Shown piece after piece: positions 1-64,000 of a stretch of DNA of 64,000 nucleotides (within the stretch, counting starts at the first letter, position 1; every line of letters begins with the position of its first letter). The stretch lies in the NCBI GenBank assembly GCA_963828345.1, contig CAWHEZ010000019.1, positions 61,568 to 125,567 on the forward strand, given 5' to 3'. Source of the DNA: an uncultured delta proteobacterium (GTDB lineage Bacteria > Desulfobacterota > Desulfobacteria > Desulfobacterales > SpSt-501). Under the pieces are notes generated by a model that searched no databases, was not told the origin of the DNA, and was given only the letters and a program-made list of their open reading frames with translations. The position numbers and the translations under genes were made by a program.

Positions 1-135
1 AGGTTGAGCAACGAGATAGTGGCCAGAGATTTGGACGGAGTGCTTCATACACTCACTGAAATGTTAAAACTTAACAAGGATTTTATGATTATGTTTGCAG
101 ACAGATATTTAGGACTTTGGAAAAAGGTAAATTAG
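1..135 (+). CDS. 3' end (44 codons) of an unidentified CDS entering from upstream of the window
   Basis: Frame 1 is open from base 1 to TAG at 133-135 (...LKLNKDFMIMFADRYLGLWKKVN*). Low-GC context. No family recognised. Confidence 0.25.
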   Translation, partial: RLSNEIVARDLDGVLHTLTEMLKLNKDFMIMFADRYLGLWKKVN

Positions 136-764
136 CACGTCTTCAGCCACTGGAAAAATCATTTGGTTAAAATTTAGTGACACCCACTAAAGGTGTGGTC
201 AAAAGAAAAAACAGTTTCCAAACTTAAGTCCAGTTTCAGCATATGACTGGCCCCTCCATCGCCATAGGAAGGCTTAAAATTATTGAACATCTCTTTGAAG
301 GCGTTTGAAGGCGTCTCCGGGTGAGTGCGATAATTTTAAGGAAAATCTAAAACTTTTCCTTACAAAAAAAATATGTGAAACGATGAGTTAAAAACCTCTT
401 TCACAATACCCAATCATCGCTATTCAGGACTACAGAACTTAGCGAATCCGCTAATCAATTCTTCCCGACTATCGCCCTCCTGACGGTTGCGAATTCCCTA
501 CGTGCGGCCGCTCGCCGCATTTTCCGGCCTTTATCTCCGATTGTCACTATCCTCCCTGGAGCCGTAAGCCGACCCGGGGATATATTCGAATCAAAATGCC
601 GCCTGAAACGGCAGATCACGAGCCTGCGCATCCGTCGGGCTGAGTTTTTTGACAATATAATTACCCTCCGCTACAGATTGCTATCCTTGATTCGGATTTC
701 TATCCCCTCATGCTGGAAGCGAAAGGGTGTTTTGGACCGAACCCCTGCCATCCTTCCAATAGCG

Positions 765-1045
765 ATGACCGTCGAAGGTCCTATCCCGGTCTGCGACCTC
801 GGCTTCATCCTGCCCCACGAACACGTCCTGATAGATACGTCATCATTTTTCGTCCCTGTCCAAAACAAAGGCGAACGATTTCGTGAAGATGAGCCAATCC
901 GCTTGGCAAATCTGAGTTGGGTCCGCTACAACACCCGGCACAGCCGCGACTGCCTCAGCAAACTCGATCTCGATGCGGCGCTTCATGAAGTCGATCTTTT
1001 CCGCAAATCCGGCGGGGGCACCATTCTCGATCTTACGGCCCAAAT
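765..1045 (+). pseudogene. phosphotriesterase-related (PHP/PTER, amidohydrolase superfamily) gene, N-terminal ~95 codons only
   Basis: MTVEGPIPVCDLGFILPHEHVLID... shows the G-x-x-L-x-HEH start typical of PHP/PTE proteins. Sensible similarity stops near 1045, where the 325-bp repeat module begins. The rest of ORF 678..1316 is read-through into that module. Confidence 0.6.
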
Positions 1046-1073
1046 AAAAAACCGAACCTCTCCTGAGGTCCGG
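1042..1073 (-). terminator. intrinsic terminator closing the micro-ORF module
   Basis: The minus strand reads CCGGACCTC-agga-GAGGTTCGG followed by TTTTTTATTTG. An equivalent hairpin plus T-run is conserved at 52945..52980. Confidence 0.6.
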
Positions 1074-1373
1074 CTTTCTGACCGGAATGGTCATGCGACA
1101 TTCTGTGCAGACGTCTTTTACATGAAGATCAAAAAGATTGTCAAGCCACTACAGGCGCGGTCCTACGTCATCCGTCCCACGTGTTTTCTTTTTGAGAAGT
1201 CTCTTGAGCTGCCTTGCCTTTCGCAGATCGCGGGCACCTGTGACGGCACAAACTGCCAACACGGCACAGTAAAAAATCAACATGGCGATCAAGAAGTAAG
1301 GGTTCCCCATGCATGAACAATGATCACGGTGTCATCGTTTGCCAAGGCGGCACGAAAAGGAGCAGGCCGAATG
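1045..1373 (-). repeat. ~325-bp repeat module, copy 1 (inverted partner at 52651..52975)
   Basis: By-eye alignment of 1045-1373 with the reverse complement of 52651-52975 is colinear and roughly 80-85% identical. The only indels seen are two 3-nt ones inside the micro-ORF. Confidence 0.85.
1149..1310 (-). CDS. 53-aa predicted membrane micro-protein (MGNPYFLIAMLIFYCAVLAVCAVTGARDLRKARQLKRLLKKKTRGTDDVGPRL), below the ORF-track cutoff
   Basis: ATG at 1310-1308 and TAG at 1151-1149. One hydrophobic helix followed by a Lys/Arg tail. The paralog at 52713..52868 differs by many synonymous changes and only in-frame indels. Confidence 0.6.
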   Translation of the reverse strand: MGNPYFLIAMLIFYCAVLAVCAVTGARDLRKARQLKRLLKKKTRGTDDVGPRL

Positions 1374-1553
1374 AACGCAGAAAGCGTAAAAACCGAACTA
1401 CTGATGAGTCATTTCCGACATGCGCTTGATCAGCTCAGCGGCCACTACGCCGAGCTGGGCGACATCGACGCCCTGGCCGACGTTCGGCGCGTGGTGGAGG
1501 CGGCCGTGGATGATGCGCGGGTGCGGTCTAATTATATAGCTAAAATTTACTAA
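1371..1553 (+). CDS. hypothetical 60-aa protein, divergent from the micro-ORF
   Basis: AAGGAG lies 7 nt upstream of ATG 1371. Sequence is MNAESVKTELLMSHFRHALDQLSGHYAELGDIDALADVRRVVEAAVDDARV... GC drops sharply over the last ~10 codons, suggesting a truncated or fused 3' end. Confidence 0.35.
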   Translation: MNAESVKTELLMSHFRHALDQLSGHYAELGDIDALADVRRVVEAAVDDARVRSNYIAKIY

Positions 1554-1683
1554 ACAAATTCTGGTATCTTAGCTCCTTGATTGAAACCTAAAGATGTCAG
1601 CCTGTTTGATATGCTAAAATGGCACAGCAAGGACGAACGAAAGGAAACTCACATATGAGCATGTTGTCGAAGCGGGGCCGCAT

Positions 1684-1902
1684 TTACAAGGCATTCGGAT
1701 TGTCGGTGCGGACCCACTTGCTGTCTTTAAGCACGTATGGGTCAGGTGGATGGGTATCGGGTGGGGGGTCAGCGGCGGATTCTGAAAATTTTGAGAAGAA
1801 GTCCTCCTCCTTCGCAGCCAGATACCGAACCGCAAGAACGATAAGGAGCATAGCGTTGAAACCGAGGAAAATTATTAGTGCAATTTTTAAAAATTCGTTC
1901 AC
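1684..1902 (-). CDS. hypothetical 72-aa membrane protein
   Basis: GTG start preceded by AGGAGGA at 5-6 nt spacing. N-terminal hydrophobic helix IALIIFLGFNAMLLIVLAV. Confidence 0.45.
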   Translation of the reverse strand: MNEFLKIALIIFLGFNAMLLIVLAVRYLAAKEEDFFSKFSESAADPPPDTHPPDPYVLKDSKWVRTDNPNAL

Positions 1903-2542
1903 GGTTTCCTCCTGGGGGAAAATGGGATTTCACAATTAGATATCGGCATGTTGTGGAAATTCTTTATCGGAGTTTTAACTAATGCGAGGGGATGAGCATG
2001 GGAAGGTCAACGAAGGCACAGGCGGCGGCAGACAGCGGTGGCCCTCCACCTGACAATTCAAAGATGCTGGCCGAGTTGCGGGCTGAAGAGTCCGGTCATC
2101 GTGAGCGTGCGGCGAAGTTGCTGGAAGAGAAGAAGGCGCCAGGAGCACCCTTCGTAGATCATCCCGCGGACATACTTCCCCGCCGCTTCGTGCTGTGGGT
2201 CCGGCGCGAACACGCGGGCATAGATGGTTTTAGTCGAAGACATGGCAACTCCTATAAACACTAAACCCGAGCAAGAAGGCCTGCTAAGTCTCCCTGCTCG
2301 GGTGGGGTTCGATAGCGGACACTATCCGCAGGGGTCCCACACCCTGCGCCGAAAGGGTAAGGCATTGGGATGAACTTGCAAGGGATGATGGGTCAACCGA
2401 ACAGGTGATGGATAAGTGCAATCCCAGCAACGCCGAAGACGATCAAGGCCGCGAGGAAGTGAAACGGCGTAAAGCCGAAGGGGTCATCGTTTTTCATGCG
2501 GGGCGTTAAACCAGAAACACGGGAGAAACTCAAGGGGGCGAT

Positions 2543-3260
2543 ATGGGAATCCTGGCGCAATGCCCGACATGCCGCACCAAGCAGAAGGTGGCCAACAAGC
2601 GGTGCCGCTGCGGCGAGGACATGGACAAGGCTAAGAAGGCAAACCGGGTGCAGTACTGGGTCTCCTAGTATCTGCCGGGTGGAAAGAACCGGCGCGAGCC
2701 TGTGGGCTTCAGCATCGATGAGGCACGGGATGCCGAAGGGAAGCGGCGGGGGCAGAAGAGGGAAGGGCGGTTCTTCGACATGCTGCCTGACTCCAAGAAG
2801 ACGTTTGCCGATCTGGCGGAATGGTTCATCGACACGGCGAAGATCAAGAACCTGGCCTCTCGCGGGAATGTGGTGCGGCACCTGGTCATCTTCAACGAGA
2901 CTTTTGACCGGAAGCAGATCACACCCTCACCCGCGACGAGCTCCTGTCCTTCAAGTTTGCGGAGCGCAAGAACAGCAGGGCCGATAGCTATATCGATCAG
3001 ATTGTCGACTCCGCCCGGTGGATGGTGACCGACGCGCTGGAGGATGATCAGATCGCCGGCGACTGTCTCAAGCCCTTCCGCAAGCTCAAGCCGTTCTGCA
3101 AGAAGGGCCAGAACGCCCGAAAGCGGGTGCTATCCTTTGAAGAATACAATCGACTGATGGAGGCCCTGCTGCCCCACCTAAAGCCCATCGTGGCGACCGC
3201 CTGGTGGACCGGGATGCGGCAGACCGAGATCCTTCGGTCGACCAGATGGAGGTATTTTTC
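2543..3260 (+). pseudogene. tyrosine recombinase / phage-type integrase, degraded
   Basis: ATG 2543 follows AGGGGG. N-terminal Cys ribbon CPTCRTKQ..CRCG. In-frame TAG at 2666-2668. Frame change near 2920 (NETFDRKQI / HTLTRDELLSFKFAERKNSRADSYIDQIV). Similarity ends after WWTGMRQTEIL near 3250, before the catalytic C-terminal half. Confidence 0.7.
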
Positions 3261-3314
3261 GGAAATAGTGACCAGGAAGGCGTAAACAAGTCATAATCTT
3301 TTGAATTTGTTTAC

Positions 3315-3356
3315 CCAAAAAATAGACCCTGCCGAGGGGGGTACCCGGCAGGGTCG
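3315..3356 (-). terminator. candidate intrinsic terminator (minus strand), no obvious cognate gene
   Basis: 10-bp stem GACCCTGCCG/CGGCAGGGTC (3325-3334 / 3346-3355), followed on the minus strand by TATTTTTTGG. Confidence 0.35.
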
Positions 3357-3626
3357 GTCGGAGGTGGGAATGAAGGAAAGGAGGAAACTTCATTCCGTGT
3401 TCACTGTACAACAATGCAATCGAGATGCCATCTTTGTGGAAATCCGGATCCGGTCATCGGGAAAATATTATAATTTAAGCTATAACAGATAGTTGGAATA
3501 GTTTTTAGATTGCTCAAGAAGGCTGGTTCGATTCCATTTTTTGCTCACCGTTGGCCCCTCAGGCAAATTTTTCGTCAAATTTCCGTCAGGGTGACGATCG
3601 GCCGGCAGAAAATTCCGTCCGCAGGG

Positions 3627-4547
3627 ATGACGGAAACCGTCAAGTTTTCTCAGCGAAAGCCGATAACGTTACCGATGAGCAGACCGATTCGAGACGATGT
3701 TGCGTCGAATGCCGCCGCGGACGGCCTCGCGGCCGCACTGCGGGTGCGCGCCGCGCGCGGCGCGGCGCTCAGGCCCGCACCCGGCCCCGTCGGCGAGCCG
3801 CGCCCCGCGCCCGAACTCAGCGTTACCCGGGCGGCGGCAATCTGCGGGGTCGGCCGCACGACCGTGGGCTACTGGGTGCGATCCGGGAAACTCTTCGCGC
3901 GTCGCAAGGGGCGCAGCTACACCATACCGGTACAGGATCTGCTGCACTTCCTGGTTGCCACCGGCCAACCCCTCCCCCCGGAGTTGAACCCGACCGGCGC
4001 AGACGGCCCGCTTTTCAAAAGCGTCCGGCCGTGCTGGGAGTATTGGCAATCGGATGGCGGGCACCTGTGCAGCCGCTGCCTGGTCTTTCGCCGGAAGGCG
4101 GAGGACTGCTTTTGCATCGGCGACCCCGCCTGCGCGCGGGTGCCCCGTCCGCCTGCGGCCAGTGCCGGTATTTCAGAGAGATGTACGCCGCCAGGTTTCA
4201 GTTCATCCACCAGATCGACTGCCCGGCGGCGGTGTTCAAGGGGCTGGCCCTGTGGGGCGCCAACACCGCATGGGTCGACGCGTGCCCTGTGCCGGCGGAC
4301 GGGCTCGCCGGGGCGGGCCTGGAGACGGTGGTCCATCCCGCGTCGCTGGGGGCGGTGATCGCCGCCTTCAAGCGGGTCGGGCTGGGCGAAAAGGGCGTGC
4401 TCATCCCCGGGCCCCGTCTTCGCGGGGGGAGCGCGCACGGATTCCGGACGGATGGCGGCCTGGGTGTTCCCGTTGCGCGAGCCGGAAGACGCGCGCCTGG
4501 TGCTGGCCGTGCCGCCCCCGGTCATGACGGCCCTGCGGGCGCCGTGA
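3627..4547 (+). CDS. excisionase/MerR-type HTH protein with a Cys-rich and PAS-like C-terminal part; needs two frame changes
   Basis: HTH LSVTRAAAICGVGRTTVGYWVRSGKL. Cys cluster CWEYW..CSRC..C..C..CGQCRYF. Protein-like sequence requires frame 0 -> frame 2 near 4145 and back to frame 0 near 4420, ending at TGA 4545-4547. Confidence 0.5.
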
Positions 4548-4588
4548 ATCGCAACTCCCATTCACCCTATCGCAAAGGAGTCGAGCAG

Positions 4589-5101
4589 ATGATCCAGGAG
4601 AACGAGAAGATCGCACAGGCCGTGAAGGCCATGGCCGACCGCGAAGGCAAATACCTCACCTTCACCCTCGCGGGCGAGGAGTACGGCATCGGCATTCTCA
4701 AGATCAAGGAAATCATCGGCATGATGGCCATCACCTCGGTGCCGCAGACCCCCGAGTTCATCAAGGGGGTCATCAACCTGCGCGGGAAGGTCATCCCGGT
4801 CATGGACCTGCGCCTGCGCTTCGGCATGCCGGCCATGGACTACACCGAGCGGACGTGCATCATCGTGGTCGAAATCAACGGCGGGGCCGGCACCGTTCAG
4901 GTGGGGGTCGTGGTCGACGCCGTTTCCGAGGTGCTCAACATCAAGGCCGACGACATCGAGCCGACCCCCTCGTTCGGGACCCGCCTCAATACGGATTTCA
5001 TCCTCGGCATGGCCAAGATGAACGGGGGCATCAAGATCCTGCTGGACATCAACCGCGTGCTGAGCAGCGAAGAGACCGCGCTGCTGGCGGAAGCGGCCTG
5101 A
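4589..5101 (+). CDS. cheW: chemotaxis coupling protein CheW
   Basis: AAAGGAG lies 8 nt upstream. KYLTFTLAGEEYGIGILKIKEI...PEFIKGVINLRGKVIPVMDLR is a canonical CheW signature. The 516-aa ORF 3551..5101 is an upstream read-through artefact. Confidence 0.9.
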   Translation: MIQENEKIAQAVKAMADREGKYLTFTLAGEEYGIGILKIKEIIGMMAITSVPQTPEFIKGVINLRGKVIPVMDLRLRFGMPAMDYTERTCIIVVEINGGAGTVQVGVVVDAVSEVLNIKADDIEPTPSFGTRLNTDFILGMAKMNGGIKILLDINRVLSSEETALLAEAA

Positions 5102-5131
5102 CATCACGGGCCGACGAAAGGCAACCTGCCC

Positions 5132-6232
5132 ATGCTGTTCTCTTTCCGTAAGAGAGAGGCCAATGGTGACGAGCCCGTCGATTGGGCCGCGGAGCTGGAG
5201 CGCAGCGAGCACCGGCGCGAGTTCTACCTGATCTGCACCCGCGCGCTGCTGCAATGCCTGCGGGAGTTCGCGCTGGACACCCAGGAGCTGGACGGCGACG
5301 GCTTCAAGTCTCGGCTCGCCGAGCTCGCCGAGGCCCTCGGTTCGAGCGAGGCGGTCCGCCGCCTGCAGTCCGAGTTCGAGCGCGGCACGACCACGATCGG
5401 CGGCTTCGCCCGGCGCCAGAAGGACTACGTGCGCGACCGGGAATCGGAGTTCAAGGGGATCATCGACGTCCTCACCAAGGCGGTGGTCGTCCAGGACTCC
5501 GAAAACCGCGACTACAACCGCAGCATCCTCGACCAGAGCCGACGCCTGGAGGAGATCACGCTGCTCGACGACCTCAAGCGCGTGAAGCTCGCGATCGTGA
5601 AGGAAGTGGAGCAGCTGCGGGAGGCCGTGCGGGAGAAGGAAACACGCGACGGGTCCAAGATCCAGAAGCTCTCGGAGCAGGTGGCGGTGCTCAAGGTCGA
5701 GCTCCAGAGCGTGCGCACCGAGTCCGAGCGCGACGGGCTGACCGGGATCCTCAACCGCCGGACCTTTGACCGCCTTCTGGCCGATCTGACGGCGCGCAAC
5801 ACCGTGAAGGAGCAGGAGGTCGCGCTGCTCATGATCGACATCGACGACTTCAAGCGCGTCAACGACCAGTACGGCCACCTCACGGGGGACAGCGTGCTCG
5901 CCGCGGTCGTCAACAAGTGCCGTCAGTCCACCCGTGGCGAGGACGTGCTGGCGCGATACGGCGGGGAGGAGTTCTGCGTCCTGCTGCCCGGCGCGAGCCT
6001 GAGGAACGCCGTGAAGAAAGCCCGACAGATCTGCGAGTCGATCGCATCGACCCGCTACGTGCTGGAAGGCATGCCGACCAAGGAGACGCTCGGCATCACC
6101 GTGAGCATCGGCGTGAGTGCGCTGCGCAAAGGCGACACCTCCGCGTCCCTGATCGAGCGCGCCGACCGGGCCCTCTACCTGGCCAAACAGTCCGGCAAGA
6201 ACCGGGCGGTTTCCGAAAAAGACGTGAAGTAG
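5132..6232 (+). CDS. diguanylate cyclase (helical N-terminus + GGDEF domain)
   Basis: DIDDFKRVNDQYGH, RYGGEEFCVLLPG active-site motif, RADRALYLAKQSGKNR. Confidence 0.9.
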   Translation: MLFSFRKREANGDEPVDWAAELERSEHRREFYLICTRALLQCLREFALDTQELDGDGFKSRLAELAEALGSSEAVRRLQSEFERGTTTIGGFARRQKDYVRDRESEFKGIIDVLTKAVVVQDSENRDYNRSILDQSRRLEEITLLDDLKRVKLAIVKEVEQLREAVREKETRDGSKIQKLSEQVAVLKVELQSVRTESERDGLTGILNRRTFDRLLADLTARNTVKEQEVALLMIDIDDFKRVNDQYGHLTGDSVLAAVVNKCRQSTRGEDVLARYGGEEFCVLLPGASLRNAVKKARQICESIASTRYVLEGMPTKETLGITVSIGVSALRKGDTSASLIERADRALYLAKQSGKNRAVSEKDVK

Positions 6233-6447
6233 GCAGCGGCGGCACCCGGCAAAATTTGCCCACCCGGCGGCGCGGCCGGATCGCCTGCGCGCGCCGGGGC
6301 TTGAAATCACGCCTGTTTTTCCGCGGCAACATCGGCTGCACGGAAATTGCAATATCGCTGTAGCCACCGAACAGGTGATGTGCACCCGCATGCGGGGTGC
6401 CGAAAATCGCGGCCCGTGGGCCGCACGCCACCACGAGGATCCGACCC

Positions 6448-6897
6448 ATGAAAATCCATGGCAGCGACGGCCTCCCGCCGCTCCAGCCGCCCGAACGGAC
6501 GAGCCCCCAGGCCGTGCCGGAGCCGGGCGCCTTCGGAGCCGTGCTGAAGGAAACCCTGGGACAGGCCCCGGCCGCCTCGGCGCCGGGTGCCGCCAACGCC
6601 ATCCGGTTCCGCCCGCCGATCCAGCCGATCGAGGATGGCGCGGACGGGGCGGTCCAGCGGCTGGAGCGGTTCATCGACCTGCTCGACGACTACCGCGGCG
6701 AGCTGGCGGACAGCCGGGTGACCCTCCGGCAGCTCGAGCCGACCGTGCGGTCCATCGAGCAGGCGCGCGACGCGCTCGAGCCGGTGCTCGCGCGGCTGCC
6801 GGAGGCCGAAGGGCTGAAGGACATCCTGAACCGGGCGTTGGTGACGGCCGAGTCGGAGATCGCGCGCTACCGCCGAGGGGATTACCTGCCGGTGTGA
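6448..6897 (+). CDS. hypothetical protein (Pro/Ala-rich N-terminus, helical C-terminus)
   Basis: GAGGA lies 8 nt upstream of ATG 6448. Tightly packed between the GGDEF and HDOD genes. No family recognised. Confidence 0.5.
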   Translation: MKIHGSDGLPPLQPPERTSPQAVPEPGAFGAVLKETLGQAPAASAPGAANAIRFRPPIQPIEDGADGAVQRLERFIDLLDDYRGELADSRVTLRQLEPTVRSIEQARDALEPVLARLPEAEGLKDILNRALVTAESEIARYRRGDYLPV

Positions 6898-6907
6898 AAG
6901 CGGGGTC

Positions 6908-7807
6908 ATGGCGACGTTCCCGGAGACCACCGTAAAGCCGCCGCTGGGCCGGGTCCGAGCCTACATCCTGCGCATGGCCGGCTTGTCCACCACGGCCATG
7001 AAGGTGCTGCGCACGTGCAATGAGCCTACCGCCTGCGCCAACGACCTGAACAAAGTCATCTCCCTGGACCCGGTGCTGACCGGCCGGGTGCTGCAGCTGA
7101 TCAACTCCGCCTACTACTCGCTCCCCAGCAAGGTCAACTCGCTCACGCGTGCCATCATCCTGCTCGGCATCAACACGGTGAAGAACCTGGTGCTGGGCTT
7201 CGCCGTCTTCGATAGCTTCGCGCGGCGCGACAACTTCCGGGTGTTCACCCCGGACGAGTTCTGGGCGCACTCGCTGAGCACCGCCGCGGCGGCCAAGCTG
7301 TTCGCCGTCCGGCACGGCGTGCCGCTTTCGGAGCGCGAGGACTTCTTCGTGGCCGGGCTGATGCACGACCTGGGCAAGATCCCGCTCAACCACCTGTTTC
7401 CGGACGCCTACCGCCGGGCGGCCGAAACCGCGTGTCACGCCCCCGTAGGCCTGCGCGCGGCCGAACGCGGTTTCGTAGGCCTGGACCACTGCGAGGTGGG
7501 CGGTATGATCGCACAGAAGTGGCAGCTCGGTCCGGGCCTCAGCGATTCCATGGCCGGCCATCACACGGTCGGCGAATCGCCGTCCGCAGGCGGGTTGGAG
7601 CTGTCCCAGGCCGTGGCGCTGGCGGACCTGCTGGCGCACGTGATGGGGGCGGGCACCCCGGGCGGGCACAGCCTGAACGAGCAGGAGCGCGCATGGCTCA
7701 ACCGGCGCTGGCAGCTGCGGGACGACGATCTGACCGAGATGAGCGGCCCCGTCGCGGTGGAAATCGAGAAAGCGAAGGTGTTCCTTGAAATCGCAGCCCG
7801 GGCCTGA
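6908..7807 (+). CDS. HDOD domain signalling protein
   Basis: VISLDPVLTGRVLQLINSAYYSLPSKVNSLTRAIILLGINTVKNLVL and AGLMHDLGKI are typical HDOD features. Confidence 0.85.
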   Translation: MATFPETTVKPPLGRVRAYILRMAGLSTTAMKVLRTCNEPTACANDLNKVISLDPVLTGRVLQLINSAYYSLPSKVNSLTRAIILLGINTVKNLVLGFAVFDSFARRDNFRVFTPDEFWAHSLSTAAAAKLFAVRHGVPLSEREDFFVAGLMHDLGKIPLNHLFPDAYRRAAETACHAPVGLRAAERGFVGLDHCEVGGMIAQKWQLGPGLSDSMAGHHTVGESPSAGGLELSQAVALADLLAHVMGAGTPGGHSLNEQERAWLNRRWQLRDDDLTEMSGPVAVEIEKAKVFLEIAARA

Positions 7808-7811
7808 GGCC

Positions 7812-8729
7812 ATGCGGGTCACCTTCTGGGGCGTGCGCGGGTCGATCCCCACCCCCGGGTTCGAGACCTCGCGCTACGGGGGCAACACCCTCTGCGTGGC
7901 GGTGGAGCTGCCCGGCTGCGGTCGCACCCTCGTGGTCGACGCGGGCTCCGGCATCCGCGCGCTGGGGGACGAGCTGGTGCGACGCGCCCCGCCCGCGGAG
8001 GGCCTGCGCCTGGACGTGCTGCTCACGCACACCCACCTCGACCACATCCTGGGGCTGCCCTTTTTTCGCCCGCTCTACCGCTCCGACACGCGCGTCGCTC
8101 TTTACGGGCCGGCCATCTCGCCCGAGGACGGGCTCGAGCAGGTGATCGGCGGGCAGATGTCCTACCGCTACTTCCCCGTGCGCCAGGTCGAGCTCGCGGC
8201 CCAGGTGACCTATATCGATTTGCGCGAAGGCACGTACGACCTGGGCGACGGCATCCGGCTGCGCGCGGCCTATCTCAACCACCCGCTGCTGTGCATGGCC
8301 TACCGCATCGAGTACGGGGGGCGGGCGCTGTGCACGGCCTTCGACACCGAGCCGTTTCGCAACCTGTTCATCACGGACCCGGCCGACCCGCGCTACGACG
8401 AGCTCATGGCGCGTGAGGGGGACGAGGCGGTCCGGGACGCCGTCGGCCGCATGCACGCGTTCTTCAACGGGGCGGACCTGCTGATCCACGACGGGCAGTT
8501 CACGGAAGCCGAGTACCGGGCCGGGCGACAGGGCTGGGGCCACTCGTCGGTCGAGGAGGCGATCCGGTCCGCCGAGGCGAGCGGGGTGGGGCGCCTGACC
8601 TTGGTTCACCACGACCCCATGCGGACCGACAGCGAGCTGGACCGGATGGCCGCCGAGTACGGCGGGGTGCGGTCGGGGACGGGTCTGGAGGTGAGCTTTG
8701 CCCGCGAAGGGATGACGGTCGTTCTTTAA
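7812..8729 (+). CDS. MBL-fold metallo-hydrolase
   Basis: MRVTFWGVRGSIPTPG..., HxHxDH motif THTHLDHILGLPFF, C-terminal LVHHDP. Confidence 0.85.
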   Translation: MRVTFWGVRGSIPTPGFETSRYGGNTLCVAVELPGCGRTLVVDAGSGIRALGDELVRRAPPAEGLRLDVLLTHTHLDHILGLPFFRPLYRSDTRVALYGPAISPEDGLEQVIGGQMSYRYFPVRQVELAAQVTYIDLREGTYDLGDGIRLRAAYLNHPLLCMAYRIEYGGRALCTAFDTEPFRNLFITDPADPRYDELMAREGDEAVRDAVGRMHAFFNGADLLIHDGQFTEAEYRAGRQGWGHSSVEEAIRSAEASGVGRLTLVHHDPMRTDSELDRMAAEYGGVRSGTGLEVSFAREGMTVVL

Positions 8730-8744
8730 CCCGGCGTTGCCGGG

Positions 8745-9194
8745 TTAAAGGCGGCTGATGCTTTTGGCCAGCGCCGGGTCGCGGAGCAGCTTTTTGGCGA
8801 AGTCGAGGTACTTGCCCGTGACGGCGCGCACGGCGAGCTGGAGCGCGTAAGGCCTGACCGGCTTTTCGAGGAGGTAGGTCACGTGGGACGCCAGGCACAT
8901 GTCGACCACGTCGTCGCTCGCCTTGCCGCTGATGACGATCGCGTCCTGGTGCGCCGCGGGGAATTTCGGCTCGATGGATTCGAGGAAGGAAAAGCCGCTC
9001 ATGCCCTTGAGGAAAACGTCGACCACGAAGATGCCCAGGCCGACCTCGCGATGGAGGCACCACTGGATGGCCTTTTCCGCGTCGGAGAACGCGACCACCT
9101 GGCCCCATGAGTAGAAGGACTCGATCAGTTCCTTGAGGACCTGGCTGATTCCCGGGTCATCGTCCAGCACGACCACATCCAGACCATCCGCCAT
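8745..9194 (-). CDS. stand-alone response-regulator receiver (REC) domain protein
   Basis: DVVVLDDDPGISQ...IFVVDVFLKGMSGFSF...ISGKASDD layout of CheY-like receivers. Lies downstream of the sigma-54 activator on the same strand. Confidence 0.75.
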   Translation of the reverse strand: MADGLDVVVLDDDPGISQVLKELIESFYSWGQVVAFSDAEKAIQWCLHREVGLGIFVVDVFLKGMSGFSFLESIEPKFPAAHQDAIVISGKASDDVVDMCLASHVTYLLEKPVRPYALQLAVRAVTGKYLDFAKKLLRDPALAKSISRL

Positions 9195-9226
9195 GGCTGC
9201 CCTCCGTCAGGTGCGTCCGTTGCGTG

Positions 9227-10636
<1,410 letters not shown>

Positions 10637-10727
10637 CTTATTACGAAAGGAGCTTCGAGGTCAAGCGCAACGGGCCGCCGGCGGCTTTGATTCTATAATA
10701 AAAACAGTTAGATAAAATGTTAAGCCG

Positions 10728-11633
10728 CTACTGCGGGGCCTGGGCGCTCAACAGGCGATCGACCGTCTTCTCCACGCCGTCCTGCCAGGGGGGCCGCACG
10801 ACCCCGAAGCAATCTTCGATGCGCCGGCAGTCCAGGACCGAGTAGGCCGGCCGCCGGGCCGGGGTGGGGTAGTCGGCCGTGGCAATCGGGGTGAGGCGGT
10901 AGCCCCGGATGCGGCCGCGCGCCGCCATCGTGTCGAGCACGTGGCGCGCCAGCCCGCACCAGGAGGTCGTCCCGGCGCCGCAGTAGTGGTAGGTGCCCCA
11001 GGGGGTTCCGGCGCCGCGTGCGGCGATGGCGAGAACCGTCGCAGCCAGGTCTTCGGCGCAGGTCGGCGAGCCCACCTGGTCGTCCACGATGCGCAGCTCG
11101 TCCTTTTCCGCGATCAGGCGCATCACGGTCTTGACGAAGTTGGCGCCGTGGGCGCTGTAAAGCCAGGCGGTGCGCACGATGACGTGCCGGTCGAGCGCCG
11201 CGCGCACGGCGGTCTCTCCTTGGGCCTTGCTGCGGCCGTAGACGCCGAGCGGGGCGACGGGGTCCTCCTCGCGGTAGGGCTCCCGTTTGCACCCGTCGAA
11301 CACGTAGTCGGTGCTGATGTGGACGAGCGGAATGTTTTCGGCGCTGCAGCGGGCGGCGATGCGGGCGGGGGCGGCGGCGTTGATCGCGAAGGCCAGCTCC
11401 GCCTCGGTCTCCGCACGGTCCACGGCCGTGTAGGCGGCCGCGTTGATCACGGCTGCGGGTCGGGCCGCGTCCCACGCCGCGTCGACAGCGGCGGGCCGGG
11501 TCAGGTCCATCTGCGCGAGGGTGGGCGCGACGAGGTGGATGCCGAAGCGGGGCGCCTGCGCGATCAGCTCGGTGCCGAGCTGGCCCTCGCCGCCGGTCAG
11601 AAGAATGCGCATCGGGGGATGGGCGGCCGTCAT
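10728..11633 (-). CDS. rfbD: dTDP-4-dehydrorhamnose reductase
   Basis: MRILLTGGEGQLG Rossmann start, STDYVFDG, YGRSK catalytic motif, DQVGSPT. ATGA overlap with the upstream ORF supports the start at 11633. Confidence 0.85.
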   Translation of the reverse strand: MTAAHPPMRILLTGGEGQLGTELIAQAPRFGIHLVAPTLAQMDLTRPAAVDAAWDAARPAAVINAAAYTAVDRAETEAELAFAINAAAPARIAARCSAENIPLVHISTDYVFDGCKREPYREEDPVAPLGVYGRSKAQGETAVRAALDRHVIVRTAWLYSAHGANFVKTVMRLIAEKDELRIVDDQVGSPTCAEDLAATVLAIAARGAGTPWGTYHYCGAGTTSWCGLARHVLDTMAARGRIRGYRLTPIATADYPTPARRPAYSVLDCRRIEDCFGVVRPPWQDGVEKTVDRLLSAQAPQ

Positions 11634-11962
11634 TCTTTTTTGAGCCGGGGGCGCTCGTATTCCTGCTGCATGGCGCGGAGCGCGTCGGCCAGCTCCTGGT
11701 GGCTCAGGACGCCCTTCTGGATCAGGAGCCGGGCCAGGGCCTCGAGGCGCACGGAGGTGGAGACGAGCAAGGCCTCGAGCGATTCGTCACGCGCCGGGTC
11801 GGAATCGGCGGCGACGAGTTCTTCGAAAGCGGCCTCTCCGCGTCGGTCCTGCCTGCTGCGGCGGTCGACCCCGTCGTAGGGGGCCTTGATCCAGCGGCGG
11901 TTCAAGCCCGAACGCCGTTCGCTGGGCGAGGGGTCCGGAGTGAAGCTGCGTTTGAACGTCAT
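11630..11962 (-). CDS. hypothetical Arg-rich 110-aa protein, translationally coupled to rfbD
   Basis: The stop overlaps the rfbD start (ATGA). Helical C-terminal half. No family recognised. Confidence 0.5.
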   Translation of the reverse strand: MTFKRSFTPDPSPSERRSGLNRRWIKAPYDGVDRRSRQDRRGEAAFEELVAADSDPARDESLEALLVSTSVRLEALARLLIQKGVLSHQELADALRAMQQEYERPRLKKE

Positions 11963-12151
11963 GATCGGTCTTCCATGATTGGGGTGGTGAAATCAATTTA
12001 GTATAAAACGTGCATGAGGTCAAAGCGACGGCACGAGGAGAGCGCTCGGACGGACGGCCCGCTTGAAATCATGACGCGATCCGTCCTATTTACTTCGACC
12101 GTACCCACATCGACTGCCGAAGGTGCCCGGCGTGCGCACGAAGGGAGCATT

Positions 12152-13123
12152 ATGTACCTGCAGCATTTCGGTTTGAACCAGCCCCCGTTCAGCATCAGCC
12201 CAGACCCGCAGTTTCTCTGGCTGAGCGGCAATTACGCCCGGGCCTTCGAAGCCCTCAAACGCGGCATCCTCGAGGGCGGCGGCTGCCTGGTGCTGACCGG
12301 CGACGTCGGGACGGGGAAGACCAGCCTGATCCAGGGGATGGCTCGGCTGGACGGTGTCGCCGCCATTTTCCTCACGATAGACGACCCGGACCTTTCGGCG
12401 CTCGATTTCTGCAACGCCCTGGCGGCCGAGTTGGAGATGGGGCTCCAATTCGGCAGTTGCGCGGATTTCGGTGCGGCGCTCGCGCGCTTTCTCCCGCAGG
12501 CGTTTGCGGCGTGCCGGACCGTGCTGGTCATCGTCGACGAGGCCCAGCGCCTGAAACCGGAGGTTCTCGAGACCACCGCGGAGCTGTCAATTTCGAAGCC
12601 ATCCGGCCGCACGCCGCTCAAGGTCGTTTTTGTCGGCCAGCTCGAGCTCCACCAGTTGCTGCAGCAGGCGGAGAGTTCCGGGGCCCGTCAGAACGTCGCC
12701 GCGCACTGCCACCTCGAACCCCTCACCGGGGCGGAAACCCTGAGCTACATCGAGCACCGGCTCAAGGTGGTCGGCAGGGACACGCCGCTGTTCACGCAGG
12801 ATGCCATCCGCGAAGTCCACCGGTTGTCGCAGGGCTACCCGCGCCTGGTCAACATGGTCTGCGACCACGCGCTGCTCTACGGCTACGGCGCCAACCTGGA
12901 GCGGATCGACGTCGTGACCGTCCGGGAGTGCAGCCGGGACCTGTCGGTGGCGCTGGGTCTCGATGACGTGTCGGGAACCGGCGAGGCGGCCGCGGCGGTC
13001 GACTGCGCGACCCCAGCCCCGAGCCCGCCGGGAGTCGCGCCGGAGACGAACTGGCGGCCGGTCGCGCTGCTCGGCGCGTCCCTGGCGGCGGCCGTGATCG
13101 GGTACCATCTGCTCTACCGCTGA
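12152..13123 (+). CDS. ExeA/GspA-like AAA ATPase with a C-terminal membrane helix
   Basis: GAAGGGAG precedes ATG 12152. MYLQHFGLNQPPFSISPDPQFLW, Walker A GDVGTGKTS, VIVDEAQ, HRLSQGYPRLVNMVCDHAL. C-terminal WRPVALLGASLAAAVIGYHLLY. Confidence 0.8.
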   Translation: MYLQHFGLNQPPFSISPDPQFLWLSGNYARAFEALKRGILEGGGCLVLTGDVGTGKTSLIQGMARLDGVAAIFLTIDDPDLSALDFCNALAAELEMGLQFGSCADFGAALARFLPQAFAACRTVLVIVDEAQRLKPEVLETTAELSISKPSGRTPLKVVFVGQLELHQLLQQAESSGARQNVAAHCHLEPLTGAETLSYIEHRLKVVGRDTPLFTQDAIREVHRLSQGYPRLVNMVCDHALLYGYGANLERIDVVTVRECSRDLSVALGLDDVSGTGEAAAAVDCATPAPSPPGVAPETNWRPVALLGASLAAAVIGYHLLYR

Positions 13124-13160
13124 CCGCCGCCCGGTTTGTGCGGCAACGTCGAGGTGCGGC

Positions 13161-14324
13161 TTGGAAGAGAATGACAAGGTCTATGCTGATCTGCGCCGCC
13201 ATTTGGACCGGCAGCCCATCGGCTTTCCGGCCACCCGGTCCGGCGCCGAGCTGAGGATCCTGAAGCGCATTTTCACACCCGAAGAAGCCCGGATCGCCGC
13301 CTGCCTGAGCTACAGGCCGGAGAACATCGAAACGGTGTTCGCTCGCGCCGGCCATCTGGTCCCATCGCGGGAGCGCCTGGAAACGATCCTGGACGGTCTT
13401 GAAAGAAAAGGCGGGATCGAACTGCAAATCAAGGATGGCCGCAAGTTCTACTGCAACGCCCCGCTGGTGGTCGGGATGTTCGAGTTCCAGGTCGACAAGC
13501 TGACCGAAGGCTTTATCAGGGATTTCGACGCGTACACGTCCCAGAGGAAATTCGGGATAGAATTCCTCAGCACCAAGCTGCCCCAAATGCGCACCATTCC
13601 CATCGCCCGGAGCATCCAGCCGCAGCACCGCGTGAGCACCTACGATGAGGTGGCGGTGCTGCTGCGGCAGGCCGAGGAGCCCTTTGCCATCTTCGAGTGC
13701 ATCTGCCGCAAGAAAAAGGCGTTGAGCGGCGAACCCTGCCGGGCCACGCGCCGCAAGGACACCTGTTTTGCGACCGGCAGTCTGGCCGAGGCCGCGCTGC
13801 GCAACGGGATCGGAAGGCAAATCTCGCGCGACGAGTCCCTTTCGATCCTCGAGGAGAACCAGAAAGAGGGGCTGGTGCTGCAACCCTCCAACTCGGAAAC
13901 GGCCGAATTCATCTGCTCGTGCTGCGGGTGCTGCTGCGGGATGCTCGGCATGCAGAAGGGCCTGCCGAAGCCCGTGGATTTCTGGGCTTCGAATTTTTAT
14001 GCGGTCGTCGCTGCGGACGCGTGCAACGGGTGCGGCGCATGCGAACGCCGCTGCCAGGTGGGGGCGGCACGCGTGTCCGCATCAGACGGGAAAGCCCGGA
14101 TCGACCTGAACCGCTGCATCGGGTGCGGCGTCTGCGTCCCGGCCTGCCCGGAAAAGGCCTTGGCGCTGCACAAGAAGCCTCAAGAAGTCCGGCCGCCGCG
14201 GACCCGGGACGAGCTGCATGCGATCATCATGGCGCACAAGAAGGGTCGGCTGGGAAAGCTTGCAATAACAGGAAAAATACTGATAGACGCGATCCGGACC
14301 GGGCAAACCCGGCTGCTCAGATAA
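13161..14324 (+). CDS. 4Fe-4S dicluster domain protein with a Cys-rich middle region
   Basis: CNGCGACERRC and CIGCGVCVPACP ferredoxin motifs, plus CICRKK...CSCCGCCCG. Confidence 0.8.
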   Translation: MEENDKVYADLRRHLDRQPIGFPATRSGAELRILKRIFTPEEARIAACLSYRPENIETVFARAGHLVPSRERLETILDGLERKGGIELQIKDGRKFYCNAPLVVGMFEFQVDKLTEGFIRDFDAYTSQRKFGIEFLSTKLPQMRTIPIARSIQPQHRVSTYDEVAVLLRQAEEPFAIFECICRKKKALSGEPCRATRRKDTCFATGSLAEAALRNGIGRQISRDESLSILEENQKEGLVLQPSNSETAEFICSCCGCCCGMLGMQKGLPKPVDFWASNFYAVVAADACNGCGACERRCQVGAARVSASDGKARIDLNRCIGCGVCVPACPEKALALHKKPQEVRPPRTRDELHAIIMAHKKGRLGKLAITGKILIDAIRTGQTRLLR

Positions 14325-14660
14325 AAGCGTTTTTTCCGCCTCTGTGGATCGGTCCATAATCGCCGTCGCAGCCCGGGCCCCACTCGCCCGACAGGTCCGG
14401 TCCACCCCTGTTCTCGGACCCGCGCAGGGATTTCCTGCCGCACCCCGCCATCTACTCCTCCCGATTGTCCCCCTGCGGGCAAGATCGACCGGTCCGGACC
14501 CGGTCGGGCCGGCAAAAACTACCCCGTCAATCAATCCGAATCCCGACCGTCATCGAAGCTAAGCGACGGTTTTCCTGGATCATTATTCGCGCTCCCGGGT
14601 TTTGGCAGGCGCGTTGCAACTGCGGACGCATCGGTCGCAGCGCGCAAGGGGGGAATCCAG

Positions 14661-15125
14661 TTGGCCATGCCCAGGGGACTCGGAACGAGGTTGTCTTCGA
14701 TCCTGCTTCTGATCGGTCTGATCCTCTTCGGCACCCGGAGCCATGCCGAGGAGGTCGCGCTGGCCTGGGACGCCAACCGGGACAGCGATCTCGAGGGCTA
14801 CGGCGTCTATTTCAAGGCCGGCGCGGACGGGCCGCCTTACGATTTCTTCGGGTACGTCGGCATTTCCGATCTTCCCGATGCGGACTCGCCGGAATTCACC
14901 GTCAGCGGGTTGCAGCCGAACACCACGTACCACTTCGCGATAACCGCGTACGACACCGCCGGCAACGAAAGCGCCTTCTCCGCGTCCGTGTGCGCCGAAG
15001 TCGGCGCCGTCGTGACGCCTTGCGAAGCCGGCGCCACGCCGCCGGCTTCGGGCACCCCCGGCAGCAGCTCGACCGCAACCGCTTCCGCCGCGCCAAGTGG
15101 TGCTGGCGGTAGTGGAAGCGGGTGA
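14661..15125 (+). CDS. secreted fibronectin-type-III-like protein ending abruptly in a Gly/Ser linker
   Basis: Signal peptide LSSILLLIGLILFGTRSHA. LAWDANRDSDLEGYGVYF...GLQPNTTYHFAITAYDTAGNES is FN3-like. Ends ...AAPSGAGGSGSG* exactly at the compositional break. Confidence 0.65.
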   Translation: MAMPRGLGTRLSSILLLIGLILFGTRSHAEEVALAWDANRDSDLEGYGVYFKAGADGPPYDFFGYVGISDLPDADSPEFTVSGLQPNTTYHFAITAYDTAGNESAFSASVCAEVGAVVTPCEAGATPPASGTPGSSSTATASAAPSGAGGSGSG

Positions 15126-16643
15126 ATTGGTTACATAGCGTCGGTACTTTTGCAGAACGGCTTCAAGATAAAGATAATCGACGTCAGACTAGGGAAGGAA
15201 AAGGTCTTGGAGGAGATCCGGAGATTGGATCCCTTGGTGGTTGGCTTTTCTTTAATTTTTCAATACCACCTTTACGATTTTGCCGAGTTAATTGACTACC
15301 TGAGGGCTCACGGGGTCACGTCCCATTTCTGCATTGGAGGGCATTACCCGAGTCTTCGGCATGATGAGATCCTGAGCATCATCCCGCAAATCGATTCGGT
15401 AGCACTCTTCGAGGGGGAGTACACCTTCCTCGAGCTGGTGAAATCCATTTCCAGAGCTGAAGAGTGGAGAGATGTACATGGGATTGCCTACCGAAACAAT
15501 GCGTCGAATATAGTCAATCCTCTGCGTCCCCTCGAAAAAGATCTTGACAATTTTCCGCCCCCTGTTCGCTACCCGGTCAGACAGTCCGTCCTCGGGAAGA
15601 AGATTGCCACGATAATGGCCGGCAGGGGTTGTGTTTTTAACTGCTCGTTCTGCAGCATACGGGAATTCTACTCCAAGCCCCCGGGGCCGTCCAAGCGGGT
15701 GCGGCGCTCGGAGATGGTGGCGCGTGAAATTGAACTGCTGTACAACGAGATGGGCTGCGCGATTTTTATGTTTCAGGACGATGATTTCCCGGTAGCCAAG
15801 AAAGCGGGTAGAGAGTGGACAACAAGGTTTTGTGAAGCGCTTCGCGAAAAAGGGCTTAATGACAAGATTATGTGGAAGATCAGTTGCCGGTGCGACGAGA
15901 TTAAGCCGTCGATTTTCCAAGGGATGAAAGAGTCGGGTCTCTCACTAGTTTACCTGGGCATAGAATCCGGCACGGACTCCGGTCTGCGTCTCATGAACAA
16001 GCGCCTGACCGTTGAAACGAACGTCCAGGCCGTCAAAACGCTGAAAGAATTGGGGATCAACTACGAATACGGCTTCATGCTCTTCGACCCTACGACCACC
16101 TATGAGTCAGTGCAAGAGAACCTCGATTTTCTCAAAAATATATGCGGTGACGGGTCGGCGCCTGTTACGTTTTGCAAGATGCTTCCTTATGCGGGGACCC
16201 CCATCGAGCGAGAACTCAAGAAAGAAGGCAGGCTCAAAGTCGTACGGCCAGGGTACGAAGATTACGATTTCATCGATCGCACTACTGATGATTTTTACGT
16301 GGCCGCCTCCGAGTGCTTCAACGAGTGGATTGGGCGCCAGGACGGCGTGACCAACCTCGCCAAATGGGCTAACTTTCATCTGTCAGTATACCGGAAGTAT
16401 TTTCAGCCAGAAGTTCACGCTGATGGCTTGAACGAGGCTGCAACCCGGGCGATCTCAGAGAGTAACCTCTATGTCGTGGAAACTCTCAGGACGCTCGCCG
16501 ATCTTGTATGCTCAGGACGGAGGGTTGCCCATGAGAGTGTTTCAACTATCAAGAGTGACGCTGCAGTGAAGCATGCGGAATTTCAAGCGCGGTTGATGGG
16601 CGTAATCAACGACGTAAGAAGCCGGGTAGAGAAAAAAGCATAA
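15126..16643 (+). CDS. B12-binding-domain radical SAM protein, 5'-truncated
   Basis: CVFNCSFC (CxxxCxxC) radical-SAM cluster motif. The frame is open right from the upstream TGA and reads IGYIASVLLQNGFKIKIID, i.e. it starts inside the B12-binding domain. The ORF track begins it at 15150. Confidence 0.75.
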   Translation: MGYIASVLLQNGFKIKIIDVRLGKEKVLEEIRRLDPLVVGFSLIFQYHLYDFAELIDYLRAHGVTSHFCIGGHYPSLRHDEILSIIPQIDSVALFEGEYTFLELVKSISRAEEWRDVHGIAYRNNASNIVNPLRPLEKDLDNFPPPVRYPVRQSVLGKKIATIMAGRGCVFNCSFCSIREFYSKPPGPSKRVRRSEMVAREIELLYNEMGCAIFMFQDDDFPVAKKAGREWTTRFCEALREKGLNDKIMWKISCRCDEIKPSIFQGMKESGLSLVYLGIESGTDSGLRLMNKRLTVETNVQAVKTLKELGINYEYGFMLFDPTTTYESVQENLDFLKNICGDGSAPVTFCKMLPYAGTPIERELKKEGRLKVVRPGYEDYDFIDRTTDDFYVAASECFNEWIGRQDGVTNLAKWANFHLSVYRKYFQPEVHADGLNEAATRAISESNLYVVETLRTLADLVCSGRRVAHESVSTIKSDAAVKHAEFQARLMGVINDVRSRVEKKA

Positions 16644-16844
16644 AAGAGGGCAGTGATTAACCGACCGTCGGCAGTTTTTTAAAATTATCGGAGCGGCGCT
16701 GAGTGTCTTCGCAACGACCTGATGATAAAATTTGTTGGCGGCGCAACCGTGCTTGGCCGTTCAGTATTATATCACAAATAAGCCACCCAGTTTGTAACTT
16801 GCATTACTGACAGCAAAACGAATAAAATTCTGGGGAGACAAAAG

Positions 16845-16950
16845 TCACAGATATCGACCGGGCGAAGGGTATATTCACAGATTACCGCCACGTCGGTAAT
16901 TTCATCCGACATATATTGAATTTCGGTAAGTTTGTGATGGTATCAATGTG
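16845..16950 (+). repeat. intergenic hairpin module, copy A (family also at 61381..61480 and, diverged, 62131..62250)
   Basis: GAAGGGTATATTCACAGATTACCGCCACGTCGGTAATTTCATCCGACATATAT... aligns with 61398-61450. Hairpin ATTACCG-N6-CGGTAAT at 16881-16900. Confidence 0.8.
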
Positions 16951-17238
16951 GTTAAACTGAGTCCTCAAAGAATTACAGGCAATCGTCATAATAGTTTATG
17001 TTTGGGCCCACCCGGCGAAGACCGGAGCGCCTATGGGGAATTTTCCAGATCAACGCCTATATGATGGATGGTGCCTGTTCCTATCTTTTCTGGGAAGGGA
17101 TATCACCCGGCCTATATGGAATTGCGGCAAGTTTGTGATAGTATCAAGGTGGTTAAACCGAGTACGCAAAGAATTGCAGGCGAACGTCACAGTGAGTGAT
17201 GCCGGGGCCTGCAGGGCGAAGACCGGAGCGAAGCGTTG
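16924..17238 (+). repeat. two ~112-bp direct repeats (16924-17035 and 17125-17238) duplicating the leader, RBS and start of the PIN-like gene
   Basis: CGGTAAGTTTGTGATGGTATCAATGTGGTTAAAC...GGCGAAGACCGGAGCG versus CGGCAAGTTTGTGATAGTATCAAGGTGGTTAAAC...GGCGAAGACCGGAGCG. About 80% identity by eye, period ~201 bp. Confidence 0.8.
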
Positions 17239-17838
17239 AGAACGAACTACGTCCTGATCGACTACGAGAACGTCCAACCTTCGGATCTTGAACTGCTTCG
17301 CGATGGGCCGTTCAAGGTCAAAGTGTTTTTAGGCGCAAATCAAGCTAAAATTCCCGTCGCTCTTGCTGCCGCCATTCAAGCGTTGGGAGCGAACGCCGAG
17401 TATGTTCTTCTCGAGTCTTCCGGCGCAAATGCGCTCGACTTCCACATCGCGTACTACATTGGCATGCTCTCCGCTTCAGAATCGTTGGCGTTCTTTCACA
17501 TCATTTCAAAAGACACAGGGTTCGACCCTCTCATAAAACATATCAGGGCTAAGGGGATATCTGTGCAGCGTTCCGCCTCCATCGCGAGCATGCCCTGTTT
17601 CAAGTCCCCCCTCCCATCGTCATCCGATGCTCACATTGAGATGGCGGTTGCCCATCTGGTCAAACTAAAGACGGCCAAGCCACGGGCCCAAAAGACTCTA
17701 TTGGGAACCTTGCATGCTCTCTTCAAGAAAGAACTCCCTGAACATCAGATTTCTTCCTTGGTCGTTTCTTTATGTAAACTGGGTATTGTCAAACTTGACG
17801 GCACCAAGGTTACCTATGACTTGCCTTCGGAGACCTGA
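17236..17838 (+). CDS. PIN/NYN-like domain protein
   Basis: TTG start after GGAGCG. MRTNYVLIDYENVQP...NALDFHIAYYIG...FHIISKDTGFDPLIKHI matches, from memory, the PIN-like family usually annotated as PIN domain-containing protein. Confidence 0.6.
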   Translation: MRTNYVLIDYENVQPSDLELLRDGPFKVKVFLGANQAKIPVALAAAIQALGANAEYVLLESSGANALDFHIAYYIGMLSASESLAFFHIISKDTGFDPLIKHIRAKGISVQRSASIASMPCFKSPLPSSSDAHIEMAVAHLVKLKTAKPRAQKTLLGTLHALFKKELPEHQISSLVVSLCKLGIVKLDGTKVTYDLPSET

Positions 17839-17939
17839 CTATACCGATTCAGGCGACGCTCTGAAGCGCACCTGATCGGAAACGTTTCTTCTTCCACATT
17901 GAGTCGGCTTGGAACAATAGAGTTGAAAGGGATGGACGA

Positions 17940-18455
17940 ATGTACAAGCAACTCGCGGCAGCCATTCTCGCAGTATTCCTGGTCATGTCGTTCGCGGGCT
18001 GTGCCGGGACACCGGCTCCGACCCCGGCCCCCGCCACGGTCCCGGACTCCGACGGCGACGGGGTGCCGGACGACATCGACAAGTGCCCGAACACGCCCAA
18101 AGGCGTCAAAGTCAATGCCACCGGCTGCTGGGAGCTGCGCGACGTCAATTTCGATGTCGGCAAGGCCGTGATCAAGAACCCCGCAGTCCTGGACGAGGTG
18201 GTGGAAATTCTGAAGATGAACCCTGCGATGACGGGCGAGGTGCGCGGTTACACGGACAACACGGGTTCGCTGGAGCTCAATCGGAAGCTCTCGGACGCCA
18301 GGGCCAAGGCCGTGCGCGACTATCTCGTCAAGCAGGGGATCGCGCCCGAGCGCATCCGCGCCATGGGGTTCGGTGCCGCGCAACCCGTCGCCGGCAACGA
18401 CACGGCCGAGGGGCGCGCCCAGAACCGCCGCGTGGAGCTGCACCCGGACCTGTGA
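17940..18455 (+). CDS. OmpA-family lipoprotein with a thrombospondin-type-3 Ca-binding repeat
   Basis: Lipobox VMSFAGC, DSDGDGVPDDIDKCPNTP, OmpA C-like YTDNTGS..NRKLSDARAKAV..GAAQP..NRRVEL. Confidence 0.85.
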   Translation: MYKQLAAAILAVFLVMSFAGCAGTPAPTPAPATVPDSDGDGVPDDIDKCPNTPKGVKVNATGCWELRDVNFDVGKAVIKNPAVLDEVVEILKMNPAMTGEVRGYTDNTGSLELNRKLSDARAKAVRDYLVKQGIAPERIRAMGFGAAQPVAGNDTAEGRAQNRRVELHPDL

Positions 18456-18624
18456 CGGCCGGGGCTGTGGGGGAGGGGGCGTTGCCGGGGTGCGACGGCC
18501 GCATCATCGTGCCGGGAGTCGCAAGGATGTTGACAACGCGCATGACCGTTTCCAACAGTAGGACAGTTGGAAATCAGATCACTGGCCGCTGCCTCGGAAC
18601 GCGGCAGGAAAAAGGGGGATCGCC

Positions 18625-18960
18625 ATGGTACGAATTCACCGAAATGGACGGCCGGGTTTCATCCTGATGCTCCTGGTGGCCGTAACGATCGCGCTTCCCT
18701 GCCAGCCTGCGCTGGCGGTTTTGATCGGGACCGATTCGGCTGCCGGCGTCTCGAATGCGCCGGTCGACAGGGATCAGGTGATGCAACTGCTGGCCCGTGA
18801 GGAGGTTCGGGCTGCGCTTCTGGCCCAGGGGCTGGATCCGGCGGAAGTGCAGGCCCGGGTCGCGAGCCTGAGCGAAGCCGAAATCCGAGAGATCGCCGGT
18901 CGACTCGAAACGCTGCCCGCAGGCGGGGATGGCTTCGGGACCGCCATCGCCGTGCTGCTT
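18625..18960 (+). CDS. PA2779-family-like small secreted/membrane protein; 3' end uncertain
   Basis: Signal peptide, then ALLAQGLDPAEVQARVASLSEAEIREIAGRLETLPAGGDG, which resembles PA2779-family proteins. The expected hydrophobic tail is replaced by Arg-rich sequence after ~18960, so a frameshift or junction is possible. Confidence 0.45.
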
Positions 18961-19195
18961 GCTGGTCACTCAAGGGTGCAGCGCCGGCGACGACCTCTCC
19001 AGGTGACCGAATTGTATTTCGGAGCCTCGCGGAGATGGAGGCGGCGCTGGAACTTCCCGGAGCGGGCGCTCGCGGCCGCGGACGGCAGAACACTTACCCG
19101 TTTCATCGGCGAGATCAAGCGCCGGACGTTTGAGGTCACGGACTACTGGAGCGGGTAGCTGCGCCCGCGTTATCGGGGAATTCTCGGGCAGCCTG

Positions 19196-20335
19196 CTAAT
19201 ACATTTCGAACTTGGCCAGTCGGCCGTCGAGCCCGCCGTTCTTGAGCGGCCGCTTCCAGGACGGCTTCAGACCGATGTGCTTGAGCATCGCGCGGTCGCC
19301 GAAGTAGAGGAAGGCCGTCGAGCCCTGGCAGCTGTGTTTCAGGAAGTCGCCGAGCTCTCGATAGAACCCTTCCATGCCGCCGGGCTGCTTCAGGCGGATG
19401 CCGTAGGGCGGGTTGCAGACGATGACCCGGCCGCCCAGGTCCTGCCGGCGCTGGTAGTCCGTGCGCTGCACGCGGACGGAGGCCCCGTGGGGGAGCCGGC
19501 GCAGGTTCTCGGCGGCGAGCGCCACCGCGTCGGCGGCGATGTCGCTGCCTTCGATCACCCCCTCCGGGAGCGGCCGCATCAGGCGGTTCTCGGCTTCCCG
19601 CACCGTGTCCCAGACGGCCCGGTCGAAGTCCGGCATCCGTTCGAACCCGAAGCGGGAGCGCAGGTAGCCGGCGGGGATGCGGCAGTAGTGCATCAGCGCC
19701 TCGGCCAGCAAGGTCCCGGAGCCGCACATCGGGTCGACCAGCGTCTGAGCGCCCTCCCACTCGGTCCACCGCACGATGGCCGCGGCCACCGTCTCCTGCA
19801 TGGGAGCCTCGACGGCCTCCCGCCGGTAGCCTCTGCGGTGCAGCGACCCGCCCGAGACGTCGAGGCTGATGACCGCGCGGTTGCTGTCCACGAAGACGTT
19901 GAGCCACACGTCCGGGTCGGTCCGCTCCACGTTCGGCCGCCGGCCGCAGTCCTCCCGGAAGTAGTCCACGACCGCGTCCTTGAGGCAGAGCGCGGCGTAC
20001 TGGGAGTGGCGGATTTTGCTGTTGGAGAGGTTCGCGAACACCGCCAGGGTCTGATCCACCCCCATGATCTCCTTCCAGGGGATCAGCTTGGCCTTGCGGT
20101 ACATGTAGTCGGTCGAGTGGCAGGGGAACGCGGCGAGCGGGGCCAGGATGCGGGTGGTCAGCCGGCTGCGGTAGGTGATGCGGTAGAGGGTCGGCTGGTC
20201 CGCGGCGAAATAGAGGCCGCGGTAGGACGGGCTGAGGTCGCGGGCGCCCAGCCCGCGCAGCTCTTCCGCGCTCGACTCCTCCAAGCCTTCGGCCGCCTGG
20301 GCGAAGTAACGCTGGTGCTCCTGGTAGGCGAACAT
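19196..20335 (-). CDS. THUMP-domain class I SAM-dependent RNA methyltransferase (RlmL/K N-half-like)
   Basis: DPMCGSGTLLAEA SAM motif, VCNPPYG (NPPY) motif, THUMP-like N-terminus. Confidence 0.85.
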   Translation of the reverse strand: MFAYQEHQRYFAQAAEGLEESSAEELRGLGARDLSPSYRGLYFAADQPTLYRITYRSRLTTRILAPLAAFPCHSTDYMYRKAKLIPWKEIMGVDQTLAVFANLSNSKIRHSQYAALCLKDAVVDYFREDCGRRPNVERTDPDVWLNVFVDSNRAVISLDVSGGSLHRRGYRREAVEAPMQETVAAAIVRWTEWEGAQTLVDPMCGSGTLLAEALMHYCRIPAGYLRSRFGFERMPDFDRAVWDTVREAENRLMRPLPEGVIEGSDIAADAVALAAENLRRLPHGASVRVQRTDYQRRQDLGGRVIVCNPPYGIRLKQPGGMEGFYRELGDFLKHSCQGSTAFLYFGDRAMLKHIGLKPSWKRPLKNGGLDGRLAKFEMY

Positions 20336-20342
20336 GGCGCGC

Positions 20343-20891
20343 TCAGGCCCCGGGCTTGCCGTAGGGCCGGCCGAAGACGCCGCGGTGGGCCTGCAGCCAG
20401 AGCAGCGCGTCCTGGGGGTGGGCGGATTTGCCTTCGGCCGGGTACCCGACCGCCACGACCGCCTCGACCATTACCCCCGGCGGCAGGTGCAACAGCTCCG
20501 CGACGTAATCCTGGGCCGCCCGGTCTTTCGAGTGCGGGCGCTGGCGGACCTGGACCCAGCAGCTGCCGAGGCCGAGCGATGCGGCCGCCAGCTGGACGAT
20601 GATCGTGGCGATCGACGCGTCCTCCACCCAGACGTCTGATTTCCGCGAATCCGCGCACACGACGAGCCCGAGCGGGGCATCCTTCAGGAAGGCGGAGCCG
20701 TGCTCCTTGGCCTGCGCCAGACGGGCGAGCATGGCGCGGTCGGTCACGACCACGAACTCCCAGGGGTTGACCCCGCGGGACGAGGGGGCCCGCAGGGCCG
20801 CTTCCACCAGCAGGTCGATTTTTTCCGGCTCGACCGGCTGGTCCGTGTACCGGCGTATGCTGCGGCGTCTCCTCAACAGATCCATGAACAT
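20343..20891 (-). CDS. nitroreductase family protein
   Basis: MFMDLLRRRRSIRRYTDQPVEPEKIDLLVEAALRAPSSRGVNPWEF is a classic nitroreductase N-terminus. The start was chosen at the internal ATG 20891. Confidence 0.85.
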   Translation of the reverse strand: MFMDLLRRRRSIRRYTDQPVEPEKIDLLVEAALRAPSSRGVNPWEFVVVTDRAMLARLAQAKEHGSAFLKDAPLGLVVCADSRKSDVWVEDASIATIIVQLAAASLGLGSCWVQVRQRPHSKDRAAQDYVAELLHLPPGVMVEAVVAVGYPAEGKSAHPQDALLWLQAHRGVFGRPYGKPGA

Positions 20892-21046
20892 GGCCTGACC
20901 TCCTTCGGGTGGGCGAACGGGTTCGCGGTGCCGCCCTCTTATACTGGACCGGGGCGCCGACTGCAACTGCGCCCGGTTGACATCCGCTGGCCCGTGGTGC
21001 ATCCTCGCAACCGGTCACCCCCTGACGCCCAAACCGAAGGATCGGG

Positions 21047-22378
21047 ATGGATCCCCCTGCCCGCGACAACCCGTTCGCCTCGAGCTTCGATATCGCCCAC
21101 TATTTCGTCGGCCGGCACCAGCAGGAGGCGGCCGCCCACCTGAGCTACGCGCTGACGGAAGGCGAAGGTTTCACGGTCATCACCGGAGAGCGGGGAGTCG
21201 GGAAAACCAGCGCCTGCCGCGCGTTCGTGAGCGGGCTGGCGCCGGCGCAGGCGGCGGTGGCCTATCTCTCGGGTTCCCAGCAGACCTCGGGGGAGCTCCT
21301 GCGGCATATCACCCGGCAGTTCGGCTTGGAGACGGCGGGCGAGAGCACCAAGGAACTGACAGACGGCCTGAACCGCTTCCTGATGCAGCAGCGGGTTGCC
21401 GGCCGGAAGGTCATGGTCTTCATCGACGACGCCCAGACCCTGCCCGCGGAGGTCCTCGAGCAGGTCCGGCTGATCTCGAACCTCGAAACCACGCGCGAGA
21501 AGCTGATCCAGATCGTCCTGGTCGGCGAACCGGGCCTGCTCGAGCTGCTCGACTCGCGCGCGCTGCGGCAGATGGGGCAGCGCGTGTCGGTCTGCTACGA
21601 AATCGGCCCGCTCACGCAGGACGAGACTGCGGTCTACATCCGCCAGCGCATGGACCTCCACGCGGAGGGCGCGAATCCGGCGTTCACCCGGGAGGCCATA
21701 GACGTGATCTTCCGGCACACGCAGGGCAACCCCCGGCTCATCAACCGGGTGTGTGCCGCAGCCCTGGGCCTGGCACACAACCGCCAGGACGCCGCCATCG
21801 GCCGCGCGGTTGCGGTGGAGGCCACGGGCGAATTCTCGGAGGAGCCCGGCCGGCAGCGCCGCGGGCGTTTCCTCTTCAGGACAGCGGCGGCCGGTCTGGT
21901 GGGGGGGCTTGTGCTCGTTGCCGGCGTCTACTTCGCGCGGCGGAACGAAGCCCCTGTGCCCCCGGTCGCCGGCGAACCGGTGGTGCTGTCCCTGCCGGCC
22001 ACACCCGAGCCGGCCTCGGCGCCGGCCCCGCCCGCCGAGCCCCTGCCGGAGCTCCCCGCGCCTCCCCGGCCCGATCCGCCGCCACCGGCTGCGGTCGTGC
22101 AGGCATCCCGGCCCCCTGCGCCCGCCCCTGCGCGCATGACCCATTCCGTGCAGGTGGGTGCCTTCCTGCAGCCTGAAAACGCACGGCAGCTGGTCGCCAA
22201 GCTGACGGGGAAAGGGGTGCGGGCCTACATCCTCGAGATCCGCGATGGCCAGAACCGCACCTGGCACACGGTGAGGGTGGGCGACTTCCCCAGCCGCCAG
22301 GCCGCCCAGACCCACGCGGACGAGTTCGCCCGCCGGGAGCAGATGAAGGTCCTGGTGCGGCCGTTCGGTTCGTTCTGA
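21047..22378 (+). CDS. ExeA/GspA-like AAA ATPase fused to a Pro-rich linker and a C-terminal SPOR domain
   Basis: Walker A GERGVGKTS, FIDDAQ, RHTQGNPRLINRVCAAAL. TM segment AAAGLVGGLVLVAGVYF. C-terminal HSVQVGAFLQPENARQLVAKL..WHTVRVGDFPSRQAAQ is SPOR-like. Confidence 0.8.
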   Translation: MDPPARDNPFASSFDIAHYFVGRHQQEAAAHLSYALTEGEGFTVITGERGVGKTSACRAFVSGLAPAQAAVAYLSGSQQTSGELLRHITRQFGLETAGESTKELTDGLNRFLMQQRVAGRKVMVFIDDAQTLPAEVLEQVRLISNLETTREKLIQIVLVGEPGLLELLDSRALRQMGQRVSVCYEIGPLTQDETAVYIRQRMDLHAEGANPAFTREAIDVIFRHTQGNPRLINRVCAAALGLAHNRQDAAIGRAVAVEATGEFSEEPGRQRRGRFLFRTAAAGLVGGLVLVAGVYFARRNEAPVPPVAGEPVVLSLPATPEPASAPAPPAEPLPELPAPPRPDPPPPAAVVQASRPPAPAPARMTHSVQVGAFLQPENARQLVAKLTGKGVRAYILEIRDGQNRTWHTVRVGDFPSRQAAQTHADEFARREQMKVLVRPFGSF

Positions 22379-22762
22379 AACCCATCTCAAACCGAGCTCC
22401 TCGATCCATTTCTCTTCCGAACAGACCCGAAATATAGCATCCCATTTTCAATTTTTTTTAGGGAGAAACCCTAAAGGCCCCTCCATCCATTGAGGTTTCA
22501 CCCCATGTTGAGGCCCAACGAACCCTCCCACATTTCTATATGCTCCTCAACGCTCATATAACCACTCGCAATCGTTTGCTCATAAAAAACTTCGATGGCT
22601 ATCCGGAAGTCGGCAAGGCAGTTGCAGAGGATAGGTGTCATCCCTATAGTTTTGTTGTTGTCCTTAGCTGAGCAGCCAGGACAGCTTTTCAACGACTCAG
22701 CGGCCGTATTTCACGACGAAAAAGAAATCGATAATCAACACACCGATCGCAGGAGAAAACGT

Positions 22763-22837
22763 ATGAACAACATCTTTTATATTATCGGCGTCATCGTGGT
22801 AATCGTGGTGGTCTTGAGGTTCCTCGGGGTGTACTAG
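22763..22837 (+). CDS. candidate 24-aa hydrophobic peptide (MNNIFYIIGVIVVIVVVLRFLGVY)
   Basis: AGGAGA lies 6 nt upstream of ATG 22763. Single TM-like segment. Very short, so speculative. Confidence 0.3.
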   Translation: MNNIFYIIGVIVVIVVVLRFLGVY

Positions 22838-22960
22838 CCCGGCAGGCTTGACAAGCAGTGGAGGCATCTGAAAGGGGGACGCATGACATGAAAGGTGCAT
22901 CTACGTAGCACAATAGCTCGAGTACCGCGGGCCCGATACAGCAAGACGGGTGGGGATGGA

Positions 22961-23037
22961 TGGTGCCCCTGGCAAGAATCGAACTTGCGCAAACCCAGAT
23001 TAGGAATCTGGTGCTCTATCCACTGAGCTACAGGGGC
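22961..23037 (-). tRNA. tRNA-Arg (anticodon CCT), CCA encoded
   Basis: The reverse complement folds as GCCCCTG-TA-GCTC-AGTGGATA-GAGC-A-CCAGA-TTCCTAA-TCTGG-(var)-GCAAG-TTCGATT-CTTGC-CAGGGGC-ACCA. The anticodon loop TTCCTAA gives CCT. Confidence 0.9.
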
Positions 23038-23057
23038 GTCTCAATAAAATCAGGTGG

Positions 23058-24030
23058 TTATGTTTCCGGTTGTGCCACGTTGTAGGTTCCAAATTGGCCA
23101 ACTGTGCCCAAATTGTGCCCGTGGAGCGAGTCGATGTAGGCGGCCTGCCTGGCGGCGGCAAGCTTCAGGTCTATAATCGTTGACGATGTTGTCGCGGTCG
23201 AAGACCGAGTGGGTCTTGTGGCCGGACACCATCATCGCCACGCGCTCGGGCACCCCCGCGCGGACCATGTTGCGGACCGCGGTGCGCCTGAAATCGTGAA
23301 AAATCTTTAACCCAATCCCGGCCGCCCGGCAACCCTTTTTCCACTCCTTGTGGAAGACCTTCAGCCGGTCGGTGCCCCAGTGGTTCAGGAACACCCAGGG
23401 CAGGAGTCTTCTTTGCCTGCTTGCGCCTCTCCCACTGCTGCTCGAAGACGGCCTTGAGCTCCTCGTCGAGGTAAACCGTGCGGCCCTCGCTGTTCTTGGT
23501 CTCGCCGACTTCCAGCCGCACGATCCCCAGCTGCCGGTCCACCTGCTTCCAGGTCGGCCCGGTGATCTCCGAGTGGCGCCAGCCGACCTTGTAGGCGAAG
23601 GTGACGACTCCCTTCAGGTAGGCGGGGAGTGCGTTTCGCAGGGCGAGAAACTCGTCGTGCTCGAAAAACCCCTTGCGCGCGTTGTTCTCCCGCAGCATCC
23701 GGATGTAGGGCACCCGGTCGACCAGGGGCGGGGTCTGGCGCACCCCGAGGTTGAACATGCGCTTCAGGGCCGCAAGCTCGCGGTTGACGGTGGCATTGGC
23801 GGCACCCTCGTTTAGCCTCGTCTCGACATACTGTGGTCGATCAAGCGCGTGCCGATGAACGCCGCGCGCATACCGCCGAAGGCCTTCAGGAGCTTGGGGG
23901 TGCTAGGTAGTGGCCGCTTCCAACACCTTGCCGTTGATGCGGAGATCCCGGACATATGCGAACCCTTTCGTGGGCTGCTTTAGCAGGCCATCACCGGCGC
24001 ACTGCTTTTCCGCGCCCCTGACTGCTTGCC
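23058..24030 (-). pseudogene. tyrosine recombinase / integrase, multiply frameshifted, ending 20 bp upstream of the tRNA 5' end
   Basis: ANATVNRELAALKRMFNLG...[12 protein letters not shown]...[11 protein letters not shown] / [66 protein letters not shown] / [17 protein letters not shown] lie in three frames. The position expected for the catalytic Tyr reads Asp (DRDNIV). Confidence 0.75.
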
Positions 24031-24218
24031 CCGCATCAGAACCGATGAACCTTTCGCCGGCCCGGGCTGCAATCGCGCCCAAGGACCCCGGACCACCCGC
24101 GGGCGGCGAAGACGCAAGCGCTTTGGCGCGCTACCCGGTCGGGCGCGACAGGGAAACCCCACCGCCCGTCAGACCCCGATCCGAAAGGCTATCGAGTCGG
24201 GCTCGATGGCAGTCGCCT

Positions 24219-24455
24219 TCAGCCGGGCTCGCTTGTAACCGTGGGCACCGCTATGCCCCGCCCATACACCGCATTTCTGCCGACGGGAGTGCGCCAATCG
24301 GCATCGGGCGCCTCCTCCATCACCGCCACATCCACGGCAGGGCTTTCCAGAACCCTCTCGGGATCGTCTCTGCGCGCGGCAACCATCAGGACGGCTACCA
24401 TTAACCCTATGTTGCCGCCCACAATGAGACCCAAGATCAGACCTGACCAGAACAT
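24219..24455 (-). CDS. hypothetical 78-aa membrane protein
   Basis: GGGAGGAGGGGG sits immediately upstream of ATG 24455. MFWSGLILGLIVGGNIGLMVAVLMVAA helix followed by an acidic tail. Confidence 0.45.
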   Translation of the reverse strand: MFWSGLILGLIVGGNIGLMVAVLMVAARRDDPERVLESPAVDVAVMEEAPDADWRTPVGRNAVYGRGIAVPTVTSEPG

Positions 24456-24813
24456 GCCCCCTCCTCCCTTCGGGGAAAGATATTGTGGACCCTCACGCAA
24501 ATGTTTTTCGGCCTTCTGGGGAGAAAGTTGACAATAAAGTTGGCCCGATGGCCTCCGGCGGGAACTCCGCCATCCGGATTCGGGGAGTCGGGCGGCAGGC
24601 AAGCAGACGGTTGCGGGCTGCACCCGCAGGGAAGACCGCTGGTCGGCAGCCTGAGTGCTGTGGGGCAGGGGAGCAAGCAGATCGTGCGAGGGGTTCGAAT
24701 CGAAAACCCGATGCTCGCCTGCGCGATATGATCGAGAAAGAAGGAGTGGTGTTATGGCCGGCAAAGGGGCCGGTACCCTTGATTTTTAACTTGTAACTGC
24801 ATATGGTTACAAC

Positions 24814-25058
24814 ATGACCAAACGGGAAAAGCTGTTTGCCCGGGCCATGAGCAACCCGAAGGGCCTTTCCTTCGGTGAATTTCAGACACTTTTGCGCCAG
24901 GCGGGCTGGACCTTCGATCACCAAAAAGGCAGCCACCGGATTTGGTACTCTCCGACAGGGCACAGGCTCTCTGCTCAGGAGGGCCGGAGCGGAAGGCCAA
25001 GGGATATCAGGTCGAGCAATTCCTGAGGCAATATGAGGTTGAAAATGAAAAAGTCTGA
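24814..25058 (+). CDS. hicA: HicA-family mRNA interferase toxin (one frame change near 24985)
   Basis: FDHQKGSHRIWYSPTGHRL. The expected tail KAKGYQVEQFLRQYEVENEKV* is in the +2 frame and ends at TGA 25056-25058. Confidence 0.7.
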
Positions 25059-25389
25059 CCGGTTCGATGGATTTACCGTCAATGTGTTTTTGGATGAGGA
25101 TGGTGATTATCTGGCTCATTTTGTCGAGCTGCCGAGTGTATCCGCCTTCGGGGAATCACCAGAGCGGGCGCTGGCTGAGTTGGCTACGGCATGGGAAGGC
25201 GTAAAAGAAAGTTACACTAAGCACGGCGAAAAGGTTCCTCTGGCGCCGGTGCGAAAGAAATACAGCGGCCAATTCAACGTGCGCATCGACCGGCGCCTGC
25301 ACCGGGCTCTGGCCATCGAGGCGGCAAAAGCGGGCATATCCCTAAATGCCATCGTTTCGCAGAAGCTGGCCAAAAGTGTTTCGCTATAG
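25033..25389 (+). CDS. hicB: HicB-family antitoxin with a C-terminal RHH-like DNA-binding tail
   Basis: DGDYLAHFVELPSVSAFGESPERALAEL...YSGQFNVRIDRRLHRALAIEAAKAGISLNAIV. Confidence 0.85.
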   Translation: MRLKMKKSDRFDGFTVNVFLDEDGDYLAHFVELPSVSAFGESPERALAELATAWEGVKESYTKHGEKVPLAPVRKKYSGQFNVRIDRRLHRALAIEAAKAGISLNAIVSQKLAKSVSL

Positions 25390-25847
25390 AGCTTGAGCCC
25401 CTCTCTCCGTTTTGGCAAGTTGGAAACCTGAAAATATTTTGCCAGTGGTTCTCGTCTGCGTTCGTCCGCGTCGGTCCGCGGCAGATACCAGCTTTTTTCT
25501 TTGCATAAGGATAATAAGGATAAAGAGTGTGGGATTAGCCGCAGACGCACGCAGACATGCGCAGACGACCGATCTTTGCAGATAACCAATAAAACCAATG
25601 CAACCAATATAAATCTGTGTTTCAGGGTAATCGCGTGCGACGAAATGTCAGAAGGGTGCGGCTTTTGATCTGCCCTCTACTCTACCCCATCCCCATCCGT
25701 CCGTCCCCCATCCGTCCAGCGCTTGCGAGACCTATCTGATCTATTTGGGCAACAACCCGTCAAGATGTGACCCCCAACTTTCAGCGTTTGACAAAAGTCA
25801 AGGGCTGCGATACATTTCTATAAAATTGCGATACAGGAGGTGCACTT

Positions 25848-26087
25848 GTGCCTATCAGTCTGAGGATTCCCCCGAAAAAAGAAGAGCTCATCAACCGGGC
25901 GGCAAGAAAGGCAGGCAAGACAAAGACGGGCTTCATACTTGACGCCGTGGATGAGAAACTGGGATTAGTTGAGAACCGCGAACAAACCATCCGAAAAACC
26001 GCCGGCTGGCTAAGTCCGAAAGAAGCCTCCCGATTGAGTGAAGACCTGATGATTTTCGAGAAAATAGATGAGGCCGACTGGCAATGA
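25848..26087 (+). CDS. vapB: ribbon-helix-helix antitoxin (VapB-like)
   Basis: ISLRIPPKKEELINRAARKAGKTKTGFILDAV. 4-nt overlap with the PIN toxin gene. Confidence 0.75.
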   Translation: MPISLRIPPKKEELINRAARKAGKTKTGFILDAVDEKLGLVENREQTIRKTAGWLSPKEASRLSEDLMIFEKIDEADWQ

Positions 26088-26479
26088 GGGCTGTCCTGGA
26101 TACCAACATCTATGTCGACTTTGCGAGGGGCAGACCGGACGTGGTGGATCTTTTAGCGATGCAAAGCACGGAAATACTTTTGCCGGCCATCGTAATGGGT
26201 GAACTCTTTTATGGGTTCATAAAAGGAAACCGCACCCGCTACAACGAAGAAAAGTTCCATCACTTTGTTGCGACGCTGGATGTCTCCTTCGTCCATGTGA
26301 ATGAAGATGTTGCACGCAAATACGCTATCATTTTTTCGGCGCTCACCAACAATGGTACCCGCATCCCTATCAATGATGTCTGGATAGCCGCCTGCTGCAT
26401 GAGCGTGGGGGGAACCCTTCTCACACGGGATCGCCACTTCGAGCAGGTGAGCCAAATCGACAAGATTATTTTACCGTAA
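26084..26479 (+). CDS. vapC: PIN-domain toxin VapC
   Basis: MRAVLDTNIYVDF..., GELFYG, INDVWIAACC..LLTRDRHF: conserved acidic residues of PIN nucleases. Confidence 0.85.
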   Translation: MRAVLDTNIYVDFARGRPDVVDLLAMQSTEILLPAIVMGELFYGFIKGNRTRYNEEKFHHFVATLDVSFVHVNEDVARKYAIIFSALTNNGTRIPINDVWIAACCMSVGGTLLTRDRHFEQVSQIDKIILP

Positions 26480-26867
26480 TCCCAATTTCTCAACGACTAA
26501 ACGAATTGAACAAACCCAACCAATAAAGCCGGTGGAACCATTGAGCGGTTTTCCTTTGCCGCCGCTCTCAACGGCAAAGGAAAAAATCTCGCACCCCTCT
26601 GCGCTCTCTGTGCCTCTGTGGTGAACATGTTATTTCGGAAGATATTCATTGAGAGTCGGAACAATCTCCCGCGCAAACCCGGTCATCCGGCGATGCCGGC
26701 AGCACCTTTTCCTCCGGCGCGTCGCCGGGGGAAACGTCCGTGTGGGTCTGTGGCTGATAGTGTTTTTCGTCCGCGCCCGCCTGCGTCCGTTTGCGGCTGG
26801 TTCCATCCCTTGCATTTAAAATCAAGAATCAAGATGTGACCCCCTGAAACTTGAAGGGATATCCACG

Positions 26868-27724
26868 ATGGACGAAGGTTTTGAGGATTTCTACGAAGAC
26901 CTGCAGGTGAGCCCCAATGCCGACCAGGAGACGATCGAACGGGTCTATCGGCTGCTGGCCAAACGCTACCACCCGGACAACAAGGGGTTTGGCAGCGTCG
27001 AAAAGTTCGATATCGTCACGCGAGCCTACAAGGTTCTGAGCCAACCGGAGAAGCGTGCGGCCTACGACGTGAGCTACGCCGAAAGGAAGGAGCGCCGGTG
27101 GCGGGCCTACGCGCAGGCCCAGGCCCCTGGCGGGTTCACGCCGGACGCGCACATCAGGCGCCAGATCCTCTCGATCCTGTATATCGAGAGGCGCCAGGAC
27201 CCGGAAAAAGCGGGGTGGGGACCTGGCGCCTCGCCCAGTACCTGGGTTGGCCGGAGAAGATGCTCGAGTTCCACGTGTGGTACTTGAAGGAGAAACACTG
27301 GATCGAGCGTACCGACACCGGGGGATTTGCGATCACGGCCGCCGGGGTGGATGAGGTGGAGAAAGAGGGCGGAATTATCATGGGCAAAGATCGCTTGCTG
27401 CCCGAAACGGCCGAAACCGACGATCCGGTCGAGAACGTTCTGCTCCTCGAGCATGTCAGTCCCGCCTCCGCCGGAAAGCTGGAGGAGGCGATTGCGAACC
27501 TGAACCGGAGGGTCGCGGACAATCCGCAGAACATCACGGCCTGGGTCTTCCTCGCCAACATGCACAGCCGGCTCGGCAACACGAGCCTTGCGACCACGGC
27601 CGCCGAACGCGTGCGCGGAATCGATCCACTCTTCTCGGCCGAGGAATTCCTGAGCCAGCTGAAGTTCAAGACGGAGGATGGCAGGGCGAGGTTCCGGGAG
27701 TACTCGAAGCTCGCCGGGCTATGA
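26868..27724 (+). CDS. J-domain (DnaJ-like) protein with wHTH-like middle and TPR-like C-terminus; one frame change near 27212
   Basis: FYEDLQVSPNADQETIERVYRLLAKRYHPDN (HPD motif). It continues in the next frame as VGTWRLAQYLGWPEKMLEFHVWYLKEKHWIERTD... The switch lies in a G-run. Confidence 0.7.
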
Positions 27725-27792
27725 GATTCTTCCTGGGGAATGATTTGCACGCGATTCCTATTGCCCAACCGGTTGAAAATGCGAGAGACGGG

Positions 27793-27951
27793 TCAAAGCG
27801 ACATGAGGAAGCCCTTGAGGTTCAGTTTCTTGTTCTTGATGCCGAGCTTTTCGCGGATCTTGAGGCTGTGCACCTGCACCGTGCGGTCCGAGATGCCGAG
27901 CACCCCGGAGATCTCCTTGCCGGAGAGGCCAAGCCGCACCAGGCGCGGCCA
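27793..27951 (-). pseudogene. LuxR/GerE-type HTH, C-terminal ~52 codons only
   Basis: LVRLGLSGKEISGVLGISDRTVQVHSLKIREKLGI. The sequence upstream of it (towards the IS3 left end) is not protein-like. Confidence 0.6.
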
Positions 27952-28093
27952 ATCGACCGCGCCTTTCCATCCCGAGTTTAGGACCTTTCCCCCTTGCATA
28001 TCCGGCGTGGGAGGGGAGGGGTGACCTGCCCCCCGAAAACCGGTCCAGATTTTGTGAGAGAGATCTGGCATAATCTGGAGCCAAAATCGGGAG

Positions 28094-28378
28094 GTGGGTA
28101 TGGGTCGGAAGCAGTTCACCACAGAGAAGATTATCGGGATGCTGCGGGAAGCTGATGTTGCCTTAGCGCAGGGGATGAAAGTGGGCGAGATCTGCCGCAA
28201 GCTGGAGGTGTCGGAGCAAAGCTACTATCGCTGGCGCAGGGAGTATGGAGGGTTGAAGACCAGCCAGGCCAAACGCATGAAGGATCTGGAGCGGGAGAAC
28301 AGCCGCTTGAAGAAGGCGGTGGCGGATTTAACCCTGGATAAGTTGGTGCTGCGGGAGGCTTTGGAGGGAAACTACTAA
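28094..28378 (+). CDS. IS3-family transposase OrfA (HTH + leucine zipper)
   Basis: GEICRKLEVSEQSYYRWRREYGG..., ERENSRLKKAVADLTLDKLVLRE. Confidence 0.9.
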   Translation: MGMGRKQFTTEKIIGMLREADVALAQGMKVGEICRKLEVSEQSYYRWRREYGGLKTSQAKRMKDLERENSRLKKAVADLTLDKLVLREALEGNY

Positions 28379-29262
28379 GCCCCTTGCGGCGTCGGCGCTG
28401 CGTGGAACATCTCAAGGGGCAGTTTCGTATATCTGAGCGGCGACTGTGCGGGATTGTAGGGCAACCGCGATCGAGTCAGCGCTATGTGATCCACCTGCGG
28501 GGGGATGAAGAGATACTGTGCGCTGAGATCGTGCGATTGGCCAGCCAGTATGGCCGGTATGGGTACCGGCGCATCACGGTGCTGTTGCAAAATAGCGGTT
28601 GGCGCGCGAACCACAAGCGTGTGGAGCGGATCTGGCGTCAAGAGGGGCTGAAGGTTCCCAAGCGGCAGCCCAAACGAGGCCGCCTGTGGCTCAACGATGG
28701 GTCGTGTGTGCGGTTGCGGCCCGTGCACCGCAATCACGTGTGGTCCTATGATTTTGTCAGCGAACGCACGCACGACGGTCGTCCGCTGAAGATCCTGACG
28801 CTGATCGACGAATACAGCCGGGAGTGCCTGGCGTTGCTGGTCGAGCGCAACATCAGCAGCGATGATGTGCTCTATTGTCTGGCCGATATGTTCATCCAGT
28901 ACGGCATACCGGATCATATCCGCTCGGATAACGGACCCGAGTTTACAGCCAAGCTCGTGCGGCAGTGGCTTTCAAATATCGGAGTTAAGACGCTCTTTAT
29001 CGAACCCGGCAGCCCATGGGAGAACGGGTACAACGAGAGCTTCAACGGCAAGTTCCGAGATGAGTTGCTGAATCGGGAGTTGTTCTTTACGCTCAAGGAG
29101 GCGAAGATCGTTATCGAGAACTGGCGACGGGAATACAACACGATCCGTCCCCACAGCAGCCTCAACAACCGGCCACCGGCACCCGAGGCCATCTTGCCCC
29201 CACTCCTGCATCAGCCTTGGGTGATCGGGCCACGTCAAGAAATGGGATTAACTCTAACTTAA
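28366..29262 (+). CDS. IS3-family transposase OrfB (rve/DDE), expressed as an OrfAB fusion by -1 frameshift
   Basis: Slippery heptamer G_GGA_AAC at 28366-28372 in the orfA frame. The -1 frame continues ...RRRRCVEHLK. WSYDFV...LTLIDEYSRE...IRSDNGPEF...PGSPWENGYNESFNGKFRDE. Confidence 0.85.
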   Translation, partial: GKLLSPLRRRRCVEHLKGQFRISERRLCGIVGQPRSSQRYVIHLRGDEEILCAEIVRLASQYGRYGYRRITVLLQNSGWRANHKRVERIWRQEGLKVPKRQPKRGRLWLNDGSCVRLRPVHRNHVWSYDFVSERTHDGRPLKILTLIDEYSRECLALLVERNISSDDVLYCLADMFIQYGIPDHIRSDNGPEFTAKLVRQWLSNIGVKTLFIEPGSPWENGYNESFNGKFRDELLNRELFFTLKEAKIVIENWRREYNTIRPHSSLNNRPPAPEAILPPLLHQPWVIGPRQEMGLTLT

Positions 29263-29291
29263 AAACTGGTACATAAACCGGGGGCAGGTCA

Positions 29292-30386
29292 GCTTCGCGC
29301 ATAGTCGAGCTGCCGTCCCCCGTGGTTCGACACCACGATAGCCTTCGCTCCGCGTTTGGCCGCGAGCACGGCATCCTTTCCCGATTGTATCCCTTTGAGG
29401 CAGACAGGCAGCTTTGTGACACCCGCAATCCATTCGATGTCCGGCCAAGAGAGCGAGGGATCAATAAAGGAGGAGAGTGCGTTGGACGTCCCCCGGGAGG
29501 GGTCAACCTGCGTATCGCCTTTTTGGACAGCGCTTTTCTGCGGCGCCTTGAAACGCATGTCCCGTTCGCGTCGCCCGAGTTGGGGTGCGTCGACGGTAAC
29601 GAAGACCGCTTTGCAGCCACCCGTCTCTGCCCGTTGCAGCAGGTCCTTTGTGACGGCGCGGTCTTTGTTCACGTAAAGCTGAAACCACTGCGTCCGGCCG
29701 GGCGCACGGGCCGATGTCATCTCTTCAAGCGAACACGAGGAGAGCGTCGGACACATGTACGGGACATTCGCTTTGGCGCATGCCCGCGTGATGGCGACTT
29801 CTCCCTCCGGATCGGCGAGTTTTGCGAGCGCGGTGGCCGTAACATAGAGGGGAAAAGAGCTCGCAACACCGAGGAGTTCGGCGGAGGTATCGATTTTAGA
29901 GACATCCACGAGCACGCGGGGCCGCAGCCACAACCTGCCAAAGGCAGCCTCGTTCTCGCGAAGGGTCACCTCATCGTCCGCTGCTGAAGCATAATACGCC
30001 CATCCAGGCGGATCCATGACCGATTCCGCGGCTTGCGCCATATCTCGAGTGTTGAGAATGTGGGAAATCGGCGCAAGCTTGGCGCGCCGCGCCCAAAGGC
30101 CGTTGTCGGTGGCGCGATTTTTTGCCGCCGCGCGCTCCTGTTTCCATTCCTCATCGTCCCTGTCTATGACGCCGACCAGGTACTTCTCCACGATCGCGAG
30201 CATATCGAGGTTGTGTTGGCTGAAAAACGCAGCAGTCGCGTCGCGGCCGAGGTGCGGTTCGAGCACTTCGAGCCCGCCGGGATGAGCGAACCCGCTGATG
30301 TCGTAGACGCTTTCATTGATAACGATCCAGGCATCGCCGGGTCGATTGTGGCGGGCAACGGTTTTGAAGGGGATCGGATCGGACAT
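29292..30386 (-). pseudogene. flavocytochrome b2-like L-lactate/2-hydroxyacid dehydrogenase (cytochrome b5 domain + FMN-dependent dehydrogenase), 3'-truncated by the IS3 element
   Basis: GGAGG precedes ATG 30386. b5 heme motif DISGFAHPGGLEVL. FMN-DH motifs WFQLYVNKDR, AVFVTVDAPQLGRRERDMR, VVSNHGGRQLD, after which the frame runs straight into the IS end. Confidence 0.8.
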
Positions 30387-30516
30387 GAGCCGCCTCCGGA
30401 AAAACGTCGGTTTACCTATCCGAATCCACACGTTAGCGTTTCGGTAGATTCTCCATCGTTATCCATGCAATATACGCCCGCTAAGGTCTCAGGGCGTATG
30501 TGCCGATAACGCAGGC

Positions 30517-30828
30517 ATGGGAAGTCGCGCCGGTGGTACATGGCTTGTTAAGAAGAATGGCGGGGGAATCAGCATCCTTGGCACTGATTCATCAGTTGTC
30601 GCTGAGGTACCCCAAAATAAGGGCAGTGATGACCCTGTGCGCAGAGCCTACGTCATCGCAGCCGCCCCTCAACTGCTTGACGTCTGCACGCAGCTCAAAT
30701 CTATACTTGAGAACAACCTGATCGTCACCTCGGAGGGCTTCAGGATCAACTGCGCCGACGTCCGCACGCATCTCCTTGAGGTCATTTTGAGGGCCACTGG
30801 ATGCCGTAAGTCACCAGAAGAGCCCTGA
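30517..30828 (+). CDS. hypothetical protein
   Basis: ORF only. No motif recognised. Confidence 0.3.
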   Translation: MGSRAGGTWLVKKNGGGISILGTDSSVVAEVPQNKGSDDPVRRAYVIAAAPQLLDVCTQLKSILENNLIVTSEGFRINCADVRTHLLEVILRATGCRKSPEEP

Positions 30829-30947
30829 CATAGTTCCAACCATCCACCGCAAATCTGCAGTCAACCCAAACCGAATCTTATTTTCGTACTTAGATACGGT
30901 TAGGGCTCTCGAGACTTTAGCGGCGTAGCGCAGTTCAACCGCCGAAC

Positions 30948-32604
30948 TCATTGCCCTGCCGCGGTGATGAAGCAGCCTCCCCCTCCACCTCCACCGCTTG
31001 ATCCGGAAGTCCCTCCTTGCGGGGACACGGTCACGGTGCAGGAGTCCGCCGACTGGAGTCCGCCGCTGTCTGTGACGATCAACTGAAAGCTTAGCGTAGC
31101 ACCGGCCGCTCCGGTGGTGGGTGCCCGAAAACTGGGCCTCACCGAGGAAGGGTTGGACAGGGCAACAGCGGGTCCCGACGTCTGCACCCAGGCATAGGCG
31201 AGAGCACCATCCCCTCCATCGGTTGATCCTGAACCGTCCAGGGTGACGCTGGCACCCGATTGAACCTGCTGGTCGGTTCCGGCATCGGCCACAGGCGGGC
31301 CGTTTACATTCACAACGCAGGTATCGTTTCTTGTCGCCCCTTTGTCGTCCGTGACAGTCAGTTTGAAGGTCAGGGTAGTTCCGCTGCCTCCCACCGACGG
31401 AGCGGTAAACGATGCTCCGAACTGTACCGGCGTTGGCCAGCGCCACAATCGGGGTACCCGCAGTTTGGAGCCACTGATAGGCAACGATGCTTCCATCCGC
31501 ATCAATTGAGTTCGAGCCGTCCAGCACCACAGAGGCGCCCGGATTCACCTGCTGGTCCGGCCCGGCATCGGCCACGGGCCTGCCGTTCACGTTCACCACA
31601 CAGGAGTCGCTGTGGGTCAATCCTTTGTCGTCCGTGATGCTCAGCTCGAAAGTAAGGGCGGTGCCGGTGCTGGTATCGGGTGCCGTGAACCCCGCTTGCG
31701 CCGTGTTGGCGTTAGCGAGGGTAACGGCCGGACTTCCTCCCGTCTGGACCCACGCATAGGAGACGATAGTACCGATCGCGTCGGTGGAGCCGCTGCCGTT
31801 CAGGGTGACGGCGTCGCCAGGGTTAACATTCTGGTCGGTTCCGGCATCCGCTGTCGGCAGTATATCCAAAAGCCCAAGGAGCCATGCTTCCGCCATCTTC
31901 TCATACCCGCTCGCAAAGGGATGAAGGGTATCGTACATGTCCCCCGCCGGATAAAGGCGGTAGTCCAAGCCGGCACCATTTTCCATGTCGACGACCACGA
32001 TCTTGTCGTTCAGCCGTGTCTGAACCATCGCATCCAAGGCGTCATTGTATGCTGTCGTAGTCGTGCAGAGCGGGCACGGCGGATTGGCCTGGTTGACGAT
32101 TAGGGCCAGGACCACCCAGACACCTGGGCTGTAGCGGTCGATTTCGTCGAGGATTAAGCTGACGTCGTTCGCAGAGGCATGGCCCCCGTTGACGTCATTG
32201 GTGCCGATGTGAAGCAGGACGACGTCCGCCGGATTCGCCACGAGAAAATTGTAAACGTTTGGACGGATACTCACATCCGGCGCGCCGCCGTCGGCCACCC
32301 AACCGGGGTGGCCTTCGTGTTGGGCATCGCTGAAAATCGCGTTCCCACTCACCTGGCTGCCCACGTAGTCGATTTGGTACCCTCGGTCCGTCAACTTATC
32401 CCTCAGGGCTTTCCGGTAGGAAAGATAGTACTGCTGAGAGTCGGGGACTACGCCGGAGGCACTACCATGGGTGATGGAGTCCCCCAGGGGCATGATGCGG
32501 ACCGACGCGGAAAAGACGAGTTGGGGGAAAAGGGAAAAAAATAGAAACGCCGCTGCAAGCAGCTTTAGAAGGGCACCTTTACGGATTCCGGCTGCAATCG
32601 GCAT
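30948..32604 (-). CDS. secreted SGNH/GDSL hydrolase with three PKD-like repeats and a Gly-run/Cys C-terminus; one frame change near 31432
   Basis: Signal peptide. RIMPLGDSITHG (GDS block), HIGTNDV, DTLHP. Repeats of ADAG(T/P)DQxVxxG..V.LDGSGS.D....I..Y.W.Q. Ends SGGGGGGGCFITAAGQ*. Confidence 0.75.
31020..31857 (-). repeat. three tandem ~276-bp coding repeats (PKD-like modules)
   Basis: The protein-level period is ~92 aa: LPTADAGTDQNVNPGDAVTLNGSGSTD / RPVADAGPDQQVNPGASVVLDGSNSID / PPVADAGTDQQVQSGASVTLDGSGSTD. Confidence 0.8.
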
Positions 32605-33028
32605 TTATGTGATAATTTCCCAAGACGGTTGGTCGCGAGTCGGATGATTTATGCGGAGCGTCCATGCGCTTCGGCGGCTTGCCGGGCTTGGTTGGAAACC
32701 ATACTAATCCGTCACCGAAAAATCAAGGACCACCAAACCTGCATCCTCCATTTTCGTGCCGCGGCAAACTTAAATGATCCTGTTAAGAATGATCCTGCGA
32801 CCTTAACCGTGGCCGACCCACGAGAAAGGGATCATAAAAGGGGGCAACCACGAAATGACAGGCCGTCTTCGGCTGGAATGAGATTGCGCCCCCGTCCACT
32901 TCAGGGCGTCGGCCGGCGCAGACGCGCCGGTTGCAACAACGAATCCCCAAAAAACAAGATGAGACGGGTGATTTCAGGGGGGGCAGTGAAGGCTGCCGGG
33001 GCTGCTAATGACATGTGCACGAGCCATG

Positions 33029-33910
33029 CTACCCGGAGTCGGAGGACAGCCGCTTAATCGCTTCCCATATCAAATCTACCAGATAGAGATTGGAGCAGTC
33101 CTGCCTTGCCATGAGCCCCATCTCCCTGGTGAGGGGAGGGGTTCCGAAGGGTACGCAATGGAGCTTTGCGAATTTCTGTTTGGGCAGGTACGAGTCGGGA
33201 ACGATGCCGACTCCGACATCGTGTTCCACCATGAGCAGAATGCTGTCGTATGAGTCGAATTCCATGGCGGGCCCGGCTTCAATCCCGCGGCGCTTCATCT
33301 CGCGATCGATCATGGTTTCATCCAACAGCCGAGGCTTGTGGCGTAGGTAAGGGCCCCGCATCAACAGCTCCTCGTCCGTTTTGCCCCGGAAGGCGCGGGA
33401 GGCGATCACATAGAACCTTTCCTGGCGGTAAGGCCGCCACAGCAGTTCCTCGGGGAGGCGGGTGGGCCCGACACCGAAGCTTGCATCGATTTTGCGGCTG
33501 ACGACCTCCAGCGCCAGATGCTTGGTCACGCCGCTGGCAGAGATCAAGCGGATCGTCAAATCGGGATGTTGTGCCTTCAAGACGATAAAGGCCTTCGCGA
33601 CAATGCCCGTCAGGGCGCTGCGCACGTGTCCGATGACGAGCTCCCCCCCGAATTCCGTCTTACGGTTTCGCTCCTTGTATTTGTTCCATTGCTTCAGGAT
33701 TTGCCTTGATACCTCGACCAGCTCCTCCCCCGCCTTGGTCAGGGTTACCGGGCGCCGGGAGCGGTCTATCAATTGCGCCCCCGCATCCTTTTCCAGGTCC
33801 TTGATGTGCTGGCTGACGGCTGCCTGCGTCAGGTGAACGGCTGCAGAGGCGGCGGTCACACTGCCGAGTTCGGCAACGAAAATAAGGGATTTCAGCTTGT
33901 CGATATTCAT
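33029..33910 (-). CDS. LysR-family transcriptional regulator, divergent from the catabolic operon
   Basis: N-terminal HTH LKSLIFVAELGSVTAASAAVHLTQAAVSQHIKDLE plus a LysR substrate-binding domain. Confidence 0.9.
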   Translation of the reverse strand: MNIDKLKSLIFVAELGSVTAASAAVHLTQAAVSQHIKDLEKDAGAQLIDRSRRPVTLTKAGEELVEVSRQILKQWNKYKERNRKTEFGGELVIGHVRSALTGIVAKAFIVLKAQHPDLTIRLISASGVTKHLALEVVSRKIDASFGVGPTRLPEELLWRPYRQERFYVIASRAFRGKTDEELLMRGPYLRHKPRLLDETMIDREMKRRGIEAGPAMEFDSYDSILLMVEHDVGVGIVPDSYLPKQKFAKLHCVPFGTPPLTREMGLMARQDCSNLYLVDLIWEAIKRLSSDSG

Positions 33911-33946
33911 GACAGCCTCGTGTGTCCATCAGATGCCAAGGGCAAG

Positions 33947-33967
33947 CTTATAAGAAATCGTTATAAT
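33947..33967. promoter_or_regulatory. candidate LysR-type (T-N11-A) operator in the divergent intergenic region
   Basis: CTTATAAgaaatcgTTATAAT contains ATAA-N7-TTAT dyad symmetry, 37 bp upstream of the lysR start and ~135 bp upstream of the lyase start. Confidence 0.4.
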
Positions 33968-34101
33968 TTCAATAAGAATTTTCAGGTTGCCTTTTGATTG
34001 GCATGGTGCCTAAATGGCTCCCGAGCCCAGGCGCAGATTGGCTTCGGGCGACTTTGGATTGGCATGGGTCTCCACCAGAACCTTTAAAAAGTGGGAAACA
34101 G

Positions 34102-35475
34102 ATGACCGTAACTCTCATCGACAGCGTGGTTTTTGGTGATTCCGTCGGGACTGCCGACATGCGGCAGGTCTTTTCAGAGACTGCCACCTACCAGCGATGG
34201 CTGGATGTGGAGGTGGCGCTGGCCAAGGCCCAGGCCGCCCTTGGGATGATCCCCAGGGAAGCGGCCGAGGTCATCTCCTCCAGGGCCGATGCCACACTGA
34301 TCGACCTCGAGGCGGTCAAAGCGCACGGCAAGCGCACCGGGCACAGCCTTTTGGGTGTGCTGGCGGAATTCCGGCGCGTCATCGCCCATGACCACGGGCG
34401 CTATGTCCATTTCGGGGCAACGACCCAGGACATCATCGATACCGGTCTGATGCTGATGATCAAAGACGGCTACCGCTGGGCTGAGAACCGCCTCACCGAG
34501 GTCATGCGCCTTGTTGCGGACCTGGCCGACACGCACGCGGGCACCGTAATGGTCGGACGGACCCACGGGGGGCACGCTTTGCCGATAACCTTCGGGTTCA
34601 AGGCCGCCATTTGGCTATCCGAGCTTTCCAGGCAGCTCGAGCGCTGGGAGCAGGCCCGCGAGCGGATTCTCGTCGGCAACATCACCGGCGCGGTGGGCAC
34701 CTTTGCCGCGTGGGGGGATCAAGGCGTTGAGGTTCAGAGGCGGACACTCGAGTTGCTGGGGCTGGGCGTGCCGGAAACCGTATGGCACAGCTCACGGGAC
34801 CGGGTGGCCGAGGCCTTGAGCCTGTGTGCGCTCCTGGCCGGCACCGGTGCGCGCATCGGCCGGGAGATCTACAACCTGAGCAGGACGGAGACCGGCGAAC
34901 TCATGGAGCCCTCCGCCGGCAAGATCGGCTCCAGCACCATGCCCCACAAGCGCAACCCGATCCACAGCGAATGGATCATGGTCCTGGAGCGCAAGATCAG
35001 GAGCAACGCATCGATAGCCCTGGAAGTCATGAGCCAGGAAAACGAAAGGGATGCATCGCGCTGGAAGAACGAGTGGATGGCCGCCCCCGAAAGCTTTGTC
35101 TATCTCTCGGGGCTTTTGAATCACATGCAGGTCCTCTTGAAAGGCTTGACCGTCGACCGGGAGCGGATGCTCCAGAACACGAACATGCTCAGGGGGATGC
35201 TGCTCTCCGAGCAGGTCATGTTCCTCCTGGAGAAGCATTTCCCGCTGCCGGATGCCCACCAGAAGGTCTACCTGGCATCGGTGCGGGCAGTCGAGAGGGG
35301 CACTTACCTCGTTGATGAGCTGATGACCGATCCGGAAGTTGCGGGCAAGTGCCAGGCAGCCGAAATCGAGCAGGTCCTGGACCCCGCCGGATATCTGGGG
35401 CAAGCCACGGCGGTTGCTCGCGCCGTTAAGGAGCGCGTGGACCGCCAGCTGGCCGCATTCGCAGCCAAGGAGTGA
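34102..35475 (+). CDS. aspartase/fumarase-superfamily lyase (adenylosuccinate lyase / 3-carboxymuconate cycloisomerase-like)
   Basis: Signature GSSTMPHKRNP. TQDIIDTG, HGGHALPITFG. Start chosen at ATG 34102 (MTVTLIDSVVFGD). Confidence 0.85.
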   Translation: MTVTLIDSVVFGDSVGTADMRQVFSETATYQRWLDVEVALAKAQAALGMIPREAAEVISSRADATLIDLEAVKAHGKRTGHSLLGVLAEFRRVIAHDHGRYVHFGATTQDIIDTGLMLMIKDGYRWAENRLTEVMRLVADLADTHAGTVMVGRTHGGHALPITFGFKAAIWLSELSRQLERWEQARERILVGNITGAVGTFAAWGDQGVEVQRRTLELLGLGVPETVWHSSRDRVAEALSLCALLAGTGARIGREIYNLSRTETGELMEPSAGKIGSSTMPHKRNPIHSEWIMVLERKIRSNASIALEVMSQENERDASRWKNEWMAAPESFVYLSGLLNHMQVLLKGLTVDRERMLQNTNMLRGMLLSEQVMFLLEKHFPLPDAHQKVYLASVRAVERGTYLVDELMTDPEVAGKCQAAEIEQVLDPAGYLGQATAVARAVKERVDRQLAAFAAKE

Positions 35476-35491
35476 TCGGGCTCTACGCGCC

Positions 35492-36858
35492 ATGACCTTA
35501 TCCGAGCAGTATGCCGCTTTCGTCGCCGGATTGAACTGGGCCCGGATTCCCATCGAGGTCAAGCAGACCAGCCTCGAGCTTTTTGCCGACTGGTTCGCCA
35601 ATGCGGTCGCCGGGTTTGACTCGCCCTTGACCCGGGCGCTGGTCTGCCTTTCGCCAGGATACGATAGCCCCGCGGGGGCCTTGCGGGCAGGGGATCTCAA
35701 AGCAGCCGAGCCCCTTTCATCCGCCCTGATCAACGCGAGCGCCGCGCACGCACTCGAATACGACGACTCTTACCGTGCAGGCCTCTACCACCCGGGTGCT
35801 CCGATCATTGCCGCGGCCTTCTCGGCGGCCTGCCGAGAGCAAACCGCGGGGTCCGTGCTGCTTGCCGCCATGGTTGCGGGCTACGAGGTAACGCTGCGCC
35901 TGGCCACGGCCGTCAACCCATCGCATTACAAGCTCTGGCACACAACCGGTACGGTCGGCTCCTTTGGGGCGGCGGTCGCCGCCGCACACATCCTGAGGCT
36001 TCCACCGCAGCAGATCACTGCGGCCCTGGGGCTGGCCGGGACTCAGGCGGCCGGGCTTTGGGAGGTCCTCCCCGATGCCCCGCAAGCCAAGAACCTGCAC
36101 CCCGCAAAAGCGGCCTACGGGGGGCTTCTTTCCGCCCTGCTGGCCGGTAACGGCATCCAGGGTCCTGCAACCATATTCGAGGGTGCCCGGGGTTTTTTTG
36201 CTGCTACGGTGCCTGAGCCGGTCGATAGCACCCAATGCACCCGGGGCTTGGGAGCGCAGTGGTTGACCCTCGACACCACCTTCAAGGCCTACCCGGTTTG
36301 CGGGCACGCCATGACCGCAATCGAGGCGAGCCTGAAACTCCATGGCCGCTTTGATCCAGAGGAGATCGAAGCGGTCGAGGTGCGCGCCCATCCTGTCTCG
36401 CTGCAGGTGGCCGGCCAGGGGTTTCCGACCAATGACAGCCAGGCGAAGTTTTCCATTCCATACTGTGTCGCCGTGGCGCTGCTGAAGGGGCGGGTGGGGC
36501 AGGAGGAGTTCTCGCGGGATCTCATCGGGAGCAGCGCCGATCGAGTCCATTCTGAAAAAGATCCGTTTGATCCCGGACGACGGTTTGACCGCCACTCCCG
36601 GCAGGCGCCCGGCGCGGGTGAGCATTACGCTCTCAGACGGAAGAAGTGTCTCGGCGATGGCCGAAGTGCGCAAGGGGGATCCCGAAATGCCCATGACCGC
36701 TGAGGAGAAACGCTCCAAAGTGATCGCCCTGATCGGTCAGGCGCTGGCGCATCAGGGACGTCGGCGGCCTGAGCGAACGGCTCTCCGGGCTTGCCGATGC
36801 ATCGAACGTTCTGGCATGGGCCGAAGGGCTCCGCGAGGTTCTTGAACCCAACCGATAA
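35492..36858 (+). CDS. MmgE/PrpD-family protein; needs two frame changes (~36540, ~36750)
   Basis: AAHALEYDDSYRAGLYHPGAPIIAA, WHTTGTVGSFGAA, KAYPVCGHA. The tail continues as PIESILKKIRLIPDDGLTA...VSITLSDGRS...GDPEMPMT and then DVGGLSERLSGLADASNVLAWAEGLREVLEPNR* in other frames. Confidence 0.75.
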
Positions 36859-36875
36859 ATTGAAGCGAGGGCAAT

Positions 36876-37166
36876 ATGCGCAGGGACGCAATCGTGATCA
36901 AAACGCAGGACAATGTGGCAACCGCCATTCGGGACATCGAGGAAGGCAAAACGGCCACGATCGGGGTGGAGGATGATTCCCTGGCGGTGCGGGTCGCCCA
37001 GGCGATCCCCTTCGGCCACAAGCTCGCCCTGCGGCGTATTCAAATGGGCGAAGACGTTCTTAAATATGGCACCGTAATCGGCCGGGCGACCAAGGACATA
37101 CAGGCCGGAGAGCATGTCCACGTTCACAATGTCGAAAGCACGCGCGGCCGTGGCGACTTGGCTTGA
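36876..37166 (+). CDS. UxaA/GarD-family dehydratase, N-terminal SAF-domain subunit
   Basis: DNVATAIRDIEEGKTA...IPFGHKLALRRIQMGEDVLKYGTVIGRATKDIQAGEHVHVHN. Confidence 0.8.
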   Translation: MRRDAIVIKTQDNVATAIRDIEEGKTATIGVEDDSLAVRVAQAIPFGHKLALRRIQMGEDVLKYGTVIGRATKDIQAGEHVHVHNVESTRGRGDLA

Positions 37167-37193
37167 ATTCAAATCGATGGAAGCGAGAACACC

Positions 37194-38353
37194 ATGAACT
37201 TCAGGGGATATCGAAGAGCGGATGGCCGTGTGGGCACGCGCAACTACGTGGGAGTGCTTTCCACAGTGGTCTGTGCCAACGAAGTGGCACGCAATATTGC
37301 CGGGCAAGTCAAGGGGGCGGTTGCCTTCAGCCACCAGCAGGGGTGCTGTCAAACCCCGCCCGACCTCGACCGGGTCACCGAGGCCCTGATCGGTCTTGGT
37401 CGCAGCCCCAATCTGGCAGCCGTTCTCCTGGTGAGCCTGGGGTGCGAGGGCACCGATGTGGCGCGGGTGAAAAGGCCATCGAGGCCAGTGGCAAGCCGGT
37501 GCAGCTCGTGACCATTCAAGAGGATGGCGGGGCGGCCAACACCACGGCCAAGGGGGTGCTCGCGGCGCAGCAGATGGCGGTGGCCGCCTCGCGCCTCCAG
37601 CGTGAGGAGTGCCCTGCGAGCGATTTGATCCTCGGGCTCAAATGCGGCAGTTCGGACACGACCAGCGGTCTGGCCGCCAACCCGGCCGTCGGGGTAGCGG
37701 TGGAGCGACTGGTGGCGGCGGGCGGGACCGCCATCCTCGGCGAGGTGACCGAGGTGATCGGTGCCGAGCACCTGCTCGCCAGGCAGTGCAAGGATGAAAC
37801 TGTGGCACGAGAGCTTCTGAAGCTCGTGGACCGCATGGAGCAACGGGTCAAGGCGATGGGGGTCGACATGCGCGGGGGGCAACCGACTCCCGGCAACATC
37901 AAGGGGGGGCTCACCACCATCGAGGAGAAATCGTTGGGGGCGATTGCCAAGATCGGCGGAGCCGTTCTCCAGGCGGTTTACGAATACGCGCAGGCCCCCC
38001 AGGTGAAGGGCCTGGTGTTCATGGACTCGCCCGGCCGGGAGCCTGAGCTGTTGACTGGAATGGCCGCCGCGGGGGCAAACGTGATCGTGTTCACCACCGG
38101 CCGCGGCGCGCCCCAGGGGTTTCCGTTTGTCCCGGTCGTCAAGGTGACCGGCAACGAGCTCACGTGGACCAAGCTGCAGGACCACATGGACCTGACGGTT
38201 CACGGGGTCATGGATGGGGAGGAGTCCCTGAAACAGGCCGGCAACCGAGTTTACGAGAAGCTGCTCGAAACGGCATCGGGGGTCGAGACGAAGGCCGAGG
38301 TGTCCGGCTACGTGCAGGCCATGGACATCTACGTAACCGGTCCGGTAATATGA
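37194..38353 (+). CDS. UxaA/GarD-family dehydratase, catalytic subunit; one frame change near 37465
   Basis: FRGYRRADGRVGTRNYVGVLSTVVCAN...SLGCEG, then in the next frame GEKAIEASGKPVQLVTIQEDGG...LKCGSSDTTSG...GGLTTIEEKSLGA...VFTTGRGAPQG. Confidence 0.75.
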
Positions 38354-38398
38354 TGCCTGAATAGTCAACGTTAAGGAACCGCAAAGGAGGATCTGCCA

Positions 38399-39364
38399 AT
38401 GTGGGAACGGAAGCTTGCCCGATTGTCCGCCCTTTTACTTCTTGTTGTTTTGTCCGGCAGTCTCGCGGGGACAGGCGCGCTTGCCGCGGACAAACAGTTC
38501 CCCAGCCGCTTTCTGGAAGTCGTGGTTCCGTTTGCCCCGGGCGGTGCGGTGGACAACAGCATCCGAATCGTCGCAACCGAGGCTGAAAAGATCCTGGGGC
38601 AGAAGATCACCATCCTGAACAAGCCGGCCGGCGGCTCGGTCGAGGGCCAGCGGTATGTCGCAAATGCCAAGCCGGACGGCTACACACTGCTCGCCATGAC
38701 TTCCTCCATCGTCAGCAACATCCTGACCAAGGAGGTCGGCTTCACGCTCGAGTCCTTCGATCCGCTGATCATGTACTGCTTCGACCCGTTCGTGTTCGTC
38801 GTCAGTGCCGAGCTGCCTTACAAAACCCTGGCCGAGGTGGTCGCCGCGAGTAAAGTGAAGCCCCTGGCGGCGTCGACCCCCGGCAAGGCCAATTCCAAGC
38901 ACATTGCCGGAATGCTGATCGAGGAAAAGACCGGGGCGAAGTTTAACTACGTCCACACCAAGGGGGCGAGCGAAGGGGTGCCCATGATCGCGGGCGGCCA
39001 CGTCCAGGTCGGCTGCTGGGCCTGGGCCGAGGTGCGGCCCCTGGTCGAGCAGGGGAAGCTCCGCCCCATCGCTGTCATGGCCGAGCAGCGGGACTCGGAT
39101 TTCCCTGACGTGCCGACCTTCAAGGAGCAGGGTGTCGAGATCTACTACGGCGCCTGGCGTGGTATTGCCGCGCCCAAGGGGCTTGCGCCGGCTACACGCG
39201 ACATCCTGATCAAAGCCTTGACTCAGGCGGTTAACTCCGCCGAGGTCAAGGATAAATTCGACAAGGCCGGCTTCCCGGTGGTCTACAAGGATGCAAAGTC
39301 CTTCAGCACCTACATCGAAGAGGATTACGCGAGCCTCAAAAAGACGCTGGACCAGCTCAAATAG
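38399..39364 (+). CDS. tctC: tripartite tricarboxylate transporter substrate-binding protein (Bug/TctC family)
   Basis: Signal peptide. FPSRFLEVVVPFAPGGAVD, KPAGGSVEGQ, WRGIAAPKGLAP. Confidence 0.85.
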   Translation: MWERKLARLSALLLLVVLSGSLAGTGALAADKQFPSRFLEVVVPFAPGGAVDNSIRIVATEAEKILGQKITILNKPAGGSVEGQRYVANAKPDGYTLLAMTSSIVSNILTKEVGFTLESFDPLIMYCFDPFVFVVSAELPYKTLAEVVAASKVKPLAASTPGKANSKHIAGMLIEEKTGAKFNYVHTKGASEGVPMIAGGHVQVGCWAWAEVRPLVEQGKLRPIAVMAEQRDSDFPDVPTFKEQGVEIYYGAWRGIAAPKGLAPATRDILIKALTQAVNSAEVKDKFDKAGFPVVYKDAKSFSTYIEEDYASLKKTLDQLK

Positions 39365-39412
39365 GAAGATTTCTCTCAATATCTCCAAAACCGGCGCGAG
39401 GGCTAACGCTGC

Positions 39413-39889
39413 ATGAAGCCTGCGAATGCTATCCCCCTGGGGCAGTTGCTGGTTGGTCTTTTCTGGGTTGGACTTGCTGCCCTCGTCTTCTACGGCATAC
39501 GAAGCCTCGCGCCGGCCGAGCCCGGTGGGCTTGGCCCGGCCACGTTCCCTAAAATCCTCGCGGTCAGCCTTTCGGCCCTGGTGGCCCTCTACTGGTTCCA
39601 GTCTTGGAAAGCCGCCCCCATCCCGTTTCTAAAAAAAGACAGCGGCGGAAGTCTCCTTAAAACAGCCTGCCTAAGCGGCCTTGCGCTATCCTCCGCCTTG
39701 CTGTGGGAGCCGGTGGGGGCACTGCCCGTTCTGGTTGCCCTCAGCATCATCGAGCTAAGGTGGATCGAGGGCTTCAGCTGGGTGCGCGTTCTGGGCGTGG
39801 GGCTAACGCTTTCAATCGGCATGTGGGTTGTCTTCACCCAGGCGCTGGGGGTCAACTTGCCGCTCGGCATGCTGATGTGGTTTTTCTAA
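39413..39889 (+). CDS. tctB: tripartite tricarboxylate transporter TctB-family small membrane protein
   Basis: Four predicted TM segments, located between the tctC and tctA genes. Confidence 0.7.
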   Translation: MKPANAIPLGQLLVGLFWVGLAALVFYGIRSLAPAEPGGLGPATFPKILAVSLSALVALYWFQSWKAAPIPFLKKDSGGSLLKTACLSGLALSSALLWEPVGALPVLVALSIIELRWIEGFSWVRVLGVGLTLSIGMWVVFTQALGVNLPLGMLMWFF

Positions 39890-39932
39890 CGACTGTTGCC
39901 GGCCTCACGCTTCGCGGGAATGGACTTCATCC

Positions 39933-41432
39933 ATGGAAACCTTCCAATCGCTATTGTTGGGCTTTCACACTGCCCTGACGGCAAGCAACCTCCTCGTCTG
40001 CATGGTGGGCATACTGATCGGCACCCTGGTCGGGGCCCTTCCGGGCATCGGGCCAACCGGTGCCGTGGCGATCCTGCTGCCGGCCTCCTACCAGCTGGGG
40101 CCCGCTTCGGCTTTGATTCTTCTGGCGGGCATCTACTACGGCACCCAGTACGGCGGCACGATCACCTCGGTTCTCATGAACGTCCCGGGCGAGTCGTCCT
40201 CAGTGGTGACGACCTTCGACGGCTACCAGATGGCCAAGCAGGGTCGGGCCGGCATCGCCCTGGGGATTGCCGCGATCGGCTCGTTTGTGGGGGGTACGCT
40301 CAGCGTCATCGGGCTGATGGTGCTCGGGCCGGCCCTTGCCGATTACGCGCTCGCATTCGGGCCACCCGAATATTTCGCCCTGATGGTGCTGGCGTTGAGC
40401 CTGATCACCGCCTTTACCGGCAAGTCCCTGGTGCGCGGGCTGATATCGACCGTCTTCGGGCTGCTCATAGGCTGTGTGGGCGACGACGTGATCAGCGGCG
40501 ACCCGCGGCTGACCTTCCACATTTCCGGGCTGCTCGACGGGATCCAATTCCTGCCGGTGGCCGTGGGTCTTTTCGGCGTCAGCGAAATGATCGAAAGCCT
40601 GCTCGAAAAGGAAGGCACCCAAGTCATTAAAGCCGATTTCGGATGGCGCAAGGTTTTGCCCGGCTGGGCGGACATGCGCCGGTCCACCTGGCCCATCATC
40701 AGGGGCTCCGTCCTGGGTTTTCTGGTCGGGATTCTGCCCGGCGCAGGGGCTACCATTGCCTCGTTTCTCTCCTACGGTATGGAGCAGAAGCTCTCAAAGA
40801 GCCCGGAGCGCTTCGGGCATGGCGCAATCGAGGGTGTCGCCGGACCCGAGACCGCCAACAATGCCTCAACCGGAGGGGCTTTCGTGCCCATGCTGAGCCT
40901 GGGGATACCCGGCTCCGGAACCACCGCGGTCCTTTTAGGAGGCTTTCTCCTGTTCGGGCTCCATCCCGGGCCGGCACTTTTCAGAGAAGCCCCCGAGGTC
41001 GTTTGGGGACTGATCGCCAGCATGTACATCGGCAACGTGGCCCTGGTGATCATCAACATCGGCTTTATCCCGCTCATGGTCCTGATCATGGACCGGATCA
41101 GCCCGTACATCCGACTGGTCGTGCTCATCCTCGCCATCATGGGGGTTTACAGCTTTCGCAACACGGTGCTCGACGTCATCGTCATGCTGGCCTTTGCCGT
41201 GGTGGGTATTTTCCTGAAGCGCTACGAGTTCCCGCTGGCGCCGATCGTTCTGGGGCTGATCCTGGGGGACCGCGCCGAGATCAGCTTGCGGCAGAGCATG
41301 ACCATTTCACAAAATGACATTTCCATCTTTTACACCCATCCGATTTCCGCGGTGCTGCTGCTCAGCGCGGTGGTGCTTTTCTTTTTGCCGGTTGTGTCAA
41401 AGGCGCTCGGCCGCATGCGTGCCGCGGAGTAG
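39933..41432 (+). CDS. tctA: tripartite tricarboxylate transporter permease TctA
   Basis: GALPGIGPTGAVAILLP, YYGTQYGGTITSVLMNVPGE, GILPGAGATIASFLSY, ETANNA. Confidence 0.9.
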   Translation: METFQSLLLGFHTALTASNLLVCMVGILIGTLVGALPGIGPTGAVAILLPASYQLGPASALILLAGIYYGTQYGGTITSVLMNVPGESSSVVTTFDGYQMAKQGRAGIALGIAAIGSFVGGTLSVIGLMVLGPALADYALAFGPPEYFALMVLALSLITAFTGKSLVRGLISTVFGLLIGCVGDDVISGDPRLTFHISGLLDGIQFLPVAVGLFGVSEMIESLLEKEGTQVIKADFGWRKVLPGWADMRRSTWPIIRGSVLGFLVGILPGAGATIASFLSYGMEQKLSKSPERFGHGAIEGVAGPETANNASTGGAFVPMLSLGIPGSGTTAVLLGGFLLFGLHPGPALFREAPEVVWGLIASMYIGNVALVIINIGFIPLMVLIMDRISPYIRLVVLILAIMGVYSFRNTVLDVIVMLAFAVVGIFLKRYEFPLAPIVLGLILGDRAEISLRQSMTISQNDISIFYTHPISAVLLLSAVVLFFLPVVSKALGRMRAAE

Positions 41433-41469
41433 CGCCGGCTAAAGTCAAACTCGCCTGGACGGAGGAGAG

Positions 41470-42720
41470 ATGAAATCAAGTGCGCTTGAGTTTCCTGACC
41501 TCTACCGGGTCGACCAGTCTTTTGAGGACAACGGCATCCAGAACGTCCGCCCGGCGGTCAACCGCCTTCTCGATGAATCCGGATACCGCACCAAGGTCCA
41601 AGCCGGACAGAGCGTGGCCGTATGCGTTGCCTCACGCGGGACGCATGATCTCAGAGATCTCGTGCTTGCAACCGTCGAGCACCTGAAGGCCTCGGGTCTT
41701 TTGCCCTTCATCACCCCTGCCATGGGATCCCATGGCGGGGCAACCGGTGAAGGACAGGCTTCGGTCCTGCGGGGGTTGGGCATCACGGAGGCGGTAACCG
41801 GCGTGTCCTTCAAGGCCACCATGGATGTCCACTCGATGGGCAGGGTCGAAGATGGGCCGGAGGTATTTACGGCGATCGATGCGCTCCAAGCCGACCACAT
41901 CGTCGTGATCAATCGCGTCAAGCCTCATACCGGATTTCACTCGGATGTCGAATCCGGCTTGTGCAAAATACTGGCGGTCGGCCTCGGCCGTCAGGTGGGG
42001 GCCGCCACCATGCACAAGTACGACCTCGCCCGCTGCATCGTGCCGGCCGCGCGAATCATCCTCGCAAAGGCGCCCATTCTCTTTGGGATTGCGGTAACCG
42101 AAAATGCGCTCGGGGGGACTCAGTCCATCCATGTTGCCCATCCTGAAAGTTTCGTCGAAACCGACCGCGAGTTGCTCCGCGAGGCGCGCGCGCTTTTGCC
42201 GAAGCTGCCGGTCGAGCAGCTGGATGTTCTCATCGTCGATGAGATCGGCAAGAACATCAGTGGTGCGGGCATGGACCCGAACGTGATCGGGTTTTGGCGC
42301 CGGGGAGGCGGAGAGCGCAAACCCGACTACCGGGTGCTGGTGGCGCTGGATCTGACCGCCCAATCCCACGGCAATGCTCTCGGCATCGGGCTGGCCGATG
42401 TGACCACCCGGCGTTTCGTGGCGAAGATCGACTGGGAGGCCACCTACAAAAACGCGCTGAGCTCCAAGCGCTTTACCGGGGTTCGCATGCCGATGGTCGT
42501 CGAGAACGACCGCCGCGCCCTGGAAGTCGCACTCGATACGGTCGCCGACCCGAAGGCGGCCCGCATCGGCAGGATCCTCAGCACGGCTGCGCTCAAGACT
42601 TTTTGGGTCAGCAGGCCGGTATTGGCAGACTTTCCGGGCCAACCGGGAATAATCAGCCACCCGGAGCCAATAGCGATCGGCTTCGACGAAGAGGGCCGGT
42701 TGAAGCCGTTTGCCACCTGA
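41470..42720 (+). CDS. LarA-like / DUF2088-type (lactate racemase N-terminal domain) protein - tentative
   Basis: PAMGSHGGATGEGQ, INRVKPHTGF, DEIGKNISGAGMDPNVIG resemble this family from memory. Not verified. Confidence 0.5.
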   Translation: MKSSALEFPDLYRVDQSFEDNGIQNVRPAVNRLLDESGYRTKVQAGQSVAVCVASRGTHDLRDLVLATVEHLKASGLLPFITPAMGSHGGATGEGQASVLRGLGITEAVTGVSFKATMDVHSMGRVEDGPEVFTAIDALQADHIVVINRVKPHTGFHSDVESGLCKILAVGLGRQVGAATMHKYDLARCIVPAARIILAKAPILFGIAVTENALGGTQSIHVAHPESFVETDRELLREARALLPKLPVEQLDVLIVDEIGKNISGAGMDPNVIGFWRRGGGERKPDYRVLVALDLTAQSHGNALGIGLADVTTRRFVAKIDWEATYKNALSSKRFTGVRMPMVVENDRRALEVALDTVADPKAARIGRILSTAALKTFWVSRPVLADFPGQPGIISHPEPIAIGFDEEGRLKPFAT

Positions 42721-42752
42721 ACGATGAACGCGCAGCGGAAGGGGGAGGGCCA

Positions 42753-43805
42753 ATGCCTGAAAACGTCGACATCAACGCCGCCGATCTGAAGCAATTCTCT
42801 GCCGCCGTTCTCAGGCAAGTGGGGGTGGCTGCAGCCGAGGCGGCGATCGTGGCCGATTGCATGGTGTTCGCGCATCTGCGCGGGTTTGACACCCACGGGT
42901 TTCCATGCCTCGCCGGCTATGCCGAATGCCTGGAGCAGGGGCGGATCAACCCACACCCCAAGATCGCAATTGAGCGGCCTGCGCCCTGGACGGTCCGGCT
43001 GGACGCTGACAACGGATTGGGCCATGTTGCAGCCGCCAGAGCAATGGAGCTTGCCCTGGAGACCGCCGAAAGATCGGGGGTGGGTGCGGCCGTTGTGCGT
43101 CGCAGCAACCACTTCGGAGCCGCCTGCTGCTACTCCATGATGGCGCTGCCTATGGACTGCATCGGGATTGTGAGCTCCAACGCGTCCGCGGCGGCGGCGC
43201 CATTCGGGGCAGTGGAGCCGTTTTTAGGGACCAATCCGCTTTCGGTCGCGGTGCCCACCCTGAACCTGCCGCCCTTCGTGATCGACATGGCCACCAGCGA
43301 GGGGGCCCGCAAAAAGGTTCGTAAGCTGTTATCGGAAGGCTTGCCCCTGCCTGCCGGCTGGGCTCTCGACAGGGAGGGCAACCCCACAACCGACCCAAAG
43401 ACGGCTCTCGAGGGGGTGATGCTGCCCTTCGGCGGAATGAAGGGCTCGGCCGTCACCCTGTTGCTGGATATCCTGTCGGGGGTGCTTTCCGGGGCTGAAT
43501 TCGGCGGGCGGGTTCTGAGCGTTCTCACCAATCAGGAGAAAGAATCCGGCAACGGCAACTTCATGCTCGTGTTCAAGGCCGCCTCATTTTTGCCGGCCGA
43601 GGAGTTCAAGGCACGCATGGACGAGGAGCTTTCGCGACTGCGATCGTTACGACCGGCGAAAGGGGTATCGGAGGTCATCTACCCGGGGTACAAGGAACAC
43701 GTTCTCGAAGGGGTGCGGCGCGAAAAGGGGATCCCGTTCAGCACGGCATTGATGCAGGAAGCCCGATCTCTGTCGAAGCGCTACGGTGTTGCGTTTCCTG
43801 CGTAA
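42753..43805 (+). CDS. Ldh_2 family (malate/L-lactate dehydrogenase type 2) oxidoreductase
   Basis: RGFDTHGF, RRSNHFGAA, GTNPLSVAVP, ATSEGARKKV, PFGGMKGSAVTLLLDILSG. Confidence 0.85.
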   Translation: MPENVDINAADLKQFSAAVLRQVGVAAAEAAIVADCMVFAHLRGFDTHGFPCLAGYAECLEQGRINPHPKIAIERPAPWTVRLDADNGLGHVAAARAMELALETAERSGVGAAVVRRSNHFGAACCYSMMALPMDCIGIVSSNASAAAAPFGAVEPFLGTNPLSVAVPTLNLPPFVIDMATSEGARKKVRKLLSEGLPLPAGWALDREGNPTTDPKTALEGVMLPFGGMKGSAVTLLLDILSGVLSGAEFGGRVLSVLTNQEKESGNGNFMLVFKAASFLPAEEFKARMDEELSRLRSLRPAKGVSEVIYPGYKEHVLEGVRREKGIPFSTALMQEARSLSKRYGVAFPA

Positions 43806-43851
43806 GGGGGGTAGGGCGATGGTATACAACTTAGCCAAAGGGGGTGACGCT

Positions 43852-45450
43852 ATGCGTAGATCAAGACACAAACTGCTGTGGGCCGGGCTGCTGGTTGCCG
43901 CCATGACGCTGACAGGCTTGGCGCATGCTCAGGAGTTGGCGAAAAACCAGAAGCTGAGAGTGGCCACTCCCATCAGGGACATCCAATCCCTCGACCCCGC
44001 CCGGGCTACCCTGACCGGAGAAAAGGACATCGTGGCGGGGATATTCAATGGGCTGCTGCGCATGCCCTTCGGCAAGGTGGACATCGAAGCGATTGAAGGC
44101 GACCTGGCTGAAAAATGGGATATTAGCCCCGATGGCCTGGTCTGGAGCTTTACCCTGCGCAAAGGGGTGAAGTGGCACAAGGCCTACGGCGAGGTGAGCT
44201 CCGATGATGTCAAATTCACCTTCGAGCGGATCAAGGACAAGGCCACGGCATCGCCCTTCGCCAAGGGGTACGAGAACCTGGACAAGGTGGAGGTCATCGA
44301 TGGCCAGCACTTGAAATTAACCCTCAAGAAGCCCGACCCCTTCTTTGCGCTCAGCCTCATTCCCTATCATGGCGGTCAGATCGTCAGCAAAAAAGCGGTC
44401 GAGAAATTGGGCAAGGAGTTCGCTTTCAGCCCGGTGGGTTCAGGTCGCTTCATTTTCGATTCCTACGATAAAGGGCAGGGGGTATATCTCAAGAGAAACC
44501 CCGATTATTTCCGCGGTGCCCCGATCCTCGAGTCCCTGGAGTACGTGTTCATGCCGGACCCCAGCAGCCGCCTTCTGGCGATTGAAAAAGGCGAAGTCGA
44601 CGTGGGCGCAGGCATGCGCAAGAAGGAGTGGGTCGAGCAGGCGATCAAGTCCGGCATCAAGATGGCCCCGCCCAACCCGCCCCAGCAGCAGATATTGATC
44701 ATGAACATGACCAAAAAGCCCCTGGACGACATCCGGGTCCGCCGGGCGATTGCCTACGCGCTGGACCGGGACACCTTCGTCGATCTGCTGGGGCCCGTTC
44801 TGGGGGGGCCGCAGATCAGCCCCGTGCCGCCGGGCTACTTTGGCCATCTCCAGATCGGGATGGAGCAGTACGAATACGCCCCCGAACGCGCCAAGAAGCT
44901 CCTGGCCGAGGCCGGATATCCACAGGGCATATCCTTAGGAGAGCAATTCTGCAGCGAATCGGACGAATACATCCGGCCCTTCAACGTGATTCAGGAGCAG
45001 CTTCGGCAGGTCGGTATCAATTTTGACATAAAAGTGGTGGACCACCCCACCTACCACAAGCTCATCCGGCAGGACAAGAATGCGCTGGTGATCTACGGAG
45101 CGGTGCGTCTGCCGGTCGCGGAGACGATTTTGACCGAATTCTATGCAAAATCGTCGATTGTCGGCACTCCTACGGCGGTCACCAACTTCTCGCACTACGG
45201 CGAGGTGATGCCCGGAATAGACCAGTACCTCGAAAAGGCCGGGAGCACCACCAATCTGGAGTTGAAAAAATATTATTACGGATTGGCCCAGCTGCAGATT
45301 CTCGAGGATTTGCCTGCTTACCCGTTGTCGCTGGACCGCGCGGCACTTTGCTATCAGAAGTGGGTGGATTTCGGGTATGACATGAAAACCTATGAAACCC
45401 TTTACTACACGATTGAAGTCAGTGAAAAAACAAGAATTTTAAAGCACTGA
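43852..45450 (+). CDS. ABC transporter substrate-binding protein, family 5 (peptide/opine/nickel type)
   Basis: Signal peptide LLWAGLLVAAMTLTGLAHA. GLLRMPFG...LAEKWDISPDGLVWSFTLRKGVKWH. Confidence 0.85.
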   Translation: MRRSRHKLLWAGLLVAAMTLTGLAHAQELAKNQKLRVATPIRDIQSLDPARATLTGEKDIVAGIFNGLLRMPFGKVDIEAIEGDLAEKWDISPDGLVWSFTLRKGVKWHKAYGEVSSDDVKFTFERIKDKATASPFAKGYENLDKVEVIDGQHLKLTLKKPDPFFALSLIPYHGGQIVSKKAVEKLGKEFAFSPVGSGRFIFDSYDKGQGVYLKRNPDYFRGAPILESLEYVFMPDPSSRLLAIEKGEVDVGAGMRKKEWVEQAIKSGIKMAPPNPPQQQILIMNMTKKPLDDIRVRRAIAYALDRDTFVDLLGPVLGGPQISPVPPGYFGHLQIGMEQYEYAPERAKKLLAEAGYPQGISLGEQFCSESDEYIRPFNVIQEQLRQVGINFDIKVVDHPTYHKLIRQDKNALVIYGAVRLPVAETILTEFYAKSSIVGTPTAVTNFSHYGEVMPGIDQYLEKAGSTTNLELKKYYYGLAQLQILEDLPAYPLSLDRAALCYQKWVDFGYDMKTYETLYYTIEVSEKTRILKH

Positions 45451-45595
45451 TCACCTGATCGAGGCGGCACTCCGCGCGACCGGGGGGGGCCGCCACTGGC
45501 TTCCCGCCTCGAATGGCCACGCCCCCTTCATCCGACGGGAGCGTGACGCTGCCGATTTTCCAAACGATGCCGACCGTTTTCTGGGAGGACTATCC

Positions 45596-46537
45596 TTGTT
45601 CGCCTACGCCGTTAGAAGAATAGTCTTCACTGTCCCCATGCTGTTCTTCGTTTTCACAGTGGTGTTCTTTGTCATGCGCCTGGCCGGCGGCGACCCGACC
45701 TACGCCATCTTAGGCGACCGGGCAAGCGCTGAGGCAGTTGCTCAGCTGCGCGTAAAACTCGGATTAAACGACCCCGTGCTTATCCAGTACGTCAAGGCGC
45801 TGAACAACCTTTTGCATGGCGATCTGGGCGAGTCCTTGATCAACGAGAGGCCCATCGCCCCCCAGATCATGAAGGTGCTCCCCTACACGATCGAGTTGAC
45901 GGTCGCCGCCATTATCATTGGCATTGCGCTCGGTATCCCCGCCGGCATTTTCTCGGCCCTTCGGCGCAACCAGATGACCGATTACTTCCTAAGAGTTTTG
46001 AGCCTCATCGGCCTGTCGGCGCCCTCCTTTTACCTGGGCATTCTGTTGCTGCTGCTCTTTTCAGTCCAGTTGGACTGGTTTCCGATCATTGGCTTCACCC
46101 GAAGCGGGGATATCTGGGACCGGCTCTATTATGTCTTTTTACCCGCGCTGAGCCTGGGCTTGAACAAGGCGGCCTTTGTTTGCCGGGTGACCCGGTCCAG
46201 CATGCTGGAGCGCCTGAACGCTGATTACGTGCGCACCGCGCGCGCCAAGGGGCTGCCGGAATTCAAGGTGATTTTCAAACACGCCCTCAAGGACTGCATG
46301 ATCCCCATCGTCACGGTCAGCGGCGTCTATGTGGGGGTGCTCATGGGGGGAGCCATTCTTACGGAAACCATATTCAGCCGGCCGGGGCTCGGCAAATTCC
46401 TGGTGGAGGCCATCGCGCAGCGCGACTACAACGCGATTCAGTCCGGTCTGGTTTTTTACGGGATCGTCATCGTGCTGGTCAACCTGGTCGTGGACCTCTT
46501 GTATGGTCTGATCGATCCCCGCGTAAAATACGAATAG
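45596..46537 (+). CDS. ABC transporter permease (DppB/OppB-like)
   Basis: MRLAGGDPT..., DYVRTARAKGL EAA-loop motif. Confidence 0.85.
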   Translation: MFAYAVRRIVFTVPMLFFVFTVVFFVMRLAGGDPTYAILGDRASAEAVAQLRVKLGLNDPVLIQYVKALNNLLHGDLGESLINERPIAPQIMKVLPYTIELTVAAIIIGIALGIPAGIFSALRRNQMTDYFLRVLSLIGLSAPSFYLGILLLLLFSVQLDWFPIIGFTRSGDIWDRLYYVFLPALSLGLNKAAFVCRVTRSSMLERLNADYVRTARAKGLPEFKVIFKHALKDCMIPIVTVSGVYVGVLMGGAILTETIFSRPGLGKFLVEAIAQRDYNAIQSGLVFYGIVIVLVNLVVDLLYGLIDPRVKYE

Positions 46538-46556
46538 GGGGGCAGGGGCGAGCGAG

Positions 46557-47399
46557 ATGCTCTTCTTTGATAAAAAAGCGCTGTCTGCATTCCGGCAGAA
46601 CAAAACGGCCCTAATCGGCCTGGTGCTTCTGTCGCTGATCCTGTTGTGCGCCCTTTTTGCCAACCTGATCGCCCCATACGATATCCGGGTGCAGAGCCTG
46701 ACCGAGCGCCACCAGGCCCCGAGCCTCGGCCACTGGATGGGCACAGACGATTACGGTCGGGACGTGTTCTCGCGCATACTGGTCGGCTCGCGGGTTTCTC
46801 TTCTGGTCGGGATATGCTCGATTTCGGCTGCAATGCTCCTGGGGGTGCTGCTCGGGGTTTACTCGGGGTTAAAGGGCGGGTGGATTGATCAGGTGCTGAC
46901 CAAGGTGATCGACGCGCTCATGACCTTCCCCTCGCTCATCCTGGGGATCCTGGTGGTGAGCGCCCTCGGGCCGGGTGTCGAGAATGCCACCCTTGCCATA
47001 GCCATTGCGTTCATCCCCCGGTTTGCGCGCGTGGCGCGTGGGCCGACGCTGGTTCTCAAGGAGAATGAATTCATCATGGCCGCGCGGGCCTGCGGGGCCA
47101 CGGATGCGCGGATCATCTTTCGCCACGTCATCCCCAACCTGGTCGGCGAGATCGTCGTCATGGCAAGCCTCTGGATGTCGACGGCCATCATCATCGAATC
47201 CAGCCTGAGCTTTCTCGGCCTGGGCGTGCAGCCCCCGGCGCCGTCCTGGGGGATGATGATCAAATCGGGGGTCGACAACATCCGGCTGGCTCCGTGGCTG
47301 GCCGTGTTCCCGGGTCTGGCCATCTCCCTTGCGGTCCTGGCCTTCAACCTACTGGGGGACGGCCTGCGGGACCTGCTCGACCCCAAGATGCTCAAATAG
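46557..47399 (+). CDS. ABC transporter permease (DppC/OppC-like)
   Basis: HWMGTDDYGRDVFSR, EFIMAARACGA motif. Confidence 0.85.
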   Translation: MLFFDKKALSAFRQNKTALIGLVLLSLILLCALFANLIAPYDIRVQSLTERHQAPSLGHWMGTDDYGRDVFSRILVGSRVSLLVGICSISAAMLLGVLLGVYSGLKGGWIDQVLTKVIDALMTFPSLILGILVVSALGPGVENATLAIAIAFIPRFARVARGPTLVLKENEFIMAARACGATDARIIFRHVIPNLVGEIVVMASLWMSTAIIIESSLSFLGLGVQPPAPSWGMMIKSGVDNIRLAPWLAVFPGLAISLAVLAFNLLGDGLRDLLDPKMLK

Positions 47400-47409
47400 G
47401 CATCGCGGA

Positions 47410-48402
47410 ATGAACGCGATTCTAAAAGTTAAAGAATTAAGCGTGGTCTTCCATACCTTCGAGGGCAGGCTCCAGGCCCTGGACCGGGTCGGCTTTGACG
47501 TGTTCCCGGGAGAAACCCTGGGGATCGTCGGCGAATCGGGCTGCGGCAAGAGCGTTACCTCACTTTCCATCCTGCGCTTGATCCCAACCCCGCCCGGGGA
47601 GATCACGGGCGGGAGCATCGACTACCGGGGAACCGATATCCTTGCGCTTTCGCCCGGGGAGATGCGCTCCGTGCGGGGGCAGAAAATTTCCATGATCTTC
47701 CAGGAGCCCATGACCTCACTAAGCCCGGTTTTCACGGTGGGGGAGCAGATCTCGGAGGTGTACCGTCAGCATAAGAAAATCACGCGACGCGAGGCCATGG
47801 AGCGAAGCATCGGGATGCTCAAGAAGGTAAACATCCCGGATGCGCCTAAGGCCAGCCGCAGCTACCCGCACGAGATGAGCGGCGGAATGCGCCAGAGGGT
47901 CATGATCGCCATGGCGCTGGCCTGCAAGCCGGAGTTGCTGATAGCGGACGAGCCCACGACCGCACTGGATGTGACCATCCAGGCCCAGGTGATCGACCTG
48001 ATCAAAGGGCTGCAAAGCGAAATGGGGATGTCGGTGATTTTTATCACCCACGACCTGGGTGTTGTGGCCAACACGGCCAGGAGAGTGGTGGTCATGTACA
48101 TGGGCCGCATCGTCGAAGAGGCTGCTGCCGCCGAGATCTTCGAAGCCCCCCTGCACCCCTACACCCGGGGTCTGATGCACTCGATCCCCCGGATCGGGGA
48201 GAAGTTAAGGGGTGCCAAGCAGCCGCTGAAAGAGATCAAGGGGGTCGTACCCTCACTCTTCAAGCTCCCGCAGGGATGTACGTTTTCAGACCGGTGCGGC
48301 CAGGTGATGGAGCTTTGCCGCCGCCAGGAGCCGGAGCTGGTCCGGGTCCAACCGGATCACCGCTGCCGGTGCTGGCTGCACACCCCGGACAACCGCTCAT
48401 GA
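47410..48402 (+). CDS. ABC transporter ATP-binding protein (DppD/OppD-like)
   Basis: Walker A GESGCGKS, signature SGGMRQR, Walker [14 protein letters not shown]-terminal oligopeptide-type Cys tail. Confidence 0.9.
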
Positions 48403-49379
48403 CCGAGCCCATACTTCGCGTCGAAAACCTTCAAAAACGGTTCCCCATCAAGCGGGGAATATGGCGCAAGACCGTCGGCCAAGTTCACGCCGTAGATGGA
48501 ATCAGCTTCTCTCTCCAGCCTCAGGAGAGTCTGGGCCTGGTCGGGGAATCCGGCTGCGGGAAGAGCACCGCGGTGAAGACGCTCCTGCGGCTGATCGAAC
48601 CCTCGGGTGGGCATATTTTCTTCGACGGGCAGGACGTGACCCACCTCGGGCCGGCCGAGCTCAGGCGGCTGAGGCAGAATCTGCAGATCGTTTTCCAGGA
48701 CCCGTATTCCTCCCTGAACCCTCGCATTACGGTCGGGCAGTCGATTGCCGAGCCGTTGGATGTTTTCAAGGTCTGCGCTTCGGGGCGGGAGCGTCAGGAC
48801 CGGATAGCGGAATTGCTGCAGAAGGTCGGCCTCCAACCGGAATCCGCCAGGCGCTACCCCCACGAATTCAGCGGGGGCCAGCGCCAGCGGATCTGCATCG
48901 CGCGTGCGCTCGCCCTCAACCCGAAGGTCATCATCGGCGACGAGCCGGTGTCTGCCCTGGACGTTTCCATCCAGGCCCAGGTGATCAACCTGATGGAAAA
49001 AATCCAGACCGACCTGGGCCTATCGTATCTCATCATCTCGCATGACCTGTCCGTGATCGAGCACATGTGCGATCGCATCTGTGTGATGTACCTGGGGCGG
49101 ATCGTGGAGGCGGCCGACGACAGGGAGATCATCGGTCATCCGCTCCACCCCTACACGCAGGCGTTGATGTCGGCCGTTTACGAGCCTGATCCGGCCCGCC
49201 AGCGGAAACGAACCGTCCTGACTGGAGATGTTCCTTCCCCGATTTCTCCTCCGCTGGGATGTCATTTCCACCCGCGCTGCCCTATCGCCGAAAGGATCTG
49301 CACGGAGCAGCAACCGGAGTTGCTGGAGGTGCGACCGGCGCACCGGGTGGCCTGCCACAAGGTTAAATCGGGGATCTAG
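48399..49379 (+). CDS. ABC transporter ATP-binding protein (DppF/OppF-like)
   Basis: ATGA overlap with the previous gene. [27 protein letters not shown]. Confidence 0.9.
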
Positions 49380-49403
49380 ACCCGTGAACGAGAAGGAGGA
49401 GTG

Positions 49404-50606
49404 ATGTCGATAATCGCCAGCCATTTAAAGACGATCAATCCGTCTGCAGTCTCGGTCATGTCCGCCAAGGCTCTCGAGCTCGAGCGACAGGGCAGGGACA
49501 TCATCCGGTTGTCGGCCGGGGAACCGGACTTTCCAACCCCGGACCACATCAAGATGGCCTGCATAAAGGCACTTTGCGACAACAAAACCAAGTATCCGCC
49601 GGTCATCGGGTTGCCCGAGTTCCGGGAGGCCATCTGCATGAAGCTCAAGCGTGACAACGCGCTCGAATATTCTCCCGGCCAGACCATCGTCAGCTCGGGC
49701 TGCAAGCAGGTCATCTATAACGCCATGGCCGCCACTTTGGATCCCGGGGACGAAGTGATGATGGTGGCGCCCTACTGGATGAGTTACGTCGGCATCGTTC
49801 AACTCAGTCGGGGCAAGCCGATCTTCGTTCCCACCTGTCAGGAAAACGGTTACAGGCCGAGCGCGGAAGCCCTGGAACAATCGATCACTTCCAGAACCAA
49901 GTGGCTCTTTTTAAACAGCCCGGGCAACCCCTCGGGTGCGGTTTACAATGCTGCGGATCTCGAGGCTATCGCCGGTGTCCTGCGACGTCACCCCGAGGTC
50001 TGGGTTTTGAGCGATGATATTTACGAGTTTCTGGTCTATGGGGATGGCAAGTTTATCAGCCTTTTAAACATTGCCCCAGACCTGAAGGACCGGTTGCTGG
50101 TGGTCAATGGCCTATCGAAGGCGTACTGCATGCCGGGCTGGCGCCTGGGCTATGCGGCTGGACCGGAAGAGGTCATCAAGGCCATGTTCAAGATACAATC
50201 CCAGTCCACCAGCGGTGCGACCCATTTCTGCCAATGGGCCGGGGTGGTCGCACTGACCGGAGACCACTCGTTTATCCCCGTTCACAACCAGTCCTTCGAG
50301 CAAAGGCGGGATCTCGTGGTTTCCCTGGTCAACCGAATCCCGGGTTTGAGCTGCACCCCACCGAAGGGAGCTTTTTACTGTTACATTGGATGCGGTGATT
50401 TCATCGGCAAGAAAGCGCCAGGCGGCGCCGATATCTTGACCGACGAGGATCTGGTTGGCTACCTGTTGGATGAAGCCGGCGTTGCCGCTATACCCGGAGC
50501 TCCATTCGGCATGTCGCCCTACTTCCGGGTGTCATTCGCAACCGCTATGTCCAAAATCAAAAACGCCTTTGAACGCATTCAGACGGCTTTGAGCCGCCTG
50601 AATTGA
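49404..50606 (+). CDS. class I/II pyridoxal-phosphate-dependent aminotransferase (aspartate aminotransferase-like)
   Basis: GGAGG precedes ATG 49404. GEPDFPTP, NSPGNPSG, LSKAYCMPGWRLGY (PLP lysine motif). Confidence 0.85.
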   Translation: MSIIASHLKTINPSAVSVMSAKALELERQGRDIIRLSAGEPDFPTPDHIKMACIKALCDNKTKYPPVIGLPEFREAICMKLKRDNALEYSPGQTIVSSGCKQVIYNAMAATLDPGDEVMMVAPYWMSYVGIVQLSRGKPIFVPTCQENGYRPSAEALEQSITSRTKWLFLNSPGNPSGAVYNAADLEAIAGVLRRHPEVWVLSDDIYEFLVYGDGKFISLLNIAPDLKDRLLVVNGLSKAYCMPGWRLGYAAGPEEVIKAMFKIQSQSTSGATHFCQWAGVVALTGDHSFIPVHNQSFEQRRDLVVSLVNRIPGLSCTPPKGAFYCYIGCGDFIGKKAPGGADILTDEDLVGYLLDEAGVAAIPGAPFGMSPYFRVSFATAMSKIKNAFERIQTALSRLN

Positions 50607-50663
50607 TCTTGCAAGCCGAGACATAATCGGGCACCGCAAGAAGAAGTGGACCCATGTAGGATG

Positions 50664-50987
50664 CGGATTCTAATGGGGGCAGGGGGAACGTCCATTGGAT
50701 TATCATTTGACCGCTGATATTCCTGCTGCTGCCTGCACGGCATGCCACGAAAAGCTCGATTAGACACACCGGGAGCGCTGCACCACATCGTCGTGGGAGG
50801 CATCGAGCGACGCAAGATCTTCTGCGTTGATAGCGACCGGGACGACTCCCTGAAGAGGCTGGGCGAGGCAGGCGGCGTACGGGAGCTGGGGCTCACTGCG
50901 GTGGAACTCGCCTGCAGACTGAACCGGGCTCAACCGACAGGCAGCCAATCTGCCGACCGAGGGGAGCAGATTGCAGACGAAAAGTGA
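50664..50987 (+). pseudogene. internally deleted RAYT/IS200-like (Y1 HUH transposase) gene with conserved leader, type A
   Basis: MPRKARLDTPGALHHIVVGGIERRKIF (HUH = HHI) is joined after ~40 codons to a C-terminal HTH tail LGLTAVELACRLNRAQPTGSQSADRGEQIADEK. The catalytic Tyr region is absent. Confidence 0.6.
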
Positions 50988-51050
50988 AAGGGGTCACATC
51001 TTGATTTGTGATTCCAAAACGCATGTCTCTTATGGGCGCAAGAAACACGA

Positions 51051-51303
51051 ATGATTTTCCACATCCCGCATGCATCGACTGCCATCCCGCCCGCTATTCG
51101 TGCCGGGATAGTCCTCAGCGATGAGCAACTCGCCGAAGAGATCCTGAAGATTACCGACTGGTTCACGGATGACCTGTTCGGGAGCCATGCCCGAGCAGGG
51201 GACACCGCCCTCGTGTATTCAGTCTCAAGACTAATAGTCGATCCCGAGCGTTTCATCGACGACGCGCAGGAGCCAATGGCCAAGGTGGGGATGGGTGTTG
51301 TCT
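51051..51303 (+). pseudogene. N-formylglutamate amidohydrolase-family gene, first ~84 codons, cut by the IS21 end
   Basis: About 94% identical at DNA level (by eye) to the intact paralog starting at 57115. Identity stops at 51303 / 57367. Confidence 0.8.
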
Positions 51304-52650
51304 TCACCTGCGTATTCCGACGCAATCCGGCCACCGATTCCGATCGAAAGCGGCCACTGATTCCGATCCATTCCGGCCACCCATTCCGATCCAAAGCGGC
51401 CACCCCTGAGGATCGGTTCTCGCGGAGCTGACAGCAACGCTGGTTAACCCGTCAGACCGCCGGTAGAAGGCACCCCAAATTCCCTATTTGGAGGTGTCAT
51501 GCCGGCCACGAGGTTGACCATGCGTAAGATCCGTGAAGTGCTGCGTCTGGCCTTCGACTGTCAGCTGACCAAGCGCCAGATCGCCACCAGCTGCTCCATC
51601 GCCCGAAGCACCGTCTCCGAGTACCTCATGCGCTTTGCCGCCTCGGGGCTGAGCTGGCCGCTGCCGGCGGAGACCGACGACGCGAAGCTGGAGGCGCCTG
51701 CTGTTCCCGCCGGCCCCGCCCCCGGTCGAACATCCCCGCGAGCCGTTCGACTTCGTCTACATCCACCGGGAGCTGCGCCGCAAGGCGGTCACCCTGATGC
51801 TCCTGTGGCAGGAGTACAAGGCCGCCCACCCCGACGGCTACCAGTACAGCCAGTTCTGCAACCTGTACCGGCAGTGGGCCGAGCGGATCGACCCGGTCAT
51901 GCGCCAGGAGCACCGGGCCGGGGAGACGCTTTGCGTCGACTGGGCCGGCATGACGGTGCCCATCGTCGATCCTCTCTCCGGGACCGAGCAGCCGGCCTCG
52001 ATCTTCGTGGCCGTGCTGGCGGCCTCCAACTACAGCTATGCCGAGGCCACCCTCAGCCAGCAGCTCGCTGACTGGCTCGGCGCCCACTGCCGCGCGTTGG
52101 CCTTCTTCGGCGGAGCCCCGCGCGCGCTCGTGCCCGACAACACCCGCACCGGGATCACCAAGGCCTGCTTCTACGAGCCCGACCTCAACCCCAGCTACCT
52201 GGAGATGGCCGATCACTACGGCACCGCCATCCTGCCCACCCGCGTCAAGAAGCCCCGCGACAAGGCCAAGGTGGAAGGCGGGGTCTTGATCGTCGAACGC
52301 TGGATCCTGGCGCGCATCCGCAACCAGAGCTTCTTCAGCCTGGCCGAGCTCAACCGGCGCATCGCCGAGCTGCTGGAAGAGCTCAACCTCAGGCCCTTCC
52401 AGAAGCTGCCCGGCTGCCGGCGTCAGGCCTTCGAGGAGATCGACCGGCCCGAACTCAAGCCGCTGCCCGCACAGCCCTACCAGTTCGCCGAGTGGAAGCG
52501 GGCCACCGTCCACATCGACTATCACGTCGAGCTCGAGGGCCACTACTACAGCGTTCCCTACCGGCTGGTCGGCAAAAAGATCGACCTGCGCTACACCCCG
52601 ACCACGGTGGAGTGCCTCTACCAGAACACCCGCGTTGCCAGCCACATCCG
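51304..52650 (+). mobile_element. IS21-family element fragment: left end plus istA; istB and right end missing
   Basis: Three copies of CGGCCACnGATTCCGATC-like terminal repeats at ~51327-51395. IstA ORF downstream. The element stops at the micro-ORF module junction near 52650. Confidence 0.8.
51499..52650 (+). pseudogene. istA: IS21 transposase IstA, frameshifted (~51695) and 3'-truncated
   Basis: HTH MRKIREVLRLAFDCQLTKRQIATSCSIARSTVSEYL. After the frame change, LLFPPAPPPVEHPREPFDFVYIHRELRRKAVTLMLLWQEYK...DWAGMTV...PDNTRTGI...KPRDKAKVE (DDE core). Confidence 0.85.
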
Positions 52651-52975
52651 CATCTGGTTGGTTCCTTTTTAGGCACCTTGGCAAACGATGATGCCGTGAT
52701 CATTATTCGTGCATGGGAAACCCTTACGCCTTAATCGTGATGTTGCTTTCTTACTGTGTTGTGTTCGCAGTTTGTGCCGTCACAGGTGCACGCGATCTGC
52801 GAAAGGCAAGGCAACTGAAGAGACTGCTCAAAAAAACACGCCCCACGAATGATGGACCCCGCGTGTAGCGGCGTGACAATCTTTTTAATCTTCATGTAAA
52901 AGACATCTTCACAGAATGTCGCATGACCATTCCGGGTCAGAAGGAACCGGGCCTCAAGAGAGGTTCGGTTTTTTG
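52651..52975 (+). repeat. ~325-bp repeat module, copy 2 (inverted relative to 1045..1373)
   Basis: See copy 1. Similarity starts at the istA break and ends at the terminator T-run. Confidence 0.85.
52713..52868 (+). CDS. 51-aa predicted membrane micro-protein, paralog of 1149..1310
   Basis: ATG 52713, TAG 52866-52868. MGNPYALIVMLLSYCVVFAVCAVTGARDLRKARQLKRLLKKTRPTNDGPRV. Confidence 0.6.
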   Translation: MGNPYALIVMLLSYCVVFAVCAVTGARDLRKARQLKRLLKKTRPTNDGPRV

Positions 52976-52980
52976 TTTTG
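52945..52980 (+). terminator. intrinsic terminator of micro-ORF module copy 2
   Basis: AACCGGGCCTC-aaga-GAGGTTCGGTT followed by TTTTGTTTTG. Confidence 0.6.
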
Positions 52981-53065
52981 TACTCAATGGGGGGCAACAC
53001 ACATGGCAGAGTCCGCGCGTGACCATCTTCGGAGACGCTTGACCGTTATCTTCAGGAAACGCATA

Positions 53066-53535
53066 GAGGACGTCCATTGGTTTATCATTTGCCAATTAAG
53101 TGGAAATATGGGGACGCCCCTGTTTTTACGGGGCAGCGGGGACGTCCATTGGAATATCATTAGACCGCCGATATTCCTGCTGCTGCCTGCACGGCATGCC
53201 ATGAAAAGCTCGATTAGAGACACCGGGAGCGCTGCACCACATCGTCGTGGGAGGCATCGAGCGACGCAAGATCTTCTGCGCTGATAGCGACCGGGACGAC
53301 TCCCTAAAGAGGCTGGGCGGGGCAGGCGGCGTACGGGGGGGCAGGGGGGACGTCCATTGGAATATCATTTGACCGCCGATATTCCTGCTGCCGCCTGCAC
53401 GGCATGCCACGAAAAGCTCGATTAGACACACCGGGAGCGCTGCACCACATCGTCGTGGCCAGGGGCGAGGGGACGGGTATGAAAATATGAAATTCTTACG
53501 TATCCTAAAGGGATTGCGAGGGAAATATCCTGAAA
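53066..53535 (+). repeat. head-to-tail array of RAYT-like gene leaders / 5' fragments (one type B leader, two type A leader+start units, one upstream-flank unit)
   Basis: GGACGTCCATTGG...TATCATT leaders at 53069, 53140 and 53348. ATGCCA(C/T)GAAAAGCTCGATTAGA starts at 53197 (CGA->TGA nonsense) and 53404. GTATGAAAATATGAAATTCT unit at 53478, also at 58178. Confidence 0.8.
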
Positions 53536-53639
53536 GTGGGAACAGGTATGATAAACACTCAGTCACATCCAGAATTAATGTGAAAGTCCCTGCCGCTCAT
53601 ATGCGCAAGAGCAAGGCCTTTTAGGTTCACCTGCTGATA

Positions 53640-54101
53640 ATGCTCGCTGGCAAGTGGGTTTTAATGGCCGCAAGAAGCATGAATCCCTTCGCCAAAATGC
53701 GCTCGATGTGCGACGGTCAGGAGGAGGATCACCTCACGGAGTTCATCGCCGGCGCGCTGGGTGTCAGCGAGGAATTTCGGCCTGCATACCGGAAACGATT
53801 TCTCGCTTCGTGCAAGCGGCTATCGCGGTTCCGTTGGAAGGCTATTCTAGTCGAGGCTACCCTTGAGGACATCAGGGGGGGCTTAGAGCCGTTCGACATT
53901 CCCTCCGAGGTGCATCCCAATGCTGTCTGCGGCACCTTGGACGCGATCGAAGCCAAGTTCGGCATCCCCATCATCTATAGCTCCAGCATCCGGGATCTTG
54001 CGACGGAACGCGCAGCGAGTTGGCTCTCAAAGCACTTCACACACTGGTGGTTGGAAAAGCAGGGTCTCGGCCGGGTCCTGATCGACTCGGACGGACTGTG
54101 A
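53640..54101 (+). CDS. hypothetical protein; possibly the C-terminal part of an ERCC4-type nuclease (tentative)
   Basis: RFRWKAILVEATLEDIRGG...EVHPNAVCGTLDAIEAKFGIPIIYSS resembles the C-terminal half of phage/plasmid ERCC4-domain proteins. The catalytic GDY/ERK region was not seen. Confidence 0.35.
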   Translation: MLAGKWVLMAARSMNPFAKMRSMCDGQEEDHLTEFIAGALGVSEEFRPAYRKRFLASCKRLSRFRWKAILVEATLEDIRGGLEPFDIPSEVHPNAVCGTLDAIEAKFGIPIIYSSSIRDLATERAASWLSKHFTHWWLEKQGLGRVLIDSDGL

Positions 54102-54274
54102 CAGCAACGGGAATCTCCCCAGCCCCCCGCACGCAATAGGGAGGGCCAGAAAAACGACTTGGCCAGATTCAAGTCCTCCTTGGGCTGGGAAGACCGTGCT
54201 TTAGGGTGCGTTTCGTGCTAAAAAGATCTCTCGCTTGGCCGCACTCATCAACTACCCCAACCAAAAGGTTGCTT

Positions 54275-55006
54275 ATGAAAAAGCTATTCTCGTTCAAACG
54301 TCTCTCATTGCCCCTAATGAGTCTGATCTCGATCGTTCTTCTATCCGCCTGTGCGTCGACCAAGGTCAGCGATCGGGATATCCTTTACTCCGGCAAACTA
54401 CCCCGGCCAGGGCAGATCATCGTCTTCGACTTCGTGACGACTCCCCAAGAAATGCAGCCCGATTCGGCGCTGGCGAACCAAAACGTCGTACCAGCCACCC
54501 CGCCAACGGCGGACGAGCTTGAGCTTAATCGCCAGCTTGGCGTGCAAATTGCCGAGCAGCTTGCCCAGGAGATCCGTGCGATGGGCCTTCCTGGAGTTAG
54601 AGCTACCCAGGGGATCACCCCAAAAGTGAACGATCTGATGATTCGTGGATACCTGCTCTCGGTTGATCAGGGAAGCGAGGTAAAACGCGTTGCTCTTGGG
54701 CTTGGCTCCGGGGATTCCGAGCTTAAAACCCTTGTTGAAGGCTACGAGGTGACCACCAACGGCCCGCGCAAGCTTGGCTCCGGGTCGGTCGATGCCGGTG
54801 GCGGCAAGGGCCCGGGCGCAGCACTCGGAGTGGCAACTCTTCTGATCACCCACAACCCGGTTGGGTTGGTGGTTTCAACCGGAGTCAAGGCATACGGGGA
54901 GATCAGCGGTAGCGCCAAGGTCGAGGGTCGGGCCAAGGCGACCGCCAAAGAAATCGCCGACCAGATCAAGATTCGCTTTGAGGAGCAGGGCTGGATACAG
55001 AAATAG
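54275..55006 (+). CDS. DUF4410-family lipoprotein
   Basis: Lipobox LLSACAS. Gly-rich C-terminal half GLGSGDSELK...GGGKGPGAALG...GSAKVEGRAKATAKEIADQI. Confidence 0.65.
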   Translation: MKKLFSFKRLSLPLMSLISIVLLSACASTKVSDRDILYSGKLPRPGQIIVFDFVTTPQEMQPDSALANQNVVPATPPTADELELNRQLGVQIAEQLAQEIRAMGLPGVRATQGITPKVNDLMIRGYLLSVDQGSEVKRVALGLGSGDSELKTLVEGYEVTTNGPRKLGSGSVDAGGGKGPGAALGVATLLITHNPVGLVVSTGVKAYGEISGSAKVEGRAKATAKEIADQIKIRFEEQGWIQK

Positions 55007-55163
55007 GCACGCGTTTATCATGACGGACCTGAGATCCCTGGCTCGCGGCACTTGCCACGATGCCCAGGGATTTCGGCCAATGGGGCATCATCAGAAGAAG
55101 TTTGCCTCCCACTGAAAACCGGGGTTTCGCTTGTATTTGCCTGGCGAGAAAGGCGGGGGAAAT

Positions 55164-55931
55164 ATGAATGGAACTGTCATCGGAATCATTGTGCTCGCAT
55201 GTGCGTTCGGCGGTTCGCTGATCGGGATGTGGTTGCGATGTGCACTGCCTGGCCACCACATGGACAGCGACTCAAAAGATACCATTAAAATGGGTATTGG
55301 GCTCATCGCCACAATGACCGCGCTCGTTCTGGGGCTCGTCACTTCTTCCGCCAAGAGTTCCTTTGATGTCATGGACACGGCGGTGAAACAAACTGCTGTT
55401 CAAGTTCTAACACTTGATCGCCTGCTTGCCCGCTACGGCCCCGAGACAAACGAGATACGCAAGGGATTCCAACAAGGGGTTGGCGCGCGCATCGATGCCA
55501 TTTGGCCGAATGACTCTGCCAAGCCTGCCAGCGTCAATCAGACGCCGCCAGGATCAGCGCCGATGGGGGAGAGGCTTACGGATGCGATCCGCTCCCTCCA
55601 GCCAAAAGACGATAATCAGCGCGCTCTCCAGTCGCGTGCGGTGGACCTCGCGGAAACGCTGCTTCAGGCCAAGTGGATGGTGCTCGCCAATGCTGAGAAT
55701 TCCGTTCCGTTGCCATTCCTTGTAATCCTCATAAGCTGGCTCACCATCGTGTTCGCAAGTTTCGGGTTGTTTGCACCTCGGAATGCCACTGTCATTGGGG
55801 CTCTGTTTGTTTGTTCGGTTTCAGTAGCCGCTGCCTTATTTCTCGTGCTGGAAATGGAATCGCCGCTCACCGGTTTCATCCGGGTTTCCCCAGACCCGTT
55901 ACGCTACGCAGTTTCAGCTCTTGGTAAATGA
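55164..55931 (+). CDS. DUF4239-like (bestrophin-like) membrane protein
   Basis: Two N-terminal and two C-terminal TM segments flanking a soluble helical region. Assignment from memory. Confidence 0.55.
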   Translation: MNGTVIGIIVLACAFGGSLIGMWLRCALPGHHMDSDSKDTIKMGIGLIATMTALVLGLVTSSAKSSFDVMDTAVKQTAVQVLTLDRLLARYGPETNEIRKGFQQGVGARIDAIWPNDSAKPASVNQTPPGSAPMGERLTDAIRSLQPKDDNQRALQSRAVDLAETLLQAKWMVLANAENSVPLPFLVILISWLTIVFASFGLFAPRNATVIGALFVCSVSVAAALFLVLEMESPLTGFIRVSPDPLRYAVSALGK

Positions 55932-55992
55932 GCTTAAATTTGAGCACAATCTTGTCACCAACCCGGTTGCCACCCTCTCGCAGTGATCTTCC

Positions 55993-56919
55993 TTGCAGAT
56001 GGCAATAAAATTCACCACTGCAATCACCTTGCTCGCGGCTGCCCTTCTGCTTCATTCCGGGAGGGCAAATGCCCAGTCCATGGAGCCACGGGCATATTCG
56101 AACGCGCCGGTTGGCATGAACTTTCTCATTCTGGGGTACGTTTACCAGAAGGGGAACGTGTTGCTCGACCCTTCGGTTCCGGTCAAAGATGTCAATATCG
56201 AGGCACATACCGCTGTTGCGGCCTATTCCCGGGTTATCGATGTGTTCGGCAAGTCGGGAAGAGTAGATCTGGTTGTTCCGTACTCTCGGCTCACAGGAAG
56301 CGGCATGATAGGCGAGCGTGAGCAAGAAAGGAAAATGGCAGGCTTTGCCGACCCCGCCGCCCGCTTTTCGGTAAACCTCTACGGGGCTCCCGCACTCACA
56401 CTCGAAGAGTTCAAAAACTATCAACAGGACACCATTGTCGGGGTGAGCCTGATGGCAACAGCGCCGTTGGGCCAGTATGATGACGACAAGGCCGCTAACA
56501 TCGGGTCCAATCGCTGGTCGTTCAAGCCCGAGGTAGGAGTCTCGCAGGCGATCGGAAGCTGGACGGTGGAGGCAATCGGAGGTGTTACGTTTTTTACGGA
56601 TAACGATGACTATTTCGGCGGCCACAAGCGCGAGCAGGAACCGATCTACTCGCTTCAGGGGCATCTCATCTACAATTTTCAATCAGGGATATGGGCTGCG
56701 CTCAATGCAACCTACTACGCCGGAGGCAAGACCAGCATCGACGGGGTACAGGGCGACGACGAACAGAGCAACGTGCGGGTTGGCGCGACACTGACATTCC
56801 CCATCAATGTCAGCCATTCGATCAAGCTCTACGGCAGCACCGCTGTCGAAACCCGTGTCGGAGGCGACTTCAACATTTTGGGGATTGCATGGCAATACCG
56901 CTGGGGGGCAGGACTTTAA
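55993..56919 (+). CDS. outer-membrane beta-barrel transporter (MetA-pathway phenol-degradation-like family)
   Basis: Signal peptide. EPRAYSNAPVGMNFLILGY, alternating beta-strand pattern, C-terminal GIAWQYRWGAGL. Confidence 0.75.
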   Translation: MQMAIKFTTAITLLAAALLLHSGRANAQSMEPRAYSNAPVGMNFLILGYVYQKGNVLLDPSVPVKDVNIEAHTAVAAYSRVIDVFGKSGRVDLVVPYSRLTGSGMIGEREQERKMAGFADPAARFSVNLYGAPALTLEEFKNYQQDTIVGVSLMATAPLGQYDDDKAANIGSNRWSFKPEVGVSQAIGSWTVEAIGGVTFFTDNDDYFGGHKREQEPIYSLQGHLIYNFQSGIWAALNATYYAGGKTSIDGVQGDDEQSNVRVGATLTFPINVSHSIKLYGSTAVETRVGGDFNILGIAWQYRWGAGL

Positions 56920-56922
56920 ACC

Positions 56923-57068
56923 CTGGGCGGGGCAGGCGGCGAACGGGAGCTGGGGCTCACTACGGTGGAACTCGCCTGCAGACTGAACCTGGCTCAACCG
57001 ACAGGCAGCCAATCTGCCGACCGAGGGGAGCAGATTGCAGACGAAAAGTGAAAGGGGTCACATCTTGA
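56923..57068 (+). repeat. 3' tail of a type A RAYT remnant (start of the 445-bp duplicate of 50859..51303)
   Basis: CTGGGCGGGGCAGGCGGCG...GCAGACGAAAAGTGAAAGGGGTCACATCTTGA is colinear with 50859-51004. Confidence 0.85.
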
Positions 57069-57114
57069 TTTGCCATTCCAAAACGCATGTCTTTTATGGG
57101 CGCAAGAAACACGA

Positions 57115-57885
57115 ATGATTTTCCACATTCCGCATGCATCGACGGCTATCCCGCCCGCTATTCGTGCCGGGATCGTCCTCAGCGATGAGCAACTCGCCGA
57201 AGAGATCCTGAAGATCACCGACTGGTTCACGGATGACCTGTTCGGGAGCCACGTCAAAGCAGGGGACACCGCCCTCGTGTGTCCGGTCTCAAGACTGGTG
57301 GTCGACCCCGAGCGTTTCATCGACGATGCGCAGGAGCCCATGGCCAAGGTGGGGATGGGTGTTGTCTACACCAGGGCATCGGGGGGCGAGACACTGCGCC
57401 TGCCGCCGACGGCGGAAGAAAGGGGGCTTCTTCTCGGCACTTACTACCGGCCGCCCCACGAGCGGCTGTCGCATGCCGTGGATGAGGAGCTGAAAATTAA
57501 TGGCAAGGCCGTGATCCTGGACTGCCACAGCTTTCCATCCGAGCCGCTCCCGTACGAGCATGACCCGAACCCCGATCGCCCCGATGTCTGCATCGGTACA
57601 GATGATTATCACACACCACCATGGCTACCGGCGGCCTTGGAGGGGCAGTGTCAGTTCGAGGGGCTGACCTATGCCTTGAATCGACCTTTCTCAGGTTCCA
57701 TCGTTCCGTTGGAACATTATCAGACCAATCCCAACGTCTTATCTATTATGATCGAGGTCAACCGCAGACTCTACATAAACGAAAAGACATGCGAGAAGTC
57801 AGCCTCTTTCGATAACTGCCGGAAAATTGTCGGGAGAATGGTCACCGTTCTTCGGGCAGCTGCAGCAGATCGGCTTCTATTGTGA
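57115..57885 (+). CDS. N-formylglutamate amidohydrolase-family protein (intact copy)
   Basis: MIFHIPHAST..., SRLVVDPER, ILDCHSF, IEVNRRLY. Confidence 0.8.
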   Translation: MIFHIPHASTAIPPAIRAGIVLSDEQLAEEILKITDWFTDDLFGSHVKAGDTALVCPVSRLVVDPERFIDDAQEPMAKVGMGVVYTRASGGETLRLPPTAEERGLLLGTYYRPPHERLSHAVDEELKINGKAVILDCHSFPSEPLPYEHDPNPDRPDVCIGTDDYHTPPWLPAALEGQCQFEGLTYALNRPFSGSIVPLEHYQTNPNVLSIMIEVNRRLYINEKTCEKSASFDNCRKIVGRMVTVLRAAAADRLLL

Positions 57886-57898
57886 TAAGATTTGAACA

Positions 57899-58162
57899 AT
57901 GAAGCAGGAATCGCCTTTCATCAAGATTGCCGTCCTCGAAAACGCCATTGAGGCTCAACTCCTGAGTTCTGTCTTGACTCAGTACGAGATCCCCCATCGA
58001 CTGCGCTCGTACCACGACACCGCCTACGACGGCCTGTTCCAGTTGCAGAAGGGCTGGGGGGAGATTTACGGCCCGCACAATGTTCAGCAGCAGGTCTTGG
58101 ACGCACTGGCCGAATTAAGGTCGCAGGCGGTGGACTTGTCAGACACTGAACCCGAAAGCTGA
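57899..58162 (+). CDS. small DUF2007-like (putative signal-transducing) protein
   Basis: IKIAVLENAIEAQLLSSVLTQYEIPH pattern. Tentative. Confidence 0.45.
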   Translation: MKQESPFIKIAVLENAIEAQLLSSVLTQYEIPHRLRSYHDTAYDGLFQLQKGWGEIYGPHNVQQQVLDALAELRSQAVDLSDTEPES

Positions 58163-58177
58163 GGACAAGGGAGTGGG

Positions 58178-58380
58178 GTATGAAAATATGAAATTCTCAT
58201 GTATCCAAAAGGGATTGCGAGGGAAATCGCTCACATGAGGGGGGCAGGGGGGACGTCCATTGGATTATCATTAGACCGCCGATATTCCTGCTGCTGCCTG
58301 CACGGCTTGCCACGAAAAGCTCGATTAGACACCCCGGGAGCGCTGCACCACATCGTCGTGGGAGGCATCGAGCGACGCAA
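58178..58380 (+). repeat. type A RAYT upstream flank + leader + first ~24 codons
   Basis: GTATGAAAATATGAAATTCTCATGTATCCAAAAGGGATTGCGAGGGAAAT..GGGGACGTCCATTGGATTATCATTAGACCGCC..CCACGAAAAGCTCGATTAGAC. Confidence 0.8.
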
Positions 58381-58445
58381 TGTGATTCCGCATGCAATAT
58401 TGACCCGCCTTTAGCCATAATCGGCACCCAAGGCATTGGATTTTG

Positions 58446-58816
58446 GGGACGCCCCTGTTTTTATGTGTTTTGCCCTGCACCATGTCACTTGCCGTGGCAT
58501 CGAGCGTCGCTGGATTTTTTGGGAGGACTCCGACCGCGCCGATTTTCTCAAGAGGCTGGAGACGATCCTGACTGAAACCCAAACCCCCTGCGAGCAGATC
58601 CTGAAGCCTGGCAAACAGCCCGCCCGCGAGTACGCCAGAAGCCTTTTATGCCATTTGGCCATCCGCCGATTAGGCATGACGGCCGTGGCCGTATCGAAAT
58701 TACTTGGAATCAGCCGGTCGGCCGCAACGCGGGCGGTTTATCGGGGCGAGGCCATCACTGCCGCCAATAACCTTACACTGATTGAGCGACATAACGCATA
58801 AAAACAGGGGCGTCCC
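58446..58816 (+). mobile_element. 371-bp non-autonomous RAYT derivative (type B) bounded by perfect 20-bp inverted repeats
   Basis: GGGACGCCCCTGTTTTTATG at 58446-58465 and its exact reverse complement at 58797-58816. The interior encodes ALHHVTCRGIERRWIFWEDSDRADFLKRLETILTETQTPC fused to an HTH tail ...RRLGMTAVAVSKLLGISRSAATRAVYRGE. Confidence 0.75.
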
Positions 58817-59194
58817 GACACTTCCGTCCCGAAAGAATTTTGCTGTCCTCCTTTGCGCTGAAGCGCGGATCGACTTGCCGGAGTCGGCGTGGGCGAACAG
58901 CCTTCCCCACCGCTCTTCCGTACAAATCGAGGAACTGAAGCGCCACTACTTAGGCTGCGCTACGCGGTCCGCCATCGTCCAACGGCTTTGTCCCGGCCTG
59001 GAATTTCCCTGCAAGGCGGATGATGCTATCGCGCTTTGCCTAAAATTCCGGCCATAAGCCCCTGCTGCGACTAAGACCGCTCGTTGGGCAGTGCCTTCCG
59101 GCAAAGTATGGACAAATTATGGGACAAAATATTAGTGGACAATTTTCAACCATTTGATAATATGTATTTAAATTAAATTAATAAGCGGACATTC

Positions 59195-60396
59195 ATGCGG
59201 ACATACGAGCGGACACATTCGTGGATTTCATTCCGGTTCGATCTGGGGAAGGCGCGTCCCGAACTTTGGCTTGGTTTGGGAGAGGCGGCATCGAAGTGCG
59301 AGCATATTTCCCGCGTGCCCCTACGCCCGTCTACTGCTCAGGAACTTCATCGACTCTACCTCGCTAAAGGAGCTGCAGCGACCACTGCCATTGAGGGTAA
59401 TACGCTTTCCGAAGCGGAGGTGCGGCAGGCGGTCGAGGGCAAGCTGACGGTGCCTCCTTCCAAGCAGTACTTGAAGCAGGAGGTGGAAAACATTATCGCC
59501 GCCTGCAATCTGATCGGGAATCAGATTGCCGATGGAACGCTGCCGGCGTTAACTCGGGATTTGGTGTGCGCCTATAACCGGACAGGTGTTGGATTCGCTT
59601 CCATCGAAAGAGGATGCCGTTCCGGGCGAGATCCGTACCTATTCGGTTGTGGTCGGCAATGTGTACCGTGGTGCGCCCGCCGAAGACTGCGGGTATCTGT
59701 TGGATCGGCTTTGCGAGTGGCTGAACGGACCGGATTTCGCACGCGCCGGAAGGAATGGAGGTGGTATATGCCATCGTCAAGGCTGTGGTGGCGCACCTCT
59801 ATTTGGCTTGGATTCATCCGTTCGGCGACGGTAATGGAAGGGCGGCCCGCCTTCTGGAGTTTCATATTCTCCTCTCCGCTGGAGTTCCCTCGCCGGCGGC
59901 GCATCTGCTGAGCAATCACTACAACCAGACGCGGACGGAGTATTATCGGCAGTTGGACTATGCCAGCAAATCGGGCGGCGATATCCTTCAGTTCATAATG
60001 TATGCGGTGCGGGGATTTGTCGACGGCTTGCACGGGCAGCTTGAGTACATATGGGCCCAGCAGTGGGATGTTGTGTGGAGGAACTTTGTTCACGAAAAGT
60101 TCCAAAACAAGAACAGCGTCAGCGAAACCCGCCGGCGACATCTTGTGCTCGATCTGGGCGCAAAGGATGATTGGGTCGAGGCTGGCAAGGTGACCGAACT
60201 GACACCGCGGCTTGCCAAGGCGTATGCAAACAAAACCGCCAAGACGGTGCAACGCGACTTGAATGCTCTGGTTGAAATGGGACTGATTGTTCGCAATGCC
60301 AGAAAGGTCAGGGCCCGTCGCGAGGTCATCCTGGCGTTTCTGCCCTTACGAAAATATCCCCCTGCCCGCGGGAAAAACAGGACGGCCGAAACTTGA
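59195..60396 (+). CDS. Fic/DOC-family protein with a C-terminal wHTH; needs two +1 frame changes (~59580, ~59760)
   Basis: TAIEGNTLSEAEV, PGEIRTYSVVVGN, Fic motif HPFGDGNGRAARL, C-terminal KTVQRDLNALVEMGLI. Confidence 0.75.
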
Positions 60397-60403
60397 TTGA
60401 AAC

Positions 60404-60485
60404 ATGAACTCTCACGCCTACACTGAAGACCAGCTTGTCGAGCAGCCCGCCATCGGGCTCTTTCGCTGTATTGGGCTGGCAGACG
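60404..60485 (+). pseudogene. 5' stub (~25 codons) of a type I restriction enzyme R subunit-like gene
   Basis: MNSHAYTEDQLVEQPAIGLFRCIGL resembles HsdR N-termini (EdqLVEQPAI.LF..lGW). Cut where a type B RAYT leader begins (~60511). Confidence 0.45.
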
Positions 60486-60510
60486 GTGTCGGCACTGGAC
60501 AAACGAGTAG

Positions 60511-60785
60511 TGGACGTCCATTCGGTTTATCATTTGCCAACTAAGTGGAAATATGGGGACGCCCCTGTTTTAGGTGTTTCGCCCGTAAAAAGAGAATGCT
60601 ACTGATTAACCATGCCTCGCAGAGCCCGCATCGACGCCCCGGGTGCCTTGCACCATGTCATTTGCCGTGGCATCGAGCGCCGCAGGATTTTTTGGGAGGA
60701 CTCCGACCGCGACGATTTTCTCAAGAGGCTGGAGACGATCAGACTGAGACCCAAACCCCCTGCTACGCATGGGCGCTGATGCCCA
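60511..60785 (+). pseudogene. type B RAYT leader + 5' gene fragment, frameshifted and truncated
   Basis: GGACGTCCATTCGGTTTATCATTTGCCAACTAAGTGGAAATATGGGGACGCCCCTGTTTT. ATG 60612 MPRRARIDAPGALHHVICRGIERRRIFWEDSDRDDFLKRLETI...TQTPCYAWALMP, then unrelated sequence. Confidence 0.7.
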
Positions 60786-61054
60786 AAGCAATGGGTGGAC
60801 ACCCAATCCAAACCGGGTCCAAAGCACTGATGAACAAGCCGAACAAAGCGCTCTACCCGACAGAGTTAAGACTATGATATACAGAAAGTATCTGCTATGT
60901 TTTTGAATTGTTGGCGATCTTAAATAACATTCGACAGATCGCTAAAGCGCTGAATCGGTGATGTTTTTAATTTTAGGATAAACAAAATGCAAACTCACAA
61001 CGCGACTACGCTACACACGGCGAGTAAAGACTGACAATATGAAAGGAGCGGGCA

Positions 61055-61168
61055 ATGGGAGACAAGGGCGGCAAGAAAAATAAGGACAAGAGCAAGAAAC
61101 AAATTTCTAAGAAACACGAGCAGAAGGACAAAGAAGCGAAGGATAAGCAACCGAAAAAGACCTCATAG
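61055..61168 (+). CDS. 37-aa Lys-rich micro-protein (MGDKGGKKNKDKSKKQISKKHEQKDKEAKDKQPKKTS)
   Basis: AAAGGAG lies 7 nt upstream of ATG 61055. Low-complexity basic peptide. Confidence 0.4.
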   Translation: MGDKGGKKNKDKSKKQISKKHEQKDKEAKDKQPKKTS

Positions 61169-61380
61169 CAGTGTAGGAGGGGAACTTGGGCAGACTGATA
61201 ATATTATCGGTCTTGGCTAACCGGGGGGTGAACTGAATGCGGAGACGTCCGTGAGTTCCTGGATCTGGTCCTTAGCCCGCGCCAGTTACTTTTTTCGTTG
61301 AAATATCAAGGTAAACTCGACTCACCAAAAAGCTGCGTTTGTGAAAGCGTAGCGGCTAAAAATCGAGGGCGGGAAAGCTA

Positions 61381-61480
61381 AAGATACAGACCGGCCGAAG
61401 GGTATATTCACAGATCACCGCCATGCCGGTGATTTCATCCGACGTATATGCATAAGGGCTGATTTTGTGATATTTCGTGT
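61381..61480 (+). repeat. intergenic hairpin module, copy B
   Basis: CCGAAGGGTATATTCACAGATCACCGCCATGCCGGTGATTTCATCCGACGTATAT...TTTTGTGATA. Hairpin ATCACCG-N6-CGGTGAT at 61414-61433, 115 nt upstream of the HD gene start. Confidence 0.8.
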
Positions 61481-61547
61481 ACCGGGTCGTTTTTTTTAAA
61501 GCCCGTGGCAATGGTTCTCCCAATTCTGATTTAGGGGAAACTGACAG

Positions 61548-62108
61548 ATGCTTTCGCGAGATCAATCCATAGGGCTCTTATCTGAGTATGGCAAGGGAGC
61601 CGCTTGGGTCAAGCACTGTCTCGCCGTTGCAGGTTCAGCCTCCAGGCTGGGCTACGTCCTGGACAGTCGGTATCCCATTGACCAACATTATCTGTGGTCG
61701 GCGGCCTTACTTCATGACATCGGGAGGTGCGTCACGCACGATCCGGTTATGCATGGCGTCGAGGGCTACAACCTCCTGTTGAAGCTGGGCCACGAAGAGG
61801 AAGCCTTTGTCTGCGCGTCACACATTCTATTTGGCCTTGAGGCCTCCGAAGCCGTGCAGTTCGGGTTGCCGGCTCAGGATTTTATTCCGCATACCATCGA
61901 AGAGCGACTTATCCCGCTGGTCGATCTGATGATTGAAGGTGTTCAACCGACCACACTTGATCGCCGGTTCTCGTCGCTGCGTAAACGCTATTTTGAAAAC
62001 AGCTTTTTAACGGACAGACTTGATCGTGCCTATCAGACAGCAAGGTCGTTGATGATCCAACTCAGTGAGGAAATCGGAGAGTCCGTCGAAAAAGTCATCA
62101 GGGTCTGA
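61548..62108 (+). CDS. HD-domain (HDIG-like) phosphohydrolase
   Basis: AALLHDIGR (HD motif), HGVEGYNLL, ASHILFG. Confidence 0.75.
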   Translation: MLSRDQSIGLLSEYGKGAAWVKHCLAVAGSASRLGYVLDSRYPIDQHYLWSAALLHDIGRCVTHDPVMHGVEGYNLLLKLGHEEEAFVCASHILFGLEASEAVQFGLPAQDFIPHTIEERLIPLVDLMIEGVQPTTLDRRFSSLRKRYFENSFLTDRLDRAYQTARSLMIQLSEEIGESVEKVIRV

Positions 62109-62130
62109 ACGAAAAATTAAGGCTGGCAAA

Positions 62131-62250
62131 GGTTACAGATATAGATCAACGCTGGGGCCTATTTACAACTGACCGTTGTGCCGGTGCTTACATTCGACAT
62201 ATCTGTACTTTTACGATTTTGGCGATACCATTTAATTTTTTAAGGATAAT
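62131..62250 (+). repeat. intergenic hairpin module, diverged copy C
   Basis: AAAGGTTACAGATAT...TATTTACAACTGACCGTTGTGCCGGTGCTTACATTCGACATATCT...TTTTGGCGATACCAT aligns with copy A at roughly 60%. ACCG-N6-CGGT core retained at 62172-62185. Confidence 0.55.
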
Positions 62251-62252
62251 TA

Positions 62253-62522
62253 ATGGCTAACGGAAAATCTTCAAAACTGTGGACTGTCAATGTAATATCC
62301 TTTATCCTCTTTGTTATTTTGTGCAGTACAGGTTTGATAAATTGGCTTGTATTGCCCAGAGGATATGAGGCTCGTGGTAATTTTTTGGTTTCTTTAAGAC
62401 ATTTTTTTATTGCTATTCATGAATGGGCTGGACTGATATTCATAGTTTTGATCGCAATACATATTGTCTTGCATTGGCCCTATATAAAATCCAATTTAAA
62501 GAAATATGGTATCATGAAATAG
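62253..62522 (+). CDS. DUF4405-like small membrane protein (two conserved His in TM helices)
   Basis: Three hydrophobic segments. AIHEWAGLIFIVLIAIHIVLHW. Confidence 0.5.
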   Translation: MANGKSSKLWTVNVISFILFVILCSTGLINWLVLPRGYEARGNFLVSLRHFFIAIHEWAGLIFIVLIAIHIVLHWPYIKSNLKKYGIMK

Positions 62523-63376
62523 AAATTATTGTTGAGCCTAAGGCAAAAATTATTTAATAGTGATAACGTGGTTGTGATTCATATAACATCCGACAAATCA
62601 CAAAAGCACCAAAGCTGTGATATTCCATCGCTGTGGGGTCTTATATAGAAACCATATATCGTCCCTAACCAGCCACAGCAGATGGCTTAACCTATTAAAA
62701 TGAAATAATTTATTATCCCTTTAACATTGGGATGTTATGCCGCATAAATGCATGCAAGGGGTTTCATAAAGAAACCATCTAATCGTTCGTTAGATGGCCA
62801 GAGCCCGCCCTACCGCAACTCGAAGGAGGCGAGCCATCATGAAGAGAGTCATGACAGGACCATGAGCGAGGAGCTTCGCGCTGCGATCGGTGCGCTACAA
62901 GGCGGCGATGATGCGCATGCGCAGACGGCCTTCGCTGAAATTGCGGACATGGCGCGTCGCGAGCCCGGCGAATGCGCCGCCGAGCTGTCGCGCGCGCTGC
63001 GCGAGGAGCAGGCCGCCGGCGCACTGCGCACGCCGCGCCTATTGACCCTGCTCGGCTTGACGCGCGAGCCGATAACGTAACCAAACCGAATCAAAGCACA
63101 AGCCTAATTGCATCTATTTTCACTCCTCCTGTAACTTAGGGGTGGCATTCGATGCAGCGACAAACACGAGGCTACCTGCTCTCAAGTTTTTTCATAAAAA
63201 GACTGGGGCTTATGATCCGAAATGTCGCAGCAGTCTCTTTTATGATTATTTTGAGCTTTGGGCTCAGAAGGATGATTGTTGGACATTTCCCGTGAGTTTC
63301 CTGAAAGATTATTAGTATGTTCTGACAGCCAAAGCCGGCATGATATTGAAACCGGGTTCAACTCTGGACTTGGTGT

Positions 63377-64000
63377 ATGGTTCCCAATATCTTAATCACA
63401 GATCAGACCCGTTGCTATGATCCGCTCGGAACCGTAATCCCATGCAAGGGCAGTGGACAGGATGCAGAGTTTAATGGAGGACGAGCTATTTCGCGGGATC
63501 GTTTTCAGATTAGGGTTGACTTGGTTTTTGACAGGCAAACGGGGCTGACCTGGTGCCGCAGCGCGAATCCGGCAGAATTTCCCTTGGATTGGAAGTCTGC
63601 GCATGATTTTATAAAAGAGATGAACGTTTCGCAAACTTTTGGGCAGAACAAATGGCAGTTGCCGTCTCGCAGCGACCTTTTCTCGTTAATAAGCTACAAC
63701 ACTACCAGCCCAGCGCTGCCTGAAAATCATCCTTTTGAGGACGTATTCCCTGGATACTATTGGACGCGCACGGTATGCAATCGTCTTCCCAACCAAGCGT
63801 GGTACATTCACTTAGGCGGTGGGCGTGTATACCGGGGAATGAAAGCTGGATCCTATATGGTATGGCCGGTACTTTCGCCCAATGAGGAAACTCGAGCCGA
63901 GAAAAAGATTCCCGCCTGGGAAATCCGGGGGAATACGATGCTGGACACATGCACAGGATTAATGTGGCTATTTTCAGATATTTTTGAACAATCGGTAACT
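63377..64000 (+). CDS. DUF1566 (Lcl C-terminal domain) protein, 3'-partial at the window end
   Basis: Not in the ORF track because there is no stop in the window. MVPNILITDQTRCYDP..., DRQTGLTWCR, KWQLPSRSDLFSLI, YYWTRT, and a second DTCTGLMW repeat starting. Confidence 0.7.
   Translation, partial: MVPNILITDQTRCYDPLGTVIPCKGSGQDAEFNGGRAISRDRFQIRVDLVFDRQTGLTWCRSANPAEFPLDWKSAHDFIKEMNVSQTFGQNKWQLPSRSDLFSLISYNTTSPALPENHPFEDVFPGYYWTRTVCNRLPNQAWYIHLGGGRVYRGMKAGSYMVWPVLSPNEETRAEKKIPAWEIRGNTMLDTCTGLMWLFSDIFEQSVT

Follow-up and report, generated by a model that had tools for sequence, protein, structure and literature searches.

A repeated small-protein gene, candidate accessory cassette of prophage-like integrative elements, in an uncultured delta proteobacterium

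Results

The 64,000-nt stretch of an uncultured delta proteobacterium genome analysed here (hereafter the window) contains two inverted copies of a module carrying an ORF of 51-53 codons, which is very probably translated and belongs to a new small-protein family, a real but fairly ordinary accessory gene. On balance, we lean towards the module being an accessory cassette of prophage-like integrative elements of uncultured Desulfobacterota-type bacteria, with a moron-like membrane cargo, the window then holding two decayed remnants of such elements.

Two inverted copies of one module

Self-BLAST of the window matched 1042-1347 with 52978-52676 in inverted orientation (309 bp, 85.4% identity, E 3e-95), the sole repeat of its kind within the window. 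When aligned with further copies, the two modules extend over ~1042-1375 (minus strand) and ~52650-52980 (plus strand), with 85% identity, flanks that differ between copies and a GC content of 0.50 vs. 0.60 for the window. Each holds one small ORF:

1149..1310, minus strand: small ORF, copy 1, 53 aa (translation, hydropathy, pN/pS, AlphaFold2)
52713..52868, plus strand: small ORF, copy 2, 51 aa (translation)

The two translations (minus strand 1310->1149 and plus strand 52713..52868) are exactly the peptides quoted in a preliminary description of this DNA, which had counted about nine synonymous changes and about ten replacements between them. This count was close: 13 synonymous and 11 non-synonymous nucleotide differences were found, with nine amino-acid replacements, and the two 3-nt indels already reported are in frame, each being a single codon.

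As for the nature of the repeat, the idea that the inverted copies delimit a composite element or an inversion of 51 kb was rejected, because chemotaxis, GGDEF, sigma-54 regulator, TctABC and ABC transport genes mark the interval between them as ordinary chromosome, and neither broken gene is rebuilt from the flanks. An IS element or MITE was also considered; no terminal inverted repeats were found at the module ends and no target duplication was visible in the aligned junctions.

Five close copies were compared, namely the two of the window and three from metagenomes or a metagenome-assembled genome (MAG), designated L001, L002 and L008. All members of the family, about six distinct sequences, come from environmental samples, and all statistics given below rest on the ~8 sequences known, which are few and related copies, reference genomes having been covered with a strict 30-mer from the 3' region.

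Evidence for coding

Between the window copies, dN/dS is 0.23-0.26 over the full length (Nei-Gojobori), and 13 of the 24 nucleotide differences are synonymous vs. 25% expected (binomial p 0.002). The pN/pS ratio lies at 0.17-0.41 in all ten pairs of the five copies (0.29-0.41 for copy 1 against the others). With all six frames tested, the ORF frame, which is open in every copy compared, has the lowest pN/pS in four of six pairwise comparisons. In L001 and L008, homology stops directly past the stop codon, and the ORF with its promoter-like site therefore constitutes the conserved unit. The earlier claim of a selected and translated ORF is thus sustained by the frame-specific synonymous excess, the in-frame indels of the window copies and the distant protein relatives described below. 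Frame-breaking indels in further copies had been named as a sign against it; one occurs, in L002, where the ORF has a +1 nt change and a stop after codon 40. Either the tail is dispensable, or this copy is decaying, or the MAG contains sequence errors.

Other reading frames of the region fared differently. The 212-aa ORF 678..1316 is a phosphotriesterase (PTE) pseudogene read on through antisense DNA, as had been suspected: PTE homology stops at nt 1037, and the antisense frame has a pN/pS above 1 in four of six comparisons. An antisense ORF (MKIKKIV...) was rejected because its pN/pS exceeds 1 and its open length varies (64, 54 and 20 codons in three copies). Short ORFs beginning in the 3' region and crossing the terminator, one of which runs on in copy 1 as the antisense of the PTE fragment, were discarded, no ribosome-binding site being found.

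Predicted protein and its relatives

The one hydrophobic helix followed by a Lys/Arg tail, as first described, was recovered both by hydropathy, with a Kyte-Doolittle 19-residue maximum of 2.6-2.7 at residues 6-24 (2.67 for copy 1), and by AlphaFold2, which gives a single helix over residues 4-46. In the copy 1 peptide, the transmembrane helix (~6-24) precedes a basic tail with 11 K/R and 3 D/E. The product is predicted to be a single-pass protein whose N-terminal helix of ~20 residues spans the membrane, whereas the amphipathic tail (net charge about +8) would lie on the cytoplasmic face, since it is strongly basic and the positive-inside rule applies.

The small ORF could be placed in no family of Pfam, NCBIfam, PHROG or PADLOC, with Pfam, NCBIfam and PADLOC yielding only noise at E up to 0.1-1, and the initial statement that no named family is recognisable holds for these four collections. 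For copy 2 only, a weak match to Pfam Phage_holin_3_6 was obtained (E 0.037, 14.5 bits vs. a cut-off of 28.4 bits). An exhaustive profile search of 1.84 billion representative proteins retrieved two distant relatives with 42-47% identity, P0003 (59 aa, E 2e-6) and P0004 (57 aa, E 8e-6), which have in common with the window peptides the motifs LIFY, VT and DLR and the basic tail; P0001 and P0006 are close copies. The contigs of the distant relatives gave no blastn match to the window DNA at E 1e-4. P0004 has a TPP-enzyme gene on one side and an amidase-like gene on the other, on a 1.1-kb contig where no mobile genes were found, so the family may not be confined to mobile elements. Among the 15 billion predicted proteins of one collection, neither window peptide occurs as a called gene. 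Public phage and plasmid records gave no match by blastn or tblastn, and none was found in IMG/VR with peptide patterns and two DNA patterns.

Promoter-like site and translation start

A promoter-like site immediately precedes each window ORF:

1317..1345, minus strand: promoter-like site, copy 1, TTGGCA (1345->1340), 17 nt, CATTGT (1322->1317), ending 6 nt before the ATG (direct reading)
52678..52706, plus strand: promoter-like site, copy 2, TTGGCA-17-CATTAT, ending 6 nt before the ATG at 52713

The promoter scan of copy 2, L001, L002 and L008 gave one sigma-70-like site each and no other, TTGGCA-17-CATTAT or AATTAT; the -10 variant of copy 1, CATTGT, scores under the threshold of the promoter scan. 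The geometry is kept in all five copies, the -10 element ending 6-7 nt before the ATG, and direct reading revealed no Shine-Dalgarno sequence before the ORF. The lack of a ribosome-binding site and this position of the -10 element suggest, as far as consensus matches go, a leaderless mRNA. The TGGCA stretch was also inspected as a sigma-54 promoter and dismissed for its wrong spacing. A motif RTGAYCATY, related to the repeats of the 3' region, overlaps the -10 element.

3' non-coding region

The core of the cassette would be a promoter directly before the 51-53-codon ORF, to which the window form adds ~75 nt of conserved non-coding sequence and an intrinsic terminator, and copy 2 ~70 further nt:

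1075..1148, minus strand: conserved 3' non-coding stretch, copy 1, with a predicted stem-loop and GCNTGACMRT at 1146->1137 and 1096->1087
1046..1074, minus strand: terminator-like hairpin, copy 1, hairpin 1074->1052 and T6 1051->1046
52869..52974, plus strand: 3' stretch and terminator, copy 2, hairpin 52941-52974, repeats 52871-52880 and 52921-52930
52975..53046, plus strand: post-terminator stretch, copy 2, repeats 53017-53026 and 53037-53046

The hairpin with T6 noticed at the outset is present in both window copies; that of copy 1 reads CCGGACCTC-AGGA-GAGGTTCGG-T6 at 1074->1046, and all five one-sided changes among three copies retain pairing. The ~75 nt initially called conserved are about as diverged as the ORF, with 10-13% for the non-coding stretch vs. 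15% for the ORF overall and 34% for its synonymous sites. This 3' part is missing from L001 and L008, where the ORF is kept. The post-terminator stretch 52975..53046 is common to L002 only; the two sequences are 94% identical over the whole 399 bp and their homology ends exactly with the fourth GCNTGACMRT repeat.

The putative promoter TTGACA-N18-TAAAAG, which the preliminary description placed in this region, exists in copy 1 (1144->1115); copy 2 has GTGACA instead, and the site fails the consensus scan because its second hexamer lacks the final T. The TTGACA is better read as one of the direct repeats GCNTGACMRT than as a conserved promoter. This 10-mer, defined after the sites were seen, occurs ten times in the window vs. 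1.95 expected; the two modules account for six of these, all on the ORF strand, and L002 has four, all inside the module. A first 13-mer guess, RTGAYCATYNNYC, was too narrow. The repeats, two to four per 3' part, may serve for protein binding at the end of the element that is remote from the integrase; no second cluster was found near the integrase end.

At the RNA level, Rfam gave only noise and no family at permissive thresholds, and whole-transcript folding was no better than that of shuffled sequence (z -1.7 and -1.0). A pairing between the 5' and 3' parts in copy 1 is broken in copy 2, and no covariation was found among the three sequences of the 3' region.

Genetic context of the copies

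The surroundings of the two window copies include the following features:

765..1037, plus strand: phosphotriesterase-related pseudogene, ~93 of ~356 residues, N-terminal, with the HxH metal-binding motif (Pfam PTE, PDB 9efa/3k2g)
1371..1553, plus strand: 60-aa ORF, divergent from copy 1, with an AAAGGAG ribosome-binding site
2263..2381, plus strand: conserved non-coding stretch of ~120 bp, 85% identical to the L002 island, upstream of the integrase region
2543..3285, plus strand: tyrosine-integrase-like pseudogene, frameshifted and truncated, its start MGILAQCPTC (Zn-ribbon-like) common to L002
51499..52672, plus strand: IS21-type transposase gene, frameshifted and 3'-truncated, with HTH, rve and Mu-transposase C-terminal domains

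The phosphotriesterase-like fragment reported at the module edge was confirmed: its similarity covers residues 12-104 of PTE-related proteins of 356 aa (E 4e-9, PDB 9efa/3k2g) and positions 4-68 of the 298 of the Pfam PTE profile (E 0.0014). The pseudogene and the module end meet at 1033-1042, and a further sequence, L004, has a different junction at the same point. On the other side, the 60-aa ORF has no match in Pfam, NCBIfam, PHROG or PADLOC, and the neighbour at its position is different at every copy. For copy 2, it is the IS21 fragment that is joined to the upstream edge of the module. These "break points" in the PTE and IS21 genes may be junctions that arose from deletion and rearrangement around the remnants.

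In L002, the MAG copy, which comes from contig CAWBSC010000026.1, a small island lies at a tRNA-Arg gene, with the integrase (phrog_1, E 9e-21) beside this gene and the module at the integrase-distal end of the island. The module adjoins a terminase-large-like ORF (phrog_2, E 2.6e-8, a single PHROG match), and the small ORF is transcribed divergently from the terminase-like genes; Pfam found nothing on the island ORFs. Copy 1 and L002 have the module, the 120-bp stretch and the integrase start (2543.. being homologous to L002 6065-6102) in the same order and orientation. As judged from this alignment, copy 1 sits in a deleted remnant syntenic with the L002 island. The designation of 2543..3285 as integrase-like is a reading of motifs by eye, and no Pfam or NCBIfam match was obtained for the integrase-like fragments of the window. 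In L008, an HTH_17 (excisionase/AlpA-type) gene lies 18 nt downstream of the module.

As a whole, the five close copies are all flanked by break points or by integrase, terminase-like, excisionase-like or IS sequences. The carrier elements are all degraded, and no intact phage carrying the cassette was found in phage and plasmid records or IMG/VR. No attachment-site repeat was found: a tRNA-derived core repeat, sought in L002, scored no better than shuffles. No lysis, endolysin or spanin gene was found near the module in any context. The preliminary description had named, as a further sign against its reading, a module that proves to be the terminal part of an already described IS or prophage gene; the module appears to belong to a prophage-like integrative element, and corresponds to no described gene.

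Discussion

If the module is indeed an accessory cassette, its product would be a moron-like cargo in the host inner membrane serving the element, e.g. in exclusion or envelope modulation, and possibly toxic at high dose. Several other explanations were weighed. The conserved unit could be non-coding DNA or RNA (an element end, a regulatory region or a small RNA) in which the ORF is fortuitous, as the absence of a Shine-Dalgarno sequence, the equal conservation of the non-coding parts, the repeats and hairpins, the frame-breaking change of L002 and the fact that neither window peptide was called as a gene would allow. We hold this to be decidedly unlikely, because the synonymous excess is specific to the ORF frame, the window indels are in frame, the L001 and L008 homology stops just past the stop codon, and relatives at 42-47% identity exist on contigs without a DNA match to the window. 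There is a slightly better chance, although a small one, that the gene is a usual chromosomal one for a small membrane protein, which might act like AcrZ, MgtS or CydX as regulator or subunit of a membrane complex, and that it is found in mobile DNA by chance. P0004 indeed lies between metabolic genes, and many proteins of this type likewise combine a transmembrane helix with a short tail in the cytoplasm; against this, five of five close copies are beside break points or mobile-type genes, the GC content is below that of the surrounding chromosome, and neighbours vary at every copy, so that there is no conserved partner gene.

The likeness to type I toxins or holins proposed in the preliminary description found no support in the analyses run, neither an antisense promoter, an Rfam family, a lysis neighbour nor a holin family being detected. 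A holin or other prophage lysis protein, to which the single helix with its highly charged C-terminus, the adjoining terminase-like genes of L002 and the sub-threshold Phage_holin_3_6 match of copy 2 would lend themselves, is very improbable: no endolysin or spanin is nearby in any context, the gene is divergent from the terminase-like genes, matches no PHROG, is preceded by a promoter-like site of its own and persists in dead remnants. A type I toxin-antitoxin system, in which a membrane-depolarising peptide would be encoded by an mRNA whose 3' UTR is the target of a cis-antisense RNA, as in txpA/RatA, bsrG/SR4 and yonT/SR6, is unlikely, albeit the least so of these alternatives. Three features agree with it: the peptide is hydrophobic, shorter than 60 aa and made up of one helix plus a charged tail; the genome has the gene twice, each time on a prophage-like remnant; and the 3' region has a divergence of 0.10-0.13 vs. 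0.34 at synonymous sites. So does survival in decayed elements, which is typical of addiction modules (PMC2887945, PMC6563280; for yonT/SR6, PMC5848175). However, a scan of the opposite strand of copy 2, L001, L002 and L008 gave no sigma-70-like site, L001 and L008 lack the 3' region though they keep the ORF, and the apparently leaderless mRNA has no structured 5' leader, unlike known type I toxin mRNAs. In addition, transcript folding is unremarkable (z -1.7, -1.0), and neither Rfam nor any known toxin family (Hok, Ldr, TisB, Fst, TxpA, others) gave a match. A further reading, to which we likewise give little credence, would make the cassette a self-contained addiction or exclusion module of a new kind, with a leaderless membrane toxin controlled by a DNA-binding protein of the element at GCNTGACMRT/RTGAYCATY, or by an antisense RNA against the 3' region; if true, it would explain how the cassette outlived its carrier elements.

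Whichever role applies, the module is a well-supported case of a small protein gene overlooked by automatic annotation. It defines a tiny new family and corrects the annotation of the 212-aa ORF into a PTE pseudogene with antisense read-through. The chromosome region would carry two remnants of one family of integrative elements. The cassette opens no new class of system, and offers a case in which the leaderless expression of a membrane peptide could be tested for Desulfobacterota-type bacteria.

Among known systems, phage morons are independent promoter-ORF-terminator units added to prophage genomes (PMC3594210). The cassette resembles them by its compactness, its own promoter-like site and intrinsic terminator (in copy 1, copy 2 and L002, as sequence signals), its position next to prophage-type genes with neighbours that vary per copy, and a GC content below that of the host DNA. 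It differs from them in that its carriers are small, degraded and uncharacterised, no intact phage carrier being found, and in that two copies have the cassette without the terminator part. Bacillus subtilis prophages encode type I toxins with 3'-overlapping antisense RNAs, i.e. TxpA/RatA, BsrG/SR4 and YonT/SR6 (PMC5848175, PMC2887945). Peptide size, the single helix, the charged C-terminus, location on prophage remnants, more than one copy and a conserved 3' UTR are shared with these toxins, whereas sequence similarity, a 5' leader and an antisense promoter were not found, and the 3' region is dispensable in two copies.

As for expression, the cI gene of lambda is transcribed from PRM as a leaderless mRNA. 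The cassette is similar in having a -10 element apparently placed such that the A of the ATG would be the first transcribed nucleotide, and in lacking a Shine-Dalgarno sequence, although its product is a predicted membrane peptide and not a repressor. Finally, AcrZ, MgtS and CydX are small single-pass inner-membrane proteins that act as subunits or regulators of membrane complexes. Unlike them, the cassette gene has a mobile-element context and no conserved partner gene, and its product is unrelated in sequence; it resembles them, nevertheless, in its ~50 residues, its one helix and short polar tail, and in being of a kind routinely missed by gene callers.

Two inverted copies of the module

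Direct translation confirmed the reading of both small ORFs, as reported in the preliminary description:

1310->1149, minus strand: small ORF of copy 1, translation MGNPYFLIAMLIFYCAVLAVCAVTGARDLRKARQLKRLLKKKTRGTDDVGPRL
52713..52868, plus strand: small ORF of copy 2, translation MGNPYALIVMLLSYCVVFAVCAVTGARDLRKARQLKRLLKKTRPTNDGPRV

Comparison of the window with itself gave a single inverted pair (1042-1347 vs. 52978-52676; 85.4% identity over 309 bp, E 3e-95) and, with further copies used as a guide, the module homology extends over ~1042-1375 and ~52650-52980. The modules have a GC content of 0.50 vs. 0.60 for the window, and both end with the hairpin and T6 tract noticed previously, the stem measuring 14-15 bp when the A-tract/U-tract extension is included.

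Further copies and relatives

Neither window peptide was found as a called gene in the protein collection. When 5.8 billion clusters were searched by word index, a single protein was retrieved (P0001, 89% identity); exhaustive profile comparison with 1.84 billion representatives brought in the short proteins P0003 (59 aa, E 2e-6) and P0004 (57 aa, E 8e-6), and a five-sequence profile search gained P0006. Two long proteins matched by the exhaustive search are repetitive and were rejected as relatives. Among reference genomes, a pattern scan based on a single, strict 30-mer from the 3′ region, and therefore blind to ORF-only copies, found the module once, in the MAG of an uncultured deltaproteobacterium (CAWBSC010000026.1, locus L002), while the metagenome scan led to two contigs, L003 and L004, both representing the same locus as copy 1. 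As a whole, there are five distinct close copies (copy 1, copy 2 and the outside loci L001, L002 and L007/L008) and two more distant relatives (P0003 and P0004; 42-47% identity). The peptide is very rare among the searched collections; since small ORFs are under-called, protein searches undercount the family.

Coding status of the small ORF

The small ORF is very likely translated and represents a new small-protein family, ordinary in kind. All statistics on it rest on the five close and two distant sequences. Between copies 1 and 2, 13 synonymous and 11 non-synonymous differences were counted (dN/dS 0.23; binomial p 0.002 for the synonymous excess, synonymous sites being 25% of sites), and the two indels are each a whole codon. 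Over codons 1-39 of the five copies, pN/pS is 0.17-0.41 in all ten pairs, and 10 of the 22 variable codons vary synonymously only. When six pairs were scored in six frames, the ORF frame, free of stops in this comparison, had the lowest ratio in four and exceeded the minimum by no more than 0.03 in another, the frames of the sixth (copy 2-L002) being poorly separated; for the frame extending the 212-aa ORF (678..1316), four of the six ratios were greater than 1. The distant relatives have in common M-x-x-x-(Y/W), LIFY, VT, DLR and a basic tail, and their contigs gave no blastn match at E 1e-4 to the window or the other loci. A purely non-coding module, whose ORF would not be real, is unlikely because both the synonymous excess, specific to this frame, and the existence of distant relatives contradict it.

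The earlier proposal of a selected coding sequence is thus supported by the synonymous excess, the whole-codon indels, the frame-specific ratios, the distant relatives and the end of homology shortly past the stop codon in L001 and L008. As for the frame-breaking indels that had been named as evidence against it, L002 has one (one extra nucleotide, with a stop after codon 40). The integrase and terminase-like genes beside the L002 module are likewise broken into frames; this copy may be decaying, or its assembly may contain indel errors.

Predicted protein

Hydropathy (19-residue window) reaches a maximum of 2.6-2.7 at residues 6-24, and AlphaFold2, with the five-sequence alignment, predicted a single helix from residues 4 to 46, with a confidence of 85-94 along the hydrophobic segment and lower values for the tail. 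This tail carries 10-11 Lys/Arg vs. 2-3 Asp/Glu and, following the positive-inside rule, by which basic segments of membrane proteins face the cytoplasm, should be cytoplasmic. No family match was found in Pfam, NCBIfam, PHROG or PADLOC. A LapA domain, FtsL and one holin family were rejected as identities, these weak matches, far below the cut-offs, being due to a common layout, a helix with basic residues after it.

Expression signals and the 3′ non-coding part

In none of the copies is the ATG preceded by a purine-rich ribosome-binding site, unlike the divergent neighbour of copy 1, which has AAAGGAG. A promoter-like site, TTGGCA-17-CATTAT (AATTAT in L008, CATTGT in copy 1), ends 6-7 nt ahead of the ATG in every case and is, by consensus scan, the only sigma-70-like site on either strand around copy 2, L001, L002 and L008; the promoter/terminator scan missed the copy 1 site and terminator, both evident by eye and in the fold. 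With the -10 element so placed, the A of the ATG would be the first transcribed nucleotide, and the mRNA is probably leaderless.

The 3′ non-coding part is present in copy 1, copy 2 and L002 and missing from L001 and L008, where homology ceases within ~7 nt past the stop codon; the putative promoter and the ORF are what these two loci retain. Divergence between copies 1 and 2 is 10-13% in this part, 15% in the whole ORF and 34% at synonymous sites, and a value so far under that of synonymous sites points to constraint at the nucleotide level. A stem-loop is possible 5′ of the terminator, with no compensatory changes among the three sequences.

The sequence TTGACA-N18-TAAAAG, previously noted in this part, did not hold as a promoter: copy 2 has GTGACA, the -10 element lacks the final T, and the scan did not report it. 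Its 'TTGACA' is the first of the same-strand direct repeats GCNTGACMRT (two in copy 1, four in copy 2, four in L002), the fourth of which ends exactly where the copy 2/L002 homology ends (53046; L002 450). Both this motif and the related 9-mer RTGAYCATY were defined after the sites had been seen, so that the counts overstate the case: the window has 10 GCNTGACMRT matches vs. 1.95 expected, 6 of them within the two modules, and 10 RTGAYCATY matches vs. 3.7 expected, five of them in the modules, on the ORF strand. Subject to this, four GCNTGACMRT copies in 176 bp are far beyond chance; in the 8 kb of L002, no exact match was found outside the module. The RTGAYCATY matches in the modules are:

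1319-1327, minus strand: RTGAYCATY site
1086-1094, minus strand: RTGAYCATY site
52696-52704, plus strand: RTGAYCATY site
52923-52931, plus strand: RTGAYCATY site
53019-53027, plus strand: RTGAYCATY site

One RTGAYCATY match covers the -10 element of the small ORF's promoter-like site, and the motif is a possible operator. The GCNTGACMRT repeats are read here as candidate protein-binding sites.

The phosphotriesterase break point

Copy 1 abuts a phosphotriesterase-related pseudogene, whose fragment from MTVEG (nt 765) to ILDLT (nt 1037) aligns with residues 12-104 of 356-aa phosphotriesterase-related proteins, matches PDB 9efa and 3k2g (E 4e-9; HxH motif included) and lacks the remaining ~250 residues. 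The 212-aa ORF was rightly considered an artefact, being this fragment continued through the module antisense. In the L004 contig, 168 nt of the fragment (window 865-1032) are replaced by 68 nt (L004 1644-1711) with a ribosome-binding site GGAAAGGAG and an ATG starting another ORF (MTEAALILKRLRDYSK...), so the junction by the terminator varies in the population; it appears to have arisen by deletions, not by clean insertion. The same contig has a tRNA-Cys gene ~2.2 kb left of the window start.

Element context

A prophage bounded by the two copies was ruled out, since the window interior (3.5-50 kb) is ordinary chromosome, with CheW, GGDEF, HDOD, sigma-54 response regulator, radical SAM, TctABC, ABC transport and aminotransferase genes. 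Within these otherwise ordinary genes lies:

28384-29262, plus strand: IS3-family transposase ORF (HTH_21, rve and rve_3 domains)

In L002, for which the context comprises 8 kb of its contig, a divergent gene adjoins the module, followed by a broken terminase-large-like ORF (phrog_2, E 2.6e-8; nothing found in Pfam) and, ~5 kb beyond, by a broken integrase (phrog_1, E 9e-21) adjoining the 3′ end of a tRNA-Arg gene. The copy 1 island matches L002 in order and orientation, with the module, a non-coding stretch of ~120 bp (window 2263-2381, plus strand, vs. L002 5743-5861; 85% identity) and the Zn-ribbon-like start MGILAQCPTC of a frameshifted integrase-like gene, common to both; it lacks the terminase-like block (~4.9 kb). 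The ~120-bp stretch, which contains a hairpin (CCCGAGCA...TGCTCGGG), lies 5′ of the Zn-ribbon/integrase start and may represent a regulatory RNA or a site at which the element recombines. The interval from copy 1 to the integrase remnant also includes a second ORF for a small membrane protein (1684-1902, minus strand; 72 aa, MNEFLKIALIIFLGFNAMLLIVLAV...), with a strong AGGAGG ribosome-binding site, an acidic, proline-rich tail and no family match. A 220-aa ORF of L002 (7-669, plus strand), also without family match, runs antisense through the module and is an artefact like the 212-aa ORF.

Copy 2 and L002 share 94% identity across 399 bp, both flanks included. Upstream, copy 2 joins a frameshifted, truncated IS21-type transposase gene, the junction coinciding with the start codon of the divergent gene that was lost; downstream, it passes into fragments of other repeats. 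A repeat unit of 120-208 bp is present in four copies at 95-97% identity (50675-50883, 53130-53337, 53337-53458 and 58240-58380) and, in our own reading, looks like it includes the start of an IS200/Y1-type transposase gene (..LHHIVVGGIERRKIF). There is also a 450-bp duplication (50859-51308 vs. 56923-57372, 94% identity), the first copy being an N-terminal fragment of the N-formylglutamate amidohydrolase gene found in full at 57070-57885. With this fragment, the IS21 fragment and copy 2, the 50.6-53.5 kb region is a patchwork of gene fragments. Concerning the other loci, the ORF of L008 is followed, after 18 nt, by an HTH_17 (excisionase/AlpA-type) gene and preceded by a gene with a regulator domain, and P0004 alone has metabolic-gene neighbours.

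Interpretation

The best-supported interpretation is that the module is a small, moron-like accessory gene cassette ('moron' as used in PMC3594210), carried by a family of integrative prophage-like elements at the end farther from the integrase. The cassette would persist in the source genome as two decayed element remnants, its product being a putative single-pass membrane peptide, probably made from a leaderless transcript.

A toxin or holin function of the peptide is unsupported. A holin is unlikely, since no lysis genes were seen. A type I toxin is possible: its defining second component was not found in any test run, and the 3′ region, its would-be target, is missing from two copies, whereas the size, helix, location and copy number of the module all fit those of the type I toxins reviewed in PMC2887945 and PMC5848175.

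Follow-up and report, generated by a model that had tools for sequence, protein, structure and literature searches.

What might a bacterium break down with an aspartase/fumarase-superfamily lyase, an MmgE/PrpD-family protein, a split dehydratase, an oxidoreductase and an aminotransferase encoded side by side with two uptake systems? The question is raised by a 16-gene cluster in a 64,000-nucleotide stretch of DNA from an uncultured delta proteobacterium (hereafter the window). The 15 genes at 34102..50606 all lie on the forward strand, with a LysR-family gene diverging from them; by open reading frame coordinates the intergenic gaps are 16–48 bp, the sole exception being 145 bp ahead of the first permease gene. 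Pfam and NCBIfam searches assign the enzymes to Lyase_1 with ADSL_C, MmgE_PrpD_N/C, SAF, GD_AH_C, Ldh_2 and Aminotran_1_2, and the transport proteins to TctC, TctB, TctA, SBP_bac_5, BPD_transp_1 (two) and ABC_tran with oligo_HPY (two). Both collections uphold the gene order and families listed in a first-pass annotation made from the sequence alone, and its description of co-directional genes with gaps mostly under 50 bp is equally accurate. The features are as follows.

28384..29262, forward strand: IS3-type transposase, left flank of the island (rve, rve_3, HTH_21)
33029..33910, reverse strand: LysR-family regulator (Pfam HTH_1 and LysR_substrate; 84% identity to the orthologue in the congener G007)
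34102..35475, forward strand: aspartase/fumarase-superfamily lyase, adenylosuccinate-lyase type, intact (Pfam Lyase_1 and ADSL_C)
35492..36858, forward strand: MmgE/PrpD-family protein (Pfam) with two frame breaks, probably epimerizing a 2-substituted succinate
36876..37166, forward strand: SAF-domain small subunit of a split UxaA/GarD-type dehydratase (SAF 41 bits; 73% identity to G007)
37194..38353, forward strand: UxaA/GarD-type dehydratase large subunit (GD_AH_C 297.5 bits; frame break at ~37474)
38399..39364, forward strand: TctC (Pfam; 85% identity to G007)
39413..39889, forward strand: TctB (Pfam; 65% identity to G007)
39933..41432, forward strand: TctA (Pfam; 89% identity to G007)
41470..42720, forward strand: LarA homologue, NCBIfam nickel pincer cofactor-dependent isomerase group 22 (NF052515)
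42738..43805, forward strand: Ldh_2-family NAD(P)H oxidoreductase (Ldh_2 366 bits; start uncertain, the listed open reading frame starting at 42294)
43786..49379, forward strand: family-5 (Dpp/Opp/Nik-type) ABC importer as a whole (Pfam and NCBIfam)
43786..45450, forward strand: family-5 binding protein (best match GsiB, 149 bits; cut-off 594)
45596..46537 and 46557..47399, forward strand: family-5 permeases (Pfam and NCBIfam)
47329..48402 and 48276..49379, forward strand: open reading frames of the family-5 ATPases (matches start ~30 and ~42 codons in)
49401..50606, forward strand: class-I aminotransferase, aspartate-aminotransferase type (Aminotran_1_2 252.5 bits)
51797..52672, forward strand: Mu-type transposase fragment, right flank of the island (Mu-transpos_C_2 and rve)

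The cluster is a mobile island of low GC content (10th percentile), flanked by transposases. Its contig has a GC content of 61.0% compared with 66.2% for the genome, and the binning of the contig is therefore uncertain. The cluster is also rare among the sampled genomes: the lyase has an orthologue in one of 24 congeners; an order sample of 401 genomes yielded none in any other genus, and the 400 other genomes of a phylum sample yielded none at all. Metagenomes supplied 16 contigs, defined by a lyase 61–87% identical to that of the window, in which a core of LysR regulator, aspartate-aminotransferase-like enzyme, adenylosuccinate-lyase-like enzyme, PrpD-like protein, split SAF/UxaA enzyme and Ldh_2 protein is syntenic; the carriers are uncultured bacteria from wetland, sediment and bioreactor. 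The congener G007 has the same syntenic core with every gene intact. Because the core recurs in the congener and in these contigs, the arrangement is far from chance, and the neighbourhood conservation that the first-pass annotation had proposed as a check is indeed found. Specifically, the PrpD-like gene directly follows the lyase gene in all 13 contigs that reach beyond the latter, forming an invariant adjacent pair, and SAF-UxaA is present in all 11 that reach past the PrpD-like gene. The Ldh_2 and aminotransferase genes each occur in 11 of the 16 contigs, the latter immediately upstream of the lyase in most of them and in G007, and the LysR orthologue adjoins the core in 8 of 16. Two contigs speak against the pathway that we favor below: L106 lacks both the aminotransferase and Ldh_2 genes, and L103 lacks the aminotransferase gene.

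The transporters beside the core differ between contigs (TTT, DcuC or an SBP_bac_3 ABC system), and all of these alternatives suit acidic amino or dicarboxylic acids. A TTT transporter adjoins the core in six of the 16 contigs as well as in G007 and the window, a malate-racemase-like LarA adjoins DcuC in L106, and the SBP_bac_3 system adjoins the core in L105. The family-5 importer, which had been counted as a component of the island, falls outside the conserved core: G007 lacks it, and three of the 16 contigs (L101, L104 and L110) have it next to the cluster, with orthologous ATPases or a permease (68–79% identical) upstream of the aminotransferase gene. The tripartite tricarboxylate-type importer TctCBA (38399..41432) occupies this position only in the window and G007. 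Together with the group 22 LarA homologue it is present as annotated, but as a separable, added module rather than as part of one unit, and it is found also beside SAF-UxaA on a Sporomusa termitida plasmid, whose LarA homologue is 42% identical.

The LarA homologue is probably a 2-hydroxy-acid epimerase or racemase, judging from its sequence. It scores 450.6 bits against NF052515 (NPN_iso_grp_22; cut-off 400) and falls under the Pfam threshold for Lar_N (21.3 against 23.3 bits), and its invariant R56, H88, H153, K166 and H182 are spaced like R75, H108, H174, K184 and H200 of LarA (residue names from PMC11770544). A group 22 gene lies beside SAF-UxaA in G007, G018 and the Sporomusa plasmid; against the pathway favored below, none of the 29 best-scoring group 22 loci of the phylum sample has SAF/UxaA within 1.5 kb, and no LarC, on which the nickel-pincer cofactor depends, turned up in G000, G007 or G018.

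Such modularity invites the idea that the island is a mosaic serving several compounds rather than one pathway. The lyase, PrpD-like protein and aminotransferase would convert an N-succinyl or iminodisuccinate-like compound to fumarate and aspartate, TTT, the LarA homologue, SAF-UxaA and Ldh_2 would serve a hydroxy-dicarboxylate such as tartrate, and the ABC system a third compound, the modules having come together since all feed the oxaloacetate/fumarate pool, or through repeated insertion into a mobile island. The ABC system and the TTT–LarA block are variable insertions, transposases lie on both sides, SAF-UxaA also occurs alone (with a second copy, its small subunit 84% identical, on contig C25, and copies without the lyase in G018 and G014), and the Sporomusa plasmid combines TTT, group 22 LarA and SAF-UxaA without lyase, PrpD-like protein or aminotransferase. 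However, SAF-UxaA accompanies the lyase/PrpD pair in every informative contig, and Ldh_2 and the aminotransferase accompany it in most; co-occurrence of the core over 61–87% lyase identity and several gene orders makes a functional link hard to avoid. We regard the mosaic as unlikely.

It is informative to examine the invariant pair itself. Enzymes of the lyase family release fumarate from succinyl compounds. The lyase of the window, whose translation contains the Ser-loop signature GSSTMPHKRNP, is the only island enzyme to pass an equivalog cut-off, and does so marginally, at purB (TIGR00928, 333.4 against 326.2 bits); it falls short of NF006500 (451.5 against 626), XcbD (430.3 against 600) and PcaB (374.8 against 595). 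Its best solved relative is a "fumarate lyase" (3c8t, 6e-95), followed among others by PcaB (2e-79) and Tad1 (2e-72). The first-pass annotation had held that clustering with PcaB or PurB would count against its proposal; the lyase does lie in the ADSL/PcaB/XcbD group and passes the purB model, yet the genome has a separate housekeeping PurB on C25. An extra lyase after the cluster in 2 of 16 contigs (L097 and L099) has EDDS lyase as its best solved relative (1.7e-32), barely ahead of argininosuccinate lyase (1.1e-30). As for the PrpD-like protein, the intact G007 orthologue retains the iminodisuccinate-epimerase residues H85, D/E88, H99, Y145, H150, K198 and K266, and SHYKLWHTTG around Y145 and H150 can be read in the window's own frame. 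According to PMC12290011, every known MmgE/PrpD member acts on a C2/C3-substituted succinate, and the epimerases have an added catalytic tyrosine. The earlier comparison with iminodisuccinate epimerase is supported by this catalytic set, and the invariant pair, the epimerase residues and the EDDS-like extra lyase make a 2-substituted (N-succinyl-type) succinate a reasonable predicted substrate class, as had been suggested.

The same relatives could point to a tricarboxylate pathway. Given the kinship of the lyase with carboxymuconate cycloisomerase and trans-aconitate decarboxylase, and that of the PrpD-like protein with cis-aconitate decarboxylase, the two would act on aconitate, hydroxycitrate or an isocitrate-type compound taken up by TTT; UxaA would yield oxalosuccinate by dehydrating hydroxycitrate, and Ldh_2 would make isocitrate. 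PcaB and Tad1 are indeed among the solved relatives of the lyase, cis-aconitate decarboxylases (1e-22) are among those of the PrpD-like protein, and TTT is the neighbor in the contigs counted above. However, the PrpD-like protein has the epimerase tyrosine, whereas cis-aconitate decarboxylase has a proline at the Y145 position; the conserved aminotransferase adjoining the lyase would have no role; and the other transporters include DcuC and an amino-acid-type ABC system. We consider this pathway very improbable.

Likewise, the substrate could contain sulfur, as a thioether or sulfonate (S-(2-succino)cysteine-like, mercaptosuccinate, sulfosuccinate or cysteate/sulfolactate). Epimerase and lyase would then break a C–S bond to give fumarate, and the aminotransferase, Ldh_2 and UxaA would act as in the route from cysteate via sulfopyruvate and sulfolactate to pyruvate, with UxaA eliminating sulfite or a thiol rather than water and the LarA homologue racemizing the 2-hydroxy acid. 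The top NCBIfam match of the Ldh_2 protein (75% identical to that of G007) is L-sulfolactate dehydrogenase (257 bits; cut-off 500), and its best solved relatives are 2x06 (5e-68), of the sulfolactate type, and the malate dehydrogenase 1v9n (9e-63). The imine-reductase role first envisaged loses its footing here, the DpkA-type enzyme 1wtj being a distant, partial match (6e-32). Cysteate dissimilation uses the same families (aminotransferase, Ldh_2 and a heteromeric UxaA-type enzyme, SuyAB being given as such a member in PMC6336799); XcbD, which adds cysteine to sulfoacrylate (PMC9457059), is the second-best NCBIfam model of the lyase; the pair of 2SL and YxeQ occurs in S-(2-succino)cysteine clusters (PMC9706529); and among solved structures the PrpD-like protein comes closest to the Bacillus subtilis homologue 7bra. 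Rhodanese genes adjoin distant lyase/PrpD pairs in L026 and L029, and on C25 the second SAF-UxaA copy is followed by a Pyr_redox_2-rhodanese gene. The Sporomusa module has an NMT1-type ABC system and cysK on its upstream side, and the SBP_bac_3 system of L105 would also fit.

Several features argue against sulfur, however. The four cysteines of the UxaA large subunit align with those of GarD 6u7l, whereas SuyAB, compared here by its published description, does not conserve the four that UxaA/GarD enzymes share (PMC6336799). Relatives of the large subunit at 49–50% identity sit in sugar-acid clusters and, judged from this gene context, are sugar-acid dehydratases. No sulfite exporter or sulfite dehydrogenase is encoded by the 22 flanking open reading frames scanned in seven contigs, and the core lacks a yxe-type acetyltransferase or deacetylase. 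The rhodanese neighbor on C25 has a GC3 of 0.90 compared with ~0.7 and is not retained in G018 or G014. We hold a sulfur substrate to be rather doubtful.

Three frame breaks bear on whether the island functions in this genome, and they count against the pathway favored below. They had been placed in three genes; the number is right, but they lie in two, the PrpD-like gene (one surplus base at ~36540 and another at ~36743) and the UxaA large subunit gene (one base short at ~37474). Apart from these breaks the reading frames are uninterrupted: the PrpD-like gene falls into three collinear pieces, each in its own frame, that span residues 1–451 of 456 of the G007 protein, and the UxaA gene into two that span residues 1–386 of 386 of its G007 counterpart at 85–88% identity. 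The island could thus be a decaying remnant with two truncated enzymes, and three breaks within 17.6 kb, foreign composition, transposase flanks and the LarC result would fit. Against this, a contig of 1701 bases from X3, a metagenome unrelated to this one, is ~97% identical and has none of the three indels; relative to the window it carries an additional C behind 37474. A 279-base contig with two mismatches (X1) lacks the indel at 36743. Because the breaks are missing from near-identical DNA, they are assembly errors or very recent. Furthermore, frame changes occur at a comparable rate elsewhere in the assembly (6 in 83.5 kb across five gene families, affecting 5 of 79 loci), a rate compatible with rpoB and rpoC being free of them. 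Decay seems to us quite improbable.

Taken together, the cluster most likely imports and breaks down a succinate-linked amino or hydroxy acid. Our best reading of all the evidence, which we put forward tentatively, is that LysR controls an operon for the catabolism of a C4-dicarboxylate conjugate and, with the same reserve, that the substrate is a succinate with a heteroatom-linked C2 substituent. To the observed families, residues, synteny and modular make-up we add an inferred substrate and order of steps. The substrate would most likely be an N-(1,2-dicarboxyethyl) amino acid of the iminodisuccinate/aminopolycarboxylate kind with a hydroxylated acidic arm; against this, we know of no natural hydroxylated iminodisuccinate-type compound. 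After uptake via the TTT system, the family-5 system or both, the PrpD-like enzyme would epimerize the succinyl C2, making all diastereomers available to the lyase, which would eliminate fumarate and free aspartate or 3-hydroxyaspartate. The aminotransferase, a close relative of aspartate aminotransferases as annotated (6f77, "Aspartate aminotransferase A", 7e-137; PRK06107, 485.7 bits against 617), would convert this acidic amino acid to a 2-oxo acid, and Ldh_2 would interconvert 2-oxo and 2-hydroxy acids (oxaloacetate/malate or oxaloglycolate/tartrate). The LarA homologue may flip the 2-hydroxyl configuration where required, and the split SAF/UxaA enzyme would dehydrate a tartrate-like 2,3-dihydroxy acid to oxaloacetate. 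Of the first-pass account, the observation itself is confirmed and the substituted-succinate class remains reasonable; the imine reductase and the ABC importer as a core element are not supported. The island's combination of enzymes matches no described pathway; its central pair does have a precedent, in the S-(2-succino)cysteine clusters in which a lyase-class-I enzyme adjoins the PrpD-family gene YxeQ (PMC9706529).

The island at 33029..50606 consists of a LysR regulator and an operon of fifteen genes, and the ORF listing and the Pfam and NCBIfam matches bear out the gene list that the first-pass annotation had drawn up. With its flanks it comprises:

23171-23758, left flank of the island: integrase fragment
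28384-29262, left flank of the island: IS3-type transposase
33029-33910, divergent from the 15 co-directional genes: LysR regulator
34102-35475, co-directional set: adenylosuccinate-lyase-type lyase
35492-36858 (true span), co-directional set: MmgE/PrpD-family (PrpD-like) protein
36876-37166, co-directional set: SAF small subunit
after the SAF gene, co-directional set: UxaA/GarD large subunit
38399-41432, co-directional set: TctC, TctB and TctA
41470-42720, co-directional set: LarA homologue
about 42738-43805, co-directional set: Ldh_2 oxidoreductase
43786-49379, co-directional set: family-5 ABC importer, five genes
49401-50606, co-directional set: AspAT-type aminotransferase
51797-52672, right flank of the island: Mu-type transposase fragment

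The intergenic gaps of the operon measure 16-48 bp, with the exception of 145 bp ahead of the first permease. Promoter-like sites number 3 (4.9 expected) and terminator-like sites 25 (17.5 +/- 4.6 expected), and a search of the spacer between LysR and the lyase revealed no inverted repeat. At 60.9% GC, compared with 66.2% for the genome, the island ranks at the 10th percentile among 857 windows of five kb. The contig as a whole (167 kb, 61.0%) is likewise below the genome, which places a caveat on its binning; possible readings are an integrative element, a plasmid or wrong binning. The composition of the window is strongly mosaic, with 2-kb GC ranging from 0.46 to 0.69, and the window also has PIN, Fic and ParE-type genes and a radical-SAM/B12 protein (15150-16643). 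On the minus strand at 29289-30431 lies a flavocytochrome-b2-like gene (cytochrome-b5 plus FMN-dependent dehydrogenase); its FMN_dh match, which breaks off at profile position 258 of 350 immediately next to the IS3 transposase, gives the impression of a gene cut short by the insertion.

An orthologue of the lyase occurs in one of 24 congeners (G007, 82% identical), in two of the 401 genomes of the order sample (the source genome and G007; by genus, 1 of 174) and in none of the 400 other genomes of the phylum sample, where three relatives reach 45-48%. Metagenomes supply many close relatives in the protein database, and a few relatives carry organism names (Desulfobacula sp. 65%, Desulfospira joergensenii 62%, Oleispirillum naphthae 58%). 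Among the matches listed in a genome-collection scan with a lyase alignment, relatives were 34-47% identical, a PrpD-like gene was present at 3 of at least 80 lyase-relative loci, and no named genome had the full cluster.

The proposal of a joint pathway had looked to neighbourhood conservation for support, and the enzyme core is indeed kept in G007 and across 16 metagenome contigs, whose gene content was read by tblastn with the cluster proteins. The G007 order is LysR, then aminotransferase, lyase, PrpD-like gene, SAF, UxaA, TctCBA, LarA homologue and Ldh_2, with every gene intact and the ABC system absent. In the metagenome contigs (L097-L111 and L115; the 1.3-kb fragment L144 was excluded) the lyase is 61-87% identical. 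A PrpD-like gene lies directly 3' of it in 13 of the 13 contigs reaching past the lyase (L098, L101 and L110 stop there and hence fall outside this denominator), and the SAF-UxaA pair is present in all 11 that reach past the PrpD-like gene. Ldh_2 is found in 11 of 16 (absent from L106; four are too short), as is the aminotransferase (absent from L103 and L106, in both of which LysR abuts the lyase; three are cut), and LysR in 8 of 16. Transport genes vary: a TctCBA tripartite tricarboxylate-type importer (TTT) in 6 of 16, family-5 ABC parts adjoining the aminotransferase in 3 of 16 (L101, L104, L110), DcuC in L106 and an SBP_bac_3 ABC system in L105. LarA-type genes are confined to the window and G007, whose copies are of group 22, and to L106, whose copy is malate-racemase-like (331 bits, cut-off 500). 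L097 and L099 have an additional argininosuccinate-lyase-like gene, with 6rx8 and 6g3d as its top solved relatives (1.7e-32) and 1tj7 marginally behind (1.1e-30); 6G3H and 6RX8 are EDDS lyase in the accessible text of PMC6973171. L107 and L115 are near-duplicates with the core order LysR, TctC, SAF, UxaA, Ldh_2, TctA, aminotransferase, lyase, PrpD-like; several genes of L107 are in pieces, which suggests an assembly rich in errors.

The window's own copy was said to need frame corrections in three genes. Stop-to-stop frames, tblastn with intact congener proteins and DNA alignments locate three breaks, as claimed, in two genes rather than three: the PrpD-like gene has two extra bases, at about 36540 and 36743, and the UxaA large subunit lacks one base at about 37474, next to an A-run, the pieces of both genes being otherwise open. 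Contigs of four public sequencing runs (X1-X4) were aligned to 35400-38400. An X3 contig of 1701 bases, with 55 mismatches to the window, is one base shorter at each of 36540 and 36745 and has an extra C behind 37474; an X1 contig of 279 bases, with 2 mismatches, is without one base at 36743. Sites 36540 and 37474 lie outside the coverage of the X1, X2 and X4 contigs. Elsewhere in the assembly, frame changes affect TctA at 2 of 19 loci (4 of 21 by a looser count), TctC at 1 of 20, permeases at 2 of 15 and 0 of 13, and aminotransferases at 0 of 12, a background of 6 frame changes in 83.5 kb for these five gene families; rpoB and rpoC are free of them. Three breaks in the island's 17.6 kb are not clearly above this background. 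Since the background rate is similar and near-identical DNA elsewhere is intact, we read the breaks as assembly errors or very recent changes rather than old decay.

The lyase belongs to the adenylosuccinate-lyase branch of the aspartase/fumarase superfamily (Pfam Lyase_1 152 bits, ADSL_C 43 bits), and its translation has GSSTMPHKRNP, matching the mobile serine loop GSSxMPxKxN. Its solved relatives are 3c8t 'fumarate lyase' (6e-95), PcaB (2e-79), trans-aconitate decarboxylase (2e-72), adenylosuccinate lyases (about 1e-60) and CreD. A PcaB or PurB identity had been named as the outcome that would speak against the proposed pathway. The PcaB-type NCBIfam cut-offs are missed (PcaB 374.8 against 595; TIGR02426 287 against 356), as are two of PurB type (NF006500 451.5 against 626; NF006764 88 against 446) and those for XcbD (430.3 against 600) and nitrosuccinate lyase (255 against 650); TIGR00928 is the only NCBIfam cut-off reached, and barely (333.4 against 326.2 bits). 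A housekeeping PurB identity is unlikely, given that the source genome has a separate 641-bit PurB on contig C25. Of the 24 congeners, 23 lack the lyase gene.

The PrpD-like protein is not the 2-methylcitrate dehydratase PrpD (best 36.8 bits against an NCBIfam cut-off of 575). Its solved relatives are a B. subtilis homologue (7bra, 1.6e-34), iminodisuccinate (IDS) epimerase (1.7e-26) and cis-aconitate decarboxylases (1e-22). In the alignment of the G007 orthologue, IDS-epimerase residues H85, D/E88, H99, Y145, H150, K198 and K266 are all matched; there is Glu at the Asp88 position, as in methylsuccinate isomerase, and cis-aconitate decarboxylase has Pro at the Tyr (Y145) position. With Y145 as the second base, these residues would place the protein with the epimerase/isomerase-type members. 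As far as the accessible text of PMC12290011 goes, from which this list of catalytic residues comes, known MmgE/PrpD members act on substituted succinates via C2 (de)protonation and the two epimerases use an additional tyrosine. For the YxeQ-type proteins, hitherto unexplained, the epimerase signature hints at a function.

The SAF and large subunits have the features of the heteromeric form of the UxaA/GarD superfamily (Pfam SAF and GD_AH_C), with four cysteines that align with those of GarD 6u7l, and ESM Atlas matches of the large subunit are solely to 'UxaA family hydrolase' clusters. The available portion of PMC6336799 describes these cysteines as conserved across the superfamily, SuyAB excepted. 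A second, intact pair on C25 (G000:C25:288584-290063; L180 9585-11067) additionally has GD_AH_second and is 84% identical to the window SAF and 88% to the G007 large subunit. That copy has island-like GC3 and lies between Dpp-type ABC genes, with a Pyr_redox_2-rhodanese fusion 3' of it; genes for an M20 peptidase and an amidohydrolase run in the other direction. In congeners G018 and G014 the pair recurs, at 87% identity, unaccompanied by the lyase. More distant split relatives, at 49-50% identity, sit in a fucose-type sugar-acid cluster on a Bacillus sp. F19 plasmid and by a 2-keto-3-deoxygluconate permease on an E. albertii plasmid. The island shares the split architecture and the four cysteines with such sugar-acid dehydratases (PMC6336799, in the part available, and the F19 plasmid). 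Their sugar dehydrogenase, lactonase and FAH-family partners are absent here, in contrast, and the window pair is accompanied by C4-dicarboxylate-type enzymes, unlike the non-phosphorylative sugar-acid pathways. A reading of the core as a sugar-acid cluster was rejected, as it is without sugar dehydrogenase, lactonase and aldolase.

The LarA homologue exceeds the cut-off of the NCBIfam model 'nickel pincer cofactor-dependent isomerase, group 22' (450.6 against 400), and five group-22 sequences have invariant R56, H88, H153, K166 and H182, with a spacing of 32/65/13/16 that, mapped by spacing only, is close to LarA's 33/66/10/16 (R75, H108, H174, K184, H200 in the accessible text of PMC11770544). 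It also adjoins hydroxy-acid transporters and a dehydratase. It differs from the LarA superfamily as described in the available text of PMC7583248 and PMC11770544, neither of which gives a substrate for group 22 (LarAH22) there, in a subthreshold Lar_N match (21.3 bits against 23.3) and in having no phmmer match to a solved LarA at E <= 0.01. The link with SAF-UxaA recurs but is not general. G018 has an operon of IclR, then LarA group 22 (441 bits), Liv-type ABC genes, IlvD, SAF and UxaA, and the Sporomusa termitida plasmid pSPTER has an enolase-superfamily protein, TctCBA, LarA group 22 (532 bits, 42% identical to the window's), SAF, UxaA (65% identical) and GntR. Group 22 is over cut-off in 70 of 401 phylum-sample genomes, and as a general UxaA partner it was rejected, with SAF/UxaA within 1.5 kb at 0 of the 29 best loci. 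The source genome encodes LarB (299 bits) and LarE (319 bits), with no detectable match to LarC (TIGR00299, PF01969); LarC was not found in G007 or G018 either, which, like the source genome, pair group 22 with SAF-UxaA. It was found in congeners G004, G008 and G019. Group-22 genes number 3 in the source genome, 7 in G007, 3 in G018, 2 in G004, 4 in G008 and 1 in G019, and the undetected LarC in three genomes rich in LarA homologues is a small puzzle of cofactor supply. Two further group-22 paralogues of the source genome, on C6 (L005) and C22 (L006), have TTT or TRAP carriers and enzymes of hydroxy acids as neighbours. One is accompanied by TctA, an apparently fused TctC-TctB reading frame, Zn-ADH, a xylose-isomerase-like protein, a DHDPS-family protein and a D-2-hydroxyacid dehydrogenase. 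The other is with a TRAP transporter and a GntR regulator; its DctP and DctM match Pfam over part of the ORF only, which suggests further frame breaks.

The Ldh_2 protein is a member of its family (Pfam, 366 bits) that reaches none of the equivalog cut-offs for L-sulfolactate, malate and ureidoglycolate dehydrogenases or DpkA (257 against 500 for L-sulfolactate dehydrogenase in NCBIfam; 212 against 356 and 171 against 336 for others). The suggestion that it might be a DpkA-type imine reductase finds no support: 1wtj matches partially at 6e-32, compared with 5e-68 for L-sulfolactate dehydrogenase 2x06 and 9e-63 for malate dehydrogenase 1v9n. The aminotransferase matches 6f77 'Aspartate aminotransferase A' over its full length (7e-137), under the PRK06107 equivalog cut-off (485.7 against 617). 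Elsewhere in the source genome, a high-GC3 cluster at G000:C8:21000-46000 (L181, L182) has three TTT systems, an aminotransferase, an RraA-like aldolase and an aconitase-family protein, with tblastn matches to Ldh_2 (40%) and the PrpD-like protein (32%); it looks like a further region of carboxylate catabolism, some of whose families are those of the island.

In each of the conserved enzymes' families, known members act on C4-dicarboxylates or close analogues, and the lyase/PrpD pair has two precedents by analogy, IDS epimerase with a C-N lyase and S-(2-succino) lyase (2SL) with YxeQ. On these grounds we tentatively propose, at somewhat less than even likelihood, that the core encodes a pathway for a 2-substituted succinate that ends via a hydroxy acid and a UxaA step. 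The PrpD-like epimerase would render all diastereomers cleavable and the lyase would free fumarate; the leftover acidic, beta-substituted amino acid would pass through the AspAT-type enzyme and then Ldh_2, and the LarA homologue, where present, and then the UxaA-type enzyme would lead to oxaloacetate or pyruvate. A hydroxyl version, from 3-hydroxyaspartate through oxaloglycolate and tartrate to oxaloacetate, would fit best with the four-cysteine dehydratase, its sugar-acid relatives and the malate-racemase-like LarA by DcuC in L106; the literature search on tartrate epimerase and meso-tartrate dehydratase found nothing relevant. Instead of a single pathway for a 2-substituted succinate, the cluster could also be a mosaic of independent modules, or serve a tricarboxylate pathway.

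A more specific form of the proposal strikes us as rather unlikely: an undescribed natural pathway for fumarate adducts or aminopolycarboxylates (succinated or N-succinyl amino acids, of metallophore or damage-product type), in which a YxeQ/IDS-epimerase-like enzyme and an ADSL-type lyase would be followed by oxo acid, hydroxy acid and UxaA-type beta-elimination in place of PLP-lyase deamination, with LarA group 22 setting stereochemistry. If true, it would provide first functions for LarA group 22, YxeQ-type PrpD proteins and the island's lyase clade. Four large families with many function-less members (ADSL-like lyases, MmgE/PrpD, split UxaA and nickel-pincer LarA homologues) stand here in one conserved operon, so that a joint assignment of function may be possible. 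Were the substrate a succinyl conjugate, the operon would reveal how succinated amino acids or aminopolycarboxylates of natural origin are turned over in wetlands and anoxic sediments, and would be a source of stereoselective C-N or C-S lyases and epimerases, a kind already used in biocatalysis.

It is also worth considering L-cysteate dissimilation, which in Paracoccus pantotrophus uses an aminotransferase, a sulfolactate dehydrogenase and SuyAB; in Chromohalobacter, sulfolactate is taken up via a TTT system. The island has the same three protein families, split UxaA-type enzyme included, and several hints favour sulfur chemistry in place of the hydroxyl version. The top matches of Ldh_2 are to sulfolactate dehydrogenase (257 bits, cut-off 500); XcbD (accessible text of PMC9457059) is the second-best model for the lyase; rhodanese genes adjoin distant lyase/PrpD pairs at loci L026 and L029; and an NMT1-type ABC system and cysK lie upstream of the module on the Sporomusa plasmid. 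The Pyr_redox_2-rhodanese gene by the C25 SAF-UxaA copy is a further hint, but its GC3 differs and neither G018 nor G014 has kept it. Against sulfur, the large subunit, although heteromeric like the sulfolactate sulfo-lyase SuyAB, has all four of the cysteines that SuyAB, known here by its published description, is said to lack (PMC6336799, in the part available), and no sulfite exporter or sulfite dehydrogenase was seen among the 22 flanking ORFs scanned.

For a 2-substituted-succinate pathway, the close known systems include two that pair a PrpD-family protein with a lyase. Agrobacterium tumefaciens BY6, as Cokesa et al. (2004) reportedly found, degrades IDS by an epimerase and a stereoselective C-N lyase; 2hp0 and 2hp3 are structures of the epimerase. 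The island resembles this system in joining a PrpD-family epimerase to a fumarate-releasing lyase, in keeping the seven named active-site residues and in that aspartate would be a plausible product, which fits the adjacent AspAT-type enzyme. However, identity to the epimerase is low, the YxeQ-type protein of B. subtilis being closer, and the IDS system is without SAF/UxaA, Ldh_2 and LarA partners and acts on a synthetic chelator. The S-(2-succino)cysteine clusters, which pair 2SL with YxeQ in the accessible text of PMC9706529, are alike, compared by description, in that a lyase-class-I enzyme adjoins a PrpD-family protein, in an amino-acid-type ABC importer and in the release of fumarate from a 2-substituted succinate. 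In contrast, the island core is without the YxeL acetyltransferase and the YxeP deacetylase, whose place is taken by the aminotransferase, Ldh_2 and SAF/UxaA. A literature search on combinations of the cluster's families, with most subscription journals outside its reach, returned no paper on such a cluster. We rate the logic as known, that of a catabolic operon built on an epimerase and a fumarate lyase, and the partners as new and unprecedented.

Follow-up and report, generated by a model that had tools for sequence, protein, structure and literature searches.

Integrons are the textbook means by which bacteria stockpile and shuffle single genes, and the tools that detect them rely on IntI and attC only. 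In the pdif modules of Acinetobacter plasmids, the flanking sites alternate in orientation. This study analyzed a repeated intergenic element in a 64,000-nt stretch of DNA (the whole stretch is called the window, and copies A–E are named by their positions within it) and in related loci, the layout of which has the look of a gene-cassette array. Similar to integron arrays, including sedentary chromosomal integrons and CALINs, these loci comprise co-oriented units of ~0.4–1.3 kb that carry unrelated accessory genes and are bounded by a homologous, imperfectly palindromic site, the inner stem pairs of which covary. Neighboring sequences reassort at a fixed point of the site, and other mobile elements home to the sites.

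Unlike integrons, the element has no RYYYAAC...GTTRRRY boxes, its crossover box (ATCCGAC or TGACAGC) is adjacent to the hairpin rather than within it, the junction can be as long as 168 nt and comprises two cores and a conserved core of 115 nt, and the neighboring recombinases are Xer-like, with integron-integrase scores of 169 and 114 bits that lie below the cut-off of 265. A canonical attC site was rejected; AAC...GTT is not conserved in 75 aligned copies, and the break points lie at CATCCGAC, outside the hairpin. GTTAAAC is present only after copies A and A'. An integron platform was likewise rejected, as no IntI with its extra domain was encountered and the window holds no such gene. Compared with the Xer/dif and pdif systems, the 3' hairpin is a dif-sized site of 29–30 bp with two 11-bp inverted arms and a 7–8-bp center, and the recombinases are XerC/XerD-like by profile; in contrast to pdif, however, the sites all point one way, the break points fall at the box beside the hairpin and not at the center, and the sequence is unlike dif. 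No paper on this repeat or these arrays was found in the literature.

A first-pass annotation had described part of this repeat as a ~100-nt module with a hairpin upstream of three unrelated genes, and had offered an operator within a promoter, a structured 5' leader, a riboregulator, and a MITE-like element as possible readings. We instead favor, with a probability of approximately 0.55, the explanation that the module forms the middle of a junction and attachment-site element in an integron-like cassette array without an integron integrase, and that the gene cassettes of co-oriented arrays are set apart by this element in freshwater-sediment genomes of the Desulfobacterota type. The explanation draws on the anatomy of the element, the co-orientation and cassette-size spacing of its copies, the diversity of the cargo, the break points at the boxes, the precise insertions, and the covariation of the inner 3' hairpin, all directly observed.

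Anatomy of the repeat in the window

The three annotated copies were recovered. A repeat search placed 16841–16938, 61374–61471 (79% identical), and 62129–62226 (61%) in one family (D4), and the pattern ACCG-N6-CGGTRNTTNCATYCGAC had exactly three matches in the window, all on the + strand, compared with 0.07 expected; none of 100 shuffles held three or more. The stems of copies A and B read as described (ATTACCG/CGGTAAT and ATCACCG/CGGTGAT, the T-to-C and A-to-G changes being complementary), and copy C holds ACCG-N6-CGGT. The tally of three nevertheless missed further partial copies at 60928 and 62587, in which a CATYCGAC box and a GTGAT arm recur at the same spacing, and a box-less copy at 17100–17159. 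Five units (A–E) lie on the + strand and none on the – strand. The features are listed in the table.

Table. Copies of the repeat, their parts, and neighboring genes in the window
Feature	Position	Strand	Description
Copy A	16751..16961	+	Full type I junction element; nhmmer E 1.8e-49, model positions 6-216
Copy A, outer arm	16770-16778	+	TATCACAAA; sequence reading
Copy A, TGACAGC box	16808-16814	+	Sequence reading
Copy A, annotated hairpin	16881-16887 / 16894-16900	+	ATTACCG / CGGTAAT; sequence reading
Copy A, box	16903-16910	+	CATCCGAC; sequence reading
Copy A, 3' arm	16933-16938	+	TGTGAT; sequence reading
Copy A'	17100..17159	+	3'-hairpin part only (ATATCACC...TTTGTGATAG), without the CATCCGAC box; nhmmer model 154-213, E 1e-4
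PIN7 gene	17236-17838		Pfam PIN7, 1.9e-28
Copy E	60881..60966	+	Type II junction with a different upstream core (ACAGAAAGTATCTGCTATGTTTTTGAATTGTTGG...); box-plus-arm regex match
Copy E, box	60928-60935	+	CATTCGAC
Copy E, arm	60958-60963	+	GGTGAT
Copy B	61292..61495	+	Full type I junction element, the copy whose position heads the first-pass annotation; nhmmer E 1.9e-53
Copy B, outer arm	~61303	+	ATATCAAGG
Copy B, degenerate TGACAGC box	61340-61348	+	TGTGAAAGC
Copy B, annotated hairpin	61414-61420 / 61427-61433	+	ATCACCG / CGGTGAT
Copy B, box	61436-61443	+	CATCCGAC
Copy B, 3' arm	61466-61473	+	TGTGATAT
HD-domain gene	61548..62108	+	Pfam HD 3.4e-8; cassette-like cargo between copies B and C
Copy C	~62112..62251	+	Diverged type I element; nhmmer E 3.6e-34; blastn 62112-62203 against L014 and L031
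Copy C, box	62191-62198	+	CATTCGAC
Copy C, arm	62221-62226	+	GGCGAT
DUF4405 gene	62253..62522	+	Pfam DUF4405 6e-11; 32-36% G+C; cassette-like cargo between copies C and D
Copy D	62587..62622	+	Minimal unit
Copy D, box	62587-62594	+	CATCCGAC
Copy D, hairpin	62597-62602 / 62616-62621	+	ATCACA / TGTGAT

The repeat itself is real, but its unit is longer than ~100 nt. The full type I element is non-coding, runs from TATCAC to GTGAT, and measures 166–170 nt in 32 distinct copies, the annotated module being its center. In flank alignments, conservation reaches ~125 nt upstream of the annotated TATTCACA box, and a 220-position profile aligns over the whole of copies A and B given in the table and over 62038–62251 for copy C; the stretch of copy C upstream of ~62112, which coincides with the end of the HD gene, is uncertain.

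Six parts were distinguished. A 5' hairpin (TATCACAG, ~20 nt, CTGTGATA) is followed by the TGACAGC box; a core of ~115 nt (AAAGCGGGTAAAAATCGAGGGCGGCAAAAGCTACAGATATCGACCGGCCGAAGGGTATATTCACAGAT) comes next; a variable stretch of 16–17 nt that ends in GGTGATTT and corresponds to the annotated hairpin then precedes the CATCCGAC box; and the last part is a 3' hairpin with the arms ATATCACNA and TNGTGATAT and ~12 nt between them. The part that recurs most commonly is a unit of ~40 nt, CATCCGAC-N21/22-TGTGATA, rather than the annotated module, and three upstream sequences join this unit at one point, namely the type I core, the type II core, and the end of an IS91-type/integrase element. The element contains two 7-nt cores, TGACAGC after the 5' hairpin and ATCCGAC (within CATCCGAC) before the 3' hairpin, which on opposite strands have a common layout of TTTY, the 7-nt core, and N-TATCAC...GTGATA.

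Every full copy has TA at both outer edges, which may be either a duplication or part of the repeat. The inverted ends extend to as much as 14 bp (ATATCACAGGAAAC / GTTTCCTGTGATAT in L039), and copies of different genomes are 75–87% identical. The fixed length, inverted ends, and TA at both edges are also compatible with a MITE. A minus-strand ORF that passes through the core (...SDEITGMAVICEYTLRPV...) was considered as a protein-coding region; because the copies differ by 1-nt indels and a variable stretch of 21–24 nt, and because the start codon is not conserved (ATG in copy A and ACG in copy B), the coding reading was rejected.

Pairing was assessed in the aligned copies. Approximately two-thirds of 65 distinct variable stretches can form the annotated stem, and approximately one-third of the copies carry GATGGGTGGTTTCCGGTGCTTT at this stretch, which makes the stem impossible. 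Among 75 distinct aligned copies, 75% of the stem cells were paired, 33 of the 75 were unpaired at two positions, and double changes occurred in only 1–5 sequences per pair. The compensatory change that had been read from two copies extends to some variants (CATTG/CGATG and AACG/CGTT), but the covariation is weak and many copies are unpaired. Covariation exceeded that of shuffles at only two inner pairs of the 3' hairpin (AU 22, CG 12, GU 5; and AU 33, GC 11). The arms around the box (GGTGAT...ATCACC) were 76% paired, with covariation not above shuffles. The annotated hairpin consists of two of the repeated ATCAC/GTGAT arm motifs, dispensable in approximately one-third of the copies, which are probably protein-binding or strand-folding arms.

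Within the window, copy A lies upstream of the PIN-like gene as annotated, but ~290 nt away from it, with a 201-nt tandem duplication of the leader behind copy A in between (16899–17029 compared with 17100–17230, 79%; repeat family D6); copy A' is part of this duplication and lies directly upstream of the PIN7 gene. The order in 60.9–62.8 kb is copy E, small ORFs, copy B, the HD gene, copy C, the DUF4405 gene, and copy D, and the G+C content varies from 0.32 to 0.64 across adjacent units at 61–63 kb. The upstream part of copy E matches type II cores of L039, L029, L023, and L028 (ACGGAACTAATCTGCAATAATTTTAGATTGTTGG...). Copy C sits between the stop of the HD gene (62108) and the start of the DUF4405 gene (62253), and its 3' part, TGTACTTTTACGATTTTGGCGAT, is found again at position 5300 of L045. 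The HD and DUF4405 genes also occur as a pair on a 2.5-kb JGI contig. Behind copy D, a conserved leader of ~160 nt reaches 62787; positions 62587–62787 are 81.6% identical to L029 2249–2449, and the homology begins exactly at the box.

Co-oriented arrays and break points at the boxes

Approximately 150 related loci (~780 kb) were fetched, mostly from deltaproteobacterial genome bins and wetland or sediment contigs. A stem-free pattern scan of a species-genome collection returned 36 loci, ~16 of which belonged to the family and the rest of which were chance matches. The family members there came nearly all from four bins that a single survey of soil and sediment had labelled "uncultured delta proteobacterium"; the labels Hyphomicrobiales, Methanomicrobiales, and Thermoplasmata stood on three contigs that are short or possibly mis-binned. 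A second pattern, set upstream of the hairpin to avoid bias, matched at least 120 metagenome contigs. A phage or plasmid origin was rejected, as the pattern scan of viral contigs gave four chance matches only and plasmids matched neither the type I element nor the two-recombinase element described below.

The 220-position profile found 238 full or partial copies in 137 loci. The first-pass annotation had reported that its three copies have the orientation of the downstream gene. In the larger sample, all copies were on one strand in 68 of 68 multi-copy loci, and the strict unit CATYCGA-N21-24-TGNGATA occurred 108 times on the element strand compared with 0 times on the opposite strand. Strict units were spaced at a median of 1151 nt, mostly 425–1340 nt. 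With crude ORF calls that took the longest ORFs only, 119 of 155 following ORFs and 69 of 84 preceding ORFs shared the orientation of the copy. The genes between the copies are unrelated accessory genes; 102 downstream proteins fell into 62 Pfam families, including methyltransferases, many DUFs, cyclases, TIR, PIN7, SnoaL, and others. Within a genome, the arrays are found at several locations, and a fixed integrase/attI head was not seen in them.

The boxes are also the points at which assembled sequences diverge. In DNA runs from wetland, sediment, and soil, the summed contig depth was 257–286 over 61369–61447 compared with ~8 beside it, and many metagenome contigs ended short of 61374 and immediately past 61443/61447. 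Depth was high again at 62575–62641, with contigs that ended right before 62587/62588 in five runs of both metagenome and metatranscriptome type; contigs of at least five runs broke behind 61443 and before 62587. Metatranscriptome contigs presented the same picture as the DNA runs. In one soil contig, a B-like core continued into a D-like hairpin and then into the sequence that follows copy D.

Pairs of contigs with at least 93% identity located the break points more closely. Contigs with a common upstream sequence split right after TTTCATCC(GAC) (L039/L117, L103/L133, L085/L138, L070/L116, and L117/L126), and contigs with a common downstream sequence split at –3 to +2 of CATCCGAC (L082/L088, L039/L117, L039/L139, and L066/L075); the break of L048/L090 lay 5 nt before TGACAGC. 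In L039/L117 and L039/L139, the two contigs have one downstream leader in common and differ in the core before it, which is of type II in one and of type I in the other. Because one leader stands behind different modules in these pairs and in L082/L088, there is no fixed link between the module and the gene behind it. These break points come from metagenome assemblies, in which repeats can yield chimeric joins, but the fact that they fall at one 8-nt box again and again across many samples speaks against this source. The assembled contigs contained no circular cassette, excision junction, or box-to-box presence and absence of a cassette. Clean gain or loss of a cassette was rejected for the sole indel (L048/L098, 1009 nt), which is flanked by TAAG and not by boxes.

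Recombinase elements seated in the cores

Phage_integrase was the commonest Pfam family among the other large ORFs (12 of 132), with IS91 transposase domains in 3–4, and tyrosine recombinases were present in 12–15 of the 137 loci. One element of 2.1 kb carries two overlapping tyrosine recombinase genes (360 aa and 292 aa) between 15-bp inverted ends, TGTACGTAATAAAAC...GTTTTATTACGTACA. It lies inside the CATCCGAC box in L103, L070, L133, and L060, and these insertions are independent, since the upstream cores differ. The junctions read ...TTTCATCCGACC / TGTACGTAATAAAAC...GTTTTATTACGTACAG / ATCCGAC..., that is, ...TTTCATCCGACC / TGTACG...CGTACAG / ATCCGACCTATCAC...; ATCCGAC(C) stands on both flanks in L103 and L070. 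Elements of the two-recombinase type occur inverted in the TGACAGC box in L118, L033, L072, L112, L119, L094, and L031. Unrelated contigs fetched through the 292-aa protein (L161 and L163–L165) have GCTGTCA, the reverse complement of TGACAGC, on both flanks, followed by a GTATC...GTGATA hairpin. Elements were thus found at a fixed short core present on both of their flanks, as at the attachment sites of tyrosine recombinases, with seven identical bases on both sides of the 2.1-kb element. In addition, elements with an IS91-type transposase and an integrase end in ...GCGGTTTCGTAC, 2–3 nt from the box, in L029, L033, L121, and L072.

The 292-aa protein belongs to a large family, with at least 8000 matches at E<=1e-20. 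Among the 120 best matches listed, most were on contigs of ~1–4 kb, and the sources of the matches listed include Geobacteraceae, Desulfobacterales, and Chloroflexi bins. The recombinases of L029 and L031 scored 169.5 and 114.3 bits against TIGR02249 (cut-off 265) and were XerC/XerD-like by profile; their alignment to TIGR02249 fell into two stretches, and the IntI-specific insert is therefore missing from them. No recombinase gene of this kind was found in the 64-kb window.

The nearest described relatives of the two-recombinase element are SEs, GInts, Tn554, and recombinase-in-trio elements, the extra genes of which it lacks (PMC10214605, PMC5385486). SEs have inverted repeats of 13–19 bp and a 6-bp spacer, need the partners tfp and srap (or ginC and ginD, or tnpC), and have been found only in Gammaproteobacteria (PMC10214605). 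The inserted 2.1-kb element, as distinct from the module, is similar to SEs in its overlapping recombinase operon, short imperfect inverted ends, and spacer-defined site. Unlike SEs, it has two genes only, without tfp/srap (or ginC/ginD, tnpC) partners, has seven identical bases on both flanks, and is found in Desulfobacterota, Geobacteraceae, and Chloroflexi bins.

On the explanation favored here, a cassette array with junction sites, Xer-like tyrosine recombinases would cut and rejoin DNA segments at the 7-nt cores, with the 360-aa and 292-aa pair of the 2.1-kb mini-element seated in these cores as candidate enzymes. Modules on the upstream side would be recombined with cassettes on the downstream side, each cassette made up of hairpin, leader, and gene, and newly gained units would line up head to tail with a single orientation; the outcome would resemble an integron that lacks both IntI and attC. 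The hairpins may fold in single-stranded DNA, and the 115-nt core may have a role beyond carrying the sites, although no function was evident. These recombinases may exchange cassettes in trans. Nevertheless, the arms of the two-recombinase element's own site (TTACGTACAG) are unlike those beside the box (GGTGATTTC / ATATCAC), and any action of the recombinases in trans on the array sites is therefore putative; the product of attL and attR of this element would read TTACGTACAG, 7 nt, and CTGTACGTAA. Alternatively, the repeat may be no more than a safe place for the two-recombinase elements to insert.

Alternative readings and biological meaning

Of the four readings in the first-pass annotation, a MITE-like element comes closest, and it is the rival that survives best, although we consider it unlikely. 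The repeat would then be a selfish, non-autonomous transposon of 168 nt with TATCAC...GTGATA ends and its transposase elsewhere; the recombinase and IS91-type elements would only exploit a harmless landing pad, and the partial copies would be insertion wreckage. Much of the anatomy agrees with this: a discrete unit of fixed length (166–170 nt in the 32 distinct copies), inverted ends of up to 14 bp, an invariant edge TA, a 115-nt core without evident function, many copies (summed depth ~30 times that of the neighbors in DNA runs), and 75–87% identity among copies of different genomes. Similar to MITEs, Correia elements, and REP/BIME sequences, it is a high-copy, non-coding intergenic repeat of ~170 nt with hairpin potential that is common to related genomes. 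In distribution it departs from all of them. Strict co-orientation (68 of 68 multi-copy loci; 108 units compared with 0 by strand) and break points at internal boxes exceed an ordinary MITE; scatter in either orientation was not found, and one copy per gene stands in rows over stretches of 8 kb, unlike MITE scatter. Minimal units and type II cores join at exactly one box, in modular exchange. As for insertion, only the ambiguous edge TA was seen, with no longer target duplication and no empty site, and a transposase-bearing parent with TATCACAGGAAA ends was absent from the ~780 kb of fetched loci.

A single-strand element of the HUH type, comparable with IS200/IS605 derivatives, REP/RAYT, or IS91, appears improbable. 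Here, Y1 or Y2 transposases would bind the subterminal hairpins, with the boxes as sites of nicking, and the direction of replication would set the uniform orientation. Such an element could account for the two mirrored ends, each with a hairpin and an adjoining short, conserved box, the absolute orientation bias, and the covarying inner hairpin pairs, which are expected of a folded single strand. Positions 50–61 kb of the window are full of RAYT/IS200-like remnants in the same orientation, and IS91 elements with a Y2 transposase abut the box in several loci. However, the window remnants carry a different inverted repeat, GGGACGCCCCTGTTTT, and a tblastn search with the window's RAYT fragment found RAYT-like genes in 4 of 137 loci compared with tyrosine recombinases in 12–15; a palindrome derived from REP/RAYT or IS200/IS605 was rejected on this weak association with a Y1 gene. 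The elements exactly within the cores encode tyrosine recombinases only. IS608-type ends have conserved cleavage and guide sequences outside their hairpins, whereas conservation here ends at the hairpin arms.

Least supported of all, and very improbable, is a regulatory module, that is, a shared promoter or operator, structured 5' leader, or riboregulator that governs the downstream genes as one regulon. Such a role would suit a module that is in every case located ahead of the next ORF and runs in its direction, and TGTGATAT resembles by sequence reading an extended –10 element (TGn plus GATATT). The annotated operator within a promoter found no backing in a sigma-70 scan, which returned 5 sites compared with 4.6 expected and none in any module. 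The proposed –10 element reads TGATTT or TGCTTT in most copies, without A at position 2, and a bipartite promoter, CATCCGAC-N22-TGTGATAT, was rejected as its spacing is too long for the sigma-70 type; a subgroup of copies does have a good TTGATT-N17/18-TATNAT promoter ~45 nt past the 3' hairpin. A structured leader or riboregulator fared no better. The whole element folded no better than shuffled sequence on either strand (z –0.09 to –0.85), the annotated stem is lost in approximately one-third of the copies, and the Rfam scan of the element gave nothing at gathering score or at the permissive E<=1-5, in agreement with the annotation, which did not recognize a known riboswitch class in the module. 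The core is present in metatranscriptome contigs, but its RNA depth relative to the neighbors equals that in the DNA runs, and there is therefore no evidence of special expression. Furthermore, module and downstream gene reassort freely, and copies in different genomes are 80–87% identical across a span of more than 130 nt, which indicates shared ancestry rather than a short binding motif.

Returning to the cassette-array explanation, a bolder extension of it is tentative and falls short of even odds. Sediment bacteria of the Desulfobacterota type may possess an integron-like, IntI-independent means of gene capture, in which single-gene cassettes begin with a 7-nt core and a TATCAC hairpin, XerC/D-like pairs on 2.1-kb mini-elements act in trans, and the 168-nt element is a non-coding double-site adapter cassette whose cores, GCTGTCA and ATCCGAC, serve two recombinase lineages. 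If this is true, the Methanomicrobiales and Thermoplasmata matches would hint at cross-domain traffic.

For annotation, these findings urge caution in naming such conserved upstream modules riboswitches or operators; the conserved hairpin is here assigned to DNA recombination machinery and says nothing on the gene that follows it. If rows of cassettes on other sites with Xer-like recombinases are common in environmental bacteria, the origin of integrons from Xer-type systems would become testable, and much gene capture goes unseen.

Leaders and promoters behind the junction copies

The leader behind copy A, one of the window's copies of the type I junction repeat, was duplicated in tandem (201 nt, 79% identity; window 16899-17029 and 17100-17230), and the second copy of this duplication reached the start of PIN7. 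The same leader type (…TGTGATA…GATTGCAGACAATCGTC) was also found upstream of unrelated ORFs in two related loci, L023 and L031. The stretch comprising the D unit (a minimal box plus hairpin) and its leader was 81.6% identical to positions 2249-2449 of the related locus L029, where it stands ahead of a 519-aa ORF, and was also present in one soil contig. The ORF following this leader in the window (62748-63080, 64% G+C) had no family match.

In one subgroup of cassettes, a good match to a sigma-70-like promoter (ATTTCATTTGATTTTT-N~16-TATTAT/TATATT) was identified approximately 25 nt past the 3' hairpin (L039 5738-5790, L014 6025-6090, L031, L023, L028, and L021). Because this predicted site follows the 3' hairpin, the cassettes of the subgroup seem to supply their own promoter.

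Features and their locations
Feature	Location	Description
Full type I element	L014	Methanomicrobiales bin, 52.8-kb contig
Full type I element	L021	Thermoplasmata bin, 3.9-kb contig
Full type I element	L010	Hyphomicrobiales bin (alphaproteobacterium)
~200-nt non-coding stretch	window 62587-62787	D unit + ~160-nt leader (CGCTGTGGGGTCTTATATAGAAACCATATATCG...)
Two-tyrosine-recombinase element	L103 295-2440; also L070, L133, L161-L165	
Lys-rich 37-aa ORF	within window 61034-61168, ATG at 61055	preceded by AAAGGAG

Mobile elements at the box and copies in other bins

The 2.1-kb two-tyrosine-recombinase element encodes proteins of 360/367 and 292 aa and has 15-bp inverted ends and 7 identical flanking bases, the 7-mer varying by lineage (ATCCGAC, GCTGTCA). 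This insertion-sequence-sized element is an abundant family in its own right, of which no description was found in the literature. The related locus L115 has, at approximately position 383, a type I copy with the sequence ...GGTGCTTTCGTACATCATCCGATG..., in which six additional bases (GTACAT) stand exactly before the box. These bases, which resemble the tip of the end of the IS91/integrase element, may represent an excision footprint.

Full type I elements also occurred on contigs binned outside the deltaproteobacteria, and the Methanomicrobiales bin shares its sample with two of the deltaproteobacterial bins. Either the contigs in the archaeal and alphaproteobacterial bins were mis-binned, or the element has spread outside the lineage.

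A small ORF and the end of the window

The third depth hot spot (148, 29.5, and 41 in the metagenomes; flanks <10) corresponded to the Lys-rich ORF, and metagenome contigs ended at 61053-61056 and 61098-61103. This ORF may be a gene for a widespread small basic protein; alternatively, the peak may result from cross-mapping of A-rich low-complexity sequence.

Close to the window end, TGACAGCCAAAGCCGG (63323-63340) resembles the 15-nt sequence TGACAGCAAAGCGGG that opens the type I core, and an Lcl_C-domain gene (63377-) begins just downstream. The site may be a further, truncated junction, in which case the array would run on beyond the window end.
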